A DNA stretch of 33,913 nucleotides from Patescibacteria group bacterium. GTDB lineage: Bacteria; Patescibacteriota; Minisyncoccia; Phycocordibacterales; GWA1-40-21. The stretch lies in NCBI GenBank assembly GCA_038078215.1, contig JBBUED010000003.1, forward strand, positions 8,099 through 42,011, read 5' to 3'. A program made the translations under genes and the position numbers. Below the pieces are notes generated by a model. That model saw nothing but the letters and a program-made list of their open reading frames with translations. It was not told where the DNA came from and ran no database searches. This document shows, piece by piece, positions 1 through 33,913 of this stretch; positions within the stretch are counted from its first letter, which is position 1; the number at the start of each line of letters is the position of its first letter.

Positions 1-25
1 TTTTGTTGTCCTGTTCATAATTAAC

Positions 26-53
26 ATTGTATTACTTAGTATTACTTTGTCAA
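26..53 (-). promoter_or_regulatory. Putative sigma70-type promoter reading off the left edge of the window
   Basis: The minus strand reads TTGACA-N16-TACAAT (plus-strand tgtcaa at 48-53, attgta at 26-31). A minus-strand ATG at 18-16 (MNRTTK...) follows about 7 nt after the -10 and runs out of the window, suggesting a leaderless transcript. Confidence 0.3.
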
Positions 54-140
54 GGCACGCTGAATTATGCTCGCACCCTTAAGACAAAACTGGGTTTAAA
101 AAAATTTTACTTTTTTGATTTTTAGTTTTAATATTGCTTT

Positions 141-671
141 ATGTCCGGACACAATAAGTGGTCAAAAATTAAAAACAGGAAGGCGGTGACGGACGCAAGG
201 AAAAGCAAAATTTTCACGAAAATGGTGCGACTTTTGAGGGTTGAGGCGAAAAAAGCGAAAGGAAATGTTGATTCGCCGGGCTTGAGAACCGCGATTGAAA
301 AGGCGAAATCCGTGAATGTGCCGAATGAAAATATTGAGCGAGCGGTTAAGAAAGCGACGGACGCTTCGTCTGGAGAAATGGAAGCGGTGATTTACGAGGC
401 TTATGGTCCGGGAGGTGTGGCTGTGATAATAGAAGGATTAACCGACAATAGAAACAAAGCGGCGGCGGAAGTGAAATATATTTTATCAAGGCACGGCTCG
501 GCGCTCGCGGCGATAGGAAGCGCGTCGTGGGCATTTGAAAAAACAAGAGAGGGTTGGGTGCCGAAAACAACCACGCCGATATCCGAAGAAGATTTTGGAA
601 AACTGGAAGCGCTCGCGGAAGAACTTGAAGATAATGACGAGGTGCAGGAGGTGTTTACTAATGCCGAATAA
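141..671 (+). CDS. yebC: YebC/PmpR family DNA-binding regulator, shortened form (176 aa)
   Basis: The N-terminus MSGHNKWSKIKNRKAVTDARKSKIFTK and the motifs YEAYGPGGVAVIIEGLTDNRN and DEVQEVFTN are typical of the YebC family. The protein is about 65-70 aa shorter than the usual ~240 aa. Confidence 0.85.
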   Translation: MSGHNKWSKIKNRKAVTDARKSKIFTKMVRLLRVEAKKAKGNVDSPGLRTAIEKAKSVNVPNENIERAVKKATDASSGEMEAVIYEAYGPGGVAVIIEGLTDNRNKAAAEVKYILSRHGSALAAIGSASWAFEKTREGWVPKTTTPISEEDFGKLEALAEELEDNDEVQEVFTNAE

Positions 672-682
672 AGATATAGGAA

Positions 683-793
683 GTAGCTGTTTAGCTTCTT
701 AGCTTTTTAGAAAGGAGAAAAAACATTAAATACAGCTTTTCTATTTTCATAATCTTCCTAAAAAGCTAAGAAGCTACAAGCTAAAAAGCTGTT
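683..793. repeat. AGCT-periodic inverted repeat pair (hairpin-forming) in the yebC-ruvC spacer
   Basis: Left arm gtagctgtttagcttcttagctttttag (683-710); right arm cctaaaaagctaagaagctacaagctaaaaagctg (758-792). Nineteen nt (tagcttcttagctttttag / ctaaaaagctaagaagcta) are perfectly complementary. The same family recurs at 14083-14152, 16681-16883, 17315-17351 and 17799-17856. Confidence 0.7.
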
Positions 794-800
794 AAAAAAT

Positions 801-1283
801 ATGAGAATAATAGCCATAGACCCGGGATATGAAAGAGTCGGCGTTGCCGTGTTGGAAAAGAAAGATGGCAAGCGGGAGGAGGTTTTGTATTCAGATTGCT
901 TAAGAACTTCCCCGAAAATGCGGCACAGCGACAGAGTGGCTTCTATCGGCGGTGAAGTCAAAAAAATCATTGACACCTACAAGCCGGAAAAAATGGCGAT
1001 AGAAAGCCTGTTCTTTTCAACCAATCAAAAAACAGCGATGCTGGTCTCCGAAGCGAGGGGCGCCATAATTTATGAGGGCTCAAAAAATGGTCTGAAAATA
1101 GAAGAATTTACTCCTTTGCAAGTAAAAATAGCCGTTACTGGATACGGCAGAAGCGAGAAAAAGCAGGTTATTTCCATGGTGGAAAAGCTGGTTTCCATAA
1201 ATAAAAAAATTAAACGCGACGACGAATACGACGCCATCGCCGTCGGCCTAACCTGTTTCGCCTGCCAAAATTCAAAACATTAA
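801..1283 (+). CDS. ruvC: Crossover junction endodeoxyribonuclease RuvC
   Basis: MRIIAIDPGYERVGVAVLE (catalytic Asp region), AIESLFF and DEYDAIAVGL acidic motifs; length of 160 aa. Confidence 0.85.
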   Translation: MRIIAIDPGYERVGVAVLEKKDGKREEVLYSDCLRTSPKMRHSDRVASIGGEVKKIIDTYKPEKMAIESLFFSTNQKTAMLVSEARGAIIYEGSKNGLKIEEFTPLQVKIAVTGYGRSEKKQVISMVEKLVSINKKIKRDDEYDAIAVGLTCFACQNSKH

Positions 1284-1286
1284 TTA

Positions 1287-1383
1287 GTTATCAAGTTCAT
1301 AAAGTTTGTAAAGTTCATAAAGCTAGGACGAGAAGACGATCCTGATTCCACCAATTCTTTTTTGACTTTATGGACTTGATAAC
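1287..1383. repeat. ATAAAGTT-type inverted repeat hairpin
   Basis: gttatcaagttcataaagt (1287-1305) is complementary to actttatggacttgataac (1365-1383), 19 nt with 1 mismatch. Related single arms occur at about 3192-3228 and about 16767-16790. Confidence 0.6.
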
Positions 1384-1408
1384 TTTATAAACTTTAGACT
1401 ATTCATAG

Positions 1409-1417
1409 TTATCCACA
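1409..1417 (+). promoter_or_regulatory. Perfect consensus DnaA box TTATCCACA
   Basis: ttatccaca lies in the ruvC-tyrS spacer, embedded in the 15-mer agttatccacaggcg, which recurs at 28964-28978. Confidence 0.35.
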
Positions 1418-1556
1418 GGCGGTATTGATTTCATTTGCAATAAAAAATAGAACTTGATAAATATTATAGGCAAACCTCAAGCCCAAGCCGTTAAAAGGTG
1501 AGGGGGGAATTTAAAAAAATAATTTAATAAAAATTAATTTAATATCATAATTTTTT

Positions 1557-1694
1557 ATGGATGACATTGATCCAAAAGAAGAAGACGGCGAAGAAATGTC
1601 TGAAAATATTGATGAGCTGATTTTGTCAGAAATGGATGATGCGGAAGACGCGGACGAAGAAGGTTTCGGCAGTGGAGCTTTTTCCTCATATTAA
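1557..1694 (+). CDS. Candidate small, highly acidic protein (45 aa)
   Basis: ATG-to-TAA ORF too short for the supplied track: MDDIDPKEEDGEEMSENIDELILSEMDDAEDADEEGFGSGAFSSY. It is GC-richer than its AT-rich flanks and is followed by a hairpin plus T-run at 1718-1746. No SD and no recognised family. Confidence 0.25.
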   Translation: MDDIDPKEEDGEEMSENIDELILSEMDDAEDADEEGFGSGAFSSY

Positions 1695-1717
1695 TTCTGA
1701 AATATTTTTTCACGCAA

Positions 1718-1746
1718 TAAAAACTCCCGAATCGGAAGTTTTTTGT
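1718..1746. terminator. Possible bidirectional intrinsic terminator
   Basis: aaaaactcccgaatcggaagtttttt: a short GC stem (cuuccg/cgggag with one G-U) flanked by an A-run and a T-run. It lies between the convergent small ORF (+) and tyrS (-). Confidence 0.4.
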
Positions 1747-1749
1747 TAT

Positions 1750-3168
1750 TTATTCCTCAACCACAATCTTCAAGAACCTTCTTTTGCCAACTTTAATTGG
1801 CATATTGCCATCAACGGAAAAATCAAAAGAGCCAATCTTATCACCGGTTTCCGCGTTGCTTACGGCGCCTTCGGAAACCAACCTTCTCCATTCCGCGTTG
1901 GATTTTACGACTTTATTATCAAGAAGAATTTTGCCCAAATTAGTTCCCTTAGGAACGGCTATTTCTTCCAAGCCTTCCGGAATTCCGCCTTTTTGAAAAG
2001 TCCCAATGAAATTTCGCTCCGCTTGTTCGGCTTTGTCTTCGCCATGATAAATCACGACAATTTCTCGCGCCAGCCTCATCTTAATGTCTTTCGGATTTGT
2101 CTTGTCTTTCTTGAGGTCATTTTCTATTTTCTTTATTTCTTCCTGCGGAGCGTAAGTGCAAAGATTGAAATAATTCACAATAGATGTGTCCGGCAAAGAC
2201 ATTATTTTTCCGTACATATCGTTCGGCGCGTCCGTGATGGCGATGTAATTATCCAGACTCTTGCTCATCTTTTCTTTTCCATCCGTCCCCTCCAAAAGTT
2301 TCAAGGACATAACCGCCTGCTGTTCTTTTTTGTTGAGCTTCATAATGTCTCTGCCTATGAGCATATTGAAGGTCTGGTCGGTGCCGCCGATTTCCAAATC
2401 ACAGTTTCCATAAATTTCAGAAAGTACGAAAGAATCTATGCCTTGAAGAACAGGGTAGAGCATTTCGTGCATAAATAATTCTTTTCCGCTCTTTATCCTT
2501 TCTTGAAACATATCCCTTTCAATTAATCGTGAGTGGGTTATGTGTTTAAGCGTCCACAAAAGGCTTTTAAGAGTGATGACCGATATCGCGCCTCTGAAAC
2601 CGGTGATTGTCGGCTGCATCCTTGTTTTTTCAAAAACTACGGCTTTACCGACAAAAGAGTTTGCGTCAAAATCTATGTCCGTTTTCTTCCCTTCTTTCTC
2701 AATAGACATTTTTACCTTGTCTCCTTTCGGAAGCTCAATGTCAGTTATCGCCGTAAACCAGTCTGAATTTCTTATCCAAGAAAAAGAATTTTTATCAGTC
2801 AATAAAATTTTACCGACTTGATCCAGATATGTTTTCATATTAGCCTCAACTTCTTTCTGTTCTATTTCCGGTCTGATTTTGCTTCTTCCTGTCGGGTCGC
2901 CTATTTGCGCGGTGTAATCGCCAACGAGGAAAACGACCTTGCATCCAAGGTCTTGGAATTTTCTAAGCTTACGAAAAATAACGGCGTGCCCAAGGTGAAT
3001 GTCCGGCCTTGTCGGGTCAACACCGAATTTGATTATAATATCTTCTTCGTATTCCCCTTTCGCCTTTCTTAAGATTTTTTCCTTGAATTTGCCTTCTGGG
3101 TCAATAAACTCCTCCACCCCGCGGGAAAACAATTCGTCAATTTCGCTGTTTTTTATGTCTGAACTCAT
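1750..3168 (-). CDS. tyrS: Tyrosine--tRNA ligase with C-terminal S4-like domain
   Basis: HIGH motif (PDIHLGHAV), KMSKS motif (EKMSKSLDNY), GGTDQTFN, and a C-terminal S4-like segment (KSNAEWRRLVSEGAV). Confidence 0.9.
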   Translation of the reverse strand: MSSDIKNSEIDELFSRGVEEFIDPEGKFKEKILRKAKGEYEEDIIIKFGVDPTRPDIHLGHAVIFRKLRKFQDLGCKVVFLVGDYTAQIGDPTGRSKIRPEIEQKEVEANMKTYLDQVGKILLTDKNSFSWIRNSDWFTAITDIELPKGDKVKMSIEKEGKKTDIDFDANSFVGKAVVFEKTRMQPTITGFRGAISVITLKSLLWTLKHITHSRLIERDMFQERIKSGKELFMHEMLYPVLQGIDSFVLSEIYGNCDLEIGGTDQTFNMLIGRDIMKLNKKEQQAVMSLKLLEGTDGKEKMSKSLDNYIAITDAPNDMYGKIMSLPDTSIVNYFNLCTYAPQEEIKKIENDLKKDKTNPKDIKMRLAREIVVIYHGEDKAEQAERNFIGTFQKGGIPEGLEEIAVPKGTNLGKILLDNKVVKSNAEWRRLVSEGAVSNAETGDKIGSFDFSVDGNMPIKVGKRRFLKIVVEE

Positions 3169-3284
3169 TTGAACAATTTAGCACAAATGAATGAGTTTAT
3201 AAAGTTATCAAGTTTATAACTTCGTAACTGGTGTGTGTGGCGCGCATTATCACTCATTTACTTTTCCGCTTTTTGCATTATGCT

Positions 3285-5828
3285 ATGATGTTTAAGAACG
3301 CAATGCGTAAAAAGAGGCATTTAAAATTTTGGAGAAAGTTTATTAAAAATGCGGTAATAATAGCAACCGCCTTGTTTTTGTTCGCTGTGAGCGCCCTTGT
3401 CTACTGGGTGTCCACATTTCAAATCCCCGACCTCGGCTCGTTTGAGAAAAGGAAGGTCATACAGTCAACAAAAATTTACGACAGAACCGGCAAAATACTT
3501 CTTTACGACCTGCATCAGGACATAAAAAGAACAGTCGTTCCCATTGAAGAAATTTCCAGGAACATCAAAAATGCGACGGTGGCGATTGAGGATGAGGAAT
3601 TTTATCAACATAAAGGAATAAAGATTACTTCCATAATAAGAGCGGTCTTGGCCAACCTCACCAAAGGAAGCTACAGCCAAGGGGGATCCACAATCACCCA
3701 ACAAGTGGTGAAAAACTCGCTTCTGAACTCTGAAAAGAAAATTTCCAGAAAGTTAAAAGAATGGTTCCTTGCCTTAAAATTGGAAAAAATGATGAGCAAA
3801 GATGAAATTCTCGGAATTTATCTGAATGAAGCGCCTTACGGAGGTTATATATACGGCATAGAAGAGGCTAGCCAGGCTTACTTCGGCAAAAATGCTTCGG
3901 ACTTAACGATCGCCGAATCAGCGCATTTGGCGGCGCTCCCGAACGCGCCGACTTATTATTCTCCTTATGGTCCGAACGCGAAAAAACTGATAGACAGGAA
4001 AAATTTGGTTTTAAAAAAAATGCTTGACAAAAACTTCATCTCAAAAGATGAATATGATTTGGCAATGAAAGATGTCGTTTCTTTTTATCCGCAAGATAGA
4101 TTAGGCATTAAAGCTCCTCACTTTGTCGCCTATACAATAAAATATCTGGAAAATAAATATGGCAAAAAAACGGTTGAAGAAGGCGGTTTGAAAGTGACAA
4201 CAACGTTGGATTACGGCCTGCAGCAGAAAGCCGAAGAAATCGTTAAAAAATTCTCACTGGAGAACAAACAGAAATTCAATGCTGGGAACGCGGCGCTTGC
4301 GGCCATTGACCCGAAAACCGGACAGATATTGGTTATGGTCGGATCAAGGGATTATTTTGACAAAGAGATTGACGGAAACTTCAATGTCACCACCGCGCAC
4401 AGACAGCCGGGGTCAGCTTTCAAACCTTTTGTCTACGCGGCCTCTTTTAATAAAGGATTCACGCCGGAGACGGTATTGTTTGATTTGCCTACGGAATTTC
4501 AAGCGGGTTGCGACCCTAAAGGAACGCCCACAACAACACCGGTAGCCGAAACAAAAGATTGTTATATGCCGCAAAATTACGATAATCTTTTTGTCGGACC
4601 TATAACACTAAGAAACGCTTTGGCGCAATCAAGAAACGTTCCGTCCGTCAAACTGCTCTATCTTACCGGAATAAAAGATTCTTTGCGGTTGGCGAAAGAT
4701 ATGGGGATAGAAGATTTGGGCGGCGCCAACCAATACGGATTGTCGCTTGTTTTGGGGGGCGGGGAGGTCTCTCTGCTTGATATAACGAATGCGTACGGAG
4801 TATTCGCAAACAACGGGGTAAGAAACCCTAAAACGGGCATTATTGAAGTAAATGACAAAGACGGTAAAATTCTTGAAAAATTTGAGCTTAAAAATACCGA
4901 GGCGATGCCGGAAGAAACGGCTTTAAAAATTTCCGACATCTTATCTGACAATGCGGCTAGAACGCCTCTCTACGGAAACAGGTCGCTTTTGTATTTTGAA
5001 AACAGAGATGTGGCGGTAAAAACGGGAACGACGAATGATTATAGGGATGCTTGGACGGTCGGCTACTCGCCTAATATCGCGGTGGGAGCGTGGGTCGGTA
5101 ACAACGACAACAGTCCTATGGAAAAAAAGGTTGCCGGACTTATCGTAACGCCGATGTGGCGCGCTTTTATGGATGAGGTGTTGGCGACGTTGCCGAAAGA
5201 AAAATTTAAAAGGCCGGCGCAAACAGTCGCGAGTGATTTAAAACCTGTATTTAGGGGAATATGGAAAGGCGGTGAATCCTATTTTACGGACAAAATATCG
5301 GGGAAACTGGCGACAAACGAAACGCCGAAAGAAATGCTTAAGGAAAACACGATAACCAACACTCATTCCATTTTATACTGGGTTGATAAAACAGACATAC
5401 TGAACAAAAACAAACCTTTAAATCCGGAAAGCGACCCCCAGTTTATAAACTGGGAATATCCGATACAGGAATGGCTTAAAGGTCAAAATTTACCGAAAGA
5501 TACCGCCAAGCCGGCGGAGTTTGACGATGTCCACACTGGGAAAAACAAGCCTAAAATAAAAATTATAGAACCGTCTCCAGACAAAGAATACGGCAAGGAC
5601 GAAAGAGTTATTGTTAAAATAACAAGTTCTGGGAATTATCCTTTATTAAAAACCGAATATATTATAAATGGAGAATATATAGGATCATCAACCAAATCTC
5701 CGTTTGAATTCGTCTTGACGCCGGATGACATTAAAAATATCAAAAAAAACAATGAGCTCCGGGTCGTCGGTTACGATACCGTATTAAACAAAAATGAAGA
5801 CACGGTTAATTTTAAAATTAAAATATAA
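3285..5828 (+). CDS. Class A penicillin-binding protein (bifunctional glycosyltransferase/transpeptidase) with a C-terminal beta-rich extension
   Basis: GT51 motifs EDEEFYQHKGI, GGSTITQQ and RKLKEWFLALKLE; transpeptidase motifs SAFKP (SxxK), SRN and KTGTT; N-terminal TM helix. The track ORF starts at GTG 3231; ATG 3285 (MMFKNAMRKKRH...) is preferred but uncertain. Confidence 0.9.
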   Translation: MMFKNAMRKKRHLKFWRKFIKNAVIIATALFLFAVSALVYWVSTFQIPDLGSFEKRKVIQSTKIYDRTGKILLYDLHQDIKRTVVPIEEISRNIKNATVAIEDEEFYQHKGIKITSIIRAVLANLTKGSYSQGGSTITQQVVKNSLLNSEKKISRKLKEWFLALKLEKMMSKDEILGIYLNEAPYGGYIYGIEEASQAYFGKNASDLTIAESAHLAALPNAPTYYSPYGPNAKKLIDRKNLVLKKMLDKNFISKDEYDLAMKDVVSFYPQDRLGIKAPHFVAYTIKYLENKYGKKTVEEGGLKVTTTLDYGLQQKAEEIVKKFSLENKQKFNAGNAALAAIDPKTGQILVMVGSRDYFDKEIDGNFNVTTAHRQPGSAFKPFVYAASFNKGFTPETVLFDLPTEFQAGCDPKGTPTTTPVAETKDCYMPQNYDNLFVGPITLRNALAQSRNVPSVKLLYLTGIKDSLRLAKDMGIEDLGGANQYGLSLVLGGGEVSLLDITNAYGVFANNGVRNPKTGIIEVNDKDGKILEKFELKNTEAMPEETALKISDILSDNAARTPLYGNRSLLYFENRDVAVKTGTTNDYRDAWTVGYSPNIAVGAWVGNNDNSPMEKKVAGLIVTPMWRAFMDEVLATLPKEKFKRPAQTVASDLKPVFRGIWKGGESYFTDKISGKLATNETPKEMLKENTITNTHSILYWVDKTDILNKNKPLNPESDPQFINWEYPIQEWLKGQNLPKDTAKPAEFDDVHTGKNKPKIKIIEPSPDKEYGKDERVIVKITSSGNYPLLKTEYIINGEYIGSSTKSPFEFVLTPDDIKNIKKNNELRVVGYDTVLNKNEDTVNFKIKI

Positions 5829-5842
5829 AACTTTTTATAGCC

Positions 5843-6094
5843 TTAAAAAATACCCTTAACGGCAATATTTTTTGCGTTCAGTTCTTTTATAATACCGACT
5901 TTGTTTATAAACACCTCATTTCTAACAACAGGATTGACTTTTAAATAAATTACTCCGTTTTTTATTTCCACATCCTTTTTGTTGATATTAATTTTTAAAA
6001 TATTACCAACAGAATCAGTGATGATATTTTTCAAAACGGAGTTTTTTGACTCAATATTTTTAAATTTATCCAGATATATTGATATGTTGAACAT
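5843..6094 (-). CDS. Small DUF721/DciA-like protein (83 aa), tentative
   Basis: Starts 4 nt after the dnaN stop, in the same operon. The pattern NGVIYLKVNPVVRNEVFINKVGIIKELN resembles the DUF721 core (G-L-x-V-x-V ... EL ... I ... LN), and proximity to dnaN is typical for that family. Confidence 0.4.
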   Translation of the reverse strand: MFNISIYLDKFKNIESKNSVLKNIITDSVGNILKININKKDVEIKNGVIYLKVNPVVRNEVFINKVGIIKELNAKNIAVKGIF

Positions 6095-6098
6095 GAGG

Positions 6099-7199
6099 CT
6101 ATTTATTCATCGGCATAACTATATAAGTAAAAGACTTGTCTGAAACGCCGCGGATTGTCATTGGTTTGGAAATACCATTAAAAGACAAAGAAATGCTGTC
6201 AGAATCAATAGACTGCAAGCAGTCTATGATGTATTTATAATTAAAATTAACGCTTATGTCTTCGCCGGACAAACTGGCGGGAACAGTGTTGATATTTTCG
6301 CCGATATTGGAATTTTTGGTTGTAATCTCAAAAACTTTTTTTGAGGGGAATACTTTAACGTTAACTTGATTGAATTTATCCGAAAAAATATTTGATATTT
6401 TTAATACGGACAACAAATCTTGCTTTAAAACAATCGCTTCTGTTTTGGTTTCGTTTGGAATAATTTGTTTATAATCGGGGAAAACTCCGTCAATCAATCT
6501 GGATACGATGTAATTTTCATTATTAGAAAAAGAAATTTGGTTTTTAGACAAACACACATCAACATCGCCGTTAATTTCTTCAAAAATCCTTGTTATTTCG
6601 GGTATGTTTTTAAGCGGTATTAGAATATTAAAAGAATTATTATCTTTTTCTATTTTTATCCTTTTTTCAGCCAAACGAAAAGAGTCGGTCGCGACAAAAA
6701 TCAAATCATTGTCAATTGTGTAAACATAAACACTTGATAATTCAGGTTTAACACTGGAAAGCGACGAACTAAACCAAACAGCTTTGAAACCTTTGATTAG
6801 TTTTTTTGAATCCAAACCAAAAGATATTCCATCGGAAACCTTTGGTATAGTCGGAAAATCATCAAATGGATGTGATTTTATCAAAGTCTTGCTATGTTCT
6901 GTTCTTATTTGAAGGTTACCGTCAATACTCTCAAGAACAACATTTTTGTCACTTTGAATGTTTGAAATTAAATTATTAATAACAGAACCCGGAACAGCCA
7001 CAATTCCTTCTTTTATTGTTTTTATAGGTATGGTTGATTCTATCCCAAGATCAGTGTTGGTAGCCTTCACTTTTAAAGTGTTGTTTTTAACCTCCAATAA
7101 CAAACAAGATAGTATAGGAAGAGTTAAATTTTTACCGGTAACTTTTTCTGTTCTGGAAATTATTTGTTGTAACTTATCTTTGGTACACTCTGCTTTCAT
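6099..7199 (-). CDS. dnaN: DNA polymerase III beta sliding clamp
   Basis: 366 aa, immediately downstream of dnaA. The N-terminus (...LTLPILSCLLLEV) and C-terminus (FTYIVMPMN) are typical of beta clamps. Confidence 0.9.
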   Translation of the reverse strand: MKAECTKDKLQQIISRTEKVTGKNLTLPILSCLLLEVKNNTLKVKATNTDLGIESTIPIKTIKEGIVAVPGSVINNLISNIQSDKNVVLESIDGNLQIRTEHSKTLIKSHPFDDFPTIPKVSDGISFGLDSKKLIKGFKAVWFSSSLSSVKPELSSVYVYTIDNDLIFVATDSFRLAEKRIKIEKDNNSFNILIPLKNIPEITRIFEEINGDVDVCLSKNQISFSNNENYIVSRLIDGVFPDYKQIIPNETKTEAIVLKQDLLSVLKISNIFSDKFNQVNVKVFPSKKVFEITTKNSNIGENINTVPASLSGEDISVNFNYKYIIDCLQSIDSDSISLSFNGISKPMTIRGVSDKSFTYIVMPMNK

Positions 7200-7434
7200 A
7201 TAATTGTATTTTAATATATATAAATATTATTACTACTATTAACTATGTTGATATGTGTATAAAGTAAAAAACCTTTTATAAATAAGGTTTTTTATCATTA
7301 ATTTTTTATTTAAATTGTGTATAAAAAATAATAATTTTTATTATTTTTTTAAACTCCTCTTTTGTTTTTATTTTATACACATATAATAAACAGTTAATAA
7401 TGTCGTTTTCAATATAATATAAACATATTTTTTA
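7200..7434. other. Candidate oriC segment (dnaA-dnaN spacer) with DnaA-box variants and an AT-rich unwinding region
   Basis: Three copies of TTATACACA (1 mismatch to TTATCCACA) at 7254-7262 (-), 7316-7324 (-) and 7373-7381 (+). The spacer is extremely AT-rich (tatatataaatattattactactattaac). A hairpin, aaaaacctt-ttataaat-aaggttttt, lies at about 7266-7292. Confidence 0.55.
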
Positions 7435-8781
7435 TCACAACATTCCTCTTATTTGATTTATTTCTTTATTTAAAATTAAATCAGTTTTAATATCATTTTT
7501 TATTTTTTCATATGAATGAATAACCGTCGTGTGGTCTCTCCCTCCCAGTTTCTCGCCTATTGATGGGTATGATATGTTAAAATCTTCCCTTAAAATATAC
7601 ATAATTATCTGTCTTGGTTTAACAACTTCTTTTTTTCTTGTTTTTTTATACACAATATCATCTTCTAAATTATAAAAATCAGAAATAATTTTAATCACTT
7701 CTTTTACAGAAATTAATTTTTTAGGCTTAATATTGTTTTTTATGAGGTTTTTAATCTCATTAAGGTTCATTTCTTTGTTTTTAAGTTGGGTTTGACAAAG
7801 TATTGAGTTTAAAACACCCTCAAGTTCTCTAATATTTCCCTCAATTGAGGAGGCCAAATACTCTATTGTTTCCATAGGCAACGTCAGGTTTGAGTTTAAG
7901 GACTTTTTCTTTAATATTTGAATTCTTGATTCTATGTCTGGTGCCGGAATTTCAACAATCATACCGGCGTTAAATCTTGATTTTACGCGCTCTTCCAGTC
8001 CTTGTATGAAATTCGGATGCTTATCTGATGAAAACACCAGTTGTTTATTGTTGTCTTGCAGGGCGTTAAAAAGATGGAAAAATTCCTCTTGTATTTTTTG
8101 TTTGCTGGCAAAAAATTGTATATCATCAATTATTAAAAGGTCGTATTTTCTATACTGTTCCTTGAAAAGATTAACCTTTCCGTTGTTTAAAGAGTTTATG
8201 TATTCTTGCGCGAATTTATCGGATGTTAGATAAAAAACCTTCTTTTCCTTGTTGTTTGTTTTCGCGTAATTCCCTATCGCTTGTATTAGGTGTGTTTTCC
8301 CGTGCCCTGTGTTTCCGTATATAAACAACGGATTATAAACAGCAGTTTTTTTGATTATCGCTTGGGACGCGGCGTGAGCGAGATCGTTAAACGGACCAAC
8401 GATAAAAGAATCAAATGTGTAGCGGGGGTTCAAATTATCTTCTTTGTTGATGTAAAAATCTTGAAGCGGCAATTCATTTATTGTTTGGGCGACGACAGGG
8501 CGACCGCCGGCCTCCCCTCTTTTTATCGGTGTCTCCTTTGATACTAAATACTCAACACCTCTTACGTAATCGGCAAAACCTCTCAAACTTTTTAAAATCT
8601 GTTTGTGGTATTTATTATTCAACCAATCTTTCACAAAAACACTGGGAACGCTCAAATAAACAACCCCATCTTCTTGTTTTACGACAAGCGTGTCTTTGAA
8701 CCACATGCTGAAATTAGCCTTAGAGATGTTAAGTTCAATCTCAACCAAGACGTTGTCCCAAAGTTTTTTGTTTTCTACCAT
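7435..8781 (-). CDS. dnaA: Chromosomal replication initiator DnaA
   Basis: Walker A GNTGHGKTHL, Walker B LLIIDDIQF, and the C-terminal DNA-binding domain (IGEKLGGRDHTTVIHSYEKI). Confidence 0.95.
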   Translation of the reverse strand: MVENKKLWDNVLVEIELNISKANFSMWFKDTLVVKQEDGVVYLSVPSVFVKDWLNNKYHKQILKSLRGFADYVRGVEYLVSKETPIKRGEAGGRPVVAQTINELPLQDFYINKEDNLNPRYTFDSFIVGPFNDLAHAASQAIIKKTAVYNPLFIYGNTGHGKTHLIQAIGNYAKTNNKEKKVFYLTSDKFAQEYINSLNNGKVNLFKEQYRKYDLLIIDDIQFFASKQKIQEEFFHLFNALQDNNKQLVFSSDKHPNFIQGLEERVKSRFNAGMIVEIPAPDIESRIQILKKKSLNSNLTLPMETIEYLASSIEGNIRELEGVLNSILCQTQLKNKEMNLNEIKNLIKNNIKPKKLISVKEVIKIISDFYNLEDDIVYKKTRKKEVVKPRQIIMYILREDFNISYPSIGEKLGGRDHTTVIHSYEKIKNDIKTDLILNKEINQIRGML

Positions 8782-8874
8782 ATATAAAGTTTATGATAGT
8801 CCAAGTATATACCTTAATTATAATTATAAAACTTGCTAAATAAGTGTCATTGTGTTTATAATTTGTTTATAACT

Positions 8875-8883
8875 TGTGGATTA
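8875..8883 (-). promoter_or_regulatory. DnaA-box-like 9-mer (TAATCCACA) in the dnaA-rpmH divergent spacer
   Basis: Plus strand tgtggatta; 1 mismatch to the consensus. Confidence 0.3.
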
Positions 8884-8928
8884 TTAAATTATTTTAAATT
8901 TTTAATTATATTTATCATATAAAACATT

Positions 8929-9063
8929 ATGTCTTTCACTTACAATCCTAAAAAAGGAAAAAGATTAAAAACTCACGGCTTTTTGGTCAGACAAAAAACA
9001 AAAGGAGGAAAAAATACAATAAAAAGAAGAAGGCAGAAAGGCAGAAGAAAAATAACTGTCTAA
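8929..9063 (+). CDS. rpmH: 50S ribosomal protein L34
   Basis: 44-aa ORF not in the track: MSFTYNPKKGKRLKTHGFLVRQKTKGGKNTIKRRRQKGRRKITV. It shows the L34 signature (KRxxxHGF..R) and the classic position divergent from dnaA and upstream of rnpA. Confidence 0.9.
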   Translation: MSFTYNPKKGKRLKTHGFLVRQKTKGGKNTIKRRRQKGRRKITV

Positions 9064-9077
9064 TTCGCCAGTTTCTT

Positions 9078-9419
9078 ATGTTGAAAAAGAAAAATAAGGT
9101 TAACACGGCTCTGTTTAAGGTTGTTATCAAGAAAGGGTCTAGTTATTTTAGCCAAAACATTTCTCTAAAAATCATCAAAATGGCGGATACGGAGCATAAA
9201 TTTGGGGTCTCTGTTTCAAAAAAAGAGCTAAAAACGGCGGTAAAAAGAAACTTGTTGAAAAGAAGGGTGTTGTCAATCCTGCAAAAAATTGAGCCGAAAA
9301 TCAGCGCCGGCTTTGGTTGCGTCTTTTTTTTAAAAAAGGGAGCGCTGGATATTCCCTATCAAGCGCTTCTAGACGAAATTCTTTTTTTGTTAAAAAAAGC
9401 AAATTTGATTAGATTATAG
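9078..9419 (+). CDS. rnpA: Ribonuclease P protein component
   Basis: Basic 113-aa protein directly after rpmH; RNR-like motif AVKRNLLKRRVLSIL. Confidence 0.7.
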   Translation: MLKKKNKVNTALFKVVIKKGSSYFSQNISLKIIKMADTEHKFGVSVSKKELKTAVKRNLLKRRVLSILQKIEPKISAGFGCVFFLKKGALDIPYQALLDEILFLLKKANLIRL

Positions 9420-9540
9420 TTTATAGTGGTTAGCGGTTAGACAAAAAGACAGTAATAATTATTTAATTCCTAATTGATCTAATTTCTAATCAAATCCCAA
9501 TTTCTAAACCTAAAACCTATAAATTAAAACCTAACCCGCC
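9417..9540. repeat. GGTTAG/CCTAA-type inverted low-complexity repeats in the rnpA-yidC spacer
   Basis: G-rich arm tagtttatagtggttagcggttagac (9417-9442) and C-rich arm ctaaacctaaaacctataaattaaaacctaacccgcc (9504-9540). Confidence 0.5.
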
Positions 9541-9585
9541 GATTTTGGCTTGGTGACAAATTTATGTATAATATAATTTTAAAAA

Positions 9586-10332
9586 ATGTCATATTTATTT
9601 AATTTATTTTTCTATGAACCTCTGTATAACGGGTTAATTTTCTTGATAGGCGTTCTCCCTTGGGCTGACATTGGTATTGTGGTTGTTCTTTTTACCTGCA
9701 TAGTGAAGCTAATACTCTTTCCTCTTTCCAAGAAGTCCGTGCTGACTCAAATCAGGATGAAGGAGATTCAACCGGAGCTGGACGCCATAAAAGAAAAGCA
9801 CAAAGAAAACAAACAAGAACAAGCTTTGAAAGTGATGGCTTTATATAAGGAGAGGAAAATCAACCCTTTTTCCGGAATACTGCTCATATTTATTCAAATC
9901 CCGATAATTTTCGCTCTGTACTTCGTCTTTTTAAAAGGAGGGTTGCCGGAAATAAAAAATGATTTGCTCTATTCTTTTGTTAAAATTCCATCATCAATAG
10001 ACATTTCATTTCTGGGTTTTTTGGATATAACTCAAAAAAGCTACTTAATGGCTTTTATGGCTGCCATAACTCAATTTTTTCAGGTTAAATTGGCTATACC
10101 CAAAACCAAAAAAACAAATCCGAATCAAAGTTCGTTCAAAGACGATTTGGCCAAAAGCATGAGCCTTCAGATGAAGTACATTCTTCCTGTCATAATATTT
10201 TTTATAGCAAGAGGTTTGCCGGCGGTCGTGGCTTTGTATTGGGCGACAAGCAATCTTTTTACCATTGGACAAGAGTTGTATCTAAGAAGGACGAGGAAAA
10301 ATATAATAACAGAGGCAGGGGCTAGGTTATAG
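9586..10332 (+). CDS. yidC: Membrane protein insertase YidC (short form)
   Basis: 248 aa, multi-TM, following rpmH-rnpA. YidC/Oxa1-like segments: PLSKKSVLTQIRMKEIQPEL..., KINPFSGILLIFIQIPIIFALY and PAVVALYWATSNLFTIGQ. Confidence 0.85.
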   Translation: MSYLFNLFFYEPLYNGLIFLIGVLPWADIGIVVVLFTCIVKLILFPLSKKSVLTQIRMKEIQPELDAIKEKHKENKQEQALKVMALYKERKINPFSGILLIFIQIPIIFALYFVFLKGGLPEIKNDLLYSFVKIPSSIDISFLGFLDITQKSYLMAFMAAITQFFQVKLAIPKTKKTNPNQSSFKDDLAKSMSLQMKYILPVIIFFIARGLPAVVALYWATSNLFTIGQELYLRRTRKNIITEAGARL

Positions 10333-10342
10333 TGATTAGTGT

Positions 10343-10456
10343 GAATTGCGAAATTCCATTATTCGCGGAACACGCATAATTTTCGGCTGAAAATTTGCTC
10401 TGCTCGCGCAAGCCGCGCTTGCGCAAGTTTCCACTCATAACGGAATTTAGCAATTC
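10343..10456. repeat. Hairpin element with GAATTRCGAAA termini (copy 1)
   Basis: gaattgcgaaattcc (10343-10357) pairs with ggaatttagcaattc (10442-10456), 15 nt with 1 mismatch. Inner sub-hairpins: ttttcggctgaaaa and gcgcaagccgcgcttgcgc. The termini match those of the 13533-13665 element. Confidence 0.6.
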
Positions 10457-10535
10457 AAGACAGTCGGGTTTGGCACAGAAGAATAAAACATTTCATATTC
10501 TTATTCTTTCTTTACTAGCAACGATAACCTAGTCA

Positions 10536-11786
10536 CTAAAAATTGTTTTGTCTGTCTTGTTTCTTAAGAGAAAGACTCCAAAAAGTAAGGTCTTTTTTGT
10601 TGGTGAAAAATAAATACTCGTCATCGCCGCTCAAAAAAGGATCTATCACATCAAATTTATTACTACCCTCTTTCCCAAAATCAAAGACAAGCTCTGAAGA
10701 ATTTGTTTTAATGTTAACTCGCCATACGCTGTCATTAAAAGATATTAAACCCTGATACCAGCTGTCCGGGTATTCCCCGCTCTCTATTGTTTTGGGTATC
10801 GCGCAATAGACGACGAACTCTTCAGTCTTGCTCCAGACACATTTTTCCGGCAAAGTTTTGAATGAAAGCGTCTTATTTAGACTGCTTTTCAAGTCATAAT
10901 AATTCAGCCTTATTGAACCATCGAAACTTTCCGAATACAAAATATTTTTTGCCGTTCCGTCAACGAGAGAGGTCAGTCCGTTTATGCCGCTCAAAATTTT
11001 GTTTGCGCCGCCCGTTTTGCTGTTTAAGAAAAAAAGATAACCGGCGGCCGCGAAACTCGGCTTGGTGGCGAGCGTGATGGTTTCTTTGTTCGGCCACGAA
11101 ACCAACCACTCCATAATTGCGGATCGGAATATCCGATTTTTATTGGAGCCGTCCGTGTTGGATATCACACCTGCCGATTCGCCGCTTGTATTTATCAAGT
11201 AAAAAATTTTATCTCCGGCGGGATTCATTGATAATTGGATTATGTCTGAAGACAGAAAGGCGCTTTTCGGATTTTTACTCACATCTTGGGTGGTCGTCGC
11301 TTTTATAATATTGGCTGAAAAACTGGAAATTCTATCCGCTCCGTCTTTCAGGTAGCGCATAACAACCGTTTGTCCGGCGGGCGACCATATCGCTTGAGGC
11401 ACTTTAGGCACTGTGGCGTTGGATATTTTTGTTGACTCAAAAGAATCGCTGGTTGTTTCAACTATGTGCCCCGTTCCCCTCTCAACATAGCGAATGACAG
11501 TTGCGCTGCCGTTATTGAAAGCTATCCCCCCCGCGACAGGCTTGTCCGATATTTGTCTTAAGATTGGCATTTCCTCTTTATTTTCCACTGAACTCTGATT
11601 GTCTGTATTCGGACCGGATTCGGTTTGGGTATCCCCGCCTCCAAAATAAGAAGTTTCGGACGATGGACTCGTTGCGGTTTGCGCCGGAACCTCCTGTTTT
11701 ATGTATTTGTTCCAAAAATAAAACAAACCCGAAGCCAGAAGCGCGGCGATTATTAGCAATATTATAATTTTGTTTTTCGTTGACAT
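10536..11786 (-). CDS. Membrane-anchored hypothetical protein, beta-propeller-like (TolB/PD40-like) ectodomain, tentative
   Basis: N-terminal TM helix (IIILLIIAALLASGLFYFW), a low-complexity linker, then repeated beta-strand-rich segments (WSPAGQTVV..., GDKIFYL..., DDEYLFFT). Last gene of the minus-strand array, 4 nt after the pilin-like gene. Confidence 0.55.
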   Translation of the reverse strand: MSTKNKIIILLIIAALLASGLFYFWNKYIKQEVPAQTATSPSSETSYFGGGDTQTESGPNTDNQSSVENKEEMPILRQISDKPVAGGIAFNNGSATVIRYVERGTGHIVETTSDSFESTKISNATVPKVPQAIWSPAGQTVVMRYLKDGADRISSFSANIIKATTTQDVSKNPKSAFLSSDIIQLSMNPAGDKIFYLINTSGESAGVISNTDGSNKNRIFRSAIMEWLVSWPNKETITLATKPSFAAAGYLFFLNSKTGGANKILSGINGLTSLVDGTAKNILYSESFDGSIRLNYYDLKSSLNKTLSFKTLPEKCVWSKTEEFVVYCAIPKTIESGEYPDSWYQGLISFNDSVWRVNIKTNSSELVFDFGKEGSNKFDVIDPFLSGDDEYLFFTNKKDLTFWSLSLKKQDRQNNF

Positions 11787-11790
11787 AATA

Positions 11791-12372
11791 TTATATTGAA
11801 ATTGGTTCTGAAGGAGGGTCTATTTCGGAGGCGTCATCTTCAGTGGTCTCATTGTCGCCACTGTCCGTATTATCACCGGCATTGTCGCCCGTCGTTTCAC
11901 CACTGGAATAGTCATCGCTCTCATTTGTCTGTTCGCCGTCTTGGTTTGTGCTTGTCGTCGTCTCCACATTCAAATTAAAGTCAGTCAATTTCGGATTTAT
12001 CGTATACAAAAGAATCCAAGAAACAAGCACTAACACAAGCCCCCACAGAGCGTTTTGAATTCTTTCTTTTCCTTCAGACTTGCCCTGTATGGCGTCAGTG
12101 GTTATGTATTCCACCCCGCCTATGATAATCATAAGCACGGCTAAAACTCCAGCGATTCCTATGGCTAATTTGAAAATACCGGGAATATAAGTCTGAATGT
12201 TAGTGGTTCCTTCTTCATTTGTTGTGCCGGGAAGCGGAGCGAGGGGGGTGTATTCATCCCATGAGGTTGAAGTGTTTTCTGCCAGAGCAAAACCAGCTAA
12301 GCTTCCAAAGACCACGAAGCCCAATCCGAGAGATATTATTATCGCAATTATTTTTTTGTTTTTAAATCTCAT
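11791..12372 (-). CDS. T4SS-pilin-like (VirB2/TrbC-type) secreted membrane protein with a long acidic tail
   Basis: Signal peptide (IIAIIISLGLGFVVFGSLAGFALA) and two hydrophobic helices (IFKLAIGIAGVLAVLMIIIGGVEYI and ALWGLVLVLVSWILLYTINP) separated by a charged loop (QGKSEGKERIQN). This is the layout of the 'type IV secretion system pilin' family common in CPR. The C-terminal ~60 aa are rich in D/E/S/T/G. Confidence 0.6.
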   Translation of the reverse strand: MRFKNKKIIAIIISLGLGFVVFGSLAGFALAENTSTSWDEYTPLAPLPGTTNEEGTTNIQTYIPGIFKLAIGIAGVLAVLMIIIGGVEYITTDAIQGKSEGKERIQNALWGLVLVLVSWILLYTINPKLTDFNLNVETTTSTNQDGEQTNESDDYSSGETTGDNAGDNTDSGDNETTEDDASEIDPPSEPISI

Positions 12373-12378
12373 ATCTGT

Positions 12379-13428
12379 TTAAAACGATACTGTTTTATTA
12401 CCTCCGCCACCTTCAAAATTCAACAGCGCATCCGTTCTGGCCGATTGCAGTTCCTTGCTGTTGTTTTCATTTCGCAGTTCAACCGAAATTCTTGCCGAGC
12501 CCTTGGCGCCTTCGGCGTTGCGGAAAGTCACTTGTCTCTCATTTTGCTTGTCATTTATGCTTCGCCCATTCATGCTCCAATTGTATTTTATCTTTTGGCC
12601 GCCCGCATCCTCTTTGCTGAAGAAATAAGGTATTGCAACGAGAGTGATCTCGTTGTCGCTCAATTTATATTCTCCAGCTATCGCTTTATCGTAAATTATC
12701 CCATGCAAGGGACTGTTTTCATACATAATGGTTTTTGGCTCCACCGGCTCCAAAACGATGCTTCCGGAAGCTTTAATTTTCTTGTCGGACGACATTACTT
12801 CAACTTCTATTTCGGACGGGTCGGACAATATTGATTTTGAAAAACTGAATTTGTTTTTGCCGTACCCGGACACATCACCCAGGACTTTGCTGTTTTTAGT
12901 CCATTTGTACGTAAGATTGTCGGGATTGATTTTCACGCCTTCCGAATTGATTATGTTCGGCGCGGCAATGACCGTTATAAGACTTTGATAGCCGTAAAGG
13001 GCCTTGCCTTTGTAGAAAGGCGGGGTGTAGGAGTCTGCCTCCCAGAGAAGATCAACCCCTGCTGGTCTTATCACCAAAGTTTTTTCAATAGTTTTGCCTT
13101 CTTTCGTTTTAATAATCGCTTTTATAAAAGAAACGCTCCCGACGCCACCCGTCTTAAAGGAAAAAAATTTCTTGCCCAATCCTTTTTCTTTGATGGTCCC
13201 GTCAAGCGCCCATATTATTTCCGATGAATTCAAGTCAAAAGAAAAACTTTCAAGTCTGACGGAGACATTTTCGTTGGGACTCGGGGAGGATGGGGTTGTT
13301 ATTATTTCAGCCGAGTCTTTTATGTCATTCACATTCGCCGATTTTAATTGAGCGCCCGCTTTATTAAAAGTAAAAATCAAAAAAAGAGAGAATGAGACCA
13401 AGAATAATTTTGTAAATTTATTTTGCAT
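12379..13428 (-). CDS. Secreted hypothetical protein with about three Ig-like/beta-sandwich repeats
   Basis: Signal peptide (LFLVSFSLFLIFTFNKAGA). Repeated modules carry IIWALDG, LTYKWTKNSKVLG and IKYNWSMNGRSI motifs. Confidence 0.6.
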   Translation of the reverse strand: MQNKFTKLFLVSFSLFLIFTFNKAGAQLKSANVNDIKDSAEIITTPSSPSPNENVSVRLESFSFDLNSSEIIWALDGTIKEKGLGKKFFSFKTGGVGSVSFIKAIIKTKEGKTIEKTLVIRPAGVDLLWEADSYTPPFYKGKALYGYQSLITVIAAPNIINSEGVKINPDNLTYKWTKNSKVLGDVSGYGKNKFSFSKSILSDPSEIEVEVMSSDKKIKASGSIVLEPVEPKTIMYENSPLHGIIYDKAIAGEYKLSDNEITLVAIPYFFSKEDAGGQKIKYNWSMNGRSINDKQNERQVTFRNAEGAKGSARISVELRNENNSKELQSARTDALLNFEGGGGNKTVSF

Positions 13429-13532
13429 AAGAGATTTTTTGGGAAATGATGTTTAAAGCTGGCATTATTTTACCACAACCGCTTCAATCTTGACCATTTT
13501 TGTTTATCTTTAAGAAAGGCGTCTATTTCTAT

Positions 13533-13665
13533 GAATTACGAAACTCGTCGAGGCGGGCTATTTTGAAGGGGTTTTGAGCGCGACGGCGCGAAAATTTCAG
13601 GATTTTTTAAGCTTCAAAAAATCCGTACCTTCAAAATAGCCCGCCGAGTAAGAGTTTCGTAATTC
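13533..13665. repeat. Long hairpin element with GAATTRCGAAA termini (copy 2)
   Basis: Outer stem gaattacgaaactc (13533-13546) / gagtttcgtaattc (13652-13665). Second stem ggcgggctattttgaagg (13552-13569) / ccttcaaaatagcccgcc (13628-13645), 18 bp perfect. An inner hairpin is ggatttttt-aagcttc-aaaaaatcc. Confidence 0.75.
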
Positions 13666-13670
13666 AAAGT

Positions 13671-14066
13671 CTATTTGTTATCTTTAGCGGCGCTGTCAAC
13701 CATGGTTTTGTAAACTTCAGGAAAATGACCCCCAAGAATTTTTTTAGTCTGGAAGAACATAAAGATAACCACTATGGAAAGCGTCCATGCCGGCAAGGCG
13801 TTTAATCCGGGTATAAGCTCTATAAAAAAAGTTCCTACCGTGGTAGCGACGACTTTGGAATCAAATTTTGATCCCACCAATCTAAACCACAGGAAAAAAG
13901 TGAGCCAAGCGAAAATGCTGACCCCGCTTGTTATTGTCCATGCCAGTATAAAACCAACATAAGGAATGAAGTTCATCAAATCCGCTCCAAACTGAATCCC
14001 GTCAAAGAAAAGAGCGACAGCAATCATCGCCCACATTGTTATTTTGTTTATTTCTTGGTCTTCCAT
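13671..14066 (-). CDS. Small polytopic membrane protein (131 aa, about 4 TM), unknown function
   Basis: Four hydrophobic segments and no signal-peptide cleavage site. Immediately downstream of the VirB4-like gene. Confidence 0.6.
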   Translation of the reverse strand: MEDQEINKITMWAMIAVALFFDGIQFGADLMNFIPYVGFILAWTITSGVSIFAWLTFFLWFRLVGSKFDSKVVATTVGTFFIELIPGLNALPAWTLSIVVIFMFFQTKKILGGHFPEVYKTMVDSAAKDNK

Positions 14067-14082
14067 ATTTGTTTAGGGTAAT

Positions 14083-14152
14083 AGCTTGTAGTTTATTAGC
14101 TTTTTAGTATCGGGCTCTTAATCTTACCTAACAAGCTACAAGCTAAAAAGCT
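14083..14152. repeat. AGCT-periodic repeat pair between the VirB4-like gene and the 131-aa gene
   Basis: agcttgtagtttattagctttttag (14083-14107) and cctaacaagctacaagctaaaaagct (14127-14152), in opposite orientations. Confidence 0.6.
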
Positions 14153-14159
14153 TCCCCTC

Positions 14160-15974
14160 CTAACCAATCGCTTCCATCTCCTCCTTGGCTTTTTTAATCG
14201 CCAAAAGTTGGGATGGGTCGGAAGTTATTATCTGGTCTTCGGTGTATGAGGCGATTATTTTGATGGCGACATGTTTTAACCCCACGAAGAACATTCCCTC
14301 CCCAACATCGGATTCAAGCAGAAGATATTTTTCTTCTTCCGTTAGGTTGAATATTCTCTGAAGATTGTCTATCGTGGATGATGACTGCTTTAACAAAACT
14401 TGAATGGATGAGTTGCTGATAATAGGCATTCCGTAGGGGGATTTAAGGAAGTCATCCACATCCTGCGTGATCGTGGCAAGCCCGAGATAATATTTTCGTC
14501 CTCTTTTCGCCAAGCTAAAGAGGAATGACGCCGTGTCCTCCGATTTCATCATCCACCAAGCCTCGTCAATAACCAAAAGTCGTTTCTTCAAAGTTTTTCT
14601 GATAGCGTTCCAGATAAAGTGCGTGACTATATACATCGCCACGGGCTTGAGCTCGTCTTCCATATCTCTTATGGAGAAGACTATGAACTTGCTGTTTATG
14701 TCCACATTGGTCGGGCGATTGATAAACCCCGCCCATGTGCCTTTGGTGTATTTTGAAAGTTTTTGCACGAGTCCTTCCGCTCCTTCCATACCCGCGAGCA
14801 CAAGCTCAAAGTCGGAGAGAAGCGGCGGCTCAATGTTGGAAAAATCGGAGTCGGCGGTAATGTCTTTAAGGGCGTAAGTTTCGCTGATGGCGCGGTCAAT
14901 TATGGCGTCTTCTTCTGGAGAGAGTCCGCCGAGCATAATTCTGAAAAGTCCGACGAGGTTGATTATGTTTGAGCGCAAAACATCCGCGGGCGATTCATCC
15001 TCTCTCGCCGTAGGCAAGTCAAAAGGGTTTATATGATTGTTGGAATTAAGAGATATATTGAAATATTTTCCACCGGTCGCTTCGGCCATATATTCGTATT
15101 CTCTCTCCGGGTCAATCACGATTATCTCCGCGCCGAACATAAGTGTTCGCAATATTTCAAGCTTCGCGGCATAAGATTTGCCGGCGCCGGACTTGGCGAA
15201 AATTATGGAGTTGTAATTTTCAAGAGAGAATCGGTCAAAAAGAACTAAGCTGGAATTGTGCCTATTTATTCCATAAAGTATGCCCTTGTCTGAAGTAAGG
15301 TCAAAAGAAATAAACGGGAAAAGGCTTGAGATGGGCGATGAATTTAATTTTGAATACACATTGAGCTCGTCGGACGCTATCGGCAAAACGCTCTTGTATC
15401 CTTGCTCTTGTTGGAAAAGAGCGGGTTTCAAATAAACAAGTTTTGATTCAAGTATTGTCTTTATTTCCGATTCAATTTTATCAAGCTCATTGTCGCTGTC
15501 TCCGTAAATGGTGATGTAAACCGCCACATCAAAAAGTTTTTCTTGCGCCTGCTGAAGATTATCTCTCAAACTTTCAAGGTCTCGGTAAGCGGTGTCTAAT
15601 ATAGGGTCGCGAACCAGCCCTTTTCTTTCCCTTTCGTTGATCTGACTTTGGACTTCGGCGACTTTTTTCTGGAATTGACGGAGCATTTTTTCGGTTTCAA
15701 TCGGATGAATGGATATTGAAATGTCAAAGACTTTGTCCAAGTTTATTACCGGAGAAAACCAGCTTTCCGACAAGTATCGGGGATAGGAAATCACAAAAAA
15801 AGTTCTAGCGATTTTATCGCCCAAATTCAGTCCCTTAGGGGTTATTTTAAGGGCGGACGGCGCGATAATGTCTTGGAGCTCCAAAACGCCGGCCTCGTAT
15901 ATTTCTTGCGGCAAAACCGAAGAAATTGCCACCTGCTTTTCTTTTTTTCCGAATAATTTGTTGAAAAATGACAT
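14160..15974 (-). CDS. VirB4/TrbE/PrgJ-like type IV secretion ATPase
   Basis: Walker A FAKSGAGKSYAAK, VIDPEREY, Walker B RLLVIDEAWWMM, and a VirB4-type N-domain (LNLGDKIARTFFVISYPRYLSESWF). Confidence 0.85.
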   Translation of the reverse strand: MSFFNKLFGKKEKQVAISSVLPQEIYEAGVLELQDIIAPSALKITPKGLNLGDKIARTFFVISYPRYLSESWFSPVINLDKVFDISISIHPIETEKMLRQFQKKVAEVQSQINERERKGLVRDPILDTAYRDLESLRDNLQQAQEKLFDVAVYITIYGDSDNELDKIESEIKTILESKLVYLKPALFQQEQGYKSVLPIASDELNVYSKLNSSPISSLFPFISFDLTSDKGILYGINRHNSSLVLFDRFSLENYNSIIFAKSGAGKSYAAKLEILRTLMFGAEIIVIDPEREYEYMAEATGGKYFNISLNSNNHINPFDLPTAREDESPADVLRSNIINLVGLFRIMLGGLSPEEDAIIDRAISETYALKDITADSDFSNIEPPLLSDFELVLAGMEGAEGLVQKLSKYTKGTWAGFINRPTNVDINSKFIVFSIRDMEDELKPVAMYIVTHFIWNAIRKTLKKRLLVIDEAWWMMKSEDTASFLFSLAKRGRKYYLGLATITQDVDDFLKSPYGMPIISNSSIQVLLKQSSSTIDNLQRIFNLTEEEKYLLLESDVGEGMFFVGLKHVAIKIIASYTEDQIITSDPSQLLAIKKAKEEMEAIG

Positions 15975-16007
15975 AATTTTTTTATTTATTTTCCTTCACC
16001 CTCCCCT

Positions 16008-16036
16008 CTGTCATTCCCGTGAAAACGGGAATCCAG
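16008..16036. repeat. GTCATTCCCG palindromic hairpin
   Basis: ctgtcattcccgt-gaaa-acgggaatccag, between the 212-aa gene stop and the VirB4-like start. The ctgtcattcccg arm recurs at 23956-23968. Confidence 0.5.
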
Positions 16037-16038
16037 TT

Positions 16039-16677
16039 TTAATTTATCTGAATCGGCTTTTCGGTGTCGCCCGGATTAAATATCTTGTAAAACAGCTCCA
16101 CCACCTCTTCCGTCCCTAGTCCTATCGTCCTTATGCCCGCGCGCACCAAACCTTGTTCAACCACGGACACCCTCTGCTCCAATTGCATCCTATTCTCTTC
16201 AAAACTATCGCTTCTTTCTTTGGCGGCGTTTGATTCTTTTCTGTTTCCCAGGAGGCTGCCGACCAATTGCGACTTAGCGCCCACGATAGGGGGGTCGTAT
16301 GGTATGACGACGAAGAAACTTTTTGTCATTATGTTGGAATTCTCCGTGAAATTTTTTATGAAGGCGATATATTCTCTTATCTGTATTTTCATCAGGTCAT
16401 TCAGTTGGTCTTTGTATCGTTCCTCAAGCAGGGCTATATACGGTCTTATGTCCAACTTTCTTGACTGGATGAATATTTGAATCGGAAAATCAAGCGAATT
16501 CAAGAAATTTTGAAATTGGTAGATTATGGAATTGCGCTCGTCCTCGGATTTTAAAGCGAAGTTAAGAGAAGACGCCATTAGAATTGCTCGCATTGAATTG
16601 TTTTTCAAAATAACAATGCCATCTCTTACTTCTTTGATCGGCACGAAATCCTGTGTTGCTTTTGATTTGGTTGGCAT
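16039..16677 (-). CDS. Stand-alone VirB4 N-terminal-domain-like protein (212 aa)
   Basis: FVPIKEVRDGIVILKNNSMRAILMASSLNFALKSEDERNSIIYQFQNFLNSLDFPIQIFIQSRKLDI resembles the N-terminal (non-ATPase) domain of Gram-positive VirB4 homologues. There is no P-loop. Confidence 0.5.
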   Translation of the reverse strand: MPTKSKATQDFVPIKEVRDGIVILKNNSMRAILMASSLNFALKSEDERNSIIYQFQNFLNSLDFPIQIFIQSRKLDIRPYIALLEERYKDQLNDLMKIQIREYIAFIKNFTENSNIMTKSFFVVIPYDPPIVGAKSQLVGSLLGNRKESNAAKERSDSFEENRMQLEQRVSVVEQGLVRAGIRTIGLGTEEVVELFYKIFNPGDTEKPIQIN

Positions 16678-16680
16678 TGG

Positions 16681-16883
16681 GTTAGCTTGTTAGGTTGTAG
16701 CTTCTTAGCTTGTTAGGTTCAGAACTGAAAGCTTTTAGTAATAATAACATATTAATGAAGTTCTTAAGGTTTATAAAGTTATAAAGTAAATCTTCTCCAA
16801 ACTATTTTTTTAAAAAGTTAATAAGCTACAGGCTACTTTTCTTCCCCCTTCTCTTCCTAAAAAGCTACAAGCTAAACAGCTAC
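16681..16883. repeat. 'Empty' inverted-repeat cassette (AGCT family arms around a ~100-nt AT-rich loop)
   Basis: Left arm gttagcttgttaggttgtagcttcttagcttgttagg (16681-16717). Right arms ataagctacaggctac (about 16821-16836) and cctaaaaagctacaagctaaacagctac (16856-16883). The loop contains an ATAAAGTT-type segment. Confidence 0.6.
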
Positions 16884-17314
16884 TTCCTATAATCTCCCCT
16901 CGTTATCGGATTAATATTTTCATTGATATCCAGGCTCCATGTAAGGTCCTTAAGCTTGCTCTCCGACAATTTTGGAACTTTCAAAAGAGTTGAATTTCCG
17001 TCGGGCAAATTTTCTTTTTTTATTATCGGCTTTTCTCTTTTTTGCCACAAATATAATTTGTTACTAAAAACATATTTTACGGCCGATTCAAGGATGAAGA
17101 TAAACGGCTTGCCGTTGATTTTGTAAAAAGCCAGAGCAACGGAAAAAATCATAACCGGCACTATGAAAAATAAGGCCACGATAATATAAGGAATGATAGA
17201 ATAAATAACGAAAGAAATCCCTCCTCCTCCAGCTAGATAAATAAACTGCTTCAAGGTCAAAGGCCCGAATATCTTGTCTTCTATTTCAATAAATTGCGGG
17301 ACTTGGAAACGCAT
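16880..17314 (-). CDS. PrgI family (VirB3-like) T4SS membrane protein
   Basis: MRFQVPQFIEIEDKIFGPLTLKQFIYL followed by two TM helices is the characteristic PrgI-family N-terminus. The gene sits next to the VirB4-like genes. Confidence 0.65.
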   Translation of the reverse strand: MRFQVPQFIEIEDKIFGPLTLKQFIYLAGGGGISFVIYSIIPYIIVALFFIVPVMIFSVALAFYKINGKPFIFILESAVKYVFSNKLYLWQKREKPIIKKENLPDGNSTLLKVPKLSESKLKDLTWSLDINENINPITRGDYRK

Positions 17315-17856
17315 GTTAGCTGTTTAGCTTGTAGCTTCTTAGCTTTTTAGGTTAAGAGTACTTAATTTTTTAAGGAAGAGAGCATTTTGTTAAGCATTTT
17401 CATCACTTCTGACAAAAGGCTTTCTGATTTAGTATAACTTAAATTTTTTCCGAAAGATAAACTTTTTGCAATCTCCAATTGTGTTTCCAGTTCTGCTCCA
17501 GAACCGTAAGAAACAAGTAAGAAATAATTCAACTCTTTTCTGCTCCCGCGTCTTCTACCCTCGGCTATGTTGGAAGGAATAGATATGGAAGACCTTTTCA
17601 TTTGAGAGGACAGCCCGTAAATTTCTTCTTTTGGAAAATGTGCTGTCAGTTCATAAATAGACCTCACTAATTCCATCGATTTTTGCCAAACTATCAAATC
17701 TTTATAAGAATTTATCTCTTTTGTTTCCATATTTGTTTAGGGTAATTGCTTGTTAGGAAGAGTAAGAGAGGATTGCTTATGTCTTTTTATTATTCGTGCC
17801 TAAAAAGCTTACCCCTCCCCACCTCTCCCCCTAAAAAGCTACAAGCTAATAAGCTA
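17315..17856. repeat. Inverted-repeat-bracketed cassette carrying the four-helix-bundle gene
   Basis: gttagctgtttagcttgtagcttcttagctttttagg (17315-17351) against cctaaaaagctacaagctaataagctac (17829-17856). The arms are near-complementary apart from one extra 8-nt unit and enclose CDS 17362-17730. Confidence 0.55.
17362..17730 (-). CDS. Four-helix-bundle protein (23S rRNA intervening-sequence protein / Avd-like family)
   Basis: LIVWQKSMELVRSIYELTAHFPKEEIYGLSSQMKRSSISIPSNIAEGRRRGSRKELNYFLLVSYGSGAELETQLEIA matches the family signature (W-Q-K ... FP..E ... Q..R...SI..NIAEG ... GS..EL.T). Confidence 0.8.
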   Translation of the reverse strand: METKEINSYKDLIVWQKSMELVRSIYELTAHFPKEEIYGLSSQMKRSSISIPSNIAEGRRRGSRKELNYFLLVSYGSGAELETQLEIAKSLSFGKNLSYTKSESLLSEVMKMLNKMLSSLKN

Positions 17857-18645
17857 CTTTCCTACCTGTTCCCTATACGGGTCAACTTTCTTGTCCACGC
17901 TCGGTTGTTTTGTCTTGGATTGCGGCGCAGAATCATTGATCACGATTGTTTCTTTGGGAACGCTTACTGTTCCAGCCATCTTTGTCTTGAAAATATCTTT
18001 TTCCATTGTTCTTACTATATCTTCCTGCGGTACGGATGGTTTCTGGGGTGCTTGGTATTTTGTTGGGTTAATGATCGCGGCATTGGTCTTGTTGTATGCA
18101 TTCTGAAAAGCTGTTTGACTACTCTCTACTACAACAGGTTTCTCAACAATCTCAACTTCACTTGGACGTTTCGTTCCCAAGTGAAGTTCGGTTTTATTAA
18201 CCGCAGGCAAATTATGATGTTCTTTATCTTCAATTTCTCGCAGTATGTCTTCCCTCTTAAGGATTTCTTCTTCTGTTGTCTTAGTGTCTTTTCTCTCTTC
18301 TAATAAGCCACCTCCTGATTCACTTCTTTCCTCAGATATTTTCTTGAGCGATTCCCTCACCTTCAGAAAAATTTCCCGATTCAAATCTTCCGCTATCGCC
18401 TCGGCTTTTTCTTCCGTCACTTCCGCGTGTTTGGTGATGTTTGCGACTAGATTGTTAGCATGTTCAATGCCGAACATCACCAAGACAGTTTCTTCCCCAA
18501 GATGCCCCGCTTGGTCTATGTGGAGATTATGTTTGTCTGAAATTTTTCTTAATTTTTCTTTCCACGGAATAGACATTATCGCTTCCTGAATATCCTTAGG
18601 TAGCTGTTCAAACCTCTCTTTTAATATTTGTTCGCTATAATTCAT
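17854..18645 (-). CDS. Hypothetical soluble protein (263 aa), charged and low-complexity C-terminal half
   Basis: Long ORF co-directional with the array, with no TM or signal peptide. Helical N-terminal domain (ERFEQLPKDIQEAIMSIPWKEKLRKISDKHNL...). Confidence 0.55.
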   Translation of the reverse strand: MNYSEQILKERFEQLPKDIQEAIMSIPWKEKLRKISDKHNLHIDQAGHLGEETVLVMFGIEHANNLVANITKHAEVTEEKAEAIAEDLNREIFLKVRESLKKISEERSESGGGLLEERKDTKTTEEEILKREDILREIEDKEHHNLPAVNKTELHLGTKRPSEVEIVEKPVVVESSQTAFQNAYNKTNAAIINPTKYQAPQKPSVPQEDIVRTMEKDIFKTKMAGTVSVPKETIVINDSAPQSKTKQPSVDKKVDPYREQVGK

Positions 18646-18664
18646 TTTTTAAATTACTATTTTA

Positions 18665-20701
18665 TTATGGAGTTGTTGGACTAGCTCCACCGCCACCAGC
18701 CCCACCCGCTCCGCTTGCTCCACCCGTTTGTCCTTTTGTTTTTTCTGCAACTAATTTATCTATCAGCTCTGCGACCTCTTTCTCGCCCTTGCTTTTACCT
18801 TTCCTTATCTCTGCCGCCGCATCAGCTCCTGATGGGAATAATTTGTTCAAGACACCTGATTCAAATTCAATCTTTTTCGCGTACCCTTTCTTCATTCTGT
18901 CTCGGACTCTGTCTCTGTAGGACTTGATAGTTTCTATATTTTCTTTGGCTCTATTTATATCATGGCTCTGATTGTCTAAAATAGCTTCTTCTCTTTGCAG
19001 GCTTTCGTATGCTAGTTGGGCGGCATCAAGATCGGTGGCGGCCATAGTTCTTGAAGCTGTATCCGCAAGTCTTCTGTGTTCTATCTTTGCGTCATTCACA
19101 TTATTTTTGAGTTTAATTACAGATTCCATTTTCCGATCTATCAATTCTTCTTCTTTTCTTATCAACTCATCTGTTTTTCCTACTTTAGCCTTACCAACAA
19201 ACTCACCCATTTTTTTCTTTTTATCGGTACTCTTTTTCAGAGCGTCAGCGTAGCCAGTTTTACTGCCGAATTTTTGTCCCGCCACATTATCAAATTGCGT
19301 CTTGGCAAAAGTGCCCAAGGTTGGCGATTTTGCCATAAGCCTCGCCATATATTTATTATTACCCGCCAAATAAGCCGCTCGGCCGAGCGTGTTTCTCCCC
19401 GCGACACCCTGCGCCCAGTTTTGGAATTTGCCTGTGTATTTCAACACTCCGGCGGAGCCTTTGTCCGCCATATCTTTTGCGACTATGAGCGCCCCGATCA
19501 TTAAAGCCATCAATATTACATAGTTCATTATTATGGGGAATGCTCCAACGGTCGGTGAAGAAATAGCATCGTAAAAAGTAGATGTGGAATCGTTTCCTCC
19601 CACCGCTGTCCATAATTGACCAGAATTAATTATGGCGGAAATTAGATAAGCCATAAACAAGAAAGCCGGGGCGAATAAGGCTTGGCTCTGCAATCCTTTC
19701 CACCATTTCGTGGAGTACTCTTTCATTTCGGGGGAAATCAGTCCAAGAAAAGCAACCGGAGAAAAAAGCATATAAAACATAAGAGCGACGAATCTGACGA
19801 TAAACAAAAGCGCGACAGAGAGAAAAACAAAAGCCGAAACAAGAAACAGCGCTGAACCGCCAAGATTATTTAGCGTTATGTTGAAATTAGTAAGACCTTT
19901 ATAAGAATCTTGTTTATTATAGGATGACTCAGGAGATGGTATGCTGGTTTGAAGTCTCATACCCGCCATCATAGCGGTGGAGACGGAACCTGTGGATATG
20001 AGTTTTTTCTCCTCATCAGTACCATCAAGATTGACTTTGGCTGTTCCTACTTCAGTCTGCACGGCATTATAAAATCCCATAGCCACGATGTTAGACGCGT
20101 CTATGATGGCTTTGGTCATAAAAAGACTGAAGTTTATGAAAAGCCCGACCACGATGATATTAGTCAGAAGTTTTTTTGTATCGCCGCCTACCCCCAATAT
20201 CGTCTTAATGGCGATATAGAGCAAGATGAAAATAAAGAGCATATTCGCCACATTTAGGACTATTTTGTACCCCGTGTTTATAACATTGATTCCGTCTATG
20301 TTCTCTTTAAAATCTTTCACCGAGAAGTCCACAGCGTAATCTAGAAGGTAGCCACTCATAGTAAATATTCTAGATGATACATACCATGTGAAACTGGAGA
20401 TCCATGCAAGCATTTGACCGATCGTCGCGTCGGCTATTTTACCCCAGTCTCCCCAAGCTGCAACATTTTGTCCTACAGCGTAACCAGGAATTAAGTTCTT
20501 AGGGTCATCGTGAACATCTTTACCGAATTTAACAAATTCATCAGCCACTTTGTCGTACCAAGTACCACTATACCAGTGACCTTCTGATGCCAATATTTTT
20601 TTCGGTCCAGATACCGTTCCGGAAAAAGGCCCAACAAAAGAAATCCACAGAAAAGTTCCCACCATCGCCACTATTAAAATGTAAGGTATGAATTTTTTCA
20701 T
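18665..20701 (-). CDS. VirB6/TrbL-like polytopic membrane protein with a coiled-coil C-terminal domain and Gly/Ala tail
   Basis: At least 8 hydrophobic helices over about 430 aa, then a charged helical region and GGASGAGGAGGGGASPTTP. Assigned by size, topology and position next to the VirB4/PrgI genes. Start moved to ATG 20701 (MKKFIPYILIV...), 8 nt after the upstream stop. Confidence 0.5.
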   Translation of the reverse strand: MKKFIPYILIVAMVGTFLWISFVGPFSGTVSGPKKILASEGHWYSGTWYDKVADEFVKFGKDVHDDPKNLIPGYAVGQNVAAWGDWGKIADATIGQMLAWISSFTWYVSSRIFTMSGYLLDYAVDFSVKDFKENIDGINVINTGYKIVLNVANMLFIFILLYIAIKTILGVGGDTKKLLTNIIVVGLFINFSLFMTKAIIDASNIVAMGFYNAVQTEVGTAKVNLDGTDEEKKLISTGSVSTAMMAGMRLQTSIPSPESSYNKQDSYKGLTNFNITLNNLGGSALFLVSAFVFLSVALLFIVRFVALMFYMLFSPVAFLGLISPEMKEYSTKWWKGLQSQALFAPAFLFMAYLISAIINSGQLWTAVGGNDSTSTFYDAISSPTVGAFPIIMNYVILMALMIGALIVAKDMADKGSAGVLKYTGKFQNWAQGVAGRNTLGRAAYLAGNNKYMARLMAKSPTLGTFAKTQFDNVAGQKFGSKTGYADALKKSTDKKKKMGEFVGKAKVGKTDELIRKEEELIDRKMESVIKLKNNVNDAKIEHRRLADTASRTMAATDLDAAQLAYESLQREEAILDNQSHDINRAKENIETIKSYRDRVRDRMKKGYAKKIEFESGVLNKLFPSGADAAAEIRKGKSKGEKEVAELIDKLVAEKTKGQTGGASGAGGAGGGGASPTTP

Positions 20702-20709
20702 TGAAATTT

Positions 20710-22887
20710 TTACTCCGAAAATACTCGGGCTGCGCCGCCGCATTTTACTGTCACGCTCTCGTCGCCCGAAGTGACTGTCACTTGGGCGGTTTTATTTCCG
20801 GTTTCCGTGTATGTGGTCGCCGTCGTTTCTCCGCTTCCGATTAAGCCATCGGTTCCCGACCAGTTGTAGCCGTAATCACCCACCCCTCCGGAAGCCGTCG
20901 CCGTCCAAGTGAATTCCGTGCCGTCGCTGTTCCCGGTGTCAACCGCGCCCGCGATAGGGTCAAAACTGCAAGAAGCGGAGAGTTTGGTGTTCGTCACTTC
21001 AACTTTATTTGAACAAGCCACCGTGGTCGTCGTTTCACCTTTTGTTATTTCAACGCTCGCTGTTTTAGCTTCATCTCCGGTTCCAGTTGTCGTATAACCA
21101 ACCTCAACCGATTCCGTGTCGCCCGATGGGCCGTCCGTGTCATCTGACAGCCAGTTATAAGTCGCGCTTTCGCTTGTATCCGCCAATGACGCGCTCCATT
21201 TTACAGTTTGATTGACTAGAGCGCTTGTCTTATCCGCGGAACAAGAGTCAACAGTTACCGATCCTTCCGATGATTCTGAAGATGACGAAGATCCTCCCTC
21301 GTCTGAAACATCAACAGTTCCGCAATCATAGCCGGAGCTCGCTCCATCATTCGTAACTGTCACGCTCGTTGATTTCTCTCCCGATTCAAAGTAATAAATC
21401 GTGAATGATTTAGCGCTACCAGCGTCTTCAATCGCATTTCCGTTTTCGTCCTTCCATTCATAGGTTGCGCTATCGTAAGAACTGTCGGATGAATACGGCG
21501 TCCATGTCCACTTCACGCTGCCGCCTGCTTTGATTGATGATTTGTTGGCGGAACAATAGCCATCAGCCCCCGAAGCGACATCGGAATCATCTCCCGCGGC
21601 AACCTTGACCGAGCCGCTGCATTTTATGGTTGCGCTCTTATTGCCTTTCTTGACAGTGACCCTCGCCTTTTTTGTTCCGGCGCTATTGTAAGCAATCTGC
21701 AAGCGGCGAGTTTCAGTTTCGGTATCCGTCTCAATTTCAGCGCCGTTCCATTTGTATTCCGGGGTCTTGTCTGAAGGGCCTCCCGAAACATAAACCGTCC
21801 ATTCAACCGTCTCTCCCGTGAGGGCCGAGCCGGTATCGGCTGTGCAGGTTCCGGTTATTTTCGTGTCAGAACTTTGCTCTTCAAGGTCGCTTGATGTGCC
21901 TCCCCAATCTCCCGATGATGAATTCATAGCGGCCAAACCTTTCGTAAGAACCGTTTTTACAAGCTGACCAACCAGCGCGCCAACTATCTTGTCTATGTCA
22001 TCGGCAAGCTCAAGCTGTCGCAAGCCCGTGCCAAGCGTATGTTCCAACTGGCTCTCAATGACTGAACCGGGAGTTTTTATATCACTATATTTAGTGCATG
22101 TCTGGTTTTCATTGGACTTATCTTTTTTTGTGGTCTCATCGGTAAGCTCAACACCGGGGCCGGCATCAGACGGCGCGGAAGTTTTTGTGGCATACTGCTC
22201 GCATGTTCTCCACGACAAGAAACCTTTGCCCCAGTCCAGCTTTTTGACTTCCATATCTTTGTTTTGCTGAATTCTTTTTTGAAGTTCAGCTTGCATGCTC
22301 AAGAAAGCGGTTCCGGGGTTGGCGTTTGGATTAGTAGTTAGATAAATCCACCCTTTCCAGCCGCCTTCCTTGAAAGTGCCGTTAACAAAATTATCAAAAT
22401 TTTTAATAATTCCGGTCAGGGTGCATTTTCTCTGCCGTTTAAAATTTCCTATTCCCAAAGAAAGGGCGATTTTAATGTTTAATTTGTACGGGTCGCAGAG
22501 CCAGCCGAATTTAGTCATTTCATTTATAAATTCTCCGACCACTTCGTCGCCGACATCAAGAAGAAAGCTCTGCGGGTCTGTCACGAATGACGGCGAGCCT
22601 TCAAACCCGCTGTTTATCCAATTGACTATGCTGTCCGTGATTTGGGCGAGCAGAGTTTTCATTACGAGATTGTAGATACCATTCCAGCTGAAGCCTGGCA
22701 CGGTATAACCCATCACGGTCACTCCGACGAATTTTGACCTCAAAGCGTCATCTGAAACTGGAACGGGCGGAACAGTGTCAATAGCGTAAACAGTCCTTAT
22801 CGCCAAGCTGGAAAACGACAGAGATACGATAATCGGAATTATTAAGAGATAAGAAAGTATTTTTTTGTTTCTAAAAAAGAAGTTCAT
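20710..22887 (-). CDS. Large secreted/surface protein: unknown N-terminal domain plus four tandem Cys-bracketed PKD/Ig-like repeats
   Basis: N-terminal signal/anchor (LSYLLIIPIIVSLSFSSLAI). Four ~77-aa modules, each running from Cys to Cys (aa 348-423, 445-522, 549-625, 640-716), with conserved V-x-W and Y-x-W motifs. ATGA overlap with the upstream gene. Confidence 0.7.
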   Translation of the reverse strand: MNFFFRNKKILSYLLIIPIIVSLSFSSLAIRTVYAIDTVPPVPVSDDALRSKFVGVTVMGYTVPGFSWNGIYNLVMKTLLAQITDSIVNWINSGFEGSPSFVTDPQSFLLDVGDEVVGEFINEMTKFGWLCDPYKLNIKIALSLGIGNFKRQRKCTLTGIIKNFDNFVNGTFKEGGWKGWIYLTTNPNANPGTAFLSMQAELQKRIQQNKDMEVKKLDWGKGFLSWRTCEQYATKTSAPSDAGPGVELTDETTKKDKSNENQTCTKYSDIKTPGSVIESQLEHTLGTGLRQLELADDIDKIVGALVGQLVKTVLTKGLAAMNSSSGDWGGTSSDLEEQSSDTKITGTCTADTGSALTGETVEWTVYVSGGPSDKTPEYKWNGAEIETDTETETRRLQIAYNSAGTKKARVTVKKGNKSATIKCSGSVKVAAGDDSDVASGADGYCSANKSSIKAGGSVKWTWTPYSSDSSYDSATYEWKDENGNAIEDAGSAKSFTIYYFESGEKSTSVTVTNDGASSGYDCGTVDVSDEGGSSSSSESSEGSVTVDSCSADKTSALVNQTVKWSASLADTSESATYNWLSDDTDGPSGDTESVEVGYTTTGTGDEAKTASVEITKGETTTTVACSNKVEVTNTKLSASCSFDPIAGAVDTGNSDGTEFTWTATASGGVGDYGYNWSGTDGLIGSGETTATTYTETGNKTAQVTVTSGDESVTVKCGGAARVFSE

Positions 22888-23909
22888 ATATTGTTCAAAC
22901 TGTAACCCGGCTCGTTTGCGGAATAAATTATTTTATTTTCAAACAGATATTTAGCCAGCTCGTTTAACAGGGTTTTTTCTTTTCCTTCCGCTTCCATATG
23001 TCTCTGCGTTCCTATCATTCCCATAACAGGATCGCTTGAGAGCAGACTCAATTCCTTGAGTCCGTCGGAGCTTGCCATATAATTATTTAATATTTCCATA
23101 TGGGTTTGGAACAAGTCTTTTGGCGCCGCTATCCTTGACAATTCCACTGCCATATTTTTATAAACCTCCGAAACTCTGATGAGTCCTTTGAGAAATTCAG
23201 GGTCCACTAAATTGGCCGTTTCACCTTCTTTCACTAGAGGATTTTCAAGATATTGTTTTTGATATTTGGTTCGGATTAAGGCGAAAGAGTTGCCGTATGA
23301 TTTCAAGAGGACTTTATTGTCGGACGGAAAAGTTTTTATATCTTTCGGAAAATAATACTGAATAACTTTTTTGTTATTAAGTTCCTCGGCCACCAAATTG
23401 TTGGCGACGGCGGCAACGGACTCTTCATTGAAATTTCCCGATTGTTTCAAATTTATGTATTCGGCAAAAAGCTTTTTGCTTATAATGTCCGTTTCCGTGT
23501 CGGTCGTATACGACTCGCCTTCTATGCCGTTTTCGTTTGAGTCCTCCGTTTCGCTTTTCGCGTCAATTTCCGTTATTTTCTTTTTGACTTCTTCCGCGTC
23601 CGGTATGCCGTCGCCGTCAGTGTCGGGATTATGCGGGTCAAGTTTCCACAAGGTTTCTTCCCAGTCTTTGAGTCCGTCGCTGTCCGAATCAATATCCAAA
23701 ACTTCCACCGGATTTCTGACGACTTTGACTTCAGCGACGGTTTCCGCCCCGATTTCTCTTGTTGATTTTTGTTTGAGCAACAAAAAAGCCACCCCTCCCA
23801 GCGCGAGAAAAGTCAAAAATAATAAAATTATTTTTTTAGATCGCGATTTCAAATTATTCAAATGAAACTTAATAAAATTATACCAAATAAAAAGTTTAAT
23901 AAACAGCAA
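22884..23909 (-). CDS. Membrane-anchored protein with thrombospondin-type-3-like Ca-binding repeats
   Basis: TM helix (IILLFLTFLALGGVAFLLL), then DIDSDSDGLKDWEE and DPHNPDTDGDGIPDAEE (DxDxDGxxDxxE repeats). The track start is a TTG, so the true start is uncertain. Confidence 0.6.
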   Translation of the reverse strand: MLFIKLFIWYNFIKFHLNNLKSRSKKIILLFLTFLALGGVAFLLLKQKSTREIGAETVAEVKVVRNPVEVLDIDSDSDGLKDWEETLWKLDPHNPDTDGDGIPDAEEVKKKITEIDAKSETEDSNENGIEGESYTTDTETDIISKKLFAEYINLKQSGNFNEESVAAVANNLVAEELNNKKVIQYYFPKDIKTFPSDNKVLLKSYGNSFALIRTKYQKQYLENPLVKEGETANLVDPEFLKGLIRVSEVYKNMAVELSRIAAPKDLFQTHMEILNNYMASSDGLKELSLLSSDPVMGMIGTQRHMEAEGKEKTLLNELAKYLFENKIIYSANEPGYSLNNI

Positions 23910-23919
23910 ACTGACAGAA

Positions 23920-24017
23920 GGTTGTAGGGGTTAGGTTGTAGGTTGTAGGTTTTTTCTGTCATTCCCGCCTGCCCTCCTTCGCTAAAAGCTTCGAAAGGGC
24001 AAAGCGCGGGAATGACA
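23920..24017. repeat. GGTTGTAGG repeat copy followed by a GTCATTCCCGC palindrome
   Basis: ggttgtaggggttaggttgtaggttgtagg (23920-23949), then tgtcattcccgc (23957-23968) ... gcgggaatgaca (24006-24017) with an imperfect inner stem (gccct..ttcg / cgaa..agggc). Confidence 0.6.
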
Positions 24018-24055
24018 ATTCAAAGAAATAGAATAAGGTCAGGTTAGATTTTTTG

Positions 24056-24085
24056 TTTGATTATTATTGATATATAATAATCAAA
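24056..24085. promoter_or_regulatory. Perfect 12-bp-arm palindrome immediately upstream of the 24099 gene (possible operator)
   Basis: tttgattattat-tgatat-ataataatcaaa ends 14 nt before ATG 24099 and overlaps a TATAAT-like hexamer. Confidence 0.4.
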
Positions 24086-24098
24086 TCAAAGTTTCACA

Positions 24099-25232
24099 AT
24101 GAATAATCCTAATAAAATTGCATTTTTCAGCTTTATTTTTCTGCTATTTTTTGTTTGGGGGAGGTTTAATTTTGAAATTCATTTTGCTTTGGCGGAAGAT
24201 GAATCAAAATCATTCTTTTTTAATAAAAACCTTAAAACTGGCGATAGGAATGAGGATGTCAGAAATTTACAGAAAATTTTGAACAAAAATTCAACCACCA
24301 AAATTTCTTCTTTCGGTTCGGGGTCATCAGGCAACGAAACCGACTTTTTCGGCGAGTTGACCAAAAAAGCCGTTATAAAATTTCAAGAATTGCACGCTTC
24401 AGAGATTTTATATCCATTCGGTCTAAAATCCGGCACAGGTTTTGTCGGTGCCGCGACCAGATTAAAATTCAATTCTTTGATGGAAAAAGATGAGGAAAAC
24501 ACCCTTTCGGTTTCAGTAAAAAATAATTCCTCCGCTCAAACAGAAAGTTCTTTCAGCGGTCGTTCGTACAAAGTTGTCTCAAGTTTGGAACAAGACAAAC
24601 AAGATGCCGTTAGCAATTCAAGCTCGGCCAGTTTCTCGTTTTTTGGGTCAGAAGCGGTTTCGGTTAGAGTTTATAACACTTCAGAATATCAAGTTTCGCC
24701 CGGCGACGATGTGATTTTAACGGGTGAAGGATTCACTTCATTGTCAAATACCCTTCATTTAGGAGAAAATCGCTCAATTCCTAATTTAGCTGCCAGTGAA
24801 AAAGGCACAAAAATATCTTTTGTTATTCCAAAAGATTTACCGCTTGCAAAATACGGCATTTGGGTTACAAACGCGAACGGGACGAGTAAGAGTAATGCCG
24901 TAAAGATATATATTGTTATTACAGATAGTCCGACAGATAGACCTGTTGTGGAAAAAATTGAGCCGAGAGAAGCGACTTATGACAGTGAAATAACAATTTC
25001 CGGGAAAGGATTTACCGCAAGTGGAAATAACATATATTCAATGTTTGGCAACATAATGAATATTCCCTCGTCCGACGGAAAAACATTAAAATTCAAAGCA
25101 TCGTCAATGCAACAGATAGTAAAAATACAAGCTGATAAAAGCGCAAAAAATATGCCTATAGAAGTTTGGTTTTATGTTGTGAATGATAACGGGTATAATA
25201 AAGAGCCAGCGAGTTTTATAATTAAATTTTAA
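24099..25232 (+). CDS. Secreted protein with a peptidoglycan-binding (PG_binding_1-like) domain and two IPT/TIG-like domains
   Basis: Signal peptide; LKTGDRNEDVRNLQKILN ... FGELTKKAVIKFQELH (PG-binding signature). Two modules resemble VSPGDDVILTGEGFTS... and PVVEKIEPREATYDSEITISGKGFTASGN. Confidence 0.7.
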   Translation: MNNPNKIAFFSFIFLLFFVWGRFNFEIHFALAEDESKSFFFNKNLKTGDRNEDVRNLQKILNKNSTTKISSFGSGSSGNETDFFGELTKKAVIKFQELHASEILYPFGLKSGTGFVGAATRLKFNSLMEKDEENTLSVSVKNNSSAQTESSFSGRSYKVVSSLEQDKQDAVSNSSSASFSFFGSEAVSVRVYNTSEYQVSPGDDVILTGEGFTSLSNTLHLGENRSIPNLAASEKGTKISFVIPKDLPLAKYGIWVTNANGTSKSNAVKIYIVITDSPTDRPVVEKIEPREATYDSEITISGKGFTASGNNIYSMFGNIMNIPSSDGKTLKFKASSMQQIVKIQADKSAKNMPIEVWFYVVNDNGYNKEPASFIIKF

Positions 25233-25633
25233 TGATTTTTAATTTTTTAAAGAAAAAATTTGCAATTTTATTGATTATTTCCATCTGGATAATGCCCGCC
25301 AATTCTTTCGCTTTTAGTCTGGGAGCCGGAGGTATGGTGCCCGGACTTCCTTTTGGCGGACTTGTTATCGTTACATTGCCTTGCACTTGCAGTGCTAATT
25401 TATGGATATGGTTTACCCCCTTGTATCCACTCCCATTGCCTACAGCTGGTCCCCTTGTCTATCAACCCGGTTACACTACTTTGTATGGCGATTTTGCGAT
25501 TGGGGTTCCAGCTACTTGGCATTTAGGTTCATATACTCCGGGGATTCAAACTTGTTGGCAGTATGTCGGTATAACTTGCGCTCCTATGGTAAATTACGGC
25601 CTTATGAACAAAGTCGGAACAGGTTTGCCTTAA
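25232..25633 (+). CDS. Small secreted Cys/Pro/Trp/Tyr-rich hypothetical protein (133 aa)
   Basis: Signal peptide (ILLIISIWIMPANSFA). The start overlaps the upstream stop (taATG), suggesting translational coupling. Followed by a strong terminator. Confidence 0.55.
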   Translation: MIFNFLKKKFAILLIISIWIMPANSFAFSLGAGGMVPGLPFGGLVIVTLPCTCSANLWIWFTPLYPLPLPTAGPLVYQPGYTTLYGDFAIGVPATWHLGSYTPGIQTCWQYVGITCAPMVNYGLMNKVGTGLP

Positions 25634-25646
25634 TTCTTCAAAAGAA

Positions 25647-25690
25647 GAAGCCCAAAAGCTACATCGCATGTAGCTTTTGGGCTTCGGTTT
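25647..25690 (+). terminator. Intrinsic terminator
   Basis: 17-bp stem gaagcccaaaagctaca / tgtagcttttgggcttc with a 5-nt loop, followed by ggttt. Confidence 0.7.
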
Positions 25691-25753
25691 AAATGATGAC
25701 GCTTAAGAACTCTGTGGAAGTCAGACTTCCTATAGCACACAGTGCAGAAAGGC

Positions 25754-25800
25754 ATTTGGTACTCCGACTACCAAGCAACTTGGTAGTCGGAGTACCAAAT
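25754..25800. repeat. 22-bp perfect-arm palindrome
   Basis: atttggtactccgactaccaag-caa-cttggtagtcggagtaccaaat, between convergent genes. There is no clear U-run on either side. Confidence 0.6.
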
Positions 25801-25812
25801 TTCAGAAACAAA

Positions 25813-26646
25813 TCAAAGCGCCGCACTTAAACATTTCCACTGCTCTATTTTTACATTTTCCGCTCTGGCTTTTGGCGATACTCCGCAATTTTCCAAGGTT
25901 TTTTTAATATTTTCTCCGTTTTTTACCAAATGTCTCATGTTTCCCGCCAAAAGTTTTCTTTTGTGGGCAAACCCGGCTTTTACGATTTGGAAAAATTTTT
26001 CTTCATTAATTTCGTTGAAAAAATCGCGCGAAATGTTATTTATTAGCAATATCGCCGAGTCTACTTTCGGTTTTGGGGAAAAATTTTCTTTTGAAACTTT
26101 GCCGATATTTTTCGGTTTGCCATAAGCCTTAACGCTTATGGAAAGGATGCTTTCCTTGCCGTCATTTGCCGTAATTCTTTTCACTACTTCTTTTTGAAGG
26201 AGGATAACCATTTTGGAAGGCTGGTTTTCGCCGGACAGAAATTTTCTCAAAAACTGTCCCGTAATATAATAAGGAATATTGGCAATTAGTTTGTAGGCGG
26301 GAGTTAGGTTGTGGGTTGTAGGTTGTAGGTTGTAGGAAGAGAAAAAGGTTGCGGGGTTGAAATTAAGAATATCATCGTGGATAAGCTCTAGCTTGCCACT
26401 GGCTATTTCAGGCGAGAATTTGTCGCGGAGGAATTCAAACAACACATCGTCTTTTTCAACAGCGATGACCTTGCCGGATTTTTTAAGCAGTTCTTCCGTG
26501 AGAACGCCTTTGCCCGGCCCAGCTTCCAGTACGATGTCATTTTCTCCCACTTCCCCAGTTTCAATCATGTCTCTGAGCGCCGTTTTTGACTTCAAGAAAT
26601 TTTGTCCGAGCGATTTTTTTGCCTTTAACTTTGAAAAGTTATTCAT
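25813..26646 (-). CDS. rsmA: 16S rRNA (adenine1518/1519-N6)-dimethyltransferase RsmA/KsgA
   Basis: SLGQNFL, SAM-binding VLEAGPGKGVLTEEL, and ANIPYYITGQ. Confidence 0.9.
   Translation of the reverse strand: MNNFSKLKAKKSLGQNFLKSKTALRDMIETGEVGENDIVLEAGPGKGVLTEELLKKSGKVIAVEKDDVLFEFLRDKFSPEIASGKLELIHDDILNFNPATFFSSYNLQPTTHNLTPAYKLIANIPYYITGQFLRKFLSGENQPSKMVILLQKEVVKRITANDGKESILSISVKAYGKPKNIGKVSKENFSPKPKVDSAILLINNISRDFFNEINEEKFFQIVKAGFAHKRKLLAGNMRHLVKNGENIKKTLENCGVSPKARAENVKIEQWKCLSAAL
26290..26345. repeat. GGTTGTAGG-family repeat copy lying in frame inside rsmA
   Basis: tttgtaggcgggagttaggttgtgggttgtaggttgtaggttgtaggaagagaaaaa closely parallels the intergenic copy at 28701-28740 (ggttgtaggcggtaggttgtaggttgtaggaaaagagaa). 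On the minus strand it encodes FFSSYNLQPTTHNLTPAYK. Confidence 0.7.
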
Positions 26647-26687
26647 AATATTTATAAATGATTTTAACTGAAAATGTTCTTTTTTCT

Positions 26688-26722
26688 GCCCTAAAACCTA
26701 ACACCTAAAACCTACCACCTTC
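26688..26722. repeat. CCTAAAACC-type (C-rich orientation) repeat in the pcrA-rsmA spacer
   Basis: gccctaaaacctaacacctaaaacctaccaccttc. Confidence 0.6.
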
Positions 26723-28675
26723 TTATAAATCCATATAAATTATTTTCTCTCTGTATTCAAAACTTTTTTCCTCTTCAATGAATTCGGCATCTATGTCGGA
26801 GAGAAATTGAGACGGGCTATTGAGCTGAAGCGAGCCGAAAATCGTTCTTGTTTTGGCGTAAGAAAGAAAAAGTTTTTTCTTGGCTCTTGTTATCGCCACA
26901 TAAAACAAACGCCTCTCCTCCTCGGAATCCTCAACGCTTGGTCGGATACTCCCGATCCTTTGGTGGGGGAAAAGATCCTCTTCCAGTCCGGAAACGAAAA
27001 TATAATCAAATTCCAGCCCTTTGGAAGCGTGAACCGTCATCATTTTTACCGCTCCGCTCTCTTTTTCAAGGGAATCCTGGTCGGTTGACAGAGCTGATTC
27101 TTCAATCAGTTTTTCAACGCCCTCGCCATAAGGAAGATAATCATATTTTTTCGCCATTGTCGCGAGTTCCATCATGTTTTCCAGCCTTTCTTTGTCGTCA
27201 TCGCTTCCGTTTTTGAGCTCGTCTTCGGTTCCGCTTTCTTTGATAATAAATCTAATAATTTTCGAGGGTTTTAACAAGAGAACATTTTCTTTTATCTTAT
27301 CAAGAAGTCCGTAAAAATTAGCAACTTTAATCTTAGTCCCCGCCGGCAATTCCGACTCTCTGCCGGCGAATATCTTGGCGATAGTCACCTTTCCCAGACC
27401 TCTCGTCGGAAAATTTATTATCCTTTTTATATCGCTCAAACTGTCCCTGTTTAAAGCGGCGCGAAGATAAGAAAGAGTGTCTTTAACTTCTTTTCTCTCA
27501 AAGAATTTGACGCCGAGAAGCTGGTAAGGAAGATTAAGATTTAGAAAAGCTTCTTCAATGACTCGGGATTGGAAGTTAGCCCTATAAAGAATAGCGATGT
27601 CTTTGGGCGCTACTCCGTCCGCGATAAGGCTTTTGATTTTCTCCGCGATAAAACGCGCCTCCTCATTTTCATTATGAGCTTCAAAGAGAGTTACCTTATC
27701 GCCCTCTTTGTTTTTGGTGAACAGATTTTTCTTTCGCCTCATTGTGTTTTTCTCTATAATTCCATTCGCCACCGCGAGTATCGTTTGAGTGGAGCGGTAA
27801 TTTTCTTCCAAAATTATCGCTTTGGCTTCAGGATAATCTTTTTCAAAATTCAAAATATTTTGAATGTCCGCTCCTCTCCAGCCGTAGATATTTTGGTCAA
27901 TGTCGCCGACGGCGCAGATGTTCCTATTTTTTGCCGCGAGTAGGCGGACTATCTCGTATTGAGCTTTGTTGGTGTCTTGATATTCGTCAATGTGAATGTA
28001 TTGCCACAAATCTTGATAATAGGCCAAAATTCCACTATTTTTGCGGAGAAGTCTGTAAGTTTTCAGCAACAAATCGTCAAAATCCAGCGATTTTTCTTGT
28101 GACAGCCTTTTCTCATAAAGCGTCCAGACTTGAGCCGCGACTTTGTTAAGAGAATACCCTTTGAAAGCGTTTGCTCTTTCCAAATAATTTTCAACGGATG
28201 TCAGACATCCTTTTTCTCTTGAAATTATCCCCAAAATTTTTGACGGTTCAAATTGCTTAGAGTCAATGTCTAGCTCCTTGAGTATTTCTTTGACCGCCTT
28301 CAGCGAATCTCCCTTGTCAAAAATGGTGAAGTGCCTCGGAATGCCCAACTCCCGGCTGTTTTCTTTGATAATGCGGACGCCCAAAGAGTGAAAAGTGCTC
28401 ACGAAAGGAGTTTCGTTTCCGGAAATTGACAACTTCGCCAACGGACTTGAATCTAAAAGATGATTTACTCTTTCCCTCATTTCTTTCGCCGCTTTATTGG
28501 TAAAGGTAATCGCCAGTATCTGGCGAGGCGCAACCCCTTCGCTCACAAGATGGAAAATTCTATGCGTAATCGTCTTAGTCTTCCCTGAACCCGCTCCGGC
28601 GAGAATGAGCAATGGTCCATTTTTATGAAGCACTGTTTCTTTTTGTTTTTCATTGAGACCTTTTAAATAATCCAT
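26723..28675 (-). CDS. pcrA: UvrD/PcrA-type ATP-dependent DNA helicase
   Basis: GAGSGKT (Walker A), DEYQDTN, ENYRST, and VHASKGLEFD...YVAITRAKKKL motifs. Confidence 0.9.
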   Translation of the reverse strand: MDYLKGLNEKQKETVLHKNGPLLILAGAGSGKTKTITHRIFHLVSEGVAPRQILAITFTNKAAKEMRERVNHLLDSSPLAKLSISGNETPFVSTFHSLGVRIIKENSRELGIPRHFTIFDKGDSLKAVKEILKELDIDSKQFEPSKILGIISREKGCLTSVENYLERANAFKGYSLNKVAAQVWTLYEKRLSQEKSLDFDDLLLKTYRLLRKNSGILAYYQDLWQYIHIDEYQDTNKAQYEIVRLLAAKNRNICAVGDIDQNIYGWRGADIQNILNFEKDYPEAKAIILEENYRSTQTILAVANGIIEKNTMRRKKNLFTKNKEGDKVTLFEAHNENEEARFIAEKIKSLIADGVAPKDIAILYRANFQSRVIEEAFLNLNLPYQLLGVKFFERKEVKDTLSYLRAALNRDSLSDIKRIINFPTRGLGKVTIAKIFAGRESELPAGTKIKVANFYGLLDKIKENVLLLKPSKIIRFIIKESGTEDELKNGSDDDKERLENMMELATMAKKYDYLPYGEGVEKLIEESALSTDQDSLEKESGAVKMMTVHASKGLEFDYIFVSGLEEDLFPHQRIGSIRPSVEDSEEERRLFYVAITRAKKKLFLSYAKTRTIFGSLQLNSPSQFLSDIDAEFIEEEKSFEYREKIIYMDL

Positions 28676-28700
28676 CGGAAAACTATAACATACAAGAAGA

Positions 28701-28740
28701 AGGTTGTAGGCGGTAGGTTGTAGGTTGTAGGAAAAGAGAA
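28701..28740. repeat. GGTTGTAGG repeat (G-rich orientation) upstream of pcrA
   Basis: aggttgtaggcggtaggttgtaggttgtaggaaaagagaa; inverted relative to 26688-26722. Confidence 0.6.
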
Positions 28741-28964
28741 GAACTTTTTATAATTCAAGTATATGCCACAATCTTATCGTCCACCACAGAGGAGGCTTAC
28801 TTCTTTTCTGCCCAGCCAAAGCGAGCTTTTTCTTTTTAAAAGCCTTGCGCAGGAAATTAGAAAATGACAACTTTCTTAAATTGATTATTTTCTTGATTGA
28901 CGAGCAGAGAAATTTTCCAGTAGGAAAATATTCGTGCTTTTTAAAAGAGAATGCGAGCGGAAAG

Positions 28965-28973
28965 TTATCCACA
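28965..28973 (+). promoter_or_regulatory. Perfect consensus DnaA box TTATCCACA
   Basis: ttatccaca within agttatccacaggcg (identical to 1407-1421), 18 nt upstream of a -35 hexamer. Confidence 0.35.
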
Positions 28974-28990
28974 GGCGCAGTTTTTACTCG

Positions 28991-29018
28991 TTGACTTCCT
29001 CTGTCCAAAAGCTATATT
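28991..29018 (+). promoter_or_regulatory. Putative sigma70 promoter for the LysM-M23 peptidase gene
   Basis: TTGACT (28991-28996) - 16 nt - TATATT (29013-29018). It is followed by a ~170-220 nt leader with small hairpins (ctgcc-ggatttt-ggcag; aatggct-ttttaa-agccatt). Confidence 0.4.
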
Positions 29019-29241
29019 TAGAGTCTAGTCTGCATTACAGATTTTCTATTCTTTTCTGCCGGATTTTGGCAGAAAATGGCTTTTTAAAGCCATTTTACGG
29101 AAAAGTTGCGACGATTTTAATGAAATTAAGCTTATTTTACTACAACCACAAGACTCTGATTCGCATTTCTCCGTAAAACGAGCGAATCGGACGATAAAAT
29201 CGTTATTCTTAGGGCTTTTATACACGAGGCTCATTTTTAGT

Positions 29242-30222
29242 TTGGTATTGCTAGGCCTCCCCGCCATAGCCGATGCCAGCATGGCTTCCTTTTTTTCAAA
29301 TATGTTCGCTGGCGAAGAGGTCAAATCGGAAGCGTTGTTGGCGGAAACAAATTCCCAAAATATATCCTTGCTCCAAGCTGTGCCGAATTCGGATCCTAAC
29401 GCGGCAAAAGGAGGAGGAGATATCATTATTGTCGGAGACGAAGCTTTGCTTTCTGAAATAGGACCTTCCGGCACCACTGCCGACATAGAAGAGGGCTTCT
29501 CTGACGGCAAGATAGAGACTTATGTGGTCAAAAAAGGCGACTCTCTTTCCACTATAGCTAATATGTTCAGGGTATCCGCGAACACGATAATTTGGGCGAA
29601 TGACGTAAAAAACTCAACAATAAAAGAAGGCGACACCCTTATCATTTTGCCGATTTCAGGCGTTAAATATAAAGTTAGATCCGGAGACACTCTGAAAAGT
29701 ATAGCGATAAAATACAAAGGTGATATTGATGAGGTGCTTCAATACAATAATCTGGATATTAATTCCGCTCTTGCCGTTGGGCAGGAAATCATTATTCCAA
29801 ACGGTCAAATTGACCTTCAGGCAAAAAGCGCCAAAAACCTAAATTCAAAAATACGCGGAGCAAGCGGTCCTTCTTATGCCGGATATTATATTCGTCCGAT
29901 TGAAGGCGGGAGAAAAAGCCAAGGTCTTCACGGCTGGAACGCCGTTGATTTGGCGGCTCCATTAGGAACGCCGATATCCGCCGCCGCTTCCGGTGAAGTC
30001 ATTATAAGCAAAAATTACGGCTGGAACGGGGGTTATGGAAATTATGTTGTCATAGAGCATCCAAACAAAACTCAAACCGTGTACGGCCATATGTCCAAAA
30101 ACATTTCTTATCCAGGTCAATATGTTGAGCAAGGACAGATAATAGGCAGTGTCGGCTCAACCGGCAGGTCCACAGGTCCCCATGTCCATTTTGAAATCCG
30201 CGGCGCAAAGAATCCGTTTTAA
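29242..30222 (+). CDS. LysM-domain M23 family metallopeptidase (cell-wall hydrolase)
   Basis: Two LysM domains (YVVKKGDSLSTIANMF...GDTLIILP; YKVRSGDTLKSIAIKY...GQEIIIP). M23 motifs HGWNAVD, GNYVVIEH and GPHVHFEI. The track start is TTG 29242 and the true start is uncertain (see findings). Confidence 0.85.
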   Translation: MVLLGLPAIADASMASFFSNMFAGEEVKSEALLAETNSQNISLLQAVPNSDPNAAKGGGDIIIVGDEALLSEIGPSGTTADIEEGFSDGKIETYVVKKGDSLSTIANMFRVSANTIIWANDVKNSTIKEGDTLIILPISGVKYKVRSGDTLKSIAIKYKGDIDEVLQYNNLDINSALAVGQEIIIPNGQIDLQAKSAKNLNSKIRGASGPSYAGYYIRPIEGGRKSQGLHGWNAVDLAAPLGTPISAAASGEVIISKNYGWNGGYGNYVVIEHPNKTQTVYGHMSKNISYPGQYVEQGQIIGSVGSTGRSTGPHVHFEIRGAKNPF

Positions 30223-30293
30223 TATCTAAAATTTGCTCAACCTATTTATAGAATTAATCAAAATAATCATTGCCGTATAGGCTTAAAACAAAA

Positions 30294-31067
30294 CTATATA
30301 TTTTCATTTTTAACATATAGAGGACTGGAAATGCCCCAAACAATTTTGATAAATAACTTAAAAACATTCACTAGTTCTTGATTTTCTATCACAAAAGCGT
30401 AGTTTTCCTTTTTGGAAGAGATGACTCCAAACTTGTTATCGTAAATGACGACGACAACGCCGAAATTATTGCCTTCCGGCAAAACTCTCGCCTCTCTTAA
30501 CGGATCGTTGTATTTATAGCCCGCTGAATCTTCGGCGTTTATAATGGAATAACTTTTAATCCCTTTCTCATTTCTCCGTTTGATGAATTTTTGCCAGTAG
30601 CTTTGCGGATATAAGTCTTCCAACAGTTTTATAGAGCCCAAATACCAATACTCTTTGCTTTTGCAGTTAAGCGCCTCTTCCATAATTCCTTTTATCTCCT
30701 CTCGGCCTTGGAACAATCTGACTTTCGGCTTATTAAAGCCTTTATCGCCAAAATGGTATGTGGCGGAAGCAATTAATTTTTCCACGAGCTTTTTGGTGGC
30801 GTCTAGCTCCTCCTCCTTGTTTGTTTCAATTTTTTTCAAACGCTCCGGCTCGGCGGGAACAAACAATTTTCTTTTGCCCCGTATAGTGGTTTCCACGAAG
30901 CCGAAATTCTTTAATTTTTCCAATAAGTGATACAAAGATGTCCTTTTAAGGCCTGATAGTTTAGCCAGCTCCGTAATGCTTACGGGAGCGTTCTCAATTA
31001 TAGCTTCGTAAAGGCTAGTTTCTTTTTGGCTAAAACCCAGTTTCAATAAATATTTTTCCAGTTCCAT
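30294..31067 (-). CDS. TrmB family transcriptional regulator (wHTH plus C-terminal TrmB-like domain)
   Basis: MELEKYLLKLGFSQKETSLYEAIIENAPVSITELAKLSGLKRTSLYHLLEKLKNFGFV is a typical TrmB N-terminal wHTH. Start placed at ATG 31067 because the longer track ORF would run into its own promoter. Confidence 0.7.
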   Translation of the reverse strand: MELEKYLLKLGFSQKETSLYEAIIENAPVSITELAKLSGLKRTSLYHLLEKLKNFGFVETTIRGKRKLFVPAEPERLKKIETNKEEELDATKKLVEKLIASATYHFGDKGFNKPKVRLFQGREEIKGIMEEALNCKSKEYWYLGSIKLLEDLYPQSYWQKFIKRRNEKGIKSYSIINAEDSAGYKYNDPLREARVLPEGNNFGVVVVIYDNKFGVISSKKENYAFVIENQELVNVFKLFIKIVWGISSPLYVKNENI

Positions 31068-31074
31068 AATTTGT

Positions 31075-31104
31075 ATTATAGCAAATGACGACCACATTCG
31101 TCAA
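31075..31104 (-). promoter_or_regulatory. Promoter of the TrmB-like gene, apparently leaderless
   Basis: The minus strand reads TTGACG-N18-TATAAT-N7-ATG (plus-strand cgtcaa 31099-31104, attata 31075-31080, start codon 31067-31065). Confidence 0.55.
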
Positions 31105-31173
31105 ATTATTTATATGAATAACTGCTTTAAAATAACATTTTATCGCCAACAAAGCCATATTTGACTTAATTAG

Positions 31174-31202
31174 TTGACATTTGTATTAAATTAAGTTATT
31201 GT
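31174..31202 (+). promoter_or_regulatory. Promoter of the two-gene cassette
   Basis: TTGACA (31174-31179) - 17 nt - TATTGT (31197-31202). Confidence 0.5.
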
Positions 31203-31212
31203 TTGGCTAGAT

Positions 31213-31236
31213 GAATTTCAATGGGAAATTCAATGG
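31213..31236 (+). promoter_or_regulatory. Tandem 12-mer direct repeat (candidate operator) between promoter and RBS
   Basis: gaatttcaatgg gaaattcaatgg, two adjacent copies differing at one position. Confidence 0.45.
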
Positions 31237-31276
31237 ATAGTTGTTTGACAATAAATTTTATTGGAGGGGACTATTT

Positions 31277-32152
31277 ATGGATCTGTCTTATTTGTTAGAC
31301 AAAGAAGGTTCTTTGTCTAAATTAGATGAATTGAAAAAGTATGCCGATGCGGCAGATGAATGTTTTGTTTTCACATTAGAAAAGCTTTTATTTGTTGACT
31401 GGAAAGATGAATGTAAAAAAAGGTCCAAAATTGGTTACGGGTCTCAGTGCCTTCGTTATCTTAATGTGTTGCTTCGTATGGAGAGCAAATTTATTTCGAA
31501 TCAAAGATTAAAAAACTTTGATTTAAGATTGGGTTTTGGACATCATGGCTTCCCTTCTCTTGGTTCTTGGCAAGCAGACATTGATTTCATTAAGAAAAAC
31601 AGAAAAGGAAAGTATTATTGTGATTACTGGGATTGTGTGGATAGGGAAAAATTGTACGAGATAAAAATAAAAGAAAAAGGAAATTGCCTTTGTTTTATGC
31701 CAAACAATCTGGAGGTTTGCTTTTCTTATTCAAAGGAAAGATTTGCAATGACTGATTATTCGAATTTTTGTTTAATAGTTTTGAAAAAAAACGCATTGCA
31801 AAAAGATCCTAATTACTTTGAAAGAGCTGGGGCTCCTAAAAACTTTTATCATTATGGAGGTTCTTTTGGTTTACGTGGTATGGATTCTTTAGATTATTGG
31901 GAAAAGGTAGGTCCTAGTGGCAACACTCGTTTATGGATGAGAGGGAGAGATTATCCTGACTTAGTTTGGTTTTTTATGTCTGGAAAACTGAGTTTTTCTG
32001 CTATTTTAACCTTATCCCCAGAGGAGCTAGAAGAATATCACTATCTTGTGATAAAAATTGAAGGAAGAAAAGAAAATGAAACAGTTGATGACGTCTGTCA
32101 TTATGTTTCTTCAGAAAAAATTAACTATCTTGTTAATGAGCATGTATTCTAA
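31277..32152 (+). CDS. Hypothetical protein (291 aa), soluble, Cys/Trp/His/Tyr-rich, no recognised family
   Basis: Strong RBS ggagggg 8 nt upstream of ATG 31277 (the track ORF starts at TTG 31241). No TM or signal peptide. Motifs: GFGHHGFPSLGSWQ, CDYWDC, HYGGSFGLRGMDSLDYWEK. Confidence 0.6.
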   Translation: MDLSYLLDKEGSLSKLDELKKYADAADECFVFTLEKLLFVDWKDECKKRSKIGYGSQCLRYLNVLLRMESKFISNQRLKNFDLRLGFGHHGFPSLGSWQADIDFIKKNRKGKYYCDYWDCVDREKLYEIKIKEKGNCLCFMPNNLEVCFSYSKERFAMTDYSNFCLIVLKKNALQKDPNYFERAGAPKNFYHYGGSFGLRGMDSLDYWEKVGPSGNTRLWMRGRDYPDLVWFFMSGKLSFSAILTLSPEELEEYHYLVIKIEGRKENETVDDVCHYVSSEKINYLVNEHVF

Positions 32153-32189
32153 ATTATATTCACAATTCACAATTGAGAGGAAATGAAAA

Positions 32190-33050
32190 ATGGTAAATAC
32201 ATTAACGACACAAATTAAACCTGACAAAAAAACAATCACATCAACAAACAGGATGAGAGAGGGTTTGGAAATAACTAGGGATGCCAAAAAAAATTTTGAC
32301 AAGTTAGACTTGGAAATTTCCAAATTAATTAACGCCATTCAAAAAAAGCATGGGTTCATGAGTCTTTTCTCAAAAAAATCATCTCAGGAAAATCGCGAAA
32401 AGGCTTTCACTCGGCTTGACTGTCATTACAGGGAGTCTTATTTGAAAACTCAAACAGGCCTTGAAACAATAGCGGAAAGTGTTCAAGAAATTCTCTCTTC
32501 TCACCAAGAAGAGGCAGAAAAACTTGAAGAACTAAAGAAGAAAGAGGAGGAAGGAATAATAACTCTTGATGACTACAGAAAGGTATTCTCTGGTATGACC
32601 TGTTTGCCAGTGTTGGGGATAAATGATACCGCTTTGGAAAAACTTTCACCGGGAATTGTTTCGGAATCAAAGAAACAATTCAAAGAAACTCTTCAAAAGA
32701 ACATCATCCAAAAAACCGAGATGTTAAATCTTCTCGGAACAATGTTCGGGGTTGTCGTGGTTTACAGAGACACGGCTCTAAGAAATTATTCTTCTTATCA
32801 CGTTGTTTCAAACCCAATTAAGGCTTTGACTGGTTCCGCATCGGCTATTCAGCACACAGAAACAGAATCAAAAACGATGTCGGAGTTTCTAATCTTAGCA
32901 CTAGAGACAAGTGTCAACGTAGTAGACCGCGTGCTTTGTGGGCGGGAAGAAAGGGGTCAGATTGAAGAAAAAATGACCGCTTCCATAACAGAAGCGGGTC
33001 AGAAATTAAAAGAAGCCCTTGAAAAATTCAGTTGTTCCTCAAAACAATAA
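32190..33050 (+). CDS. Hypothetical alpha-helical/coiled-coil protein (286 aa); faint TelA/KlaA-like pattern, very tentative
   Basis: RBS gagagga upstream; predicted to be helical throughout. KKHGFMSLFSKKSS...HYRES...LETIAESV loosely recalls the TelA N-terminal region. One hydrophobic segment (LLGTMFGVVVVY). Followed by a strong terminator. Confidence 0.55.
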   Translation: MVNTLTTQIKPDKKTITSTNRMREGLEITRDAKKNFDKLDLEISKLINAIQKKHGFMSLFSKKSSQENREKAFTRLDCHYRESYLKTQTGLETIAESVQEILSSHQEEAEKLEELKKKEEEGIITLDDYRKVFSGMTCLPVLGINDTALEKLSPGIVSESKKQFKETLQKNIIQKTEMLNLLGTMFGVVVVYRDTALRNYSSYHVVSNPIKALTGSASAIQHTETESKTMSEFLILALETSVNVVDRVLCGREERGQIEEKMTASITEAGQKLKEALEKFSCSSKQ

Positions 33051-33076
33051 GATTTTTGAAAGGAAAAAAAACGCAA

Positions 33077-33116
33077 GAAGGGTAGAATTTTTTAATTCTA
33101 CCCTTCATTTTTTGCT
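33077..33116. terminator. Bidirectional intrinsic terminator
   Basis: 13-bp stem gaagggtagaatt / aattctacccttc with a tttt loop, followed by attttttg on the plus strand and a T-run on the minus strand. It lies between convergent genes. Confidence 0.7.
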
Positions 33117-33180
33117 CAAACCCTACTTCGGCCGGTATGGCAACGCCTTAAAGAGGTAATTTTTTTCTATGTTTTCGTTT

Positions 33181-33438
33181 CTATTCGTAAATATCGTGAT
33201 TGCCGATTGCATAAAACCTGACGGTTTCATTGTCAATAAATTCAAAAATAATTCTATATTTGTAGTTTACAGAGAAAGACCAAAAATCATCCAGCGCGCC
33301 GTGTAACTTATGGGCATTAAGGCGAGGGTCAAAATTATTCACCCTAAAAATTTCTTCTTTTTTACAAGCGAGATTCTTTATCTTGGTCGGTAAATTTTTA
33401 TATTCTTTCTTAAATTTAGGGTGGTAAATAATTTTCAT
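33181..33438 (-). CDS. RelE/ParE superfamily type II toxin
   Basis: 85 aa; KYRIIFEFIDNETVRFYAIGNHDIY is the typical C-terminal pattern. It lies 11 nt downstream of an RHH antitoxin gene. Confidence 0.8.
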   Translation of the reverse strand: MKIIYHPKFKKEYKNLPTKIKNLACKKEEIFRVNNFDPRLNAHKLHGALDDFWSFSVNYKYRIIFEFIDNETVRFYAIGNHDIYE

Positions 33439-33449
33439 TATATTTTACC

Positions 33450-33665
33450 CTACATCAAGTCTTTTAACGATTTAAGAATTTTCCCCTTGCCTTTATCGAA
33501 ATCTTTTCGGCGGCTTTTTAATTCTTCGGCCAATTTGCGGGTATTCCATAATCGTATCATATGCCTGACAAACTCGCTTTTTGTGGCAAATTTGCCGGTT
33601 TTCACCTCTTTTTCCACAAAGTCCGCCATATTTTTCGGCAACGAAATGTTTATTACGCTTCTCAT
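33450..33665 (-). CDS. ParD/CopG-like ribbon-helix-helix antitoxin
   Basis: MRSVINISLPKNMADFVEKEVKTGKFATKSEFVRHMIRLW (beta strand then helix-helix; ParD-like). Start moved from 33737 to ATG 33665, because the longer ORF would read through the operator palindrome. Confidence 0.75.
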   Translation of the reverse strand: MRSVINISLPKNMADFVEKEVKTGKFATKSEFVRHMIRLWNTRKLAEELKSRRKDFDKGKGKILKSLKDLM

Positions 33666-33677
33666 GTTTTTATTTAT

Positions 33678-33712
33678 TATATAGGTGTAATACAAAGTAT
33701 TACACCTATATA
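33678..33712. promoter_or_regulatory. 16-bp-arm perfect palindrome overlapping the TA promoter (probable autoregulatory operator)
   Basis: tatataggtgtaatac-aaa-gtattacacctatata. The minus-strand TATAAT lies within it, 13 nt upstream of the antitoxin ATG. Confidence 0.55.
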
Positions 33713-33740
33713 ATAATCCATATCGCGCAAAAGTCAAAAA

Positions 33741-33913
33741 CTAAACAGCCATCTTTTTCGGCCGGTATTGCAGGGCTTCTAGGATATGATTGGTTTCTAT
33801 TTCTTCGGAGTCGGCGAGGTCGGCTATTGTTCTCGCAAGTTTGATGACGCGATGATACGCCCGAGCCGATAGGTCCAATTTTTCCGCTGACTTGTTTAAT
33901 ATTTCTTTGACTT
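33741..33913 (-). CDS. comM: C-terminal end of a YifB/ComM Mg-chelatase-like ATPase (partial; continues beyond the window)
   Basis: The minus strand translates to [72 protein letters not shown]....I....EA..YR is the conserved ComM C-terminus. Not in the track because the fragment has no start codon. Confidence 0.75.

Follow-up and report, generated by a model that had tools for sequence, protein, structure and literature searches.

Patescibacteria carry a chromosomal type IV secretion system (T4SS) that was described between 2023 and 2025 and that is essential in the single species tested. In the survey of Quinonero-Coronel et al. 2025 (PMC12102498), this system was found in approximately 80% of the Patescibacteria genomes surveyed (2,417/3,035), in a chromosomal neighborhood that contains dnaA, dnaN, rnpA, rpmH, and ksgA (rsmA). 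Its Paceibacteria arrangement consists of VirB4, a separate TrsD, PrgI/VirB3, VirB6, and a PF18895 pilin, with no relaxase or coupling protein (T4CP) gene nearby. Relaxase genes close to virB4 numbered only 15 among 2,474 VirB4 homologues, and VirD4-like genes sit elsewhere in most Patescibacteria genomes (PMC12102498). Epibiotic growth requires the Saccharibacteria version, as established in one Saccharibacterium with a different set of accessory genes (Wang et al. 2023, PMC10633639). Indeed, the Southlakia epibionticum cluster SEML1_0006-0019 is essential in Tn-seq (PMC10633639), and comEC is dispensable (PMC10633639, PMC12857230).

Other relatives are the Gram-positive MPF-FATA systems (CD1110/CTn2 and pCF10 Prg/Pcf); VirB2-like pilins are generally absent from Gram-positive T4SSs (PMC12102498, PMC12857230). 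In C. perfringens pSXP-169_2, for example, VirB4 is one 783-aa protein whose gene neighbors encode MobC, a relaxase, a VirD4-like T4CP, and an SLT hydrolase, and no VirB2-like pilin was found among the annotated genes of the stretch (hypothetical proteins aside). H. pylori ComB and archaeal Ced are chromosomal VirB4-type ATPase machines without a coupling protein or relaxase, and they serve import, not conjugation.

The window, that is, the whole 33.9-kb stretch of DNA analyzed here, harbors a minus-strand array of 12 co-directional genes (g1 to g12) at positions 10536-23909. All 12 ORFs are present, and an independent annotation of the source metagenome contigs gave the identical 12 genes, with only the starts of g1 and g3 differing; the gene content and direction given in the original prediction therefore stand. 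The genes are as follows:

g1, 22884-23909, minus strand: bitopic membrane protein with a short calcium-binding TSP3-type repeat (TSP3_bac, below cutoff) and a helical C-domain
g2, 20710-22887, minus strand: exported or anchored protein with a conserved N-domain and a variable C-terminal module
g3, 18665-20743, minus strand: extended VirB6-like polytopic membrane protein (TrbL matches of orthologues, TrwI/VirB6 in Foldseek)
g4, 17854-18645, minus strand: soluble protein with no TM segment and no family match
g5, 17362-17730, minus strand: 23S_rRNA_IVP four-helix bundle (PF05635)
g6, 16880-17314, minus strand: PrgI/VirB3-type two-TM membrane protein (PF12666)
g7, 16039-16677, minus strand: TrsD-like, stand-alone VirB4 N-terminal domain (NF045975, TrsD, PF26593)
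g8, 14160-15974, minus strand: VirB4 ATPase, C-terminal two thirds (NF045971 CD1110 family and P-loop_TraG)
g9, 13671-14066, minus strand: small polytopic membrane protein (predicted TM segments) in a fast-evolving slot downstream of VirB4
g10, 12379-13428, minus strand: secreted protein with a signal peptide and weak Ig matches
g11, 11791-12372, minus strand: VirB2-like T4SS pilin (PF18895)
g12, 10536-11786, minus strand: N-terminally anchored protein with an ectodomain and weak propeller matches

This locus is the origin-proximal, relaxase-free T4SS cluster of the ultrasmall Patescibacteria (CPR); it is real and already published. We are highly confident that the array is the Patescibacteria-clade T4SS, derived from MPF-FATA and chromosomally fixed between yidC/rnpA/dnaA and rsmA/pcrA in a groundwater Paceibacteria (Parcubacteria) bacterium. 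The original prediction had presented it as an orphan array, but it is neither orphan nor unusual given the frequency of the system in the published survey (PMC12102498).

The motor is the best-supported part. The best NCBIfam model for g8 is the CD1110 family (CTn2 prototype, NF045971), with an E-value of 1.4e-114 and 384 bits against a curated cutoff of 325, and the protein also matches Pfam P-loop_TraG (1e-26). Its Walker A (GAGKS) and Walker B (LLVIDEAW) motifs are both intact. Relatedness to the VirB4 proteins of MPF-FATA (Gram-positive/archaeal) was found, as the closest plasmid VirB4 proteins are of the CD1110 type from Bacillota/Actinomycetota, at 29-37% identity (maximum 37%). A total of 587 VirB4 relatives were collected, the best 80 of which all belong to Patescibacteria (CPR) or to unclassified metagenome-assembled genomes. 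Partial matches to CedB (1.9e-09 over ~70 residues) and CedD cover only the shared P-loop region.

The N-terminal part of VirB4 is encoded separately by g7, which matches NF045975 (6.9e-13) and TrsD (2.1e-06), both below the curated cutoffs, as well as TIGR00929 (positions 4-178), and which has a precomputed PF26593 (TraC-like) domain. This TrsD/VirB4 split, with a separate gene of ~212 aa, was seen in 80/80 loci. Near virB4, g6 matches PF12666 above the Pfam cutoff (5.5e-11); it was found in 40/40 loci with 56% identity, and this PrgI/VirB3 protein is the membrane anchor of VirB4.

The pilin gene g11 matches PF18895 at 2.2e-11 (44.1 bits, cutoff 26.6), and its product is a VirB2-like pilin composed of a signal peptide, two TM helices, and a 70-aa acidic low-complexity tail. 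Profile-HMM searches thus placed VirB4, PrgI, and the pilin above their cutoffs, as the original prediction had named them, and its VirB4 N-domain label for g7 holds on the matches below curated cutoffs. The pilin gene is present in 40/40 loci, and 39/41 orthologues match PF18895. The orthologues range from 106 to 575 aa, with C-terminal extensions that are mutually unrelated, and many have C-terminal domains of 200-330 aa, a size that a packed VirB2-type pilus may not easily accommodate. Cell-wall hydrolase-type domains (NlpC/P60, SLT, CHAP, and M15-like) are fused to one orthologue each. A C-terminal 'HxxxD...HWH' cluster was considered as an M15/LAS peptidase but stays no more than a lead: only 1/6 sequences matched Peptidase_M15_4 (E 0.001, below cutoff), and the cluster had no match among PDB sequences.

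The VirB6 assignment of g3 is less direct. The protein has ~6 TM segments and a C-terminal coiled-coil tail of ~270 aa, and the direct Pfam search gave no match, so the VirB6-like label was not borne out by a family match of g3 itself. However, 4/40 orthologues match TrbL/VirB6 in Pfam, and the homologue P0218 matches TrbL with 26.4 bits (cutoff 25.9). Structure prediction and Foldseek, which the original prediction had proposed for the unknown proteins, agreed with the label: in the AF2 model (pTM 0.68), the top matches are the TrwI/VirB6 chains 8rt9_F, 8rtd_L, 8rtd_H, and 7o3v_J, the best having an E-value of 0.012, a probability of 1.00, and TM scores of 0.28/0.42. We therefore regard g3, which is kept near virB4 in 40/40 loci, as a putative VirB6-like protein with indirect support from orthologues and the predicted fold. 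PF19590, found in the precomputed domain column of g3 homologues, was not relied on because a Pfam scan at E <= 0.01 did not reproduce it. The true start of g3 is likely M15 at 20701, where the independent gene calls placed it (678 aa).

Compared with the system of the survey (PMC12102498), the array shares all core components as well as the gene context, and no essential difference was seen. The Southlakia cluster (PMC10633639) shares the order VirB6 - x - PrgI - TrsD-like - VirB4, the location beside dnaA/dnaN, PF18895 pilins, and the lack of a relaxase and T4CP in the cluster. It encodes six tandem pilins, whereas the window encodes one. Lysozyme-like hydrolases, an NTF2-like (VirB8-like) protein, and two proteins of ~1,000 aa are specific to Southlakia; the window has g2, g10, and g12 instead, and the searches revealed neither a hydrolase nor an NTF2-like protein in it. 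Indeed, profile searches with g1, g4, g10, and g12 revealed no VirB8-like (NTF2) or VirB1-like protein in the array. The Gram-positive MPF-FATA systems share the NF045971 VirB4 family, PrgI directly upstream of VirB4, and a monoderm setting without VirB7, VirB9, and VirB10, but the array differs from them by its VirB4 sequence (29-37% identity), the split VirB4, the presence of a pilin, and the absence of DNA-processing genes. With ComB and Ced, the array shares a VirB4-type ATPase and a locus devoid of coupling protein and relaxase; the likeness to Ced is limited to the ATPase P-loop (CedB), and ComB, unlike the array, is a diderm system containing VirB7-10.

Searches of the window's larger ORFs gave no relaxase, T4CP (VirD4/TcpA), VirB11, or integrase, and the window also contains no tRNAs and no direct repeats bracketing the array; none of the 12 proteins matched the VirB7, VirB9, VirB10, or VirB11 families that mark diderm MPF-T systems. 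The window therefore lacks the relaxase, coupling, and integrase/att features of a conjugative element, in line with the original prediction. The array was found to be flanked by yidC/rnpA/rpmH/dnaA/dnaN and, at its other end, by rsmA/pcrA, also as predicted. The neighborhood comparison that had been proposed gave the order pcrA-rsmA-[array]-yidC-rnpA-dnaA-dnaN in 40/40 related Paceibacteria loci with full flanks, always in this dnaA/dnaN/rnpA/ksgA context. This invariant order argues that the locus is ancestral and vertically inherited and not an island. With the core families confirmed, the prediction of a chromosomal, non-conjugative, minimal T4SS-like machine with adhesin-like proteins next to the origin of an episymbiont is supported, and it also agrees with the published Patescibacteria T4SS (PMC12102498, PMC10633639).

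Conservation decreases from the motor to the surface. Identities are 80% for VirB4 (78-83% over 80 Paceibacteria loci that were picked by VirB4 similarity, which slightly inflates its apparent conservation), 66% for TrsD, 61% for DnaA, 56% for PrgI, and 44% for the pilin core. Lower values were obtained for g10, g12, and g2 (~33%), VirB6 (29%), and g1 (26%), the exported parts spanning 26-44%. This pattern fits with a constrained motor and diversifying surface parts.

The exported and small membrane proteins are mostly without a name. The original prediction had stated that more than half of the genes lack a recognizable family, which is correct (7/12). Its thrombospondin-type-3, PKD, Ig, and beta-propeller labels all correspond to existing matches, but every one of these is below threshold. 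Among these proteins, g2 combines an unnamed conserved helical N-domain (approximately residues 54-321) with a variable C-terminal binding module, here made of weak PKD-like repeats. It is present in 39/40 loci, and its orthologues carry PKD, F5/8-C galactose-binding (6/41), or Ig-like (2/41) C-termini. All 492 homologues are annotated 'hypothetical', and the family comprises 6,761 cluster representatives. The AF2 model of the N-domain is helical and of moderate confidence (pLDDT 66, pTM 0.34); Foldseek against the PDB gave no match below E = 2.9, and the g2 profile had no match among PDB sequences. The g2 proteins thus form a very large family that has no name, in which the N-domain is constant and the binding modules are swappable. 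The VirB6-like gene directly follows g2, just as virB6 follows virB5 in classical operons.

For g1, the TSP3_bac match (8.3e-05) is below cutoff, and the family profile matches a biofilm surface-protein repeat (7c7r, 4e-04). The gene was found in 31/40 full loci; it was independently called at 299 aa, and its true start likely lies near 23783. The g10 protein (40/40 loci, 34% identity) has weak matches to Ig_2 (0.062) and Hoc (3shs, 0.0075) and is probably built of Ig-like beta-sandwich repeats. The g12 ectodomain is a probable beta-propeller: its profile matches TolB (7mx5, E 0.0096), and orthologues contain PD40 (2/41) or DPPIV_N (1/41). This protein, found in 40/40 loci with 33% identity, has conserved cysteines, of which C316 and C328 are invariant. 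The soluble g4, detected in 23/40 loci, has a conserved N-terminal region of ~110 aa and a conserved C-terminal DPYRE motif in which D255, Y257, and E259 are invariant; it matched neither families nor the PDB. Family and PDB searches with g9 also gave no match. In a comparison of 71 loci, a small TM-predicted ORF occupied the g9 slot in most, and ~10 had essentially no gap there. That g9 could be a second divergent pilin was rejected (hhalign probability 0.9%, no PDB match).

The four-helix-bundle family proposed for g5 is right (PF05635, 6.5e-36), but its place among the components is not: the gene occurs in only 6/40 loci, in differing slots, and is a sporadic insert and no T4SS component. 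Its match to bAvd (25.3 bits) is below the cutoff of 40. A diversity-generating retroelement was rejected, as no reverse transcriptase was found among the ORFs and no TR/VR-like or long direct repeat pair in the window.

Three further features lie between or beside these genes:

13530-13670, minus strand: very stable 135-nt hairpin between g9 and g10 (dG -68 kcal/mol, z -10.9)
7254-7381, no strand assigned: cluster of three copies of the DnaA-box variant TTATACACA in the AT-rich dnaA-dnaN spacer
24099-25232, plus strand: divergently transcribed gene for an exported protein with PG_binding_1 (8e-06) and TIG (2.5e-05) domains

The hairpin is followed by a promoter-like TGGTCA-18-TAAAAT with an upstream TG (13496-13467), and together they probably mark a transcription-unit boundary. 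The hairpin is not conserved in relatives; intergenic hairpin repeats were rejected as conserved T4SS regulatory elements, being private to this genome and found outside the array too. No Rfam family matched at gathering thresholds. DnaA-box variants number 21 in the window versus 8 expected, 3 of them in the dnaA-dnaN spacer, and the GC content is 0.26 at 7001-8000. This spacer, ~3 kb from the array, is the probable oriC, which bears out the predicted proximity to the origin. The PG_binding_1/TIG gene adjoins the array in 17/40 loci, and its product is a possible accessory cell-wall factor.

It should be noted that the additions made here to the published descriptions are modest: the status of the IVP gene, the conservation of VirB4 relative to DnaA, the g2 family, and the variable pilin C-termini. 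The exported g1, g2, g10, and g12, the modular g2 and pilin C-termini, and the sporadic IVP insert are absent from the survey's description (PMC12102498).

By its families, the cluster is composed of a split-VirB4 cytoplasmic motor, a PrgI/VirB3 anchor, a VirB6-like platform, and one VirB2-like pilin; five or six genes for exported or membrane proteins complete this conserved, operon-like array. VirB4 would dock via TrsD and PrgI on the VirB6 platform, and ATP would drive the extraction of pilin from the membrane, the pilin subunits then forming a short filament or conduit at the surface. The wall-spanning, host-contacting part would be built by the fast-evolving g2, the Ig-like g10, the propeller-like g12, and the TSP3-like g1, with g2 contributing swappable PKD, lectin, or Ig modules. 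Such an apparatus would work at the episymbiont-host interface and not in conjugation. We consider a contact or pilus structure reasonably probable; tubular structures at a parasite-host interface have been suggested to be T4SS pili (bioRxiv 10.64898/2026.06.21.733656).

A possible reading, which overlaps with this contact structure, is an uptake machine analogous to ComB or Ced, whose main traffic would be the import of host macromolecules (DNA, RNA, or other) into a nucleotide-auxotrophic cell. Like those systems, the locus has no coupling protein, and VirB4 shows the partial CedB and CedD matches, but these are confined to the shared P-loop region, and no nucleic-acid-binding or nuclease component was recognized in the array. 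The essential T4SS and dispensable comEC of Southlakia are consistent with uptake (PMC10633639, PMC12857230), import is favored in PMC12102498 and raised in PMC11665869, and host-RNA feeding along with the interface tubular structures is described in another member (bioRxiv 10.64898/2026.06.21.733656).

Slightly less probable than import is the export of effectors, proteins that would be injected into the host bacterium to subvert or harm it. Most non-conjugative T4SSs do export proteins, and the hydrolase-type domains fused to pilins could act on the host wall. Wang et al. (PMC10633639) also proposed that the Southlakia system 'may instead export proteins'. However, the locus encodes no T4CP, the usual substrate receptor, a distant T4CP homologue is non-essential in Southlakia (PMC12102498), and no candidate effector gene is conserved beside the array.

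An organelle for adhesion only, in which a VirB4-assembled pilin fiber shows variable binding domains with no substrate channel, appears improbable. The pilus-biogenesis core comprises VirB2, VirB3, VirB4, and VirB6, and A. tumefaciens assembles its T-pilus independently of VirD4; the strong variation of the surface parts also fits. Nevertheless, type IV pili already serve Patescibacteria in adhesion and motility (PMC11623550, PMC12857230), and the extended VirB6 with its large cytoplasmic tail and the extreme VirB4 conservation suggest more than a fiber.

A modular host-recognition cassette in the T4SS of Paceibacteria is an equally speculative proposal. Here, g2 would be a functional analogue of the VirB5 tip adhesin, its helical N-domain docking on the VirB6/pilin stalk and its swappable PKD, galactose-binding, or Ig modules setting host specificity; the pilin would be a constant membrane/fiber module forming a filament that displays unrelated C-terminal domains, including hydrolase-like ones, and the machine would act as a feeding conduit that binds and breaches the host envelope.

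Finally, an integrated conjugative element or its decayed remnant, with a lost or hidden DNA-processing module, is largely refuted and highly improbable: VirB4 does belong to a conjugative family, PrgI and VirB4 are adjacent as in Gram-positive plasmids, and the GC content of the array (0.40-0.50) is somewhat higher than that of the dnaA region (0.26-0.34), but the window lacks every mobility feature sought, context and order are identical in the 40 loci, which span several candidate phyla of Paceibacteria, VirB4 shows higher conservation than DnaA, contrary to decay, and relaxase genes near virB4 are rare in the survey (PMC12102498).

A contact or pilus apparatus at the episymbiont-host interface thus remains our preferred reading. 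The array is no new kind of system; it offers a clean Paceibacteria example and leads for specialists, among them the g2 family, which has thousands of cluster representatives and is tightly linked to the VirB6-like gene. The Patescibacteria T4SS belongs to a small number of machines on which the epibiotic lifestyle of this huge, mostly uncultivated radiation is known to depend, and its fast-diverging modular exported parts, together with the diverse pilin C-termini, would be natural candidate determinants of host range.

The array at window positions 23909-10536 consists of 12 co-directional minus-strand genes, each ORF lying exactly where the original prediction had placed it. The same 12 genes are called on public contigs holding the identical sequence (ENA assemblies from Hainich groundwater well H52, 0.1 and 0.2 um filter fractions). 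These gene calls differ from the ORFs only in shorter starts (299 aa for g1; 678 aa, from M15, for g3), and rpmH is additionally called between rnpA and dnaA. A 717-kb ENA contig encodes P0121, identical to g3 at 100%. Profile matches were found for four of the T4SS families proposed, namely VirB4, a VirB4 N-domain-like protein, PrgI, and the T4SS pilin; a further gene matched a family of another kind:

14160-15974, minus strand: VirB4 (g8); NCBIfam "VirB4-like conjugal transfer ATPase, CD1110 family", 1.4e-114 (384 bits; curated cutoff 325); Pfam P-loop_TraG, 1e-26
16039-16677, minus strand: 212-aa TrsD-like protein (g7); 6.9e-13 (VirB4 models) and 2.1e-06 (TrsD), both under those models' curated cutoffs; precomputed PF26593, TraC-like
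16880-17314, minus strand: PrgI (g6); Pfam, 5.5e-11, exceeding the cutoff
11791-12372, minus strand: T4SS_pilin PF18895 (g11); 2.2e-11, exceeding the cutoff
17362-17730, minus strand: four-helix bundle (g5); 23S_rRNA_IVP family, 6.5e-36

VirB4 has recognizable Walker A (GAGKS) and Walker B (LLVIDEAW) motifs, and the 212-aa protein aligns to the N-terminal 100-230 residues of the VirB4 models and TrsD. The four core assignments (VirB4, the TrsD-like protein, PrgI, and T4SS_pilin) are statistically solid. More than half of the genes had been said to lack a recognizable family, and indeed significant family matches are missing for 7 of the 12 proteins. The TSP3, PKD, Ig, and beta-propeller labels do correspond to matches, but all of these are sub-threshold.

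The VirB6-like label of g3 (692 aa, polytopic; no direct Pfam or NCBIfam match) can be kept with moderate confidence, as three weak lines of evidence converge. The Pfam TrbL/VirB6 profile is matched by 4 of 40 g3 orthologues (best E 6e-05), and P0218, a homologue of g3 (E 1e-24), scores 26.4 bits for a cutoff of 25.9 over profile positions 22-213 of 215. The best Foldseek matches of an AlphaFold2 model of residues 1-500 (pLDDT 75, above 90 in the membrane core; pTM 0.68) among 350,542 PDB chains were TrwI/VirB6 chains of the R388 T4SS, with 8rt9_F at the top (E 0.012, probability 1.00, TM 0.28/0.42), followed by 8rtd_L, 8rtd_H, and 7o3v_J. Finally, about six TM segments are followed by a long C-terminal coiled-coil tail, which is the layout described as "extended VirB6" (PMC12857230).

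The array lies between core genes, as had been proposed, with yidC, rnpA, rpmH, dnaA, dnaN, and a class A PBP on one side and rsmA/ksgA, pcrA/uvrD, and a LysM-M23 peptidase on the other. Its proximity to the origin is supported by three DnaA-box variants about 3 kb away, in a 26%-GC spacer whose motif cluster makes it the probable oriC:

7254-7381 and 7646: TTATACACA DnaA-box variants, dnaA-dnaN spacer

The cumulative GC-skew minimum and a gene-strand switch are found near 31.1 kb and do not coincide with the DnaA-box cluster within the window.

With one genome scanned per species, 587 VirB4 relatives were found. The best 80 all belong to Patescibacteria (Taylor-, Zambryski-, Kaiser-, Campbell-, Nomura-, and Wolfebacteria among those named) or to unclassified metagenome-assembled genomes, with VirB4 identities of 78-83% to the window protein. 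Where full 10-kb flanks were available (40 loci), the gene neighborhood proved essentially invariant, in the order pcrA, rsmA, (PG-binding protein, orf133), g1, g2, g3, (g4), PrgI, TrsD, VirB4, (g9), g10, pilin, g12, yidC, rnpA, dnaA, dnaN, PBP1. All 40 have g3, PrgI, TrsD, VirB4, g10, the pilin, g12, yidC, and dnaA; g2 is present in 39, rsmA in 37, and g1 in 31. The TrsD/VirB4 split occurs with stable lengths in 80/80 loci and is thus native, not a frameshift. The locus is inherited vertically, and this synteny is decisive in that the array is not a mobile element. A conjugative element is accordingly very improbable: no relaxase, coupling protein, VirB11, or integrase was found among the larger window ORFs, all of which were scanned, and the window has no tRNA and no direct repeats bracketing the array. 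It should be noted that the predicted absence of a coupling protein holds for the window only; VirD4-like genes are found elsewhere in most Patescibacteria genomes (PMC12102498).

When 72,556 plasmids were searched, Gram-positive CD1110-type ATPases (29-37% identity) came out as the best matches to VirB4. Clostridium perfringens pSXP-169_2, for instance, encodes MobC, a relaxase, DUF3801, a VirD4-like CD1115 protein, two hypothetical proteins, PrgI, VirB4, and an SLT hydrolase, in that order. The window shares its PrgI-VirB4 core. However, the plasmid VirB4 is unsplit (783 aa), the pilin is an addition of the window, and the DNA-processing module and the hydrolase are found only in the plasmid.

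The original reading of a chromosomal, non-conjugative T4SS is therefore supported by the core families, the lack of DNA-processing genes in the window, and the conserved synteny, and it rediscovers a published system of which the array is a textbook example. In Southlakia epibionticum, the cluster SEML1_0006-0019 was annotated as an unusual T4SS of Gram-positive-like type that has pilins and lacks both a coupling protein and a relaxase, and it is essential for epibiotic growth by Tn-seq (Wang et al. 2023, PMC10633639). VirB4 was detected in 2,417 of 3,035 Patescibacteria genomes, nearly all in one clade nested within MPF-FATA, together with TrsD, PrgI/VirB3, VirB6, and PF18895 or VirB2-like pilins and almost never with adjacent relaxases (Quinonero-Coronel et al. 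2025, PMC12102498). In Paceibacteria and Microgenomatia, the neighborhood is enriched in dnaA, dnaN, rnpA, ksgA, and rpmH (PMC12102498), exactly as in the window. In a 2025 FEMS review, these systems are counted as a recognized newcomer in the T4SS superfamily (PMC12857230).

The IVP gene (g5) is a sporadic insert and not a T4SS component, as it is present in only 6/40 loci (L018, L027, L035, L065, L072, and L077) and in differing slots (g4/PrgI, PrgI/TrsD, or TrsD/VirB4), a pattern expected of a small gene that is mobile or has been inserted repeatedly. In the window, the stretch covering its 5' leader and first codons (17711-17753) shares 86% identity with the corresponding part of g9 (14047-14089). 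Several spacers, within the array and between yebC and ruvC, contain a motif that forms inverted, hairpin-forming pairs with its complement, and a second motif and two stable palindromic elements were also observed:

675-794, 14072-14156, 16681-16723, 16841-16891, 17315-17357, and 17815-17864: spacers with the TAGCTTnTTAGCTTnTTAG motif
23919-23958, 26306-26345, and 28701-28740: (AGGTTGT)n
13530-13670, minus strand: palindromic element after g9 (dG -68 kcal/mol, z -10.9)
10345-10480, minus strand: palindromic element after g12 (dG -51 kcal/mol, z -5.0)

The TAGCTTnTTAGCTTnTTAG motif occurs in 4/80 related loci (1-2 copies each), and the tested spacers, including one bearing (AGGTTGT)n, had no significant match in related loci; both motifs are essentially private to the window genome. 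The palindromic elements, which have similar GAATTnCGAAA-type termini and no Rfam match, may act as terminators or structured RNAs or be MITE-like. Downstream of the strong hairpin at 13530-13670 lies a promoter-like site, an arrangement that suggests a separate transcription unit made up of g10, the pilin gene, and g12.

Identity across the same 35 genomes, at loci picked by VirB4 similarity, was 80% for VirB4, 66% for TrsD, 61% for DnaA, 56% for PrgI, 55% for PcrA, 52% for DnaN, 49% for YidC and RsmA, 44% for the pilin core, 34% for g10, 33% for g12 and the g2 N-domain, 29% for VirB6, and 26% for g1. The motor is thus better conserved than the replication initiator, and the exported parts diverge quickly. 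The g2 protein is modular, with a constant N-domain (about residues 54-321; invariant W90, G94, P99, C131, C155, N190, G222, F223, T272, P273, G274, and G317) and C-terminal modules that vary by species: F5/8-C or NedA-like galactose-binding (6/41), bacterial surface Ig-like (2/41), and, in the window, a weak PKD. The N-domain has no Pfam family. It nevertheless defines a very large family: a word-indexed search gave 492 matches, all "hypothetical", and an exhaustive one gave 6,761 representatives of 50% clusters at E <= 0.001, of which 3,832 reached E <= 1e-30. The 150 matches listed are 306-1,170 aa long.

The PF18895 core is kept in 39/41 pilin orthologues, which total 106-575 aa and carry C-terminal extensions from about 25 unrelated sequence clusters; NlpC/P60, SLT, CHAP, He_PIG, and M15-like matches occur in one orthologue each. 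The window pilin has no hydrolase fusion, and its tail is 70 aa, acidic, and nothing further. A common cysteine-rich domain of about 160-180 aa is found at the C-terminus of six orthologues (L026, L034, L035, L066, L074, and L077; e.g., L035:12922-13770). In four of these, an H..D-type motif is paired with an HWH at the extreme C-terminus, recalling LAS/M15 zinc peptidases, and only L035 matches Peptidase_M15_4 (E 0.001, under the cutoff). The g12 protein is probably a membrane-anchored beta-propeller (profile against TolB 7mx5, E 0.0096; PD40 and DPPIV_N matches in a few orthologues), and g10 probably consists of Ig-like repeats (profile against Hoc, E 0.0075). In most of the 71 loci compared, a small ORF with predicted TM segments, evolving fast, occupies the position downstream of VirB4; considered as a pilin, it was not pilin-like. 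Orthologues of g4 (17854-18645, minus strand) share a near-invariant C-terminal DPYRE (D255, Y257, E259) after a low-complexity linker; the motif resembles a short docking peptide. The g2 modules, pilin extensions, probable g12 and g10 folds, and post-VirB4 slot are not mentioned in the 2025 survey (PMC12102498).

Elsewhere in the window, a class Ib aminoacyl-tRNA synthetase (Trp/Tyr type; 1750-3168, minus strand; 472 aa) carries about 200 unannotated residues as an N-terminal extension, as its catalytic-domain match begins only at residue 202. Two adjacent genes for proteins of about 300 aa (31241-32152 and 32190-33050, both plus strand) match no family at E <= 0.1, nor do the compared stretches of related loci contain a counterpart.

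The locus thus encodes an ATPase that is conserved and intact, along with its membrane partners and a pilin; it lacks DNA-processing genes, and its surface parts diversify. In VirB systems, VirB4, tethered by VirB3, dislocates the pilin from the membrane, and in the R388 structure VirB6 forms the stalk base and recruits VirB2. By analogy with this established knowledge, the split VirB4 would dock via PrgI on the VirB6-like platform and drive the building of a pilin-based filament or conduit, of which the exported g1, g2, g10, and g12 may be the wall-spanning and host-binding parts. We somewhat favor a structure making host contact. A 2026 preprint reports tubular structures at a parasite-host interface that may be T4SS pili, and a 2024 perspective calls the role "completely unknown", mentioning effector delivery or nucleotide uptake (PMC11665869). 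Import of host macromolecules is a possible, tentative function, effector export is slightly less likely, and adhesion only is improbable. The system being already published, the interest lies in the accessory-protein leads and not in the T4SS as such.

Follow-up and report, generated by a model that had tools for sequence, protein, structure and literature searches.

On balance, we read the region described here, part of a window of 33,913 nucleotides (the whole stretch of DNA that was analysed), as holding a promoterless gene cassette of a widespread class, together with three relatives of it that lack a gene. We are highly confident that the cassette and its turnover are real. The architecture of arms and gene is general for the four-helix-bundle (4HB) family to which the cassette gene belongs, and it is found in protein-coding operons rather than in rRNA. 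Among close relatives, fixed junctions gain a cassette, lose it or have it replaced, and cassettes decay by internal deletion to gene-less hairpins, which are more numerous than intact cassettes. An RNA-processing step, argued by analogy, is put forward only tentatively, as a part of the reading that may well prove wrong.

The sequence-only reading had placed the 4HB gene between near-complementary arms. This is confirmed, the gene being bracketed by inverted arrays of TAGCTTNT-type repeats (cassette D; Table 1). On the + strand, a T-type array, GTTAGCTGTTTAGCTTGTAGCTTCTTAGCTTTTTAGGTT, occupies 17315-17353 and an A-type array, CCTAAAAAGCTACAAGCTAATAAGCTAC, occupies 17829-17857; the arms had been located correctly at 17315-17351 and 17829-17856, and their true extents are slightly longer. 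The repeat units of the window alternate between 7 and 8 nt. Allowing at most one mismatch, TAGCTNNTTAGCT has 16 matches against 0.39 expected, and none of 100 shuffles reached 16. The TAG stop codon of the upstream gene (17854-17856), which encodes a 263-residue protein, sits within the 5' arm of the cassette, and the 3' arm directly abuts the prgI ATG (17314). At site C the first units of the 5' arm also supply the last codons of prgI and its stop. The leader that precedes the 4HB gene contains inner partial repeats at 17800-17812 and 17735-17755 together with a purine run, and has 29 nt in common with the gene start region at 14064-14092; no promoter-like site was found in this leader.

Table 1. 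Cassette D, its neighbours and the related repeat features of the window.
Feature	Coordinates	Strand	Remarks
Cassette D 5' arm (transcript sense, GTAGCTTATTAGCTTGTAGCTTTTTAGG)	17829..17857	-	Pairs with 17315-17353 in the minimum-free-energy fold
Leader, 98 nt, 5' arm to 4HB start codon	17731..17828	-	
4HB protein gene, cassette cargo	17362..17730	-	122 aa; PF05635 / TIGR02436 matches
Cassette D 3' arm	17315..17353	-	Five TAGST units on + strand
PrgI (VirB3-like) gene, between sites D and C	16880..17314	-	
Gene-less hairpin C	16681..16885	-	5' arm 16856-16885, loop ~135 nt, 3' arm 16681-16720
Gene-less hairpin B, VirB4-like ATPase gene / 131-aa membrane protein gene	14082..14153	-	Arms 14127-14153 and 14082-14107; loop 19 nt
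Gene-less hairpin A, yebC / ruvC	683..791	+	Arms 683-710 and 757-791; loop 46 nt
Sister-type array (AACCTA units), between pcrA and ksgA	26690..26720	.	

The cassette gene clearly belongs to the PF05635/TIGR02436 4HB family, with a whole-domain match above the curated cut-off. PF05635 aligned with residues 10-115 of 122 (E 6.5e-36, 123.2 bits, cut-off 33.8), TIGR02436 scored 116.4 bits (cut-off 24) and the structure of XCC0516 (PDB entry 2GSC) matched with an E value of 2.8e-21. The family is large, with 20,623 cluster representatives at 50% identity, and polar residues are invariant throughout it. Purifying selection acts on the protein: dN/dS is 0.056 between the window and the related locus L005, and ranges from 0.06 to 0.18 for the 4HB protein. 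PADLOC returned no match for the gene, which is therefore not a known defence component. We know of no function for the PF05635 family, Avd excepted. The Avd proteins of diversity-generating retroelements (DGRs) share fold and superfamily with the window protein (PF22296, weak match), and the structures 4DWL and 2GSC are homologous (PMC10053308). An identity as Avd of a DGR was nevertheless rejected, as the equivalog model NF033474 gave 22 bits against a cut-off of 80. A DGR system was rejected as well, no reverse transcriptase domain having been found among the window ORFs scanned and NF033474 falling below its cut-off.

The same hairpin is present without a gene at three further junctions of the window (A, B and C). 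At each window hairpin the upstream gene stops inside the 5' arm or immediately ahead of it, and 0-10 nt (10 nt at site B) separate the 3' arm from the next ATG. The spacer at site C (16681-16883) had been described as an empty copy of the cassette D site, having the same arm types in the same inverted layout and enclosing no gene. The arms and layout are indeed those found around the 4HB gene (D1 84%, D2 88% identical), and the spacer encloses only a 22-codon mini-ORF. We would sooner regard it as a relic or non-autonomous copy, a hairpin of the same repeat family that lacks a gene, than as a virgin target. A search of the loops of hairpins A, B and C for 4HB coding remnants found none, the arms alone matching. 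A sister repeat type, TAGGTT/AACCTA, occurs at 9420-9538, 23920-23955, 26690-26720 and 28702-28732.

Predicted stability, which the sequence-only reading had proposed to check at cassette D and spacer C, is mixed. For cassette D the fold has an energy of -142.2 kcal/mol (z -3.3), none of 100 shuffles was as stable, and complementary termini form a long stem around the 4HB ORF, as is characteristic of the intervening sequences (IVS) of rRNA. Spacer C (z -0.87, 38/200 shuffles), like hairpin B (z -1.5, 14/200), is no more stable than shuffles. Hairpin A is the most stable of the four (z -4.6, 0/200). Across 73 stems, G:U-compatible mismatches are not in excess (100 G.T/T.G against 115 A.C/C.A), so that the complementarity looks like DNA-level inheritance and not like a selected RNA helix. 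Scanning 13600-18700 for promoters and terminators gave no excess over shuffles and nothing terminator-like at any arm. An intrinsic terminator was rejected, as no U tract or terminator-like site coincides with the arms and the counts do not exceed those of shuffles. Arms of different sites can also cross-pair; 16857-16882 is 96% complementary to 17317-17342, and the two bracket prgI.

Comparison with related loci bears out the suggestion that the cassette is an insertion whose presence varies among relatives. At site C, L010-L012 and L214-L215 have an intact 4HB gene where the window has none. An intact gene occupies site D in L004, L005 and L010. In L006-L009 and L214 the gene there has decayed to its 3' ~100-140 nt, between intact arms; this remnant was found by search in L006 (tblastn E 1.7e-13) and by eye in L214. 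One more distant relative (L216/L217) has a compact operon with junctions of 4-22 nt, neither site and no hairpins. PrgI is 99% identical between L006 and L010, yet these two differ at both sites C and D, and at site C the breaks in homology fall inside the arms. This is direct support for the proposal that the repeats are recombination sites. Compared with the window, L004 has a PrgI that is 92% identical and a 4HB protein that is only 66% identical, while the corresponding values for L005 are 87 and 92%. The cassette has been lost or has decayed in genomes whose neighbouring genes are 85-99% identical. We recognised no target-site duplication when comparing junctions, though the tandem arms would mask short ones, and no recombinase or transposase was found among the window ORFs scanned.

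To place the cassette in the wider family we compared 80 4HB loci from many phyla, the closest relatives found, with 429 neighbouring ORFs as controls, scoring inverted repeats by local alignment of the upstream flank with the reverse complement of the downstream flank. (RNA duplex prediction on 160-nt flanks was dropped because it was noisy and gave whole-length duplexes.) The median score was 31 for the 4HB loci, compared with 16 for mismatched partners and 17 for neighbouring ORFs, and 59 of the 80 4HB genes lie above the 95th percentile of the neighbouring ORFs (Mann-Whitney p 5e-36). Other family members are flanked by arms too, which is one of the checks that the sequence-only reading had proposed. 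Array density is 22-fold higher beside 4HB genes, and in 80 metagenome loci selected by their arms all five full 4HB genes are flanked by arrays. The distance from the upstream stop codon to the start of the 5' arm has a median of 0 nt, and that from the end of the 3' arm to the downstream start codon a median of 5.5 nt.

The arms of the 59 cassettes (median 30 nt, 87.5% complementary, 392 nt apart) are made of short tandem units. Among 68 cassettes, 50 have a period of 7 and 11 a period of 8, and periodicity exceeds the control 95th percentile in 55. Stops in all three frames, considered as a cause of these periods, were discarded as an explanation, their occurrence in 38/68 entry arms and 29/68 exit arms supporting it weakly. 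A TAG array precedes a CTA array in 48 cases, with the reverse order in three. An initial description of this as strand polarity, with the TAG arm always 5' of the gene, was withdrawn because a palindrome of T array and A array reads alike on both strands; what is asymmetric is which of the two arrays comes first. A few loci have other layouts. The L103 cassette has a complete small hairpin on either side, and L086 and L068 have arrays of the same orientation on both sides; these do not fit a single long-range stem. Simple co-variation of protein type and repeat unit was also rejected, with L103 as counter-example (TAGCTT arms with the TAGGTT-associated protein type).

The sequence-only reading had proposed that a module known from rRNA can occupy mRNA operons. 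This core inference is supported and passes each check that the reading had suggested. The flanks in the window are protein-coding, as is the surrounding DNA at all 80 related loci, mostly between co-directional genes, and an Rfam search found no rRNA in any of the 80. The hosts include groES/groEL, atp, sdhB, nadD, ruvA, recR, cas and the CPR type IV secretion-like cluster. Several CPR classes share the position upstream of prgI, and those upstream of sdhB and nadD recur in Flavobacteriia; for prgI this could point to a long-standing presence with some function for the host and not to selfish spread. Bacteroidota loci also carry 4HB genes, and plasmid matches are dominated by cyanobacterial plasmids. 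Cyanobacterial examples of arm units are GGTGACA/TGTCACC in L221 and TTAGCTG in L220. Gene-less hairpins are common. When arrays in the arm-selected metagenome loci are paired by nearest partner, 33 pairs result, of which 32 enclose no 4HB gene; 25 of these are small hairpins, and 16 of 24 evaluable ones lie between co-directional genes. At L043 two near-identical gene-less elements occupy adjacent junctions.

A cassette comprises a 4HB gene of about 120 aa between two inverted arrays of tandem 7-8-nt repeats, with TAG-containing units on the entry side and their reverse complement on the exit side. It fits exactly into the junction of two co-directional operon genes, the first unit of the 5' arm providing the upstream stop codon and the 3' arm leading within a few bases to the next ATG. 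As we envisage it, read-through from the host operon would transcribe the cassette, and the arms could then pair in the transcript, forming an imperfect duplex of some 30 bp, with the 4HB message in the loop and the flanking stop and start codons side by side. RNase III might cut this duplex, by analogy with the rRNA IVS that carry the same gene family, and such cutting would explain how operons that are essential and highly expressed tolerate the insertion. Cassettes would most likely move from site to site by recombination between similar arms of different hairpins.

The analogy draws on the rRNA IVS of Leptospira, Coxiella and some CPR, whose S23p/23S_rRNA_IVP ORF belongs to the same family as the cassette gene. 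In Coxiella a 28-bp stem closes an element of 428-444 nt, and IVS stems are cleaved by RNase III (PMC4990558); ORF-less versions occur at the same rRNA sites (bioRxiv 10.1101/2024.02.27.582315). The cassettes are alike in having terminal inverted repeats (arms of median 30 nt, 392 nt apart, against the Coxiella 28-bp stem), in being part of a strongly transcribed unit, in the lack of a promoter (the scan around the window cassette detected none) and in having ORF-less versions, here the gene-less hairpins. They differ in that IVS are inserted in an rRNA helix, whereas the cassettes lie at protein-coding junctions, with 0/80 loci in rRNA. Tandem 7-8-nt arm units with TAG/CTA polarity are a feature of the cassettes and are not known to have been reported for IVS stems. 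Excision by RNase III is established for the IVS and may extend by analogy to the cassettes. The window element was rejected as an rRNA IVS proper: its flanks are protein-coding, and no Rfam family, rRNA included, matched the window.

A distinctly unlikely alternative is a DNA-level system resembling RAYTs and REPINs, in which the 4HB protein would bind the flanking 7-8-nt arrays and maintain or spread the gene-less hairpins, the arms being protein-binding ends and not an RNA stem. RAYTs are Y1 HUH transposases. In REP/REPIN systems, as here, a conserved gene is flanked by an inverted short repeat that is also scattered as gene-less hairpins between operon genes, and such dispersed hairpins are seen both in the window (A, B and C) and among the metagenome loci (the 25 small ones). 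The twins at adjacent L043 junctions and the lack of an RNA-specific G:U signature in the stems are in keeping with such a system, but target-site duplications were not seen and the positions upstream of prgI, sdhB and nadD have been stable over long times. Strong purifying selection on the protein, its family-wide invariant polar residues and the fact that Avd relatives act on nucleic acids with a polymerase would suit a protein working on the arrays; however, the 4HB fold is not known to have a catalytic motif or to cleave DNA, and protein type and repeat unit are not simply matched (L103). The cassette gene encodes a 120-aa helical bundle with no transposase match among the families scanned, in contrast to the RAYT transposase; its repeats are tandem heptamer/octamer arrays, whereas a REPIN is a single palindrome; and several gene copies per genome are possible. 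A REPIN/RAYT system proper was rejected, the flanked gene encoding a 4HB protein and no transposase domain being found among the window ORFs scanned. Of the features of MITEs, inverted arms are present and L043 supplies twin copies; no target-site duplication was recognised, though tandem arms could hide short ones.

The same alternative gains from heptamer arrays of unknown origin. Direct repeats of the heptamer TAACTGA are described from Beggiatoaceae, Cyanobacteria and Bacteroidetes with no associated gene or mechanism, and such intergenic repeats vary by indels in 7-nt steps (PMC4679880). These repeats and the related cyanobacterial STRR consist, like the cassette arms, of tandem 7-nt units with stop codons, and their patchy distribution includes Cyanobacteria and Bacteroidetes, where 4HB cassettes are also found (Bacteroidota loci, cyanobacterial plasmids). 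Intergenic tandem 7-nt units beside start codons, typical of TAACTGA and STRR, are likewise seen in the cassette arms. The differences are that the heptamers are direct repeats, whereas the cassette arrays are inverted pairs around, or left by, the 4HB family, and that the unit sequences differ. We found no open-access paper linking the 4HB family to flanking heptamer or inverted arrays. A wider proposal, which we consider somewhat unlikely, is that PF05635 genes are the coding core of a distinct phylum-spanning element with inverted heptamer/octamer arrays as its ends, the protein acting on the arrays as RAYTs do on REPINs; the rRNA IVS would then be a special case that was noticed first, with the heptamer repeats of Cyanobacteria, Beggiatoaceae and Bacteroidetes as its gene-less progeny.

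Integron cassettes offer a further comparison. They too combine a promoterless ORF with an imperfect inverted repeat (attC) that is conserved in structure and not in sequence, and they are co-directional and minimally spaced, with presence varying at fixed positions. Integrons differ in forming arrays behind attI, whereas the 4HB cassettes are single insertions in housekeeping operons with cargo that is always of one family. An attC identity was rejected: the scan of window ORFs turned up no integrase, and the arm ends AGCTAAC/GTTAGCT, judged by eye, do not fit RYYYAAC/GTTRRRY.

It is very improbable, in our estimate, that the hairpins are operon-internal control elements of the host and the 4HB protein a host factor of its operon. 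Possible roles for such hairpins would be REP/BIME-like mRNA stabilization, stop/start translational coupling or attenuation. The precise abutment of arms on stop and start codons would be expected of such a module, but the arms lack a terminator-like U tract and promoters are not in excess. It is likewise favoured by the conserved positions, upstream of prgI in a number of CPR classes and upstream of sdhB and nadD in Flavobacteriia, and by purifying selection on the protein; yet the same cassette is found in unrelated operons (T4SS, atp, groESL, sdh, cas, ruv and recR), and it is dispensable, being lost or decayed beside neighbours that are 85-99% identical and absent in L216/L217. The idea that the hairpins are generic REP/MITE-like intergenic repeats with a 4HB gene between two of them by chance is scarcely credible and largely refuted, for although most hairpins of this type are gene-less (32/33 array pairs) and any arm can pair with any other (16857-16882 with 17317-17342), lineage-specific inverted arrays accompany 59/80 4HB genes against 5% of neighbouring ORFs, arrays are 22-fold denser beside these genes, 5/5 full 4HB genes in the arm-selected loci are flanked, and gene-less hairpins with recognisable 4HB remnants occur.

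The promoterless-cassette reading gives the PF05635 family a concrete and testable genetic context. The name of the family suggests an rRNA curiosity, but protein-coding DNA surrounds each of the 80 closest relatives found, the gene nearly always being enclosed by such a hairpin of tandem 7-8-nt repeats, and the hosts include the essential atp, groESL and sdh operons and the CPR type IV secretion-like cluster. Culturable carriers have been identified in Flavobacterium (F. succinicans and F. fluvii, with a cassette ahead of nadD), Capnocytophaga (C. cynodegmi, ahead of sdhB) and Nostoc (sp. PCC 7120). The cassette also offers an explanation for 4HB genes that recur in cas and other operons without belonging to them, and cassettes are a candidate source of the enigmatic intergenic heptamer repeats. 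For annotation, the finding is a warning that operon neighbours are a poor guide to the function of a 4HB gene.

In the window, a promoterless gene cassette encoding a four-helix-bundle (4HB) protein and bounded by inverted tandem-repeat arrays occupies an operon junction, and comparison with other genomes shows that such cassettes turn over. The two arrays (arms), of T and A type, consist of 7-8 nt units in tandem and are mutual imperfect reverse complements, confirming the near-complementary arms noted in the sequence-only reading. The gene-less spacer at 16681-16885 (hairpin C, at site C between prgI and the TraC-like ORF), which that reading took for an empty copy of the same site, does carry both arm types in inverted layout; these are 84-88% identical to the arms of the 4HB gene and lie either side of a ~135 nt non-coding loop. 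The arm motif occurs 16 times in the window against 0.39 matches expected. In all of the window hairpins the upstream stop codon lies within or just ahead of the first unit of the 5' arm, and 0-10 nt separate the 3' arm from the ATG of the next gene.

Arrays, gene-less hairpins and type IV secretion-like genes of the window
Feature	Position	Strand	Remarks
T-type array GTTAGCTGTTTAGCTTGTAGCTTCTTAGCTTTTTAGGTT	17315-17353		written on + strand
A-type array CCTAAAAAGCTACAAGCTAATAAGCTAC	17829-17857		written on + strand
Gene-less hairpin A	683-791		repeat type of the 4HB cassette; between yebC and ruvC; arm-motif search
Gene-less hairpin B	14082-14153		repeat type of the 4HB cassette; between the VirB4 gene and the next gene; arm-motif search
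T4SS pilin gene	11791-12372	-	
P-loop ORF of VirB4-like ATPase	14160-15974	-	604 aa
TraC-like N-terminal ORF of VirB4-like ATPase	16039-16677	-	212 aa
PrgI gene	16880-17314	-	

The host operon is a type IV secretion-like cluster on the minus strand (10.5-23.9 kb) of a contig from a groundwater Parcubacteria (CPR) bacterium, identical sequence being present in Hainich aquifer assemblies. One of these is a 717 kb contig of the same organism (L013; ERZ1286166 contig_2324), in which many genes, dnaA, yidC, prgI and the 4HB gene among them, are in fragments; these resemble frameshift errors of long-read assembly, and the gene calls of L013 are therefore not to be trusted. Every relative examined, cassette-free L216 among them, keeps the split of the VirB4-like ATPase into two ORFs. 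The 4HB gene lies at 17362-17730 on the minus strand and encodes 122 residues. Its protein matches PF05635 (E = 6.5e-36) and TIGR02436 (116 bits; cut-off 24), its closest solved structure is 2GSC, and a dN/dS of 0.06-0.18 indicates purifying selection on its coding sequence. Identity as an Avd protein was rejected (22 bits against 80 for the Avd equivalog model), and the scanned window ORFs yielded no reverse transcriptase.

A sister repeat, TAGGTT/AACCTA, occurs without a 4HB gene in intergenic positions 9420-9538, 23920-23955, 26690-26720 and 28702-28732, and the same type flanks 4HB cassettes in the relatives L004, L010 and L214. Beside one such array, a separate 13 nt inverted repeat (ctgtcattcccgc ... 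gcgggaatgacaa) lies at 23956-24018 in a divergent intergenic region. The ksgA/rsmA gene (25813-26646) contains an in-frame sister-type array of the exit-arm type (CTACAAC, 4-5 copies; 26300-26345, minus strand) encoding ..SSYNLQPTTHNLTPAY...; its LQPTT peptide is also the C-terminal tail of 4HB proteins whose ORF enters the 3' arm, as in L010. Arrays can thus occur within genes in a translatable orientation. We also note that the YebC/TACO1 homologue directly upstream of hairpin A (141-671) has only 176 residues and that the Pfam model for the second/third domain of YebC matches it in two separate stretches, which suggests that the protein has lost an internal segment present in typical YebC. 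At hairpin B, the start region of the 131-residue membrane protein gene (14064-14092) is 96.6% identical over 29 nt to the 4HB leader and its ATGGAA (17728-17756), and the called start of this gene is 11-13 codons further downstream in L006 and L010; for these reasons, the N-terminal MEDQEINKIT of the protein may be the relic of a former 4HB cassette.

Orthologous operons were fetched from relatives using PrgI as the anchor. The sequence-only reading proposed comparing relatives for presence or absence of the cassette, and across L004-L012 and L214-L217 site C and site D (the junction of the 263-residue gene and prgI, which holds the 4HB gene in the window) are variously filled, decayed, gene-less or hairpin-less.

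State of sites C and D in relatives (PrgI identity to the window from pairwise alignments for L004-L010 and from the PrgI-anchored search for L214 and L216)
Loci	PrgI identity	Site D	Site C
L004	92%	intact 4HB gene, TAGGTT/AACCTA arms	gene-less hairpin
L005	87%	intact 4HB gene, TAGCTT arms	gene-less hairpin
L006-L009	85%	arms intact, last ~130 nt of 4HB gene only	gene-less hairpin
L010-L012	85%	intact 4HB gene, seen in L010 (L011 and L012 contigs end before site D)	intact 4HB gene
L214/L215	79%	independently decayed remnant, read in L214 (same 4HB-less spacer in L215)	intact 4HB gene
L216/L217	60%	no hairpin, junction 4 nt	no hairpin, junction 22 nt

The site C that is empty in the window is therefore occupied in L010-L012 and L214/L215. 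The decisive comparison is that of L006 with L010, the PrgI sequences of which are 99% identical, while both sites differ. At site D a decayed TAGCTT-armed cassette stands against an intact TAGGTT-armed one, and at site C a 125 nt loop against a 4HB gene; the homology at site C spans the 5' arm, breaks and returns for the final ~20 nt of the 3' arm, indicating that the arms bound the cassette. The site D remnant of L006 is 89% identical to L005 (tblastn E = 1.7e-13), and the site D hairpins of L006 and L214 are demonstrably decayed cassettes. The histories of the 4HB gene and its neighbour are discordant, the 4HB identity to the window being 66% for L004 (PrgI 92%) and 92% for L005 (PrgI 87%). 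Together, these loci show that the 4HB cassette is exchanged, duplicated and lost at fixed junctions.

To survey the family more widely, the 4HB protein alignment was scanned against one genome per species and the best 80 loci were kept. They span Patescibacteria (many classes), Acidobacteriota, Clostridia, Planctomycetota, Kiritimatiellota, Desulfobaccales, Bacteroidota (including cultured Flavobacterium, Capnocytophaga and Elizabethkingia) and bins labelled Gammaproteobacteria. For each locus, the 200 nt upstream of the 4HB gene were aligned to the reverse complement of the downstream flank. The median score was 31, compared with 16 for mismatched partners and 17 for 429 neighbouring ORFs of at least 100 residues from the same loci (Mann-Whitney p = 5e-36); 59 of the 80 loci exceeded the 95th percentile of the neighbouring ORFs and 35 the 99th. 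Arms thus flank other 4HB genes as well, and with the turnover in relatives this supports the earlier proposal of a stem-flanked insertion module able to occupy mRNA operons; none of the 80 loci lies in an rRNA gene.

The arms are nearly always tandem arrays, with a period of 7 in 50 of 68 cassettes and of 8 in 11. Their units are lineage-specific (for example TTAGCTG, TCAGTGA, GGGATCA, TCGTATN, TTTAGGC, TAGTGGT and CAGTTCA), and the TAG-containing array precedes the CTA-containing one in 48 cassettes versus three with the reverse order. The medians are 30 nt for arm length, 87.5% for complementarity and 392 nt for separation; the median distance from the stop of the upstream same-strand ORF to the 5' arm is 0 nt, and that from the 3' arm to the downstream same-strand ORF 5.5 nt. 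With a stricter detector, the density of tandem 7/8 nt arrays within 160 nt of a 4HB gene (53 in 31 kb) was 22 times that in the rest of the same loci (32 in 411 kb). Exceptions are L103, with a complete small hairpin on either side of the gene, and L086 and L068, with same-orientation arrays on both sides.

Downstream of the cassettes lie unremarkable and in many cases essential genes: PrgI again in Saccharibacteria, Kaiserbacteria and Paceibacteria, SdhB and NadD in Flavobacteriia, AtpA and AtpG in Acidobacteriota, GroEL in a Kiritimatiellota bin, RuvA and RecR. Within core operons, cassettes lie between groES and groEL, ahead of atpA, atpG, sdhB, nadD, ruvA and recR, and between cas6 and cas4 (L090, L045, L067, L037, L060, L016, L022 and L221). 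The last lies on a cyanobacterial plasmid, and such plasmids have the same array-flanked pattern; in Anabaena sp. 90 pANA02 (L221) the 4HB gene of the type I-D locus is flanked by (GGTGACA)n and (TGTCACC)n. Plasmids alpha and gamma of Nostoc sp. PCC 7120 (L218, L219) carry identical 4HB genes with a downstream array only (CTCTGCC, about five copies), no complementary array being present in the 170 nt read upstream. An ISL3 transposase gene ends ~80 nt upstream of the 4HB gene in L219 and a transposase gene lies ~550 nt upstream on the opposite strand in L218; the upstream arm may have been lost through IS insertions.

A metagenome scan for TTAGCTTGTAGCTTNTTAG gave at least 120 stretches, 80 of which were analysed (L094-L173). 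These contained five full 4HB genes, all array-flanked, and 25 array pairs forming small gene-less hairpins (loops of 11-52 nt), so that gene-less hairpins are more numerous than intact cassettes among the analysed matches. In 16 of 24 evaluable cases they filled co-directional ORF junctions with the same stop/start geometry. In L043 (Kaiserbacteria), near-identical gene-less elements occupy adjacent junctions of one operon, PrgI|TraC-like and TraC-like|VirB4 (3918-4018 and 4681-4782), with ACGTAGT-type arms and a shared 45 nt loop whose mini-ORF begins MQTQDTIQGIL. These twins suggest that at least some gene-less elements are themselves copied.

The specific mechanism may involve RNA processing, a recombination site or protein-binding ends, all of which are candidates. 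Neither the arms nor the 4HB leader coincide with a promoter-like or terminator-like site, and the cassette would be transcribed by read-through. The arms would then pair in the transcript as a duplex of ~30 bp, looping out the 4HB message and bringing the stop and start codons of the neighbours together, and RNase III would cut this duplex, by analogy with rRNA intervening sequences (IVSs) carrying the same ORF. Such pairing and cutting would account for the element being tolerated in rRNA and in operons such as atp and groESL. The predicted stem stability is mixed: the arms of the window cassette pair across the 4HB gene at -142.2 kcal/mol (z = -3.3; none of 100 shuffles equal) and hairpin A is very stable (z = -4.6), but hairpins B and C cannot be told apart from shuffles (z = -1.5 and -0.87).

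The mismatch spectrum is where the RNA model is weak. The 521 mismatches of 73 arm stems include no more G.T/T.G pairs (100) than A.C/C.A pairs (115), and arm complementarity is therefore without a signature of RNA-helix selection; it may simply reflect the making or copying of arms at the DNA level. This keeps alive the reading in which the 4HB protein acts on the arrays themselves, with gene-less hairpins as non-autonomous partners. RAYT transposases act on REPINs, and the 4HB protein may be analogous. A purely regulatory role in the host is unlikely, because the cassette sits in unrelated operons and near-identical genomes can do without it. Chance association of arrays with 4HB genes is excluded by both flank-score controls and by the array density near these genes.

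The closest known kind of element to the 4HB cassette is the rRNA IVS, which it resembles in its enclosing stem and in the family of its ORF, and from which it differs in not being located in rRNA; a further defining feature of IVSs is their excision by RNase III. The Coxiella IVS has 428 nt and a 28 bp terminal stem that is cut mid-stem (PMC4990558), and CPR rRNA insertions carrying a 4HB-family ORF have been catalogued (bioRxiv 10.1101/2024.02.27.582315). Intergenic heptamer repeats are known from Beggiatoaceae, Cyanobacteria and Bacteroidetes, where they were reported as direct repeats beside start codons with no gene or mechanism attached (PMC4679880). In the open-access full-text literature we found no paper tying the 4HB family to flanking heptamer/octamer arrays and no description of it as an mRNA-operon cassette, which is not proof of novelty. 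4HB-family genes within cas loci have been noted and interpreted as functionally associated (PMC3936711); in our view, this cas-associated status may reflect cassette insertions like that in the Anabaena plasmid.

Follow-up and report, generated by a model that had tools for sequence, protein, structure and literature searches.

Patescibacteria (CPR) have tiny genomes, and their strain-specific genes are mostly without known function. A 33,913-nucleotide stretch of one such genome (assembly GCA_038078215.1, contig JBBUED010000003.1, positions 8,099 to 42,011), referred to here as the window, carries two genes of no recognized family facing a TrmB-like regulator, and raises the question of what this pair is and how it came to lie there. 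The first-pass annotation described an AT-rich two-gene cassette, led by Shine-Dalgarno (SD) sequences in an SD-poor genome, and interpreted it as a horizontally acquired, regulated module possibly serving stress response, defense or toxin-immunity. The ORFs, promoter, terminator, TrmB-like regulator, neighboring toxin-antitoxin (TA) genes and SD-poverty that it reported are confirmed, as is its view of a regulated two-gene module that cannot be assigned to a family; AT-richness, the gene 2 SD and a tandem 12-mer hold in part, and recent foreign insertion, partnership with RelE and a resemblance to TelA do not hold. The best overall explanation, to which we give a probability of about 0.6, is a TrmB-anchored variable slot with exchangeable, fast-evolving orphan cargo, including the regulation and the co-acting proteins proposed below. 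What makes the locus of interest is this exchangeable slot with its fast-evolving cargo, rather than a recent foreign insertion.

A complete operon in a variable cargo slot

The two genes form a complete bicistronic operon, with a promoter, a leader with a 5′ hairpin, two SD-led ORFs and a terminator (Table 1). It occupies a variable cargo slot between a LysM-M23 peptidase gene and comM, anchored by the TrmB-like regulator. Three independent contigs from Hainich H52 groundwater match the operon at 99.9–100% identity and 10–28x coverage. Both ORFs are present as first called, and their start codons are supported by the conservation of the N-termini among homologues.

Table 1. Features of the cargo slot and its flanks, in window coordinates; a dot marks features without a strand.
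Feature	Coordinates	Strand	Description
TrmB-like regulator	30294..31067	-	257 aa; N-terminal winged helix and TrmB effector-type C-terminal domain; slot anchor
Regulator promoter TTGACG-18-TATAAT, TG extension	31075..31104	-	11/12 matches; conserved in relatives
Palindrome TGACGA-N6-TCGTCA	31086..31103	.	Overlaps -35 hexamer of regulator promoter
Cargo promoter TTGACA-17-TATTGT	31174..31202	+	Conserved in all four cargo types
8-bp inverted repeat TGAATTTC-AATGG-GAAATTCA	31212..31232	+	5-nt loop; about +3 to +23 of predicted transcript
Leader box AATGGATAGTTGTTTGACAAT	31232..31252	+	Near-invariant; includes TGACAA half-site
Gene 1 SD GGAGGGG	31263..31269	+	7 nt upstream of ATG
Gene 1	31277..32152	+	291 aa; soluble Cys/Trp-rich orphan
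Gene 2 weak SD GAGAGGA	32175..32181	+	8 nt upstream of ATG
Gene 2	32190..33050	+	286 aa; soluble, predicted all-helical orphan; better conserved than gene 1
Bidirectional intrinsic terminator	33077..33116	.	13-bp stem, T-runs both sides; 3′ edge of cargo slot
Duplicated comM 3′-end fragment	33120..33180	-	Left edge of separate TA insertion
RelE/HigB-like toxin	33181..33438	-	Pfam
RHH antitoxin	33450..33665	-	Pfam
comM 3′ end (Mg-chelatase-like)	33741..33913	-	Conserved right flank of slot

Among close relatives, the regulator, its promoter, the cargo promoter and a leader of ~55 nt with a 5′ hairpin and an invariant TTTGACAA box share ~85% identity; the conserved control DNA amounts to about 200 bp and ends at the SD. 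Only the unit from the SD to the comM-side terminator varies, and at least four sets of cargo are found in it. Type A is the pair in the window (291 + 286 aa), and type B is a deeply diverged homologous pair, about 20% (gene 1) and about 43% (gene 2) identical to type A; types C and D each have one ORF, unrelated and 370 aa long in C, Cys-rich and 62 aa long in D. Hainich wells were the source of types A, B and C. An SD precedes the cargo in all four types and homology between types stops there, and a GGGTAGA...TCTACCC hairpin is common to the 3′ side of types A, B (L030/L031), C and D.

Across the loci bearing these four different cargos, the regulator protein is 88–93% identical. Between the locus here and genome G001, the regulator is 91% and gene 2 is 42% identical, and gene 1 shares only a 19-aa motif. 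Wherever a type A or type B locus covers both positions, gene 1 and gene 2 occur together. The two type B genes overlap by 35 nt, an arrangement that fits translational coupling. The module is accessory, since it is missing at the syntenic site of the same-genus genome G003, where the slot is empty or different, and since a search of about 400 genomes from the order gave no credible match to it.

The TrmB-like regulator and the control region

The divergent gene, first called a TrmB-like regulator, belongs to the TrmB family and matches PF01978 at 47.4 bits (cut-off 25.6; E 1.8e-12). The match of its C-terminal domain to PF11495 is marginal (23.6 bits, cut-off 22.2; E 3.5e-5), it scores far under the cut-offs of the NCBIfam equivalog models, and a sequence search for a solved structure found none. 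A full-text literature search found no paper in which TrmB is mentioned together with Patescibacteria or CPR. Paralogous TrmB-like genes likewise face single divergent cargos; some of these paralogues face LivK-type solute-binding proteins.

The mRNA of the regulator is probably leaderless, as 7 nt separate the end of the -10 hexamer from the ATG at 31067. The palindrome that overlaps the -35 hexamer of its promoter is the best candidate for a TrmB operator: in all five of the aligned loci its TGACGA/TCGTCA arms are invariant and the spacer alone varies, and an inverted repeat of the TTGTCA/TGACAA type, with a spacer of 3 to 7 nt, is present at the equivalent place in four of five paralogous TrmB loci. 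The palindrome, like the other regulatory motifs of the locus, is unique within the genome.

The sigma-70-like cargo promoter noted at first pass matches the consensus at 10 of 12 positions. The tandem 12-mer proposed as an operator just downstream also exists, but the feature conserved across relatives is instead an overlapping inverted repeat, TGAATTTC-N5-GAAATTCA. Its arms are 100% paired over 55 cells, with compensatory double changes at three pairs and a single G-U wobble. The observed score was not reached in any of 500 shuffles, and a hairpin is predicted here in all four folds. This repeat could be a 5′-terminal RNA hairpin, a candidate operator, or both. The adjoining leader box is the most conserved intergenic stretch among eight loci. 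Its TTGACA sequence was considered as a second promoter and rejected, as no -10 hexamer can be read at a usable spacing. A search of Rfam over 30900–33300 gave nothing near a gathering score, the best being 32.5 bits against 60. At the other end of the operon, the terminator reported earlier is confirmed as a 13-bp stem followed by a T-run, and it is conserved in relatives.

We infer regulation of the cargo by the TrmB-like protein from its position only. Archaeal TrmB and TrmBL1 have the palindromic operator TGM, TATCAC-N5-GTGATA, and transcription is repressed when TrmBL1 is bound downstream of promoter elements (PMC4706686). They share with the regulator here an N-terminal PF01978 winged helix and a TrmB-type C-terminal domain, and the candidate palindromes at this locus similarly have 5–6-nt spacers and lie beside or downstream of promoters. 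The regulator described here, in contrast, is bacterial and shorter (257 aa, against about 340 aa for the archaeal models), and its predicted targets are orphan genes, whereas those of archaeal TrmB are sugar transporters and glycolysis genes. We propose that a dimer of the TrmB-like protein would bind TGACGA-N6-TCGTCA, and possibly also the leader, to turn the cargo promoter off, and that a small ligand binding the C-terminal domain would release it.

The SD of gene 1 is confirmed, 7 nt before its ATG. The GAGAGGA sequence before gene 2 matches the SD core in only 4 nt, which is the level expected by chance, although AAGGAG or GGGAG stands at this position in relatives of both types A and B. 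The genome is indeed SD-poor: no SD match, not even a 4-mer, precedes 77% of predicted starts, compared with 72% of control positions, and a match of at least 6 nt is found in only 20 of the 412 genes. The 3′ end of the 16S gene, sought for a check of the anti-SD, was not found in the source MAG or in four relatives.

The cargo proteins: orphan status and evolution

Neither protein could be matched to a family in Pfam, NCBIfam, PADLOC, PHROG or PDB; the first-pass annotation had recognized none for protein 1. Among 5.8 billion proteins they have just 3 to 6 relatives, all within one Patescibacteria genus. In a set of 1.84 billion representative proteins, the sole further match (P0011, E 1.7e-4) is weak and was rejected as spurious, being a eukaryote-like Ig-repeat protein. 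PADLOC-DB 2.0 gave no significant match for either protein or for the alternative cargos. AlphaFold2 models from 3-sequence alignments had pLDDT values of 34 and 46, and both are unusable.

Profile searches gave no credible PDB match for either protein. A NapA/Dps match (E 0.0023) obtained with a mixed alignment of types A and B is treated as a forced-alignment artifact, because neither of the type-specific profiles reproduced it, and matches to neoleukin and Nuf2 are coiled-coil noise. The faint TelA-like pattern that had been seen in protein 2 was not sustained: hmmscan found no match, the TelA profile (PF05816) matched none of four gene 2 family members (P0002, P0008, P0013, P0015) nor anything in the genome, and hhalign against three Patescibacteria TelA proteins gave a probability of 0.3%. 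TelA and protein 2 are alike only in similar length and in being predicted all-helical. A phage origin was rejected, as tblastn against 50,697 phage records found nothing and no PHROG match was meaningful. The target of a diversity-generating retroelement was likewise rejected; the genome has no second copy of the cassette, and substitutions in the variable patch are not adenine-specific.

Protein 1 had been called soluble and rich in Cys, His and Trp. Its Cys content of 3.4% is indeed high, at the 98.6th percentile, as is its Trp content of 2.1%, at the 90th, but His is not enriched (73rd percentile). Neither protein has a transmembrane segment, nor a hydrophobic segment suggestive of a signal peptide or membrane anchor.

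Within the pair, gene 1 evolves faster, with a dN/dS of 0.24–0.72, against 0.12–0.19 for gene 2 and 0.03–0.09 for the regulator and pcrA; the closest pairs of gene 1 give 0.64–0.72, and at larger distances the cargo ORFs give 0.12–0.35. The N-terminal ~130 aa of its product, including the motif GFPSxGSWxAD, are common to types A and B, whereas the C-terminal half cannot be aligned between them, and hhalign of the two types recovers residues ~8–141 only (probability 90%). Sliding windows along gene 1 reach a pN/pS of 1.4–1.9, but binomial tests are not significant (p 0.17–0.45) and positive selection is not supported; its fast evolution could come from weak constraint. In our model both proteins would be co-produced from the SD-led, closely spaced or overlapping ORFs and would act as a complex, with protein 1 as a rapidly changing specificity subunit and protein 2 as a more conserved helical partner.

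Cargo exchange and possible roles

The type of cargo is incongruent with the relatedness of the regulators, and near-identical type B cargo adjoins regulators that are just 86% identical, a mosaic pattern that is read partly from metagenome contigs of 2–6x coverage, possibly chimeric. These observations indicate that cargos have been exchanged between lineages, probably by homologous recombination through the flanks. The incongruence of cargo and flanks resembles that of variable hotspots and exchanged gene cassettes—such as defense islands and integron cassettes—in which unrelated genes alternate between conserved flanks and alleles coexist in one habitat. Integron cassettes differ in that the locus here is a single slot and not an array, with no integrase, attC-like array or transposase in it; neither an integrase nor an attC site lies at its borders, and the hairpin on the 3′ side is a plain terminator that comM shares.

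The turnover of cargo, together with the coexistence of several cargo alleles in one aquifer, makes a role in conflict or interaction—phage defense, strain competition or host interaction—the most likely one, at somewhat below even odds. Regulators of the BrxR/CapW type, which have WYL domains, adjoin many different phage-defense systems and probably repress them until a signal is received (PMC9122601, PMC9122589). In both cases a conserved regulator, combining an HTH with a ligand-sensing domain, sits beside varied, unrelated cargos; the two differ in that the regulator here has a TrmB fold without WYL and its cargos match no known defense family.

The same cargo could instead serve ordinary ligand-responsive physiology, such as nutrient or metabolite handling, evolving fast only through weak selection in a tiny streamlined genome, with the slot reflecting niche-specific nutrient use. 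Sugar sensing by archaeal TrmB regulators (PMC4706686), the LivK-type neighbors of paralogous regulators, and an overall dN/dS below 1 in both genes with no significant pN/pS above 1 are consistent with this. We nonetheless regard it as doubtful, given that both proteins lack a signal peptide, transmembrane segments and any recognizable enzyme or binding domain, that the family is confined to one genus, that the alternative cargos are mutually unrelated with three types in the same aquifer, and that nearly identical cargo sits beside diverged regulators.

Improbable on present evidence is a recently acquired island that acts with the RelE/ParD-type module as a unit of stress response, defense or toxin-immunity. 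Compositional checks of GC and codon positions uphold the reported AT-richness for gene 1 (GC 33.0%, 2.6th percentile; GC3 0.275, 2nd percentile), and SD-bearing genes as a class form a minority in the genome that is shorter and AT-richer than the remaining genes; both points suit an acquired island, as does the absence of the module from G003. Gene 2, however, is ordinary (GC 38.2%, about 22nd percentile; GC3 at the 17th percentile). The regulator and leader are at the site in all of the relatives found, and the synonymous divergence of the regulator is similar to what pcrA and the M23 peptidase gene on its flank show; the locus is not a recent foreign insertion. No mobility gene lies within it, no recombinase ORF was found between pcrA and comM in any locus examined, and no duplicated gene ends bracket the TrmB-plus-cargo unit.

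Such ends are found only around the TA insertion. The RelE/HigB-like and RHH genes seen downstream at first pass are confirmed by Pfam, and a TA pair adjoins the cassette here and in G001, L035 and L050, which would favor a partnership. The sequence at 33120–33180, however, aligns with 33741–33810 and also with the end of comM in L002, where the gene is uninterrupted, and in G001 the TA pair is flanked by two Mg_chelatase_C fragments. In L002 the order is gene 2, terminator, comM, with no TA pair between them, and L031 and L052 are also without it, a ParA-like gene following the cassette in its place. With its own duplicated comM ends and its absence from these loci, the TA pair is an independent insertion into the 3′ end of comM; it does not constantly co-occur with the cassette and is not its partner.

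The pair might also be a polymorphic toxin-immunity or TA-like system, with gene 1 as a toxin of conserved N-terminal module and variable toxic C-terminus and gene 2 as its neutralizer. The alignment of types A and B over the N-terminal part of gene 1 only, the downstream partner that co-varies by type, and the close coupling or overlap of the genes all resemble such systems. Yet the partner, at about 290 aa, equals the putative toxin in size and is better conserved (42% identity between types, against about 20% for gene 1), the reverse of what immunity proteins typically show. Domains for secretion or trafficking, a signal peptide and a known toxin fold are all absent, and cargo types C and D each consist of one gene, so that this reading is quite improbable. 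That the ORFs are non-functional or decaying filler, open by chance, as the lack of known domains and the high dN/dS of gene 1 in its closest pairs might suggest, is hardly credible, since both are intact in every spanning locus, including those just 20–43% identical, dN/dS falls at larger distances, and the SD, the gene coupling and the motifs GFPSxGSWxAD and LPVLGxxDxxxEKLSPG are conserved.

We thus favor the TrmB-anchored slot with exchangeable cargo. A broader form of it, in which a dedicated plug-in expression slot is widespread in Patescibacteria as many paralogues, and its ORF-only cargos, from SD to terminator, are new anti-phage or host-interaction systems induced by a sensed signal, is unlikely. 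The locus nevertheless gives a concrete handle on strain-specific orphan genes, with one regulator and leader, interchangeable cargos, and alleles coexisting in the well-studied Hainich aquifer. If the slot should prove general for conflict or host-interaction genes, it would mark where to seek new defense or symbiosis functions, and would provide testable regulator–target pairs and a natural cassette of promoter, operator and leader for genetic tools in Patescibacteria.

The slot and its alternative cargos

The MAG from which the window is taken comprises 478 kb in 44 contigs, is 81% complete and has a GC content of 41.1%; the window corresponds to C3:8099-42011. The contigs related to it carry the label "Patescibacteria group bacterium" or are of Hainich groundwater origin. 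Positions 26000-33913 are matched by three independent Hainich H52 assemblies (coverage 10-28x), two of which are 100% identical where they cover it—one over the whole interval, the other over about 30169-33913—with the third sharing 99.94% identity with the window. Because these three assemblies agree, the locus arrangement is not an assembly artefact. Only five differences separate the window from contig L046 over 7.9 kb, all within 24 nt of pcrA (27320-27343), and these could reflect strain variation or recombination over a short patch. The promoter, repeat and terminator described in the first-pass annotation are all present.

Features of the regulator–cargo locus (window coordinates)
Feature	Position	Strand	Remarks
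TrmB-like regulator	30294-31067	minus	
Regulator promoter	31104-31075	minus	TTGACG-18-TATAAT
Palindrome (candidate operator)	31086-31103		TGACGA-N6-TCGTCA; overlaps -35 hexamer of regulator promoter
Intergenic region, regulator to gene 1			209 bp
Inverted repeat	31212-31232		8-bp arms, 5-nt spacer, from relatives' alignment; "tandem 12-mer" region
Leader box	31232-31252		AATGGATAGTTGTTTGACAAT; near-invariant; 3' of hairpin
Gene 1	31277-32152		291 aa
Spacer, gene 1 to gene 2			37 nt
Gene 2	32190-33050		286 aa
Bidirectional terminator	33077-33116		13-bp stem
RelE/HigB-like gene and RHH gene	downstream of terminator	minus	
comM-like gene, 3' end	right end of region 30294-33913		

Neighbors of the 27 members of the regulator's 90%-identity cluster were examined, and four cargo types were recognized: gene 1 with gene 2 (type A; the window, L046-L048 and L001-L003), a diverged homologous pair (type B; the same-genus genome G001, and L030, L031, L033, L035, L036 and L049), a single unrelated 370-aa orf (type C; L050 and L051), and a 62-aa orf with two CxxCxxxPCVCE repeats, uncalled in the source (type D; L052-L054). 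The regulatory regions of all four types align with 85% identity per column over about 200 bp, and homology between the types ends at the Shine-Dalgarno sequence (SD), which is present on all four cargos. Every cargo stops a few tens of bases before the terminator hairpin; an identical GGGTAGA...TCTACCC hairpin, followed by the comM 3' end, is found in types A, C and D and in the type B loci L030 and L031. The pair is a compact regulated operon of co-conserved orphan genes and one allele of a polymorphic cargo slot, which is bordered on one side by the regulator and its leader (to the SD) and on the other by the comM-side terminator.

Types C and D match neither the profiles of genes 1 and 2 nor Pfam or PADLOC, and the type D repeats look like a zinc ribbon. 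The type D orf of L052 lies at about 3505-3693 on the minus strand with a near-perfect SD (AAAGGAGGTGA), and the 128-aa orf that the source calls opposite it is spurious.

Regulator relatedness at the nucleotide level is not congruent with cargo type. The regulator of L030 (type B) is nearest to that of L052 (type D; 91%), and the window regulator (type A) to that of L050 (type C; 90%). L030 and L031 carry type B cargos that are about 99% identical behind regulators that are 86% identical, with identity rising from 78-90% to about 100% within the intergenic region, except for a 200-nt patch of gene 1 at 82-88%; chimerism is a caveat for these two low-coverage contigs, but the incongruence recurs across several independent sources. 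Types A, B and C originate from Hainich wells, and all three are found in well H41. In G003, a same-genus genome whose pcrA is 90% identical, the comM-M23 interval contains neither regulator nor cassette; other small SD-led orfs occupy about 1 kb of it. This interval (L042 8670-9743, on G003:C6) includes one small orf with a strong SD, AAGGAG, and a 419-aa integrase/transposase-like orf (L042 5257-6516) lies about 2 kb away.

A RelE/ParE-ParD module had been proposed as a flank of the cassette. A RelE/RHH toxin-antitoxin pair is indeed present, but it is an event separate from the cassette. Two copies of the comM 3' end enclose the pair, both in the window (33120-33180 and 33741-33810) and in G001, a pattern resembling an insertion that was accompanied by a long duplication of the target gene's end; L002 lacks the pair and shows gene 2, terminator and comM without interruption. 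Bracketing copies are located at 9020-9130 and 9680-9790 in L008, and a ParA-like gene is similarly placed in L052 (3339-3470).

Orphan proteins with unequal divergence

The cargo proteins fall outside all described families: there are no matches in Pfam, NCBIfam, PADLOC or PHROGs for proteins 1 and 2 or their diverged family members, none in the PDB that holds up on checking, and none for the cassette proteins by tblastn against phage records. A word-indexed search of 5.8 billion proteins identified three relatives of protein 1 and two of protein 2, and a two-type (A+B) profile six of protein 2. When 1.84 billion representatives were searched exhaustively with a profile of the protein 1 alignment, nothing beyond its own family was found except a weak match to an Ig-repeat protein, judged spurious. 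No credible match outside the genus emerged from profile searches covering 41 relatives and, within the order, 401 genomes. The suggested TelA-like character of protein 2 is rejected: PF05816 is not matched, and hhalign comparison with three TelA proteins of Patescibacteria gives a probability of 0.3%. Protein 1 is rich in Cys (3.4% versus 0.67% for the proteome) and Trp as described, but not in His, and neither protein has a hydrophobic segment of membrane-spanning length. AlphaFold2 models from three-sequence alignments are unusable (pLDDT 34 and 46), their sole usable information being that protein 2 is predicted to be all-helical.

The gene order in G001 (JAGXAA01) is pcrA, LysM-M23 peptidase, TrmB-like regulator, gene 1', gene 2', RelE and RHH. 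Protein identities with the window are 93% for pcrA, 91% for the regulator and 42% for gene 2', and gene 1' shares only one 19-aa motif, F..GFPSxGSWxAD, at the same residue position. Profile-profile comparison of gene 1 types A and B aligns only the N-terminal ~130 residues (probability 90%, E 1.7e-6). Among type B loci L030, L031, L035, L036, L033 and L049 and type A loci L001-L003, gene 1 diverges faster than gene 2 in every comparison (for example 40% versus 80%, 63% versus 81%, and ~20% versus 43% identity). Values of dN/dS are 0.03 for pcrA, 0.03-0.09 for the regulator, 0.12-0.19 for gene 2 and 0.24-0.35 for gene 1, reaching 0.64-0.72 in its closest pairs; windows of type B gene 1 have pN/pS of 1.4-1.9, which is not significant. 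The genes are co-conserved, and since every locus that spans the two orfs has them intact, they are functional, though under weak constraint. The type B genes overlap by 35 nt, with the gene 2 start falling within the codons of the conserved C-terminal "GGENA" of gene 1, an overlap that suggests translational coupling and, we infer, a protein complex.

Regulatory elements and Shine-Dalgarno use

The regulator mRNA is probably leaderless, as its promoter ends 7 nt before the ATG at 31067. The best operator candidate is the palindrome TGACGA-N6-TCGTCA, whose arms are invariant in all loci and whose spacer is variable; of five paralogous TrmB loci from the family, four have a TTGTCA/TGACAA-type inverted repeat with a 3-7 nt spacer at the equivalent position. 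TrmB-like paralogues in same-family relatives (L013, L014, L016, L017, L023 and L025) are about 30% identical, a single genome having up to about 24 candidates, and mostly face LivK-type periplasmic binding protein genes (PF13458), one case being convergent.

The tandem 12-mer reported earlier exists as a repeat, but across relatives it is an inverted repeat. Its arms are 100% paired in every sequence; three pairs have changed in a compensatory way and one shows a G-U, and its covariation score is reached by 0 of 500 shuffles. Because the predicted helix-turn-helix segment of the regulator (KRTSLYHLLEKL) is identical in these loci while the arms change in concert and include a G-U state, these features favor a 5'-terminal RNA hairpin. 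In geometry and in its position downstream of the promoter, however, the repeat also matches TrmBL1-type operators (TATCAC-N5-GTGATA; PMC4706686), and it may equally be such an operator. For type A alone, pairing of the leader box with the SD/start-codon region is predicted (31233-31279; MFE -19.5 kcal/mol, z = -3.06), by which the ribosome-binding site would be masked; type B does not conserve it. There are no other copies of these regulatory motifs in the MAG, and no Rfam family matches the leader region.

SD use in this genome is sparse and limited to a minority of genes. In a crude orf-based set of 417 genes, which together cover 81% of the genome, not even a 4-mer SD-core match is present at 77% of starts (72% at internal control positions), bearing out the impression that almost no start has an SD, and matches of at least 6 nt occur at 20 of 412 starts (4.9%, versus 1.1% in controls). 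The minority is AT-richer (mean GC 0.383 versus 0.419, p = 7e-4) and shorter (median 150 versus 247 aa, p = 6e-5). Genes with such matches (~5%) are mostly hypothetical or secreted-looking (e.g. C8:2585-2953, C14:4796-5773 and C28:11418-12236), and many SD-bearing genes share the upstream context AAATTTT, 3-6 nt, AAGGAG. An SD had been assigned to both cassette genes: gene 1 has GGAGGGG 7 nt upstream of its ATG, but gene 2 in the window has only a chance-level 4-mer, with AAGGAG or GGGAG at the equivalent position in its homologues. Likewise, the supposed AT-richness holds for gene 1 (GC 33.0%, 2.6th percentile of genomic windows; GC3 0.275, 2nd percentile) but not for gene 2, which is ordinary (GC 38.2%, equal to that of the regulator; GC3 at the 17th percentile).

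Homologue alignment backs the gene 1 start at ATG 31277 and supports neither TTG 31241 nor the 224-aa database call; the public record, a 224-aa product from Met68, looks wrong. So does the annotation of type B gene 2, which is 26 codons short (288 versus 314 aa; L033/L034 8001-8867), the longer N-terminus being conserved between types A and B.

A possible role for the cargo

Variable hotspots with a conserved regulator are a known class to which the slot belongs; at this one orthologous locus, four cargos lie behind one leader and the slot's borders are sharply defined (SD and terminator). A full-text literature search turned up no paper in which TrmB appears alongside Patescibacteria or "candidate phyla radiation". 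The TrmB-like protein may repress the cargo until a ligand releases repression, and cargos would be exchanged by recombination through the conserved flanks. Proteins 1 and 2 may form a complex in which protein 1 would be the fast-changing specificity subunit. The slot resembles the BrxR family, conserved regulators found beside diverse defence systems (PMC9122601), in having a conserved regulator beside diverse cargo. This analogy, together with the turnover and the coexistence of alleles in one habitat, suggests that the cargo may have a role in conflict or interaction.
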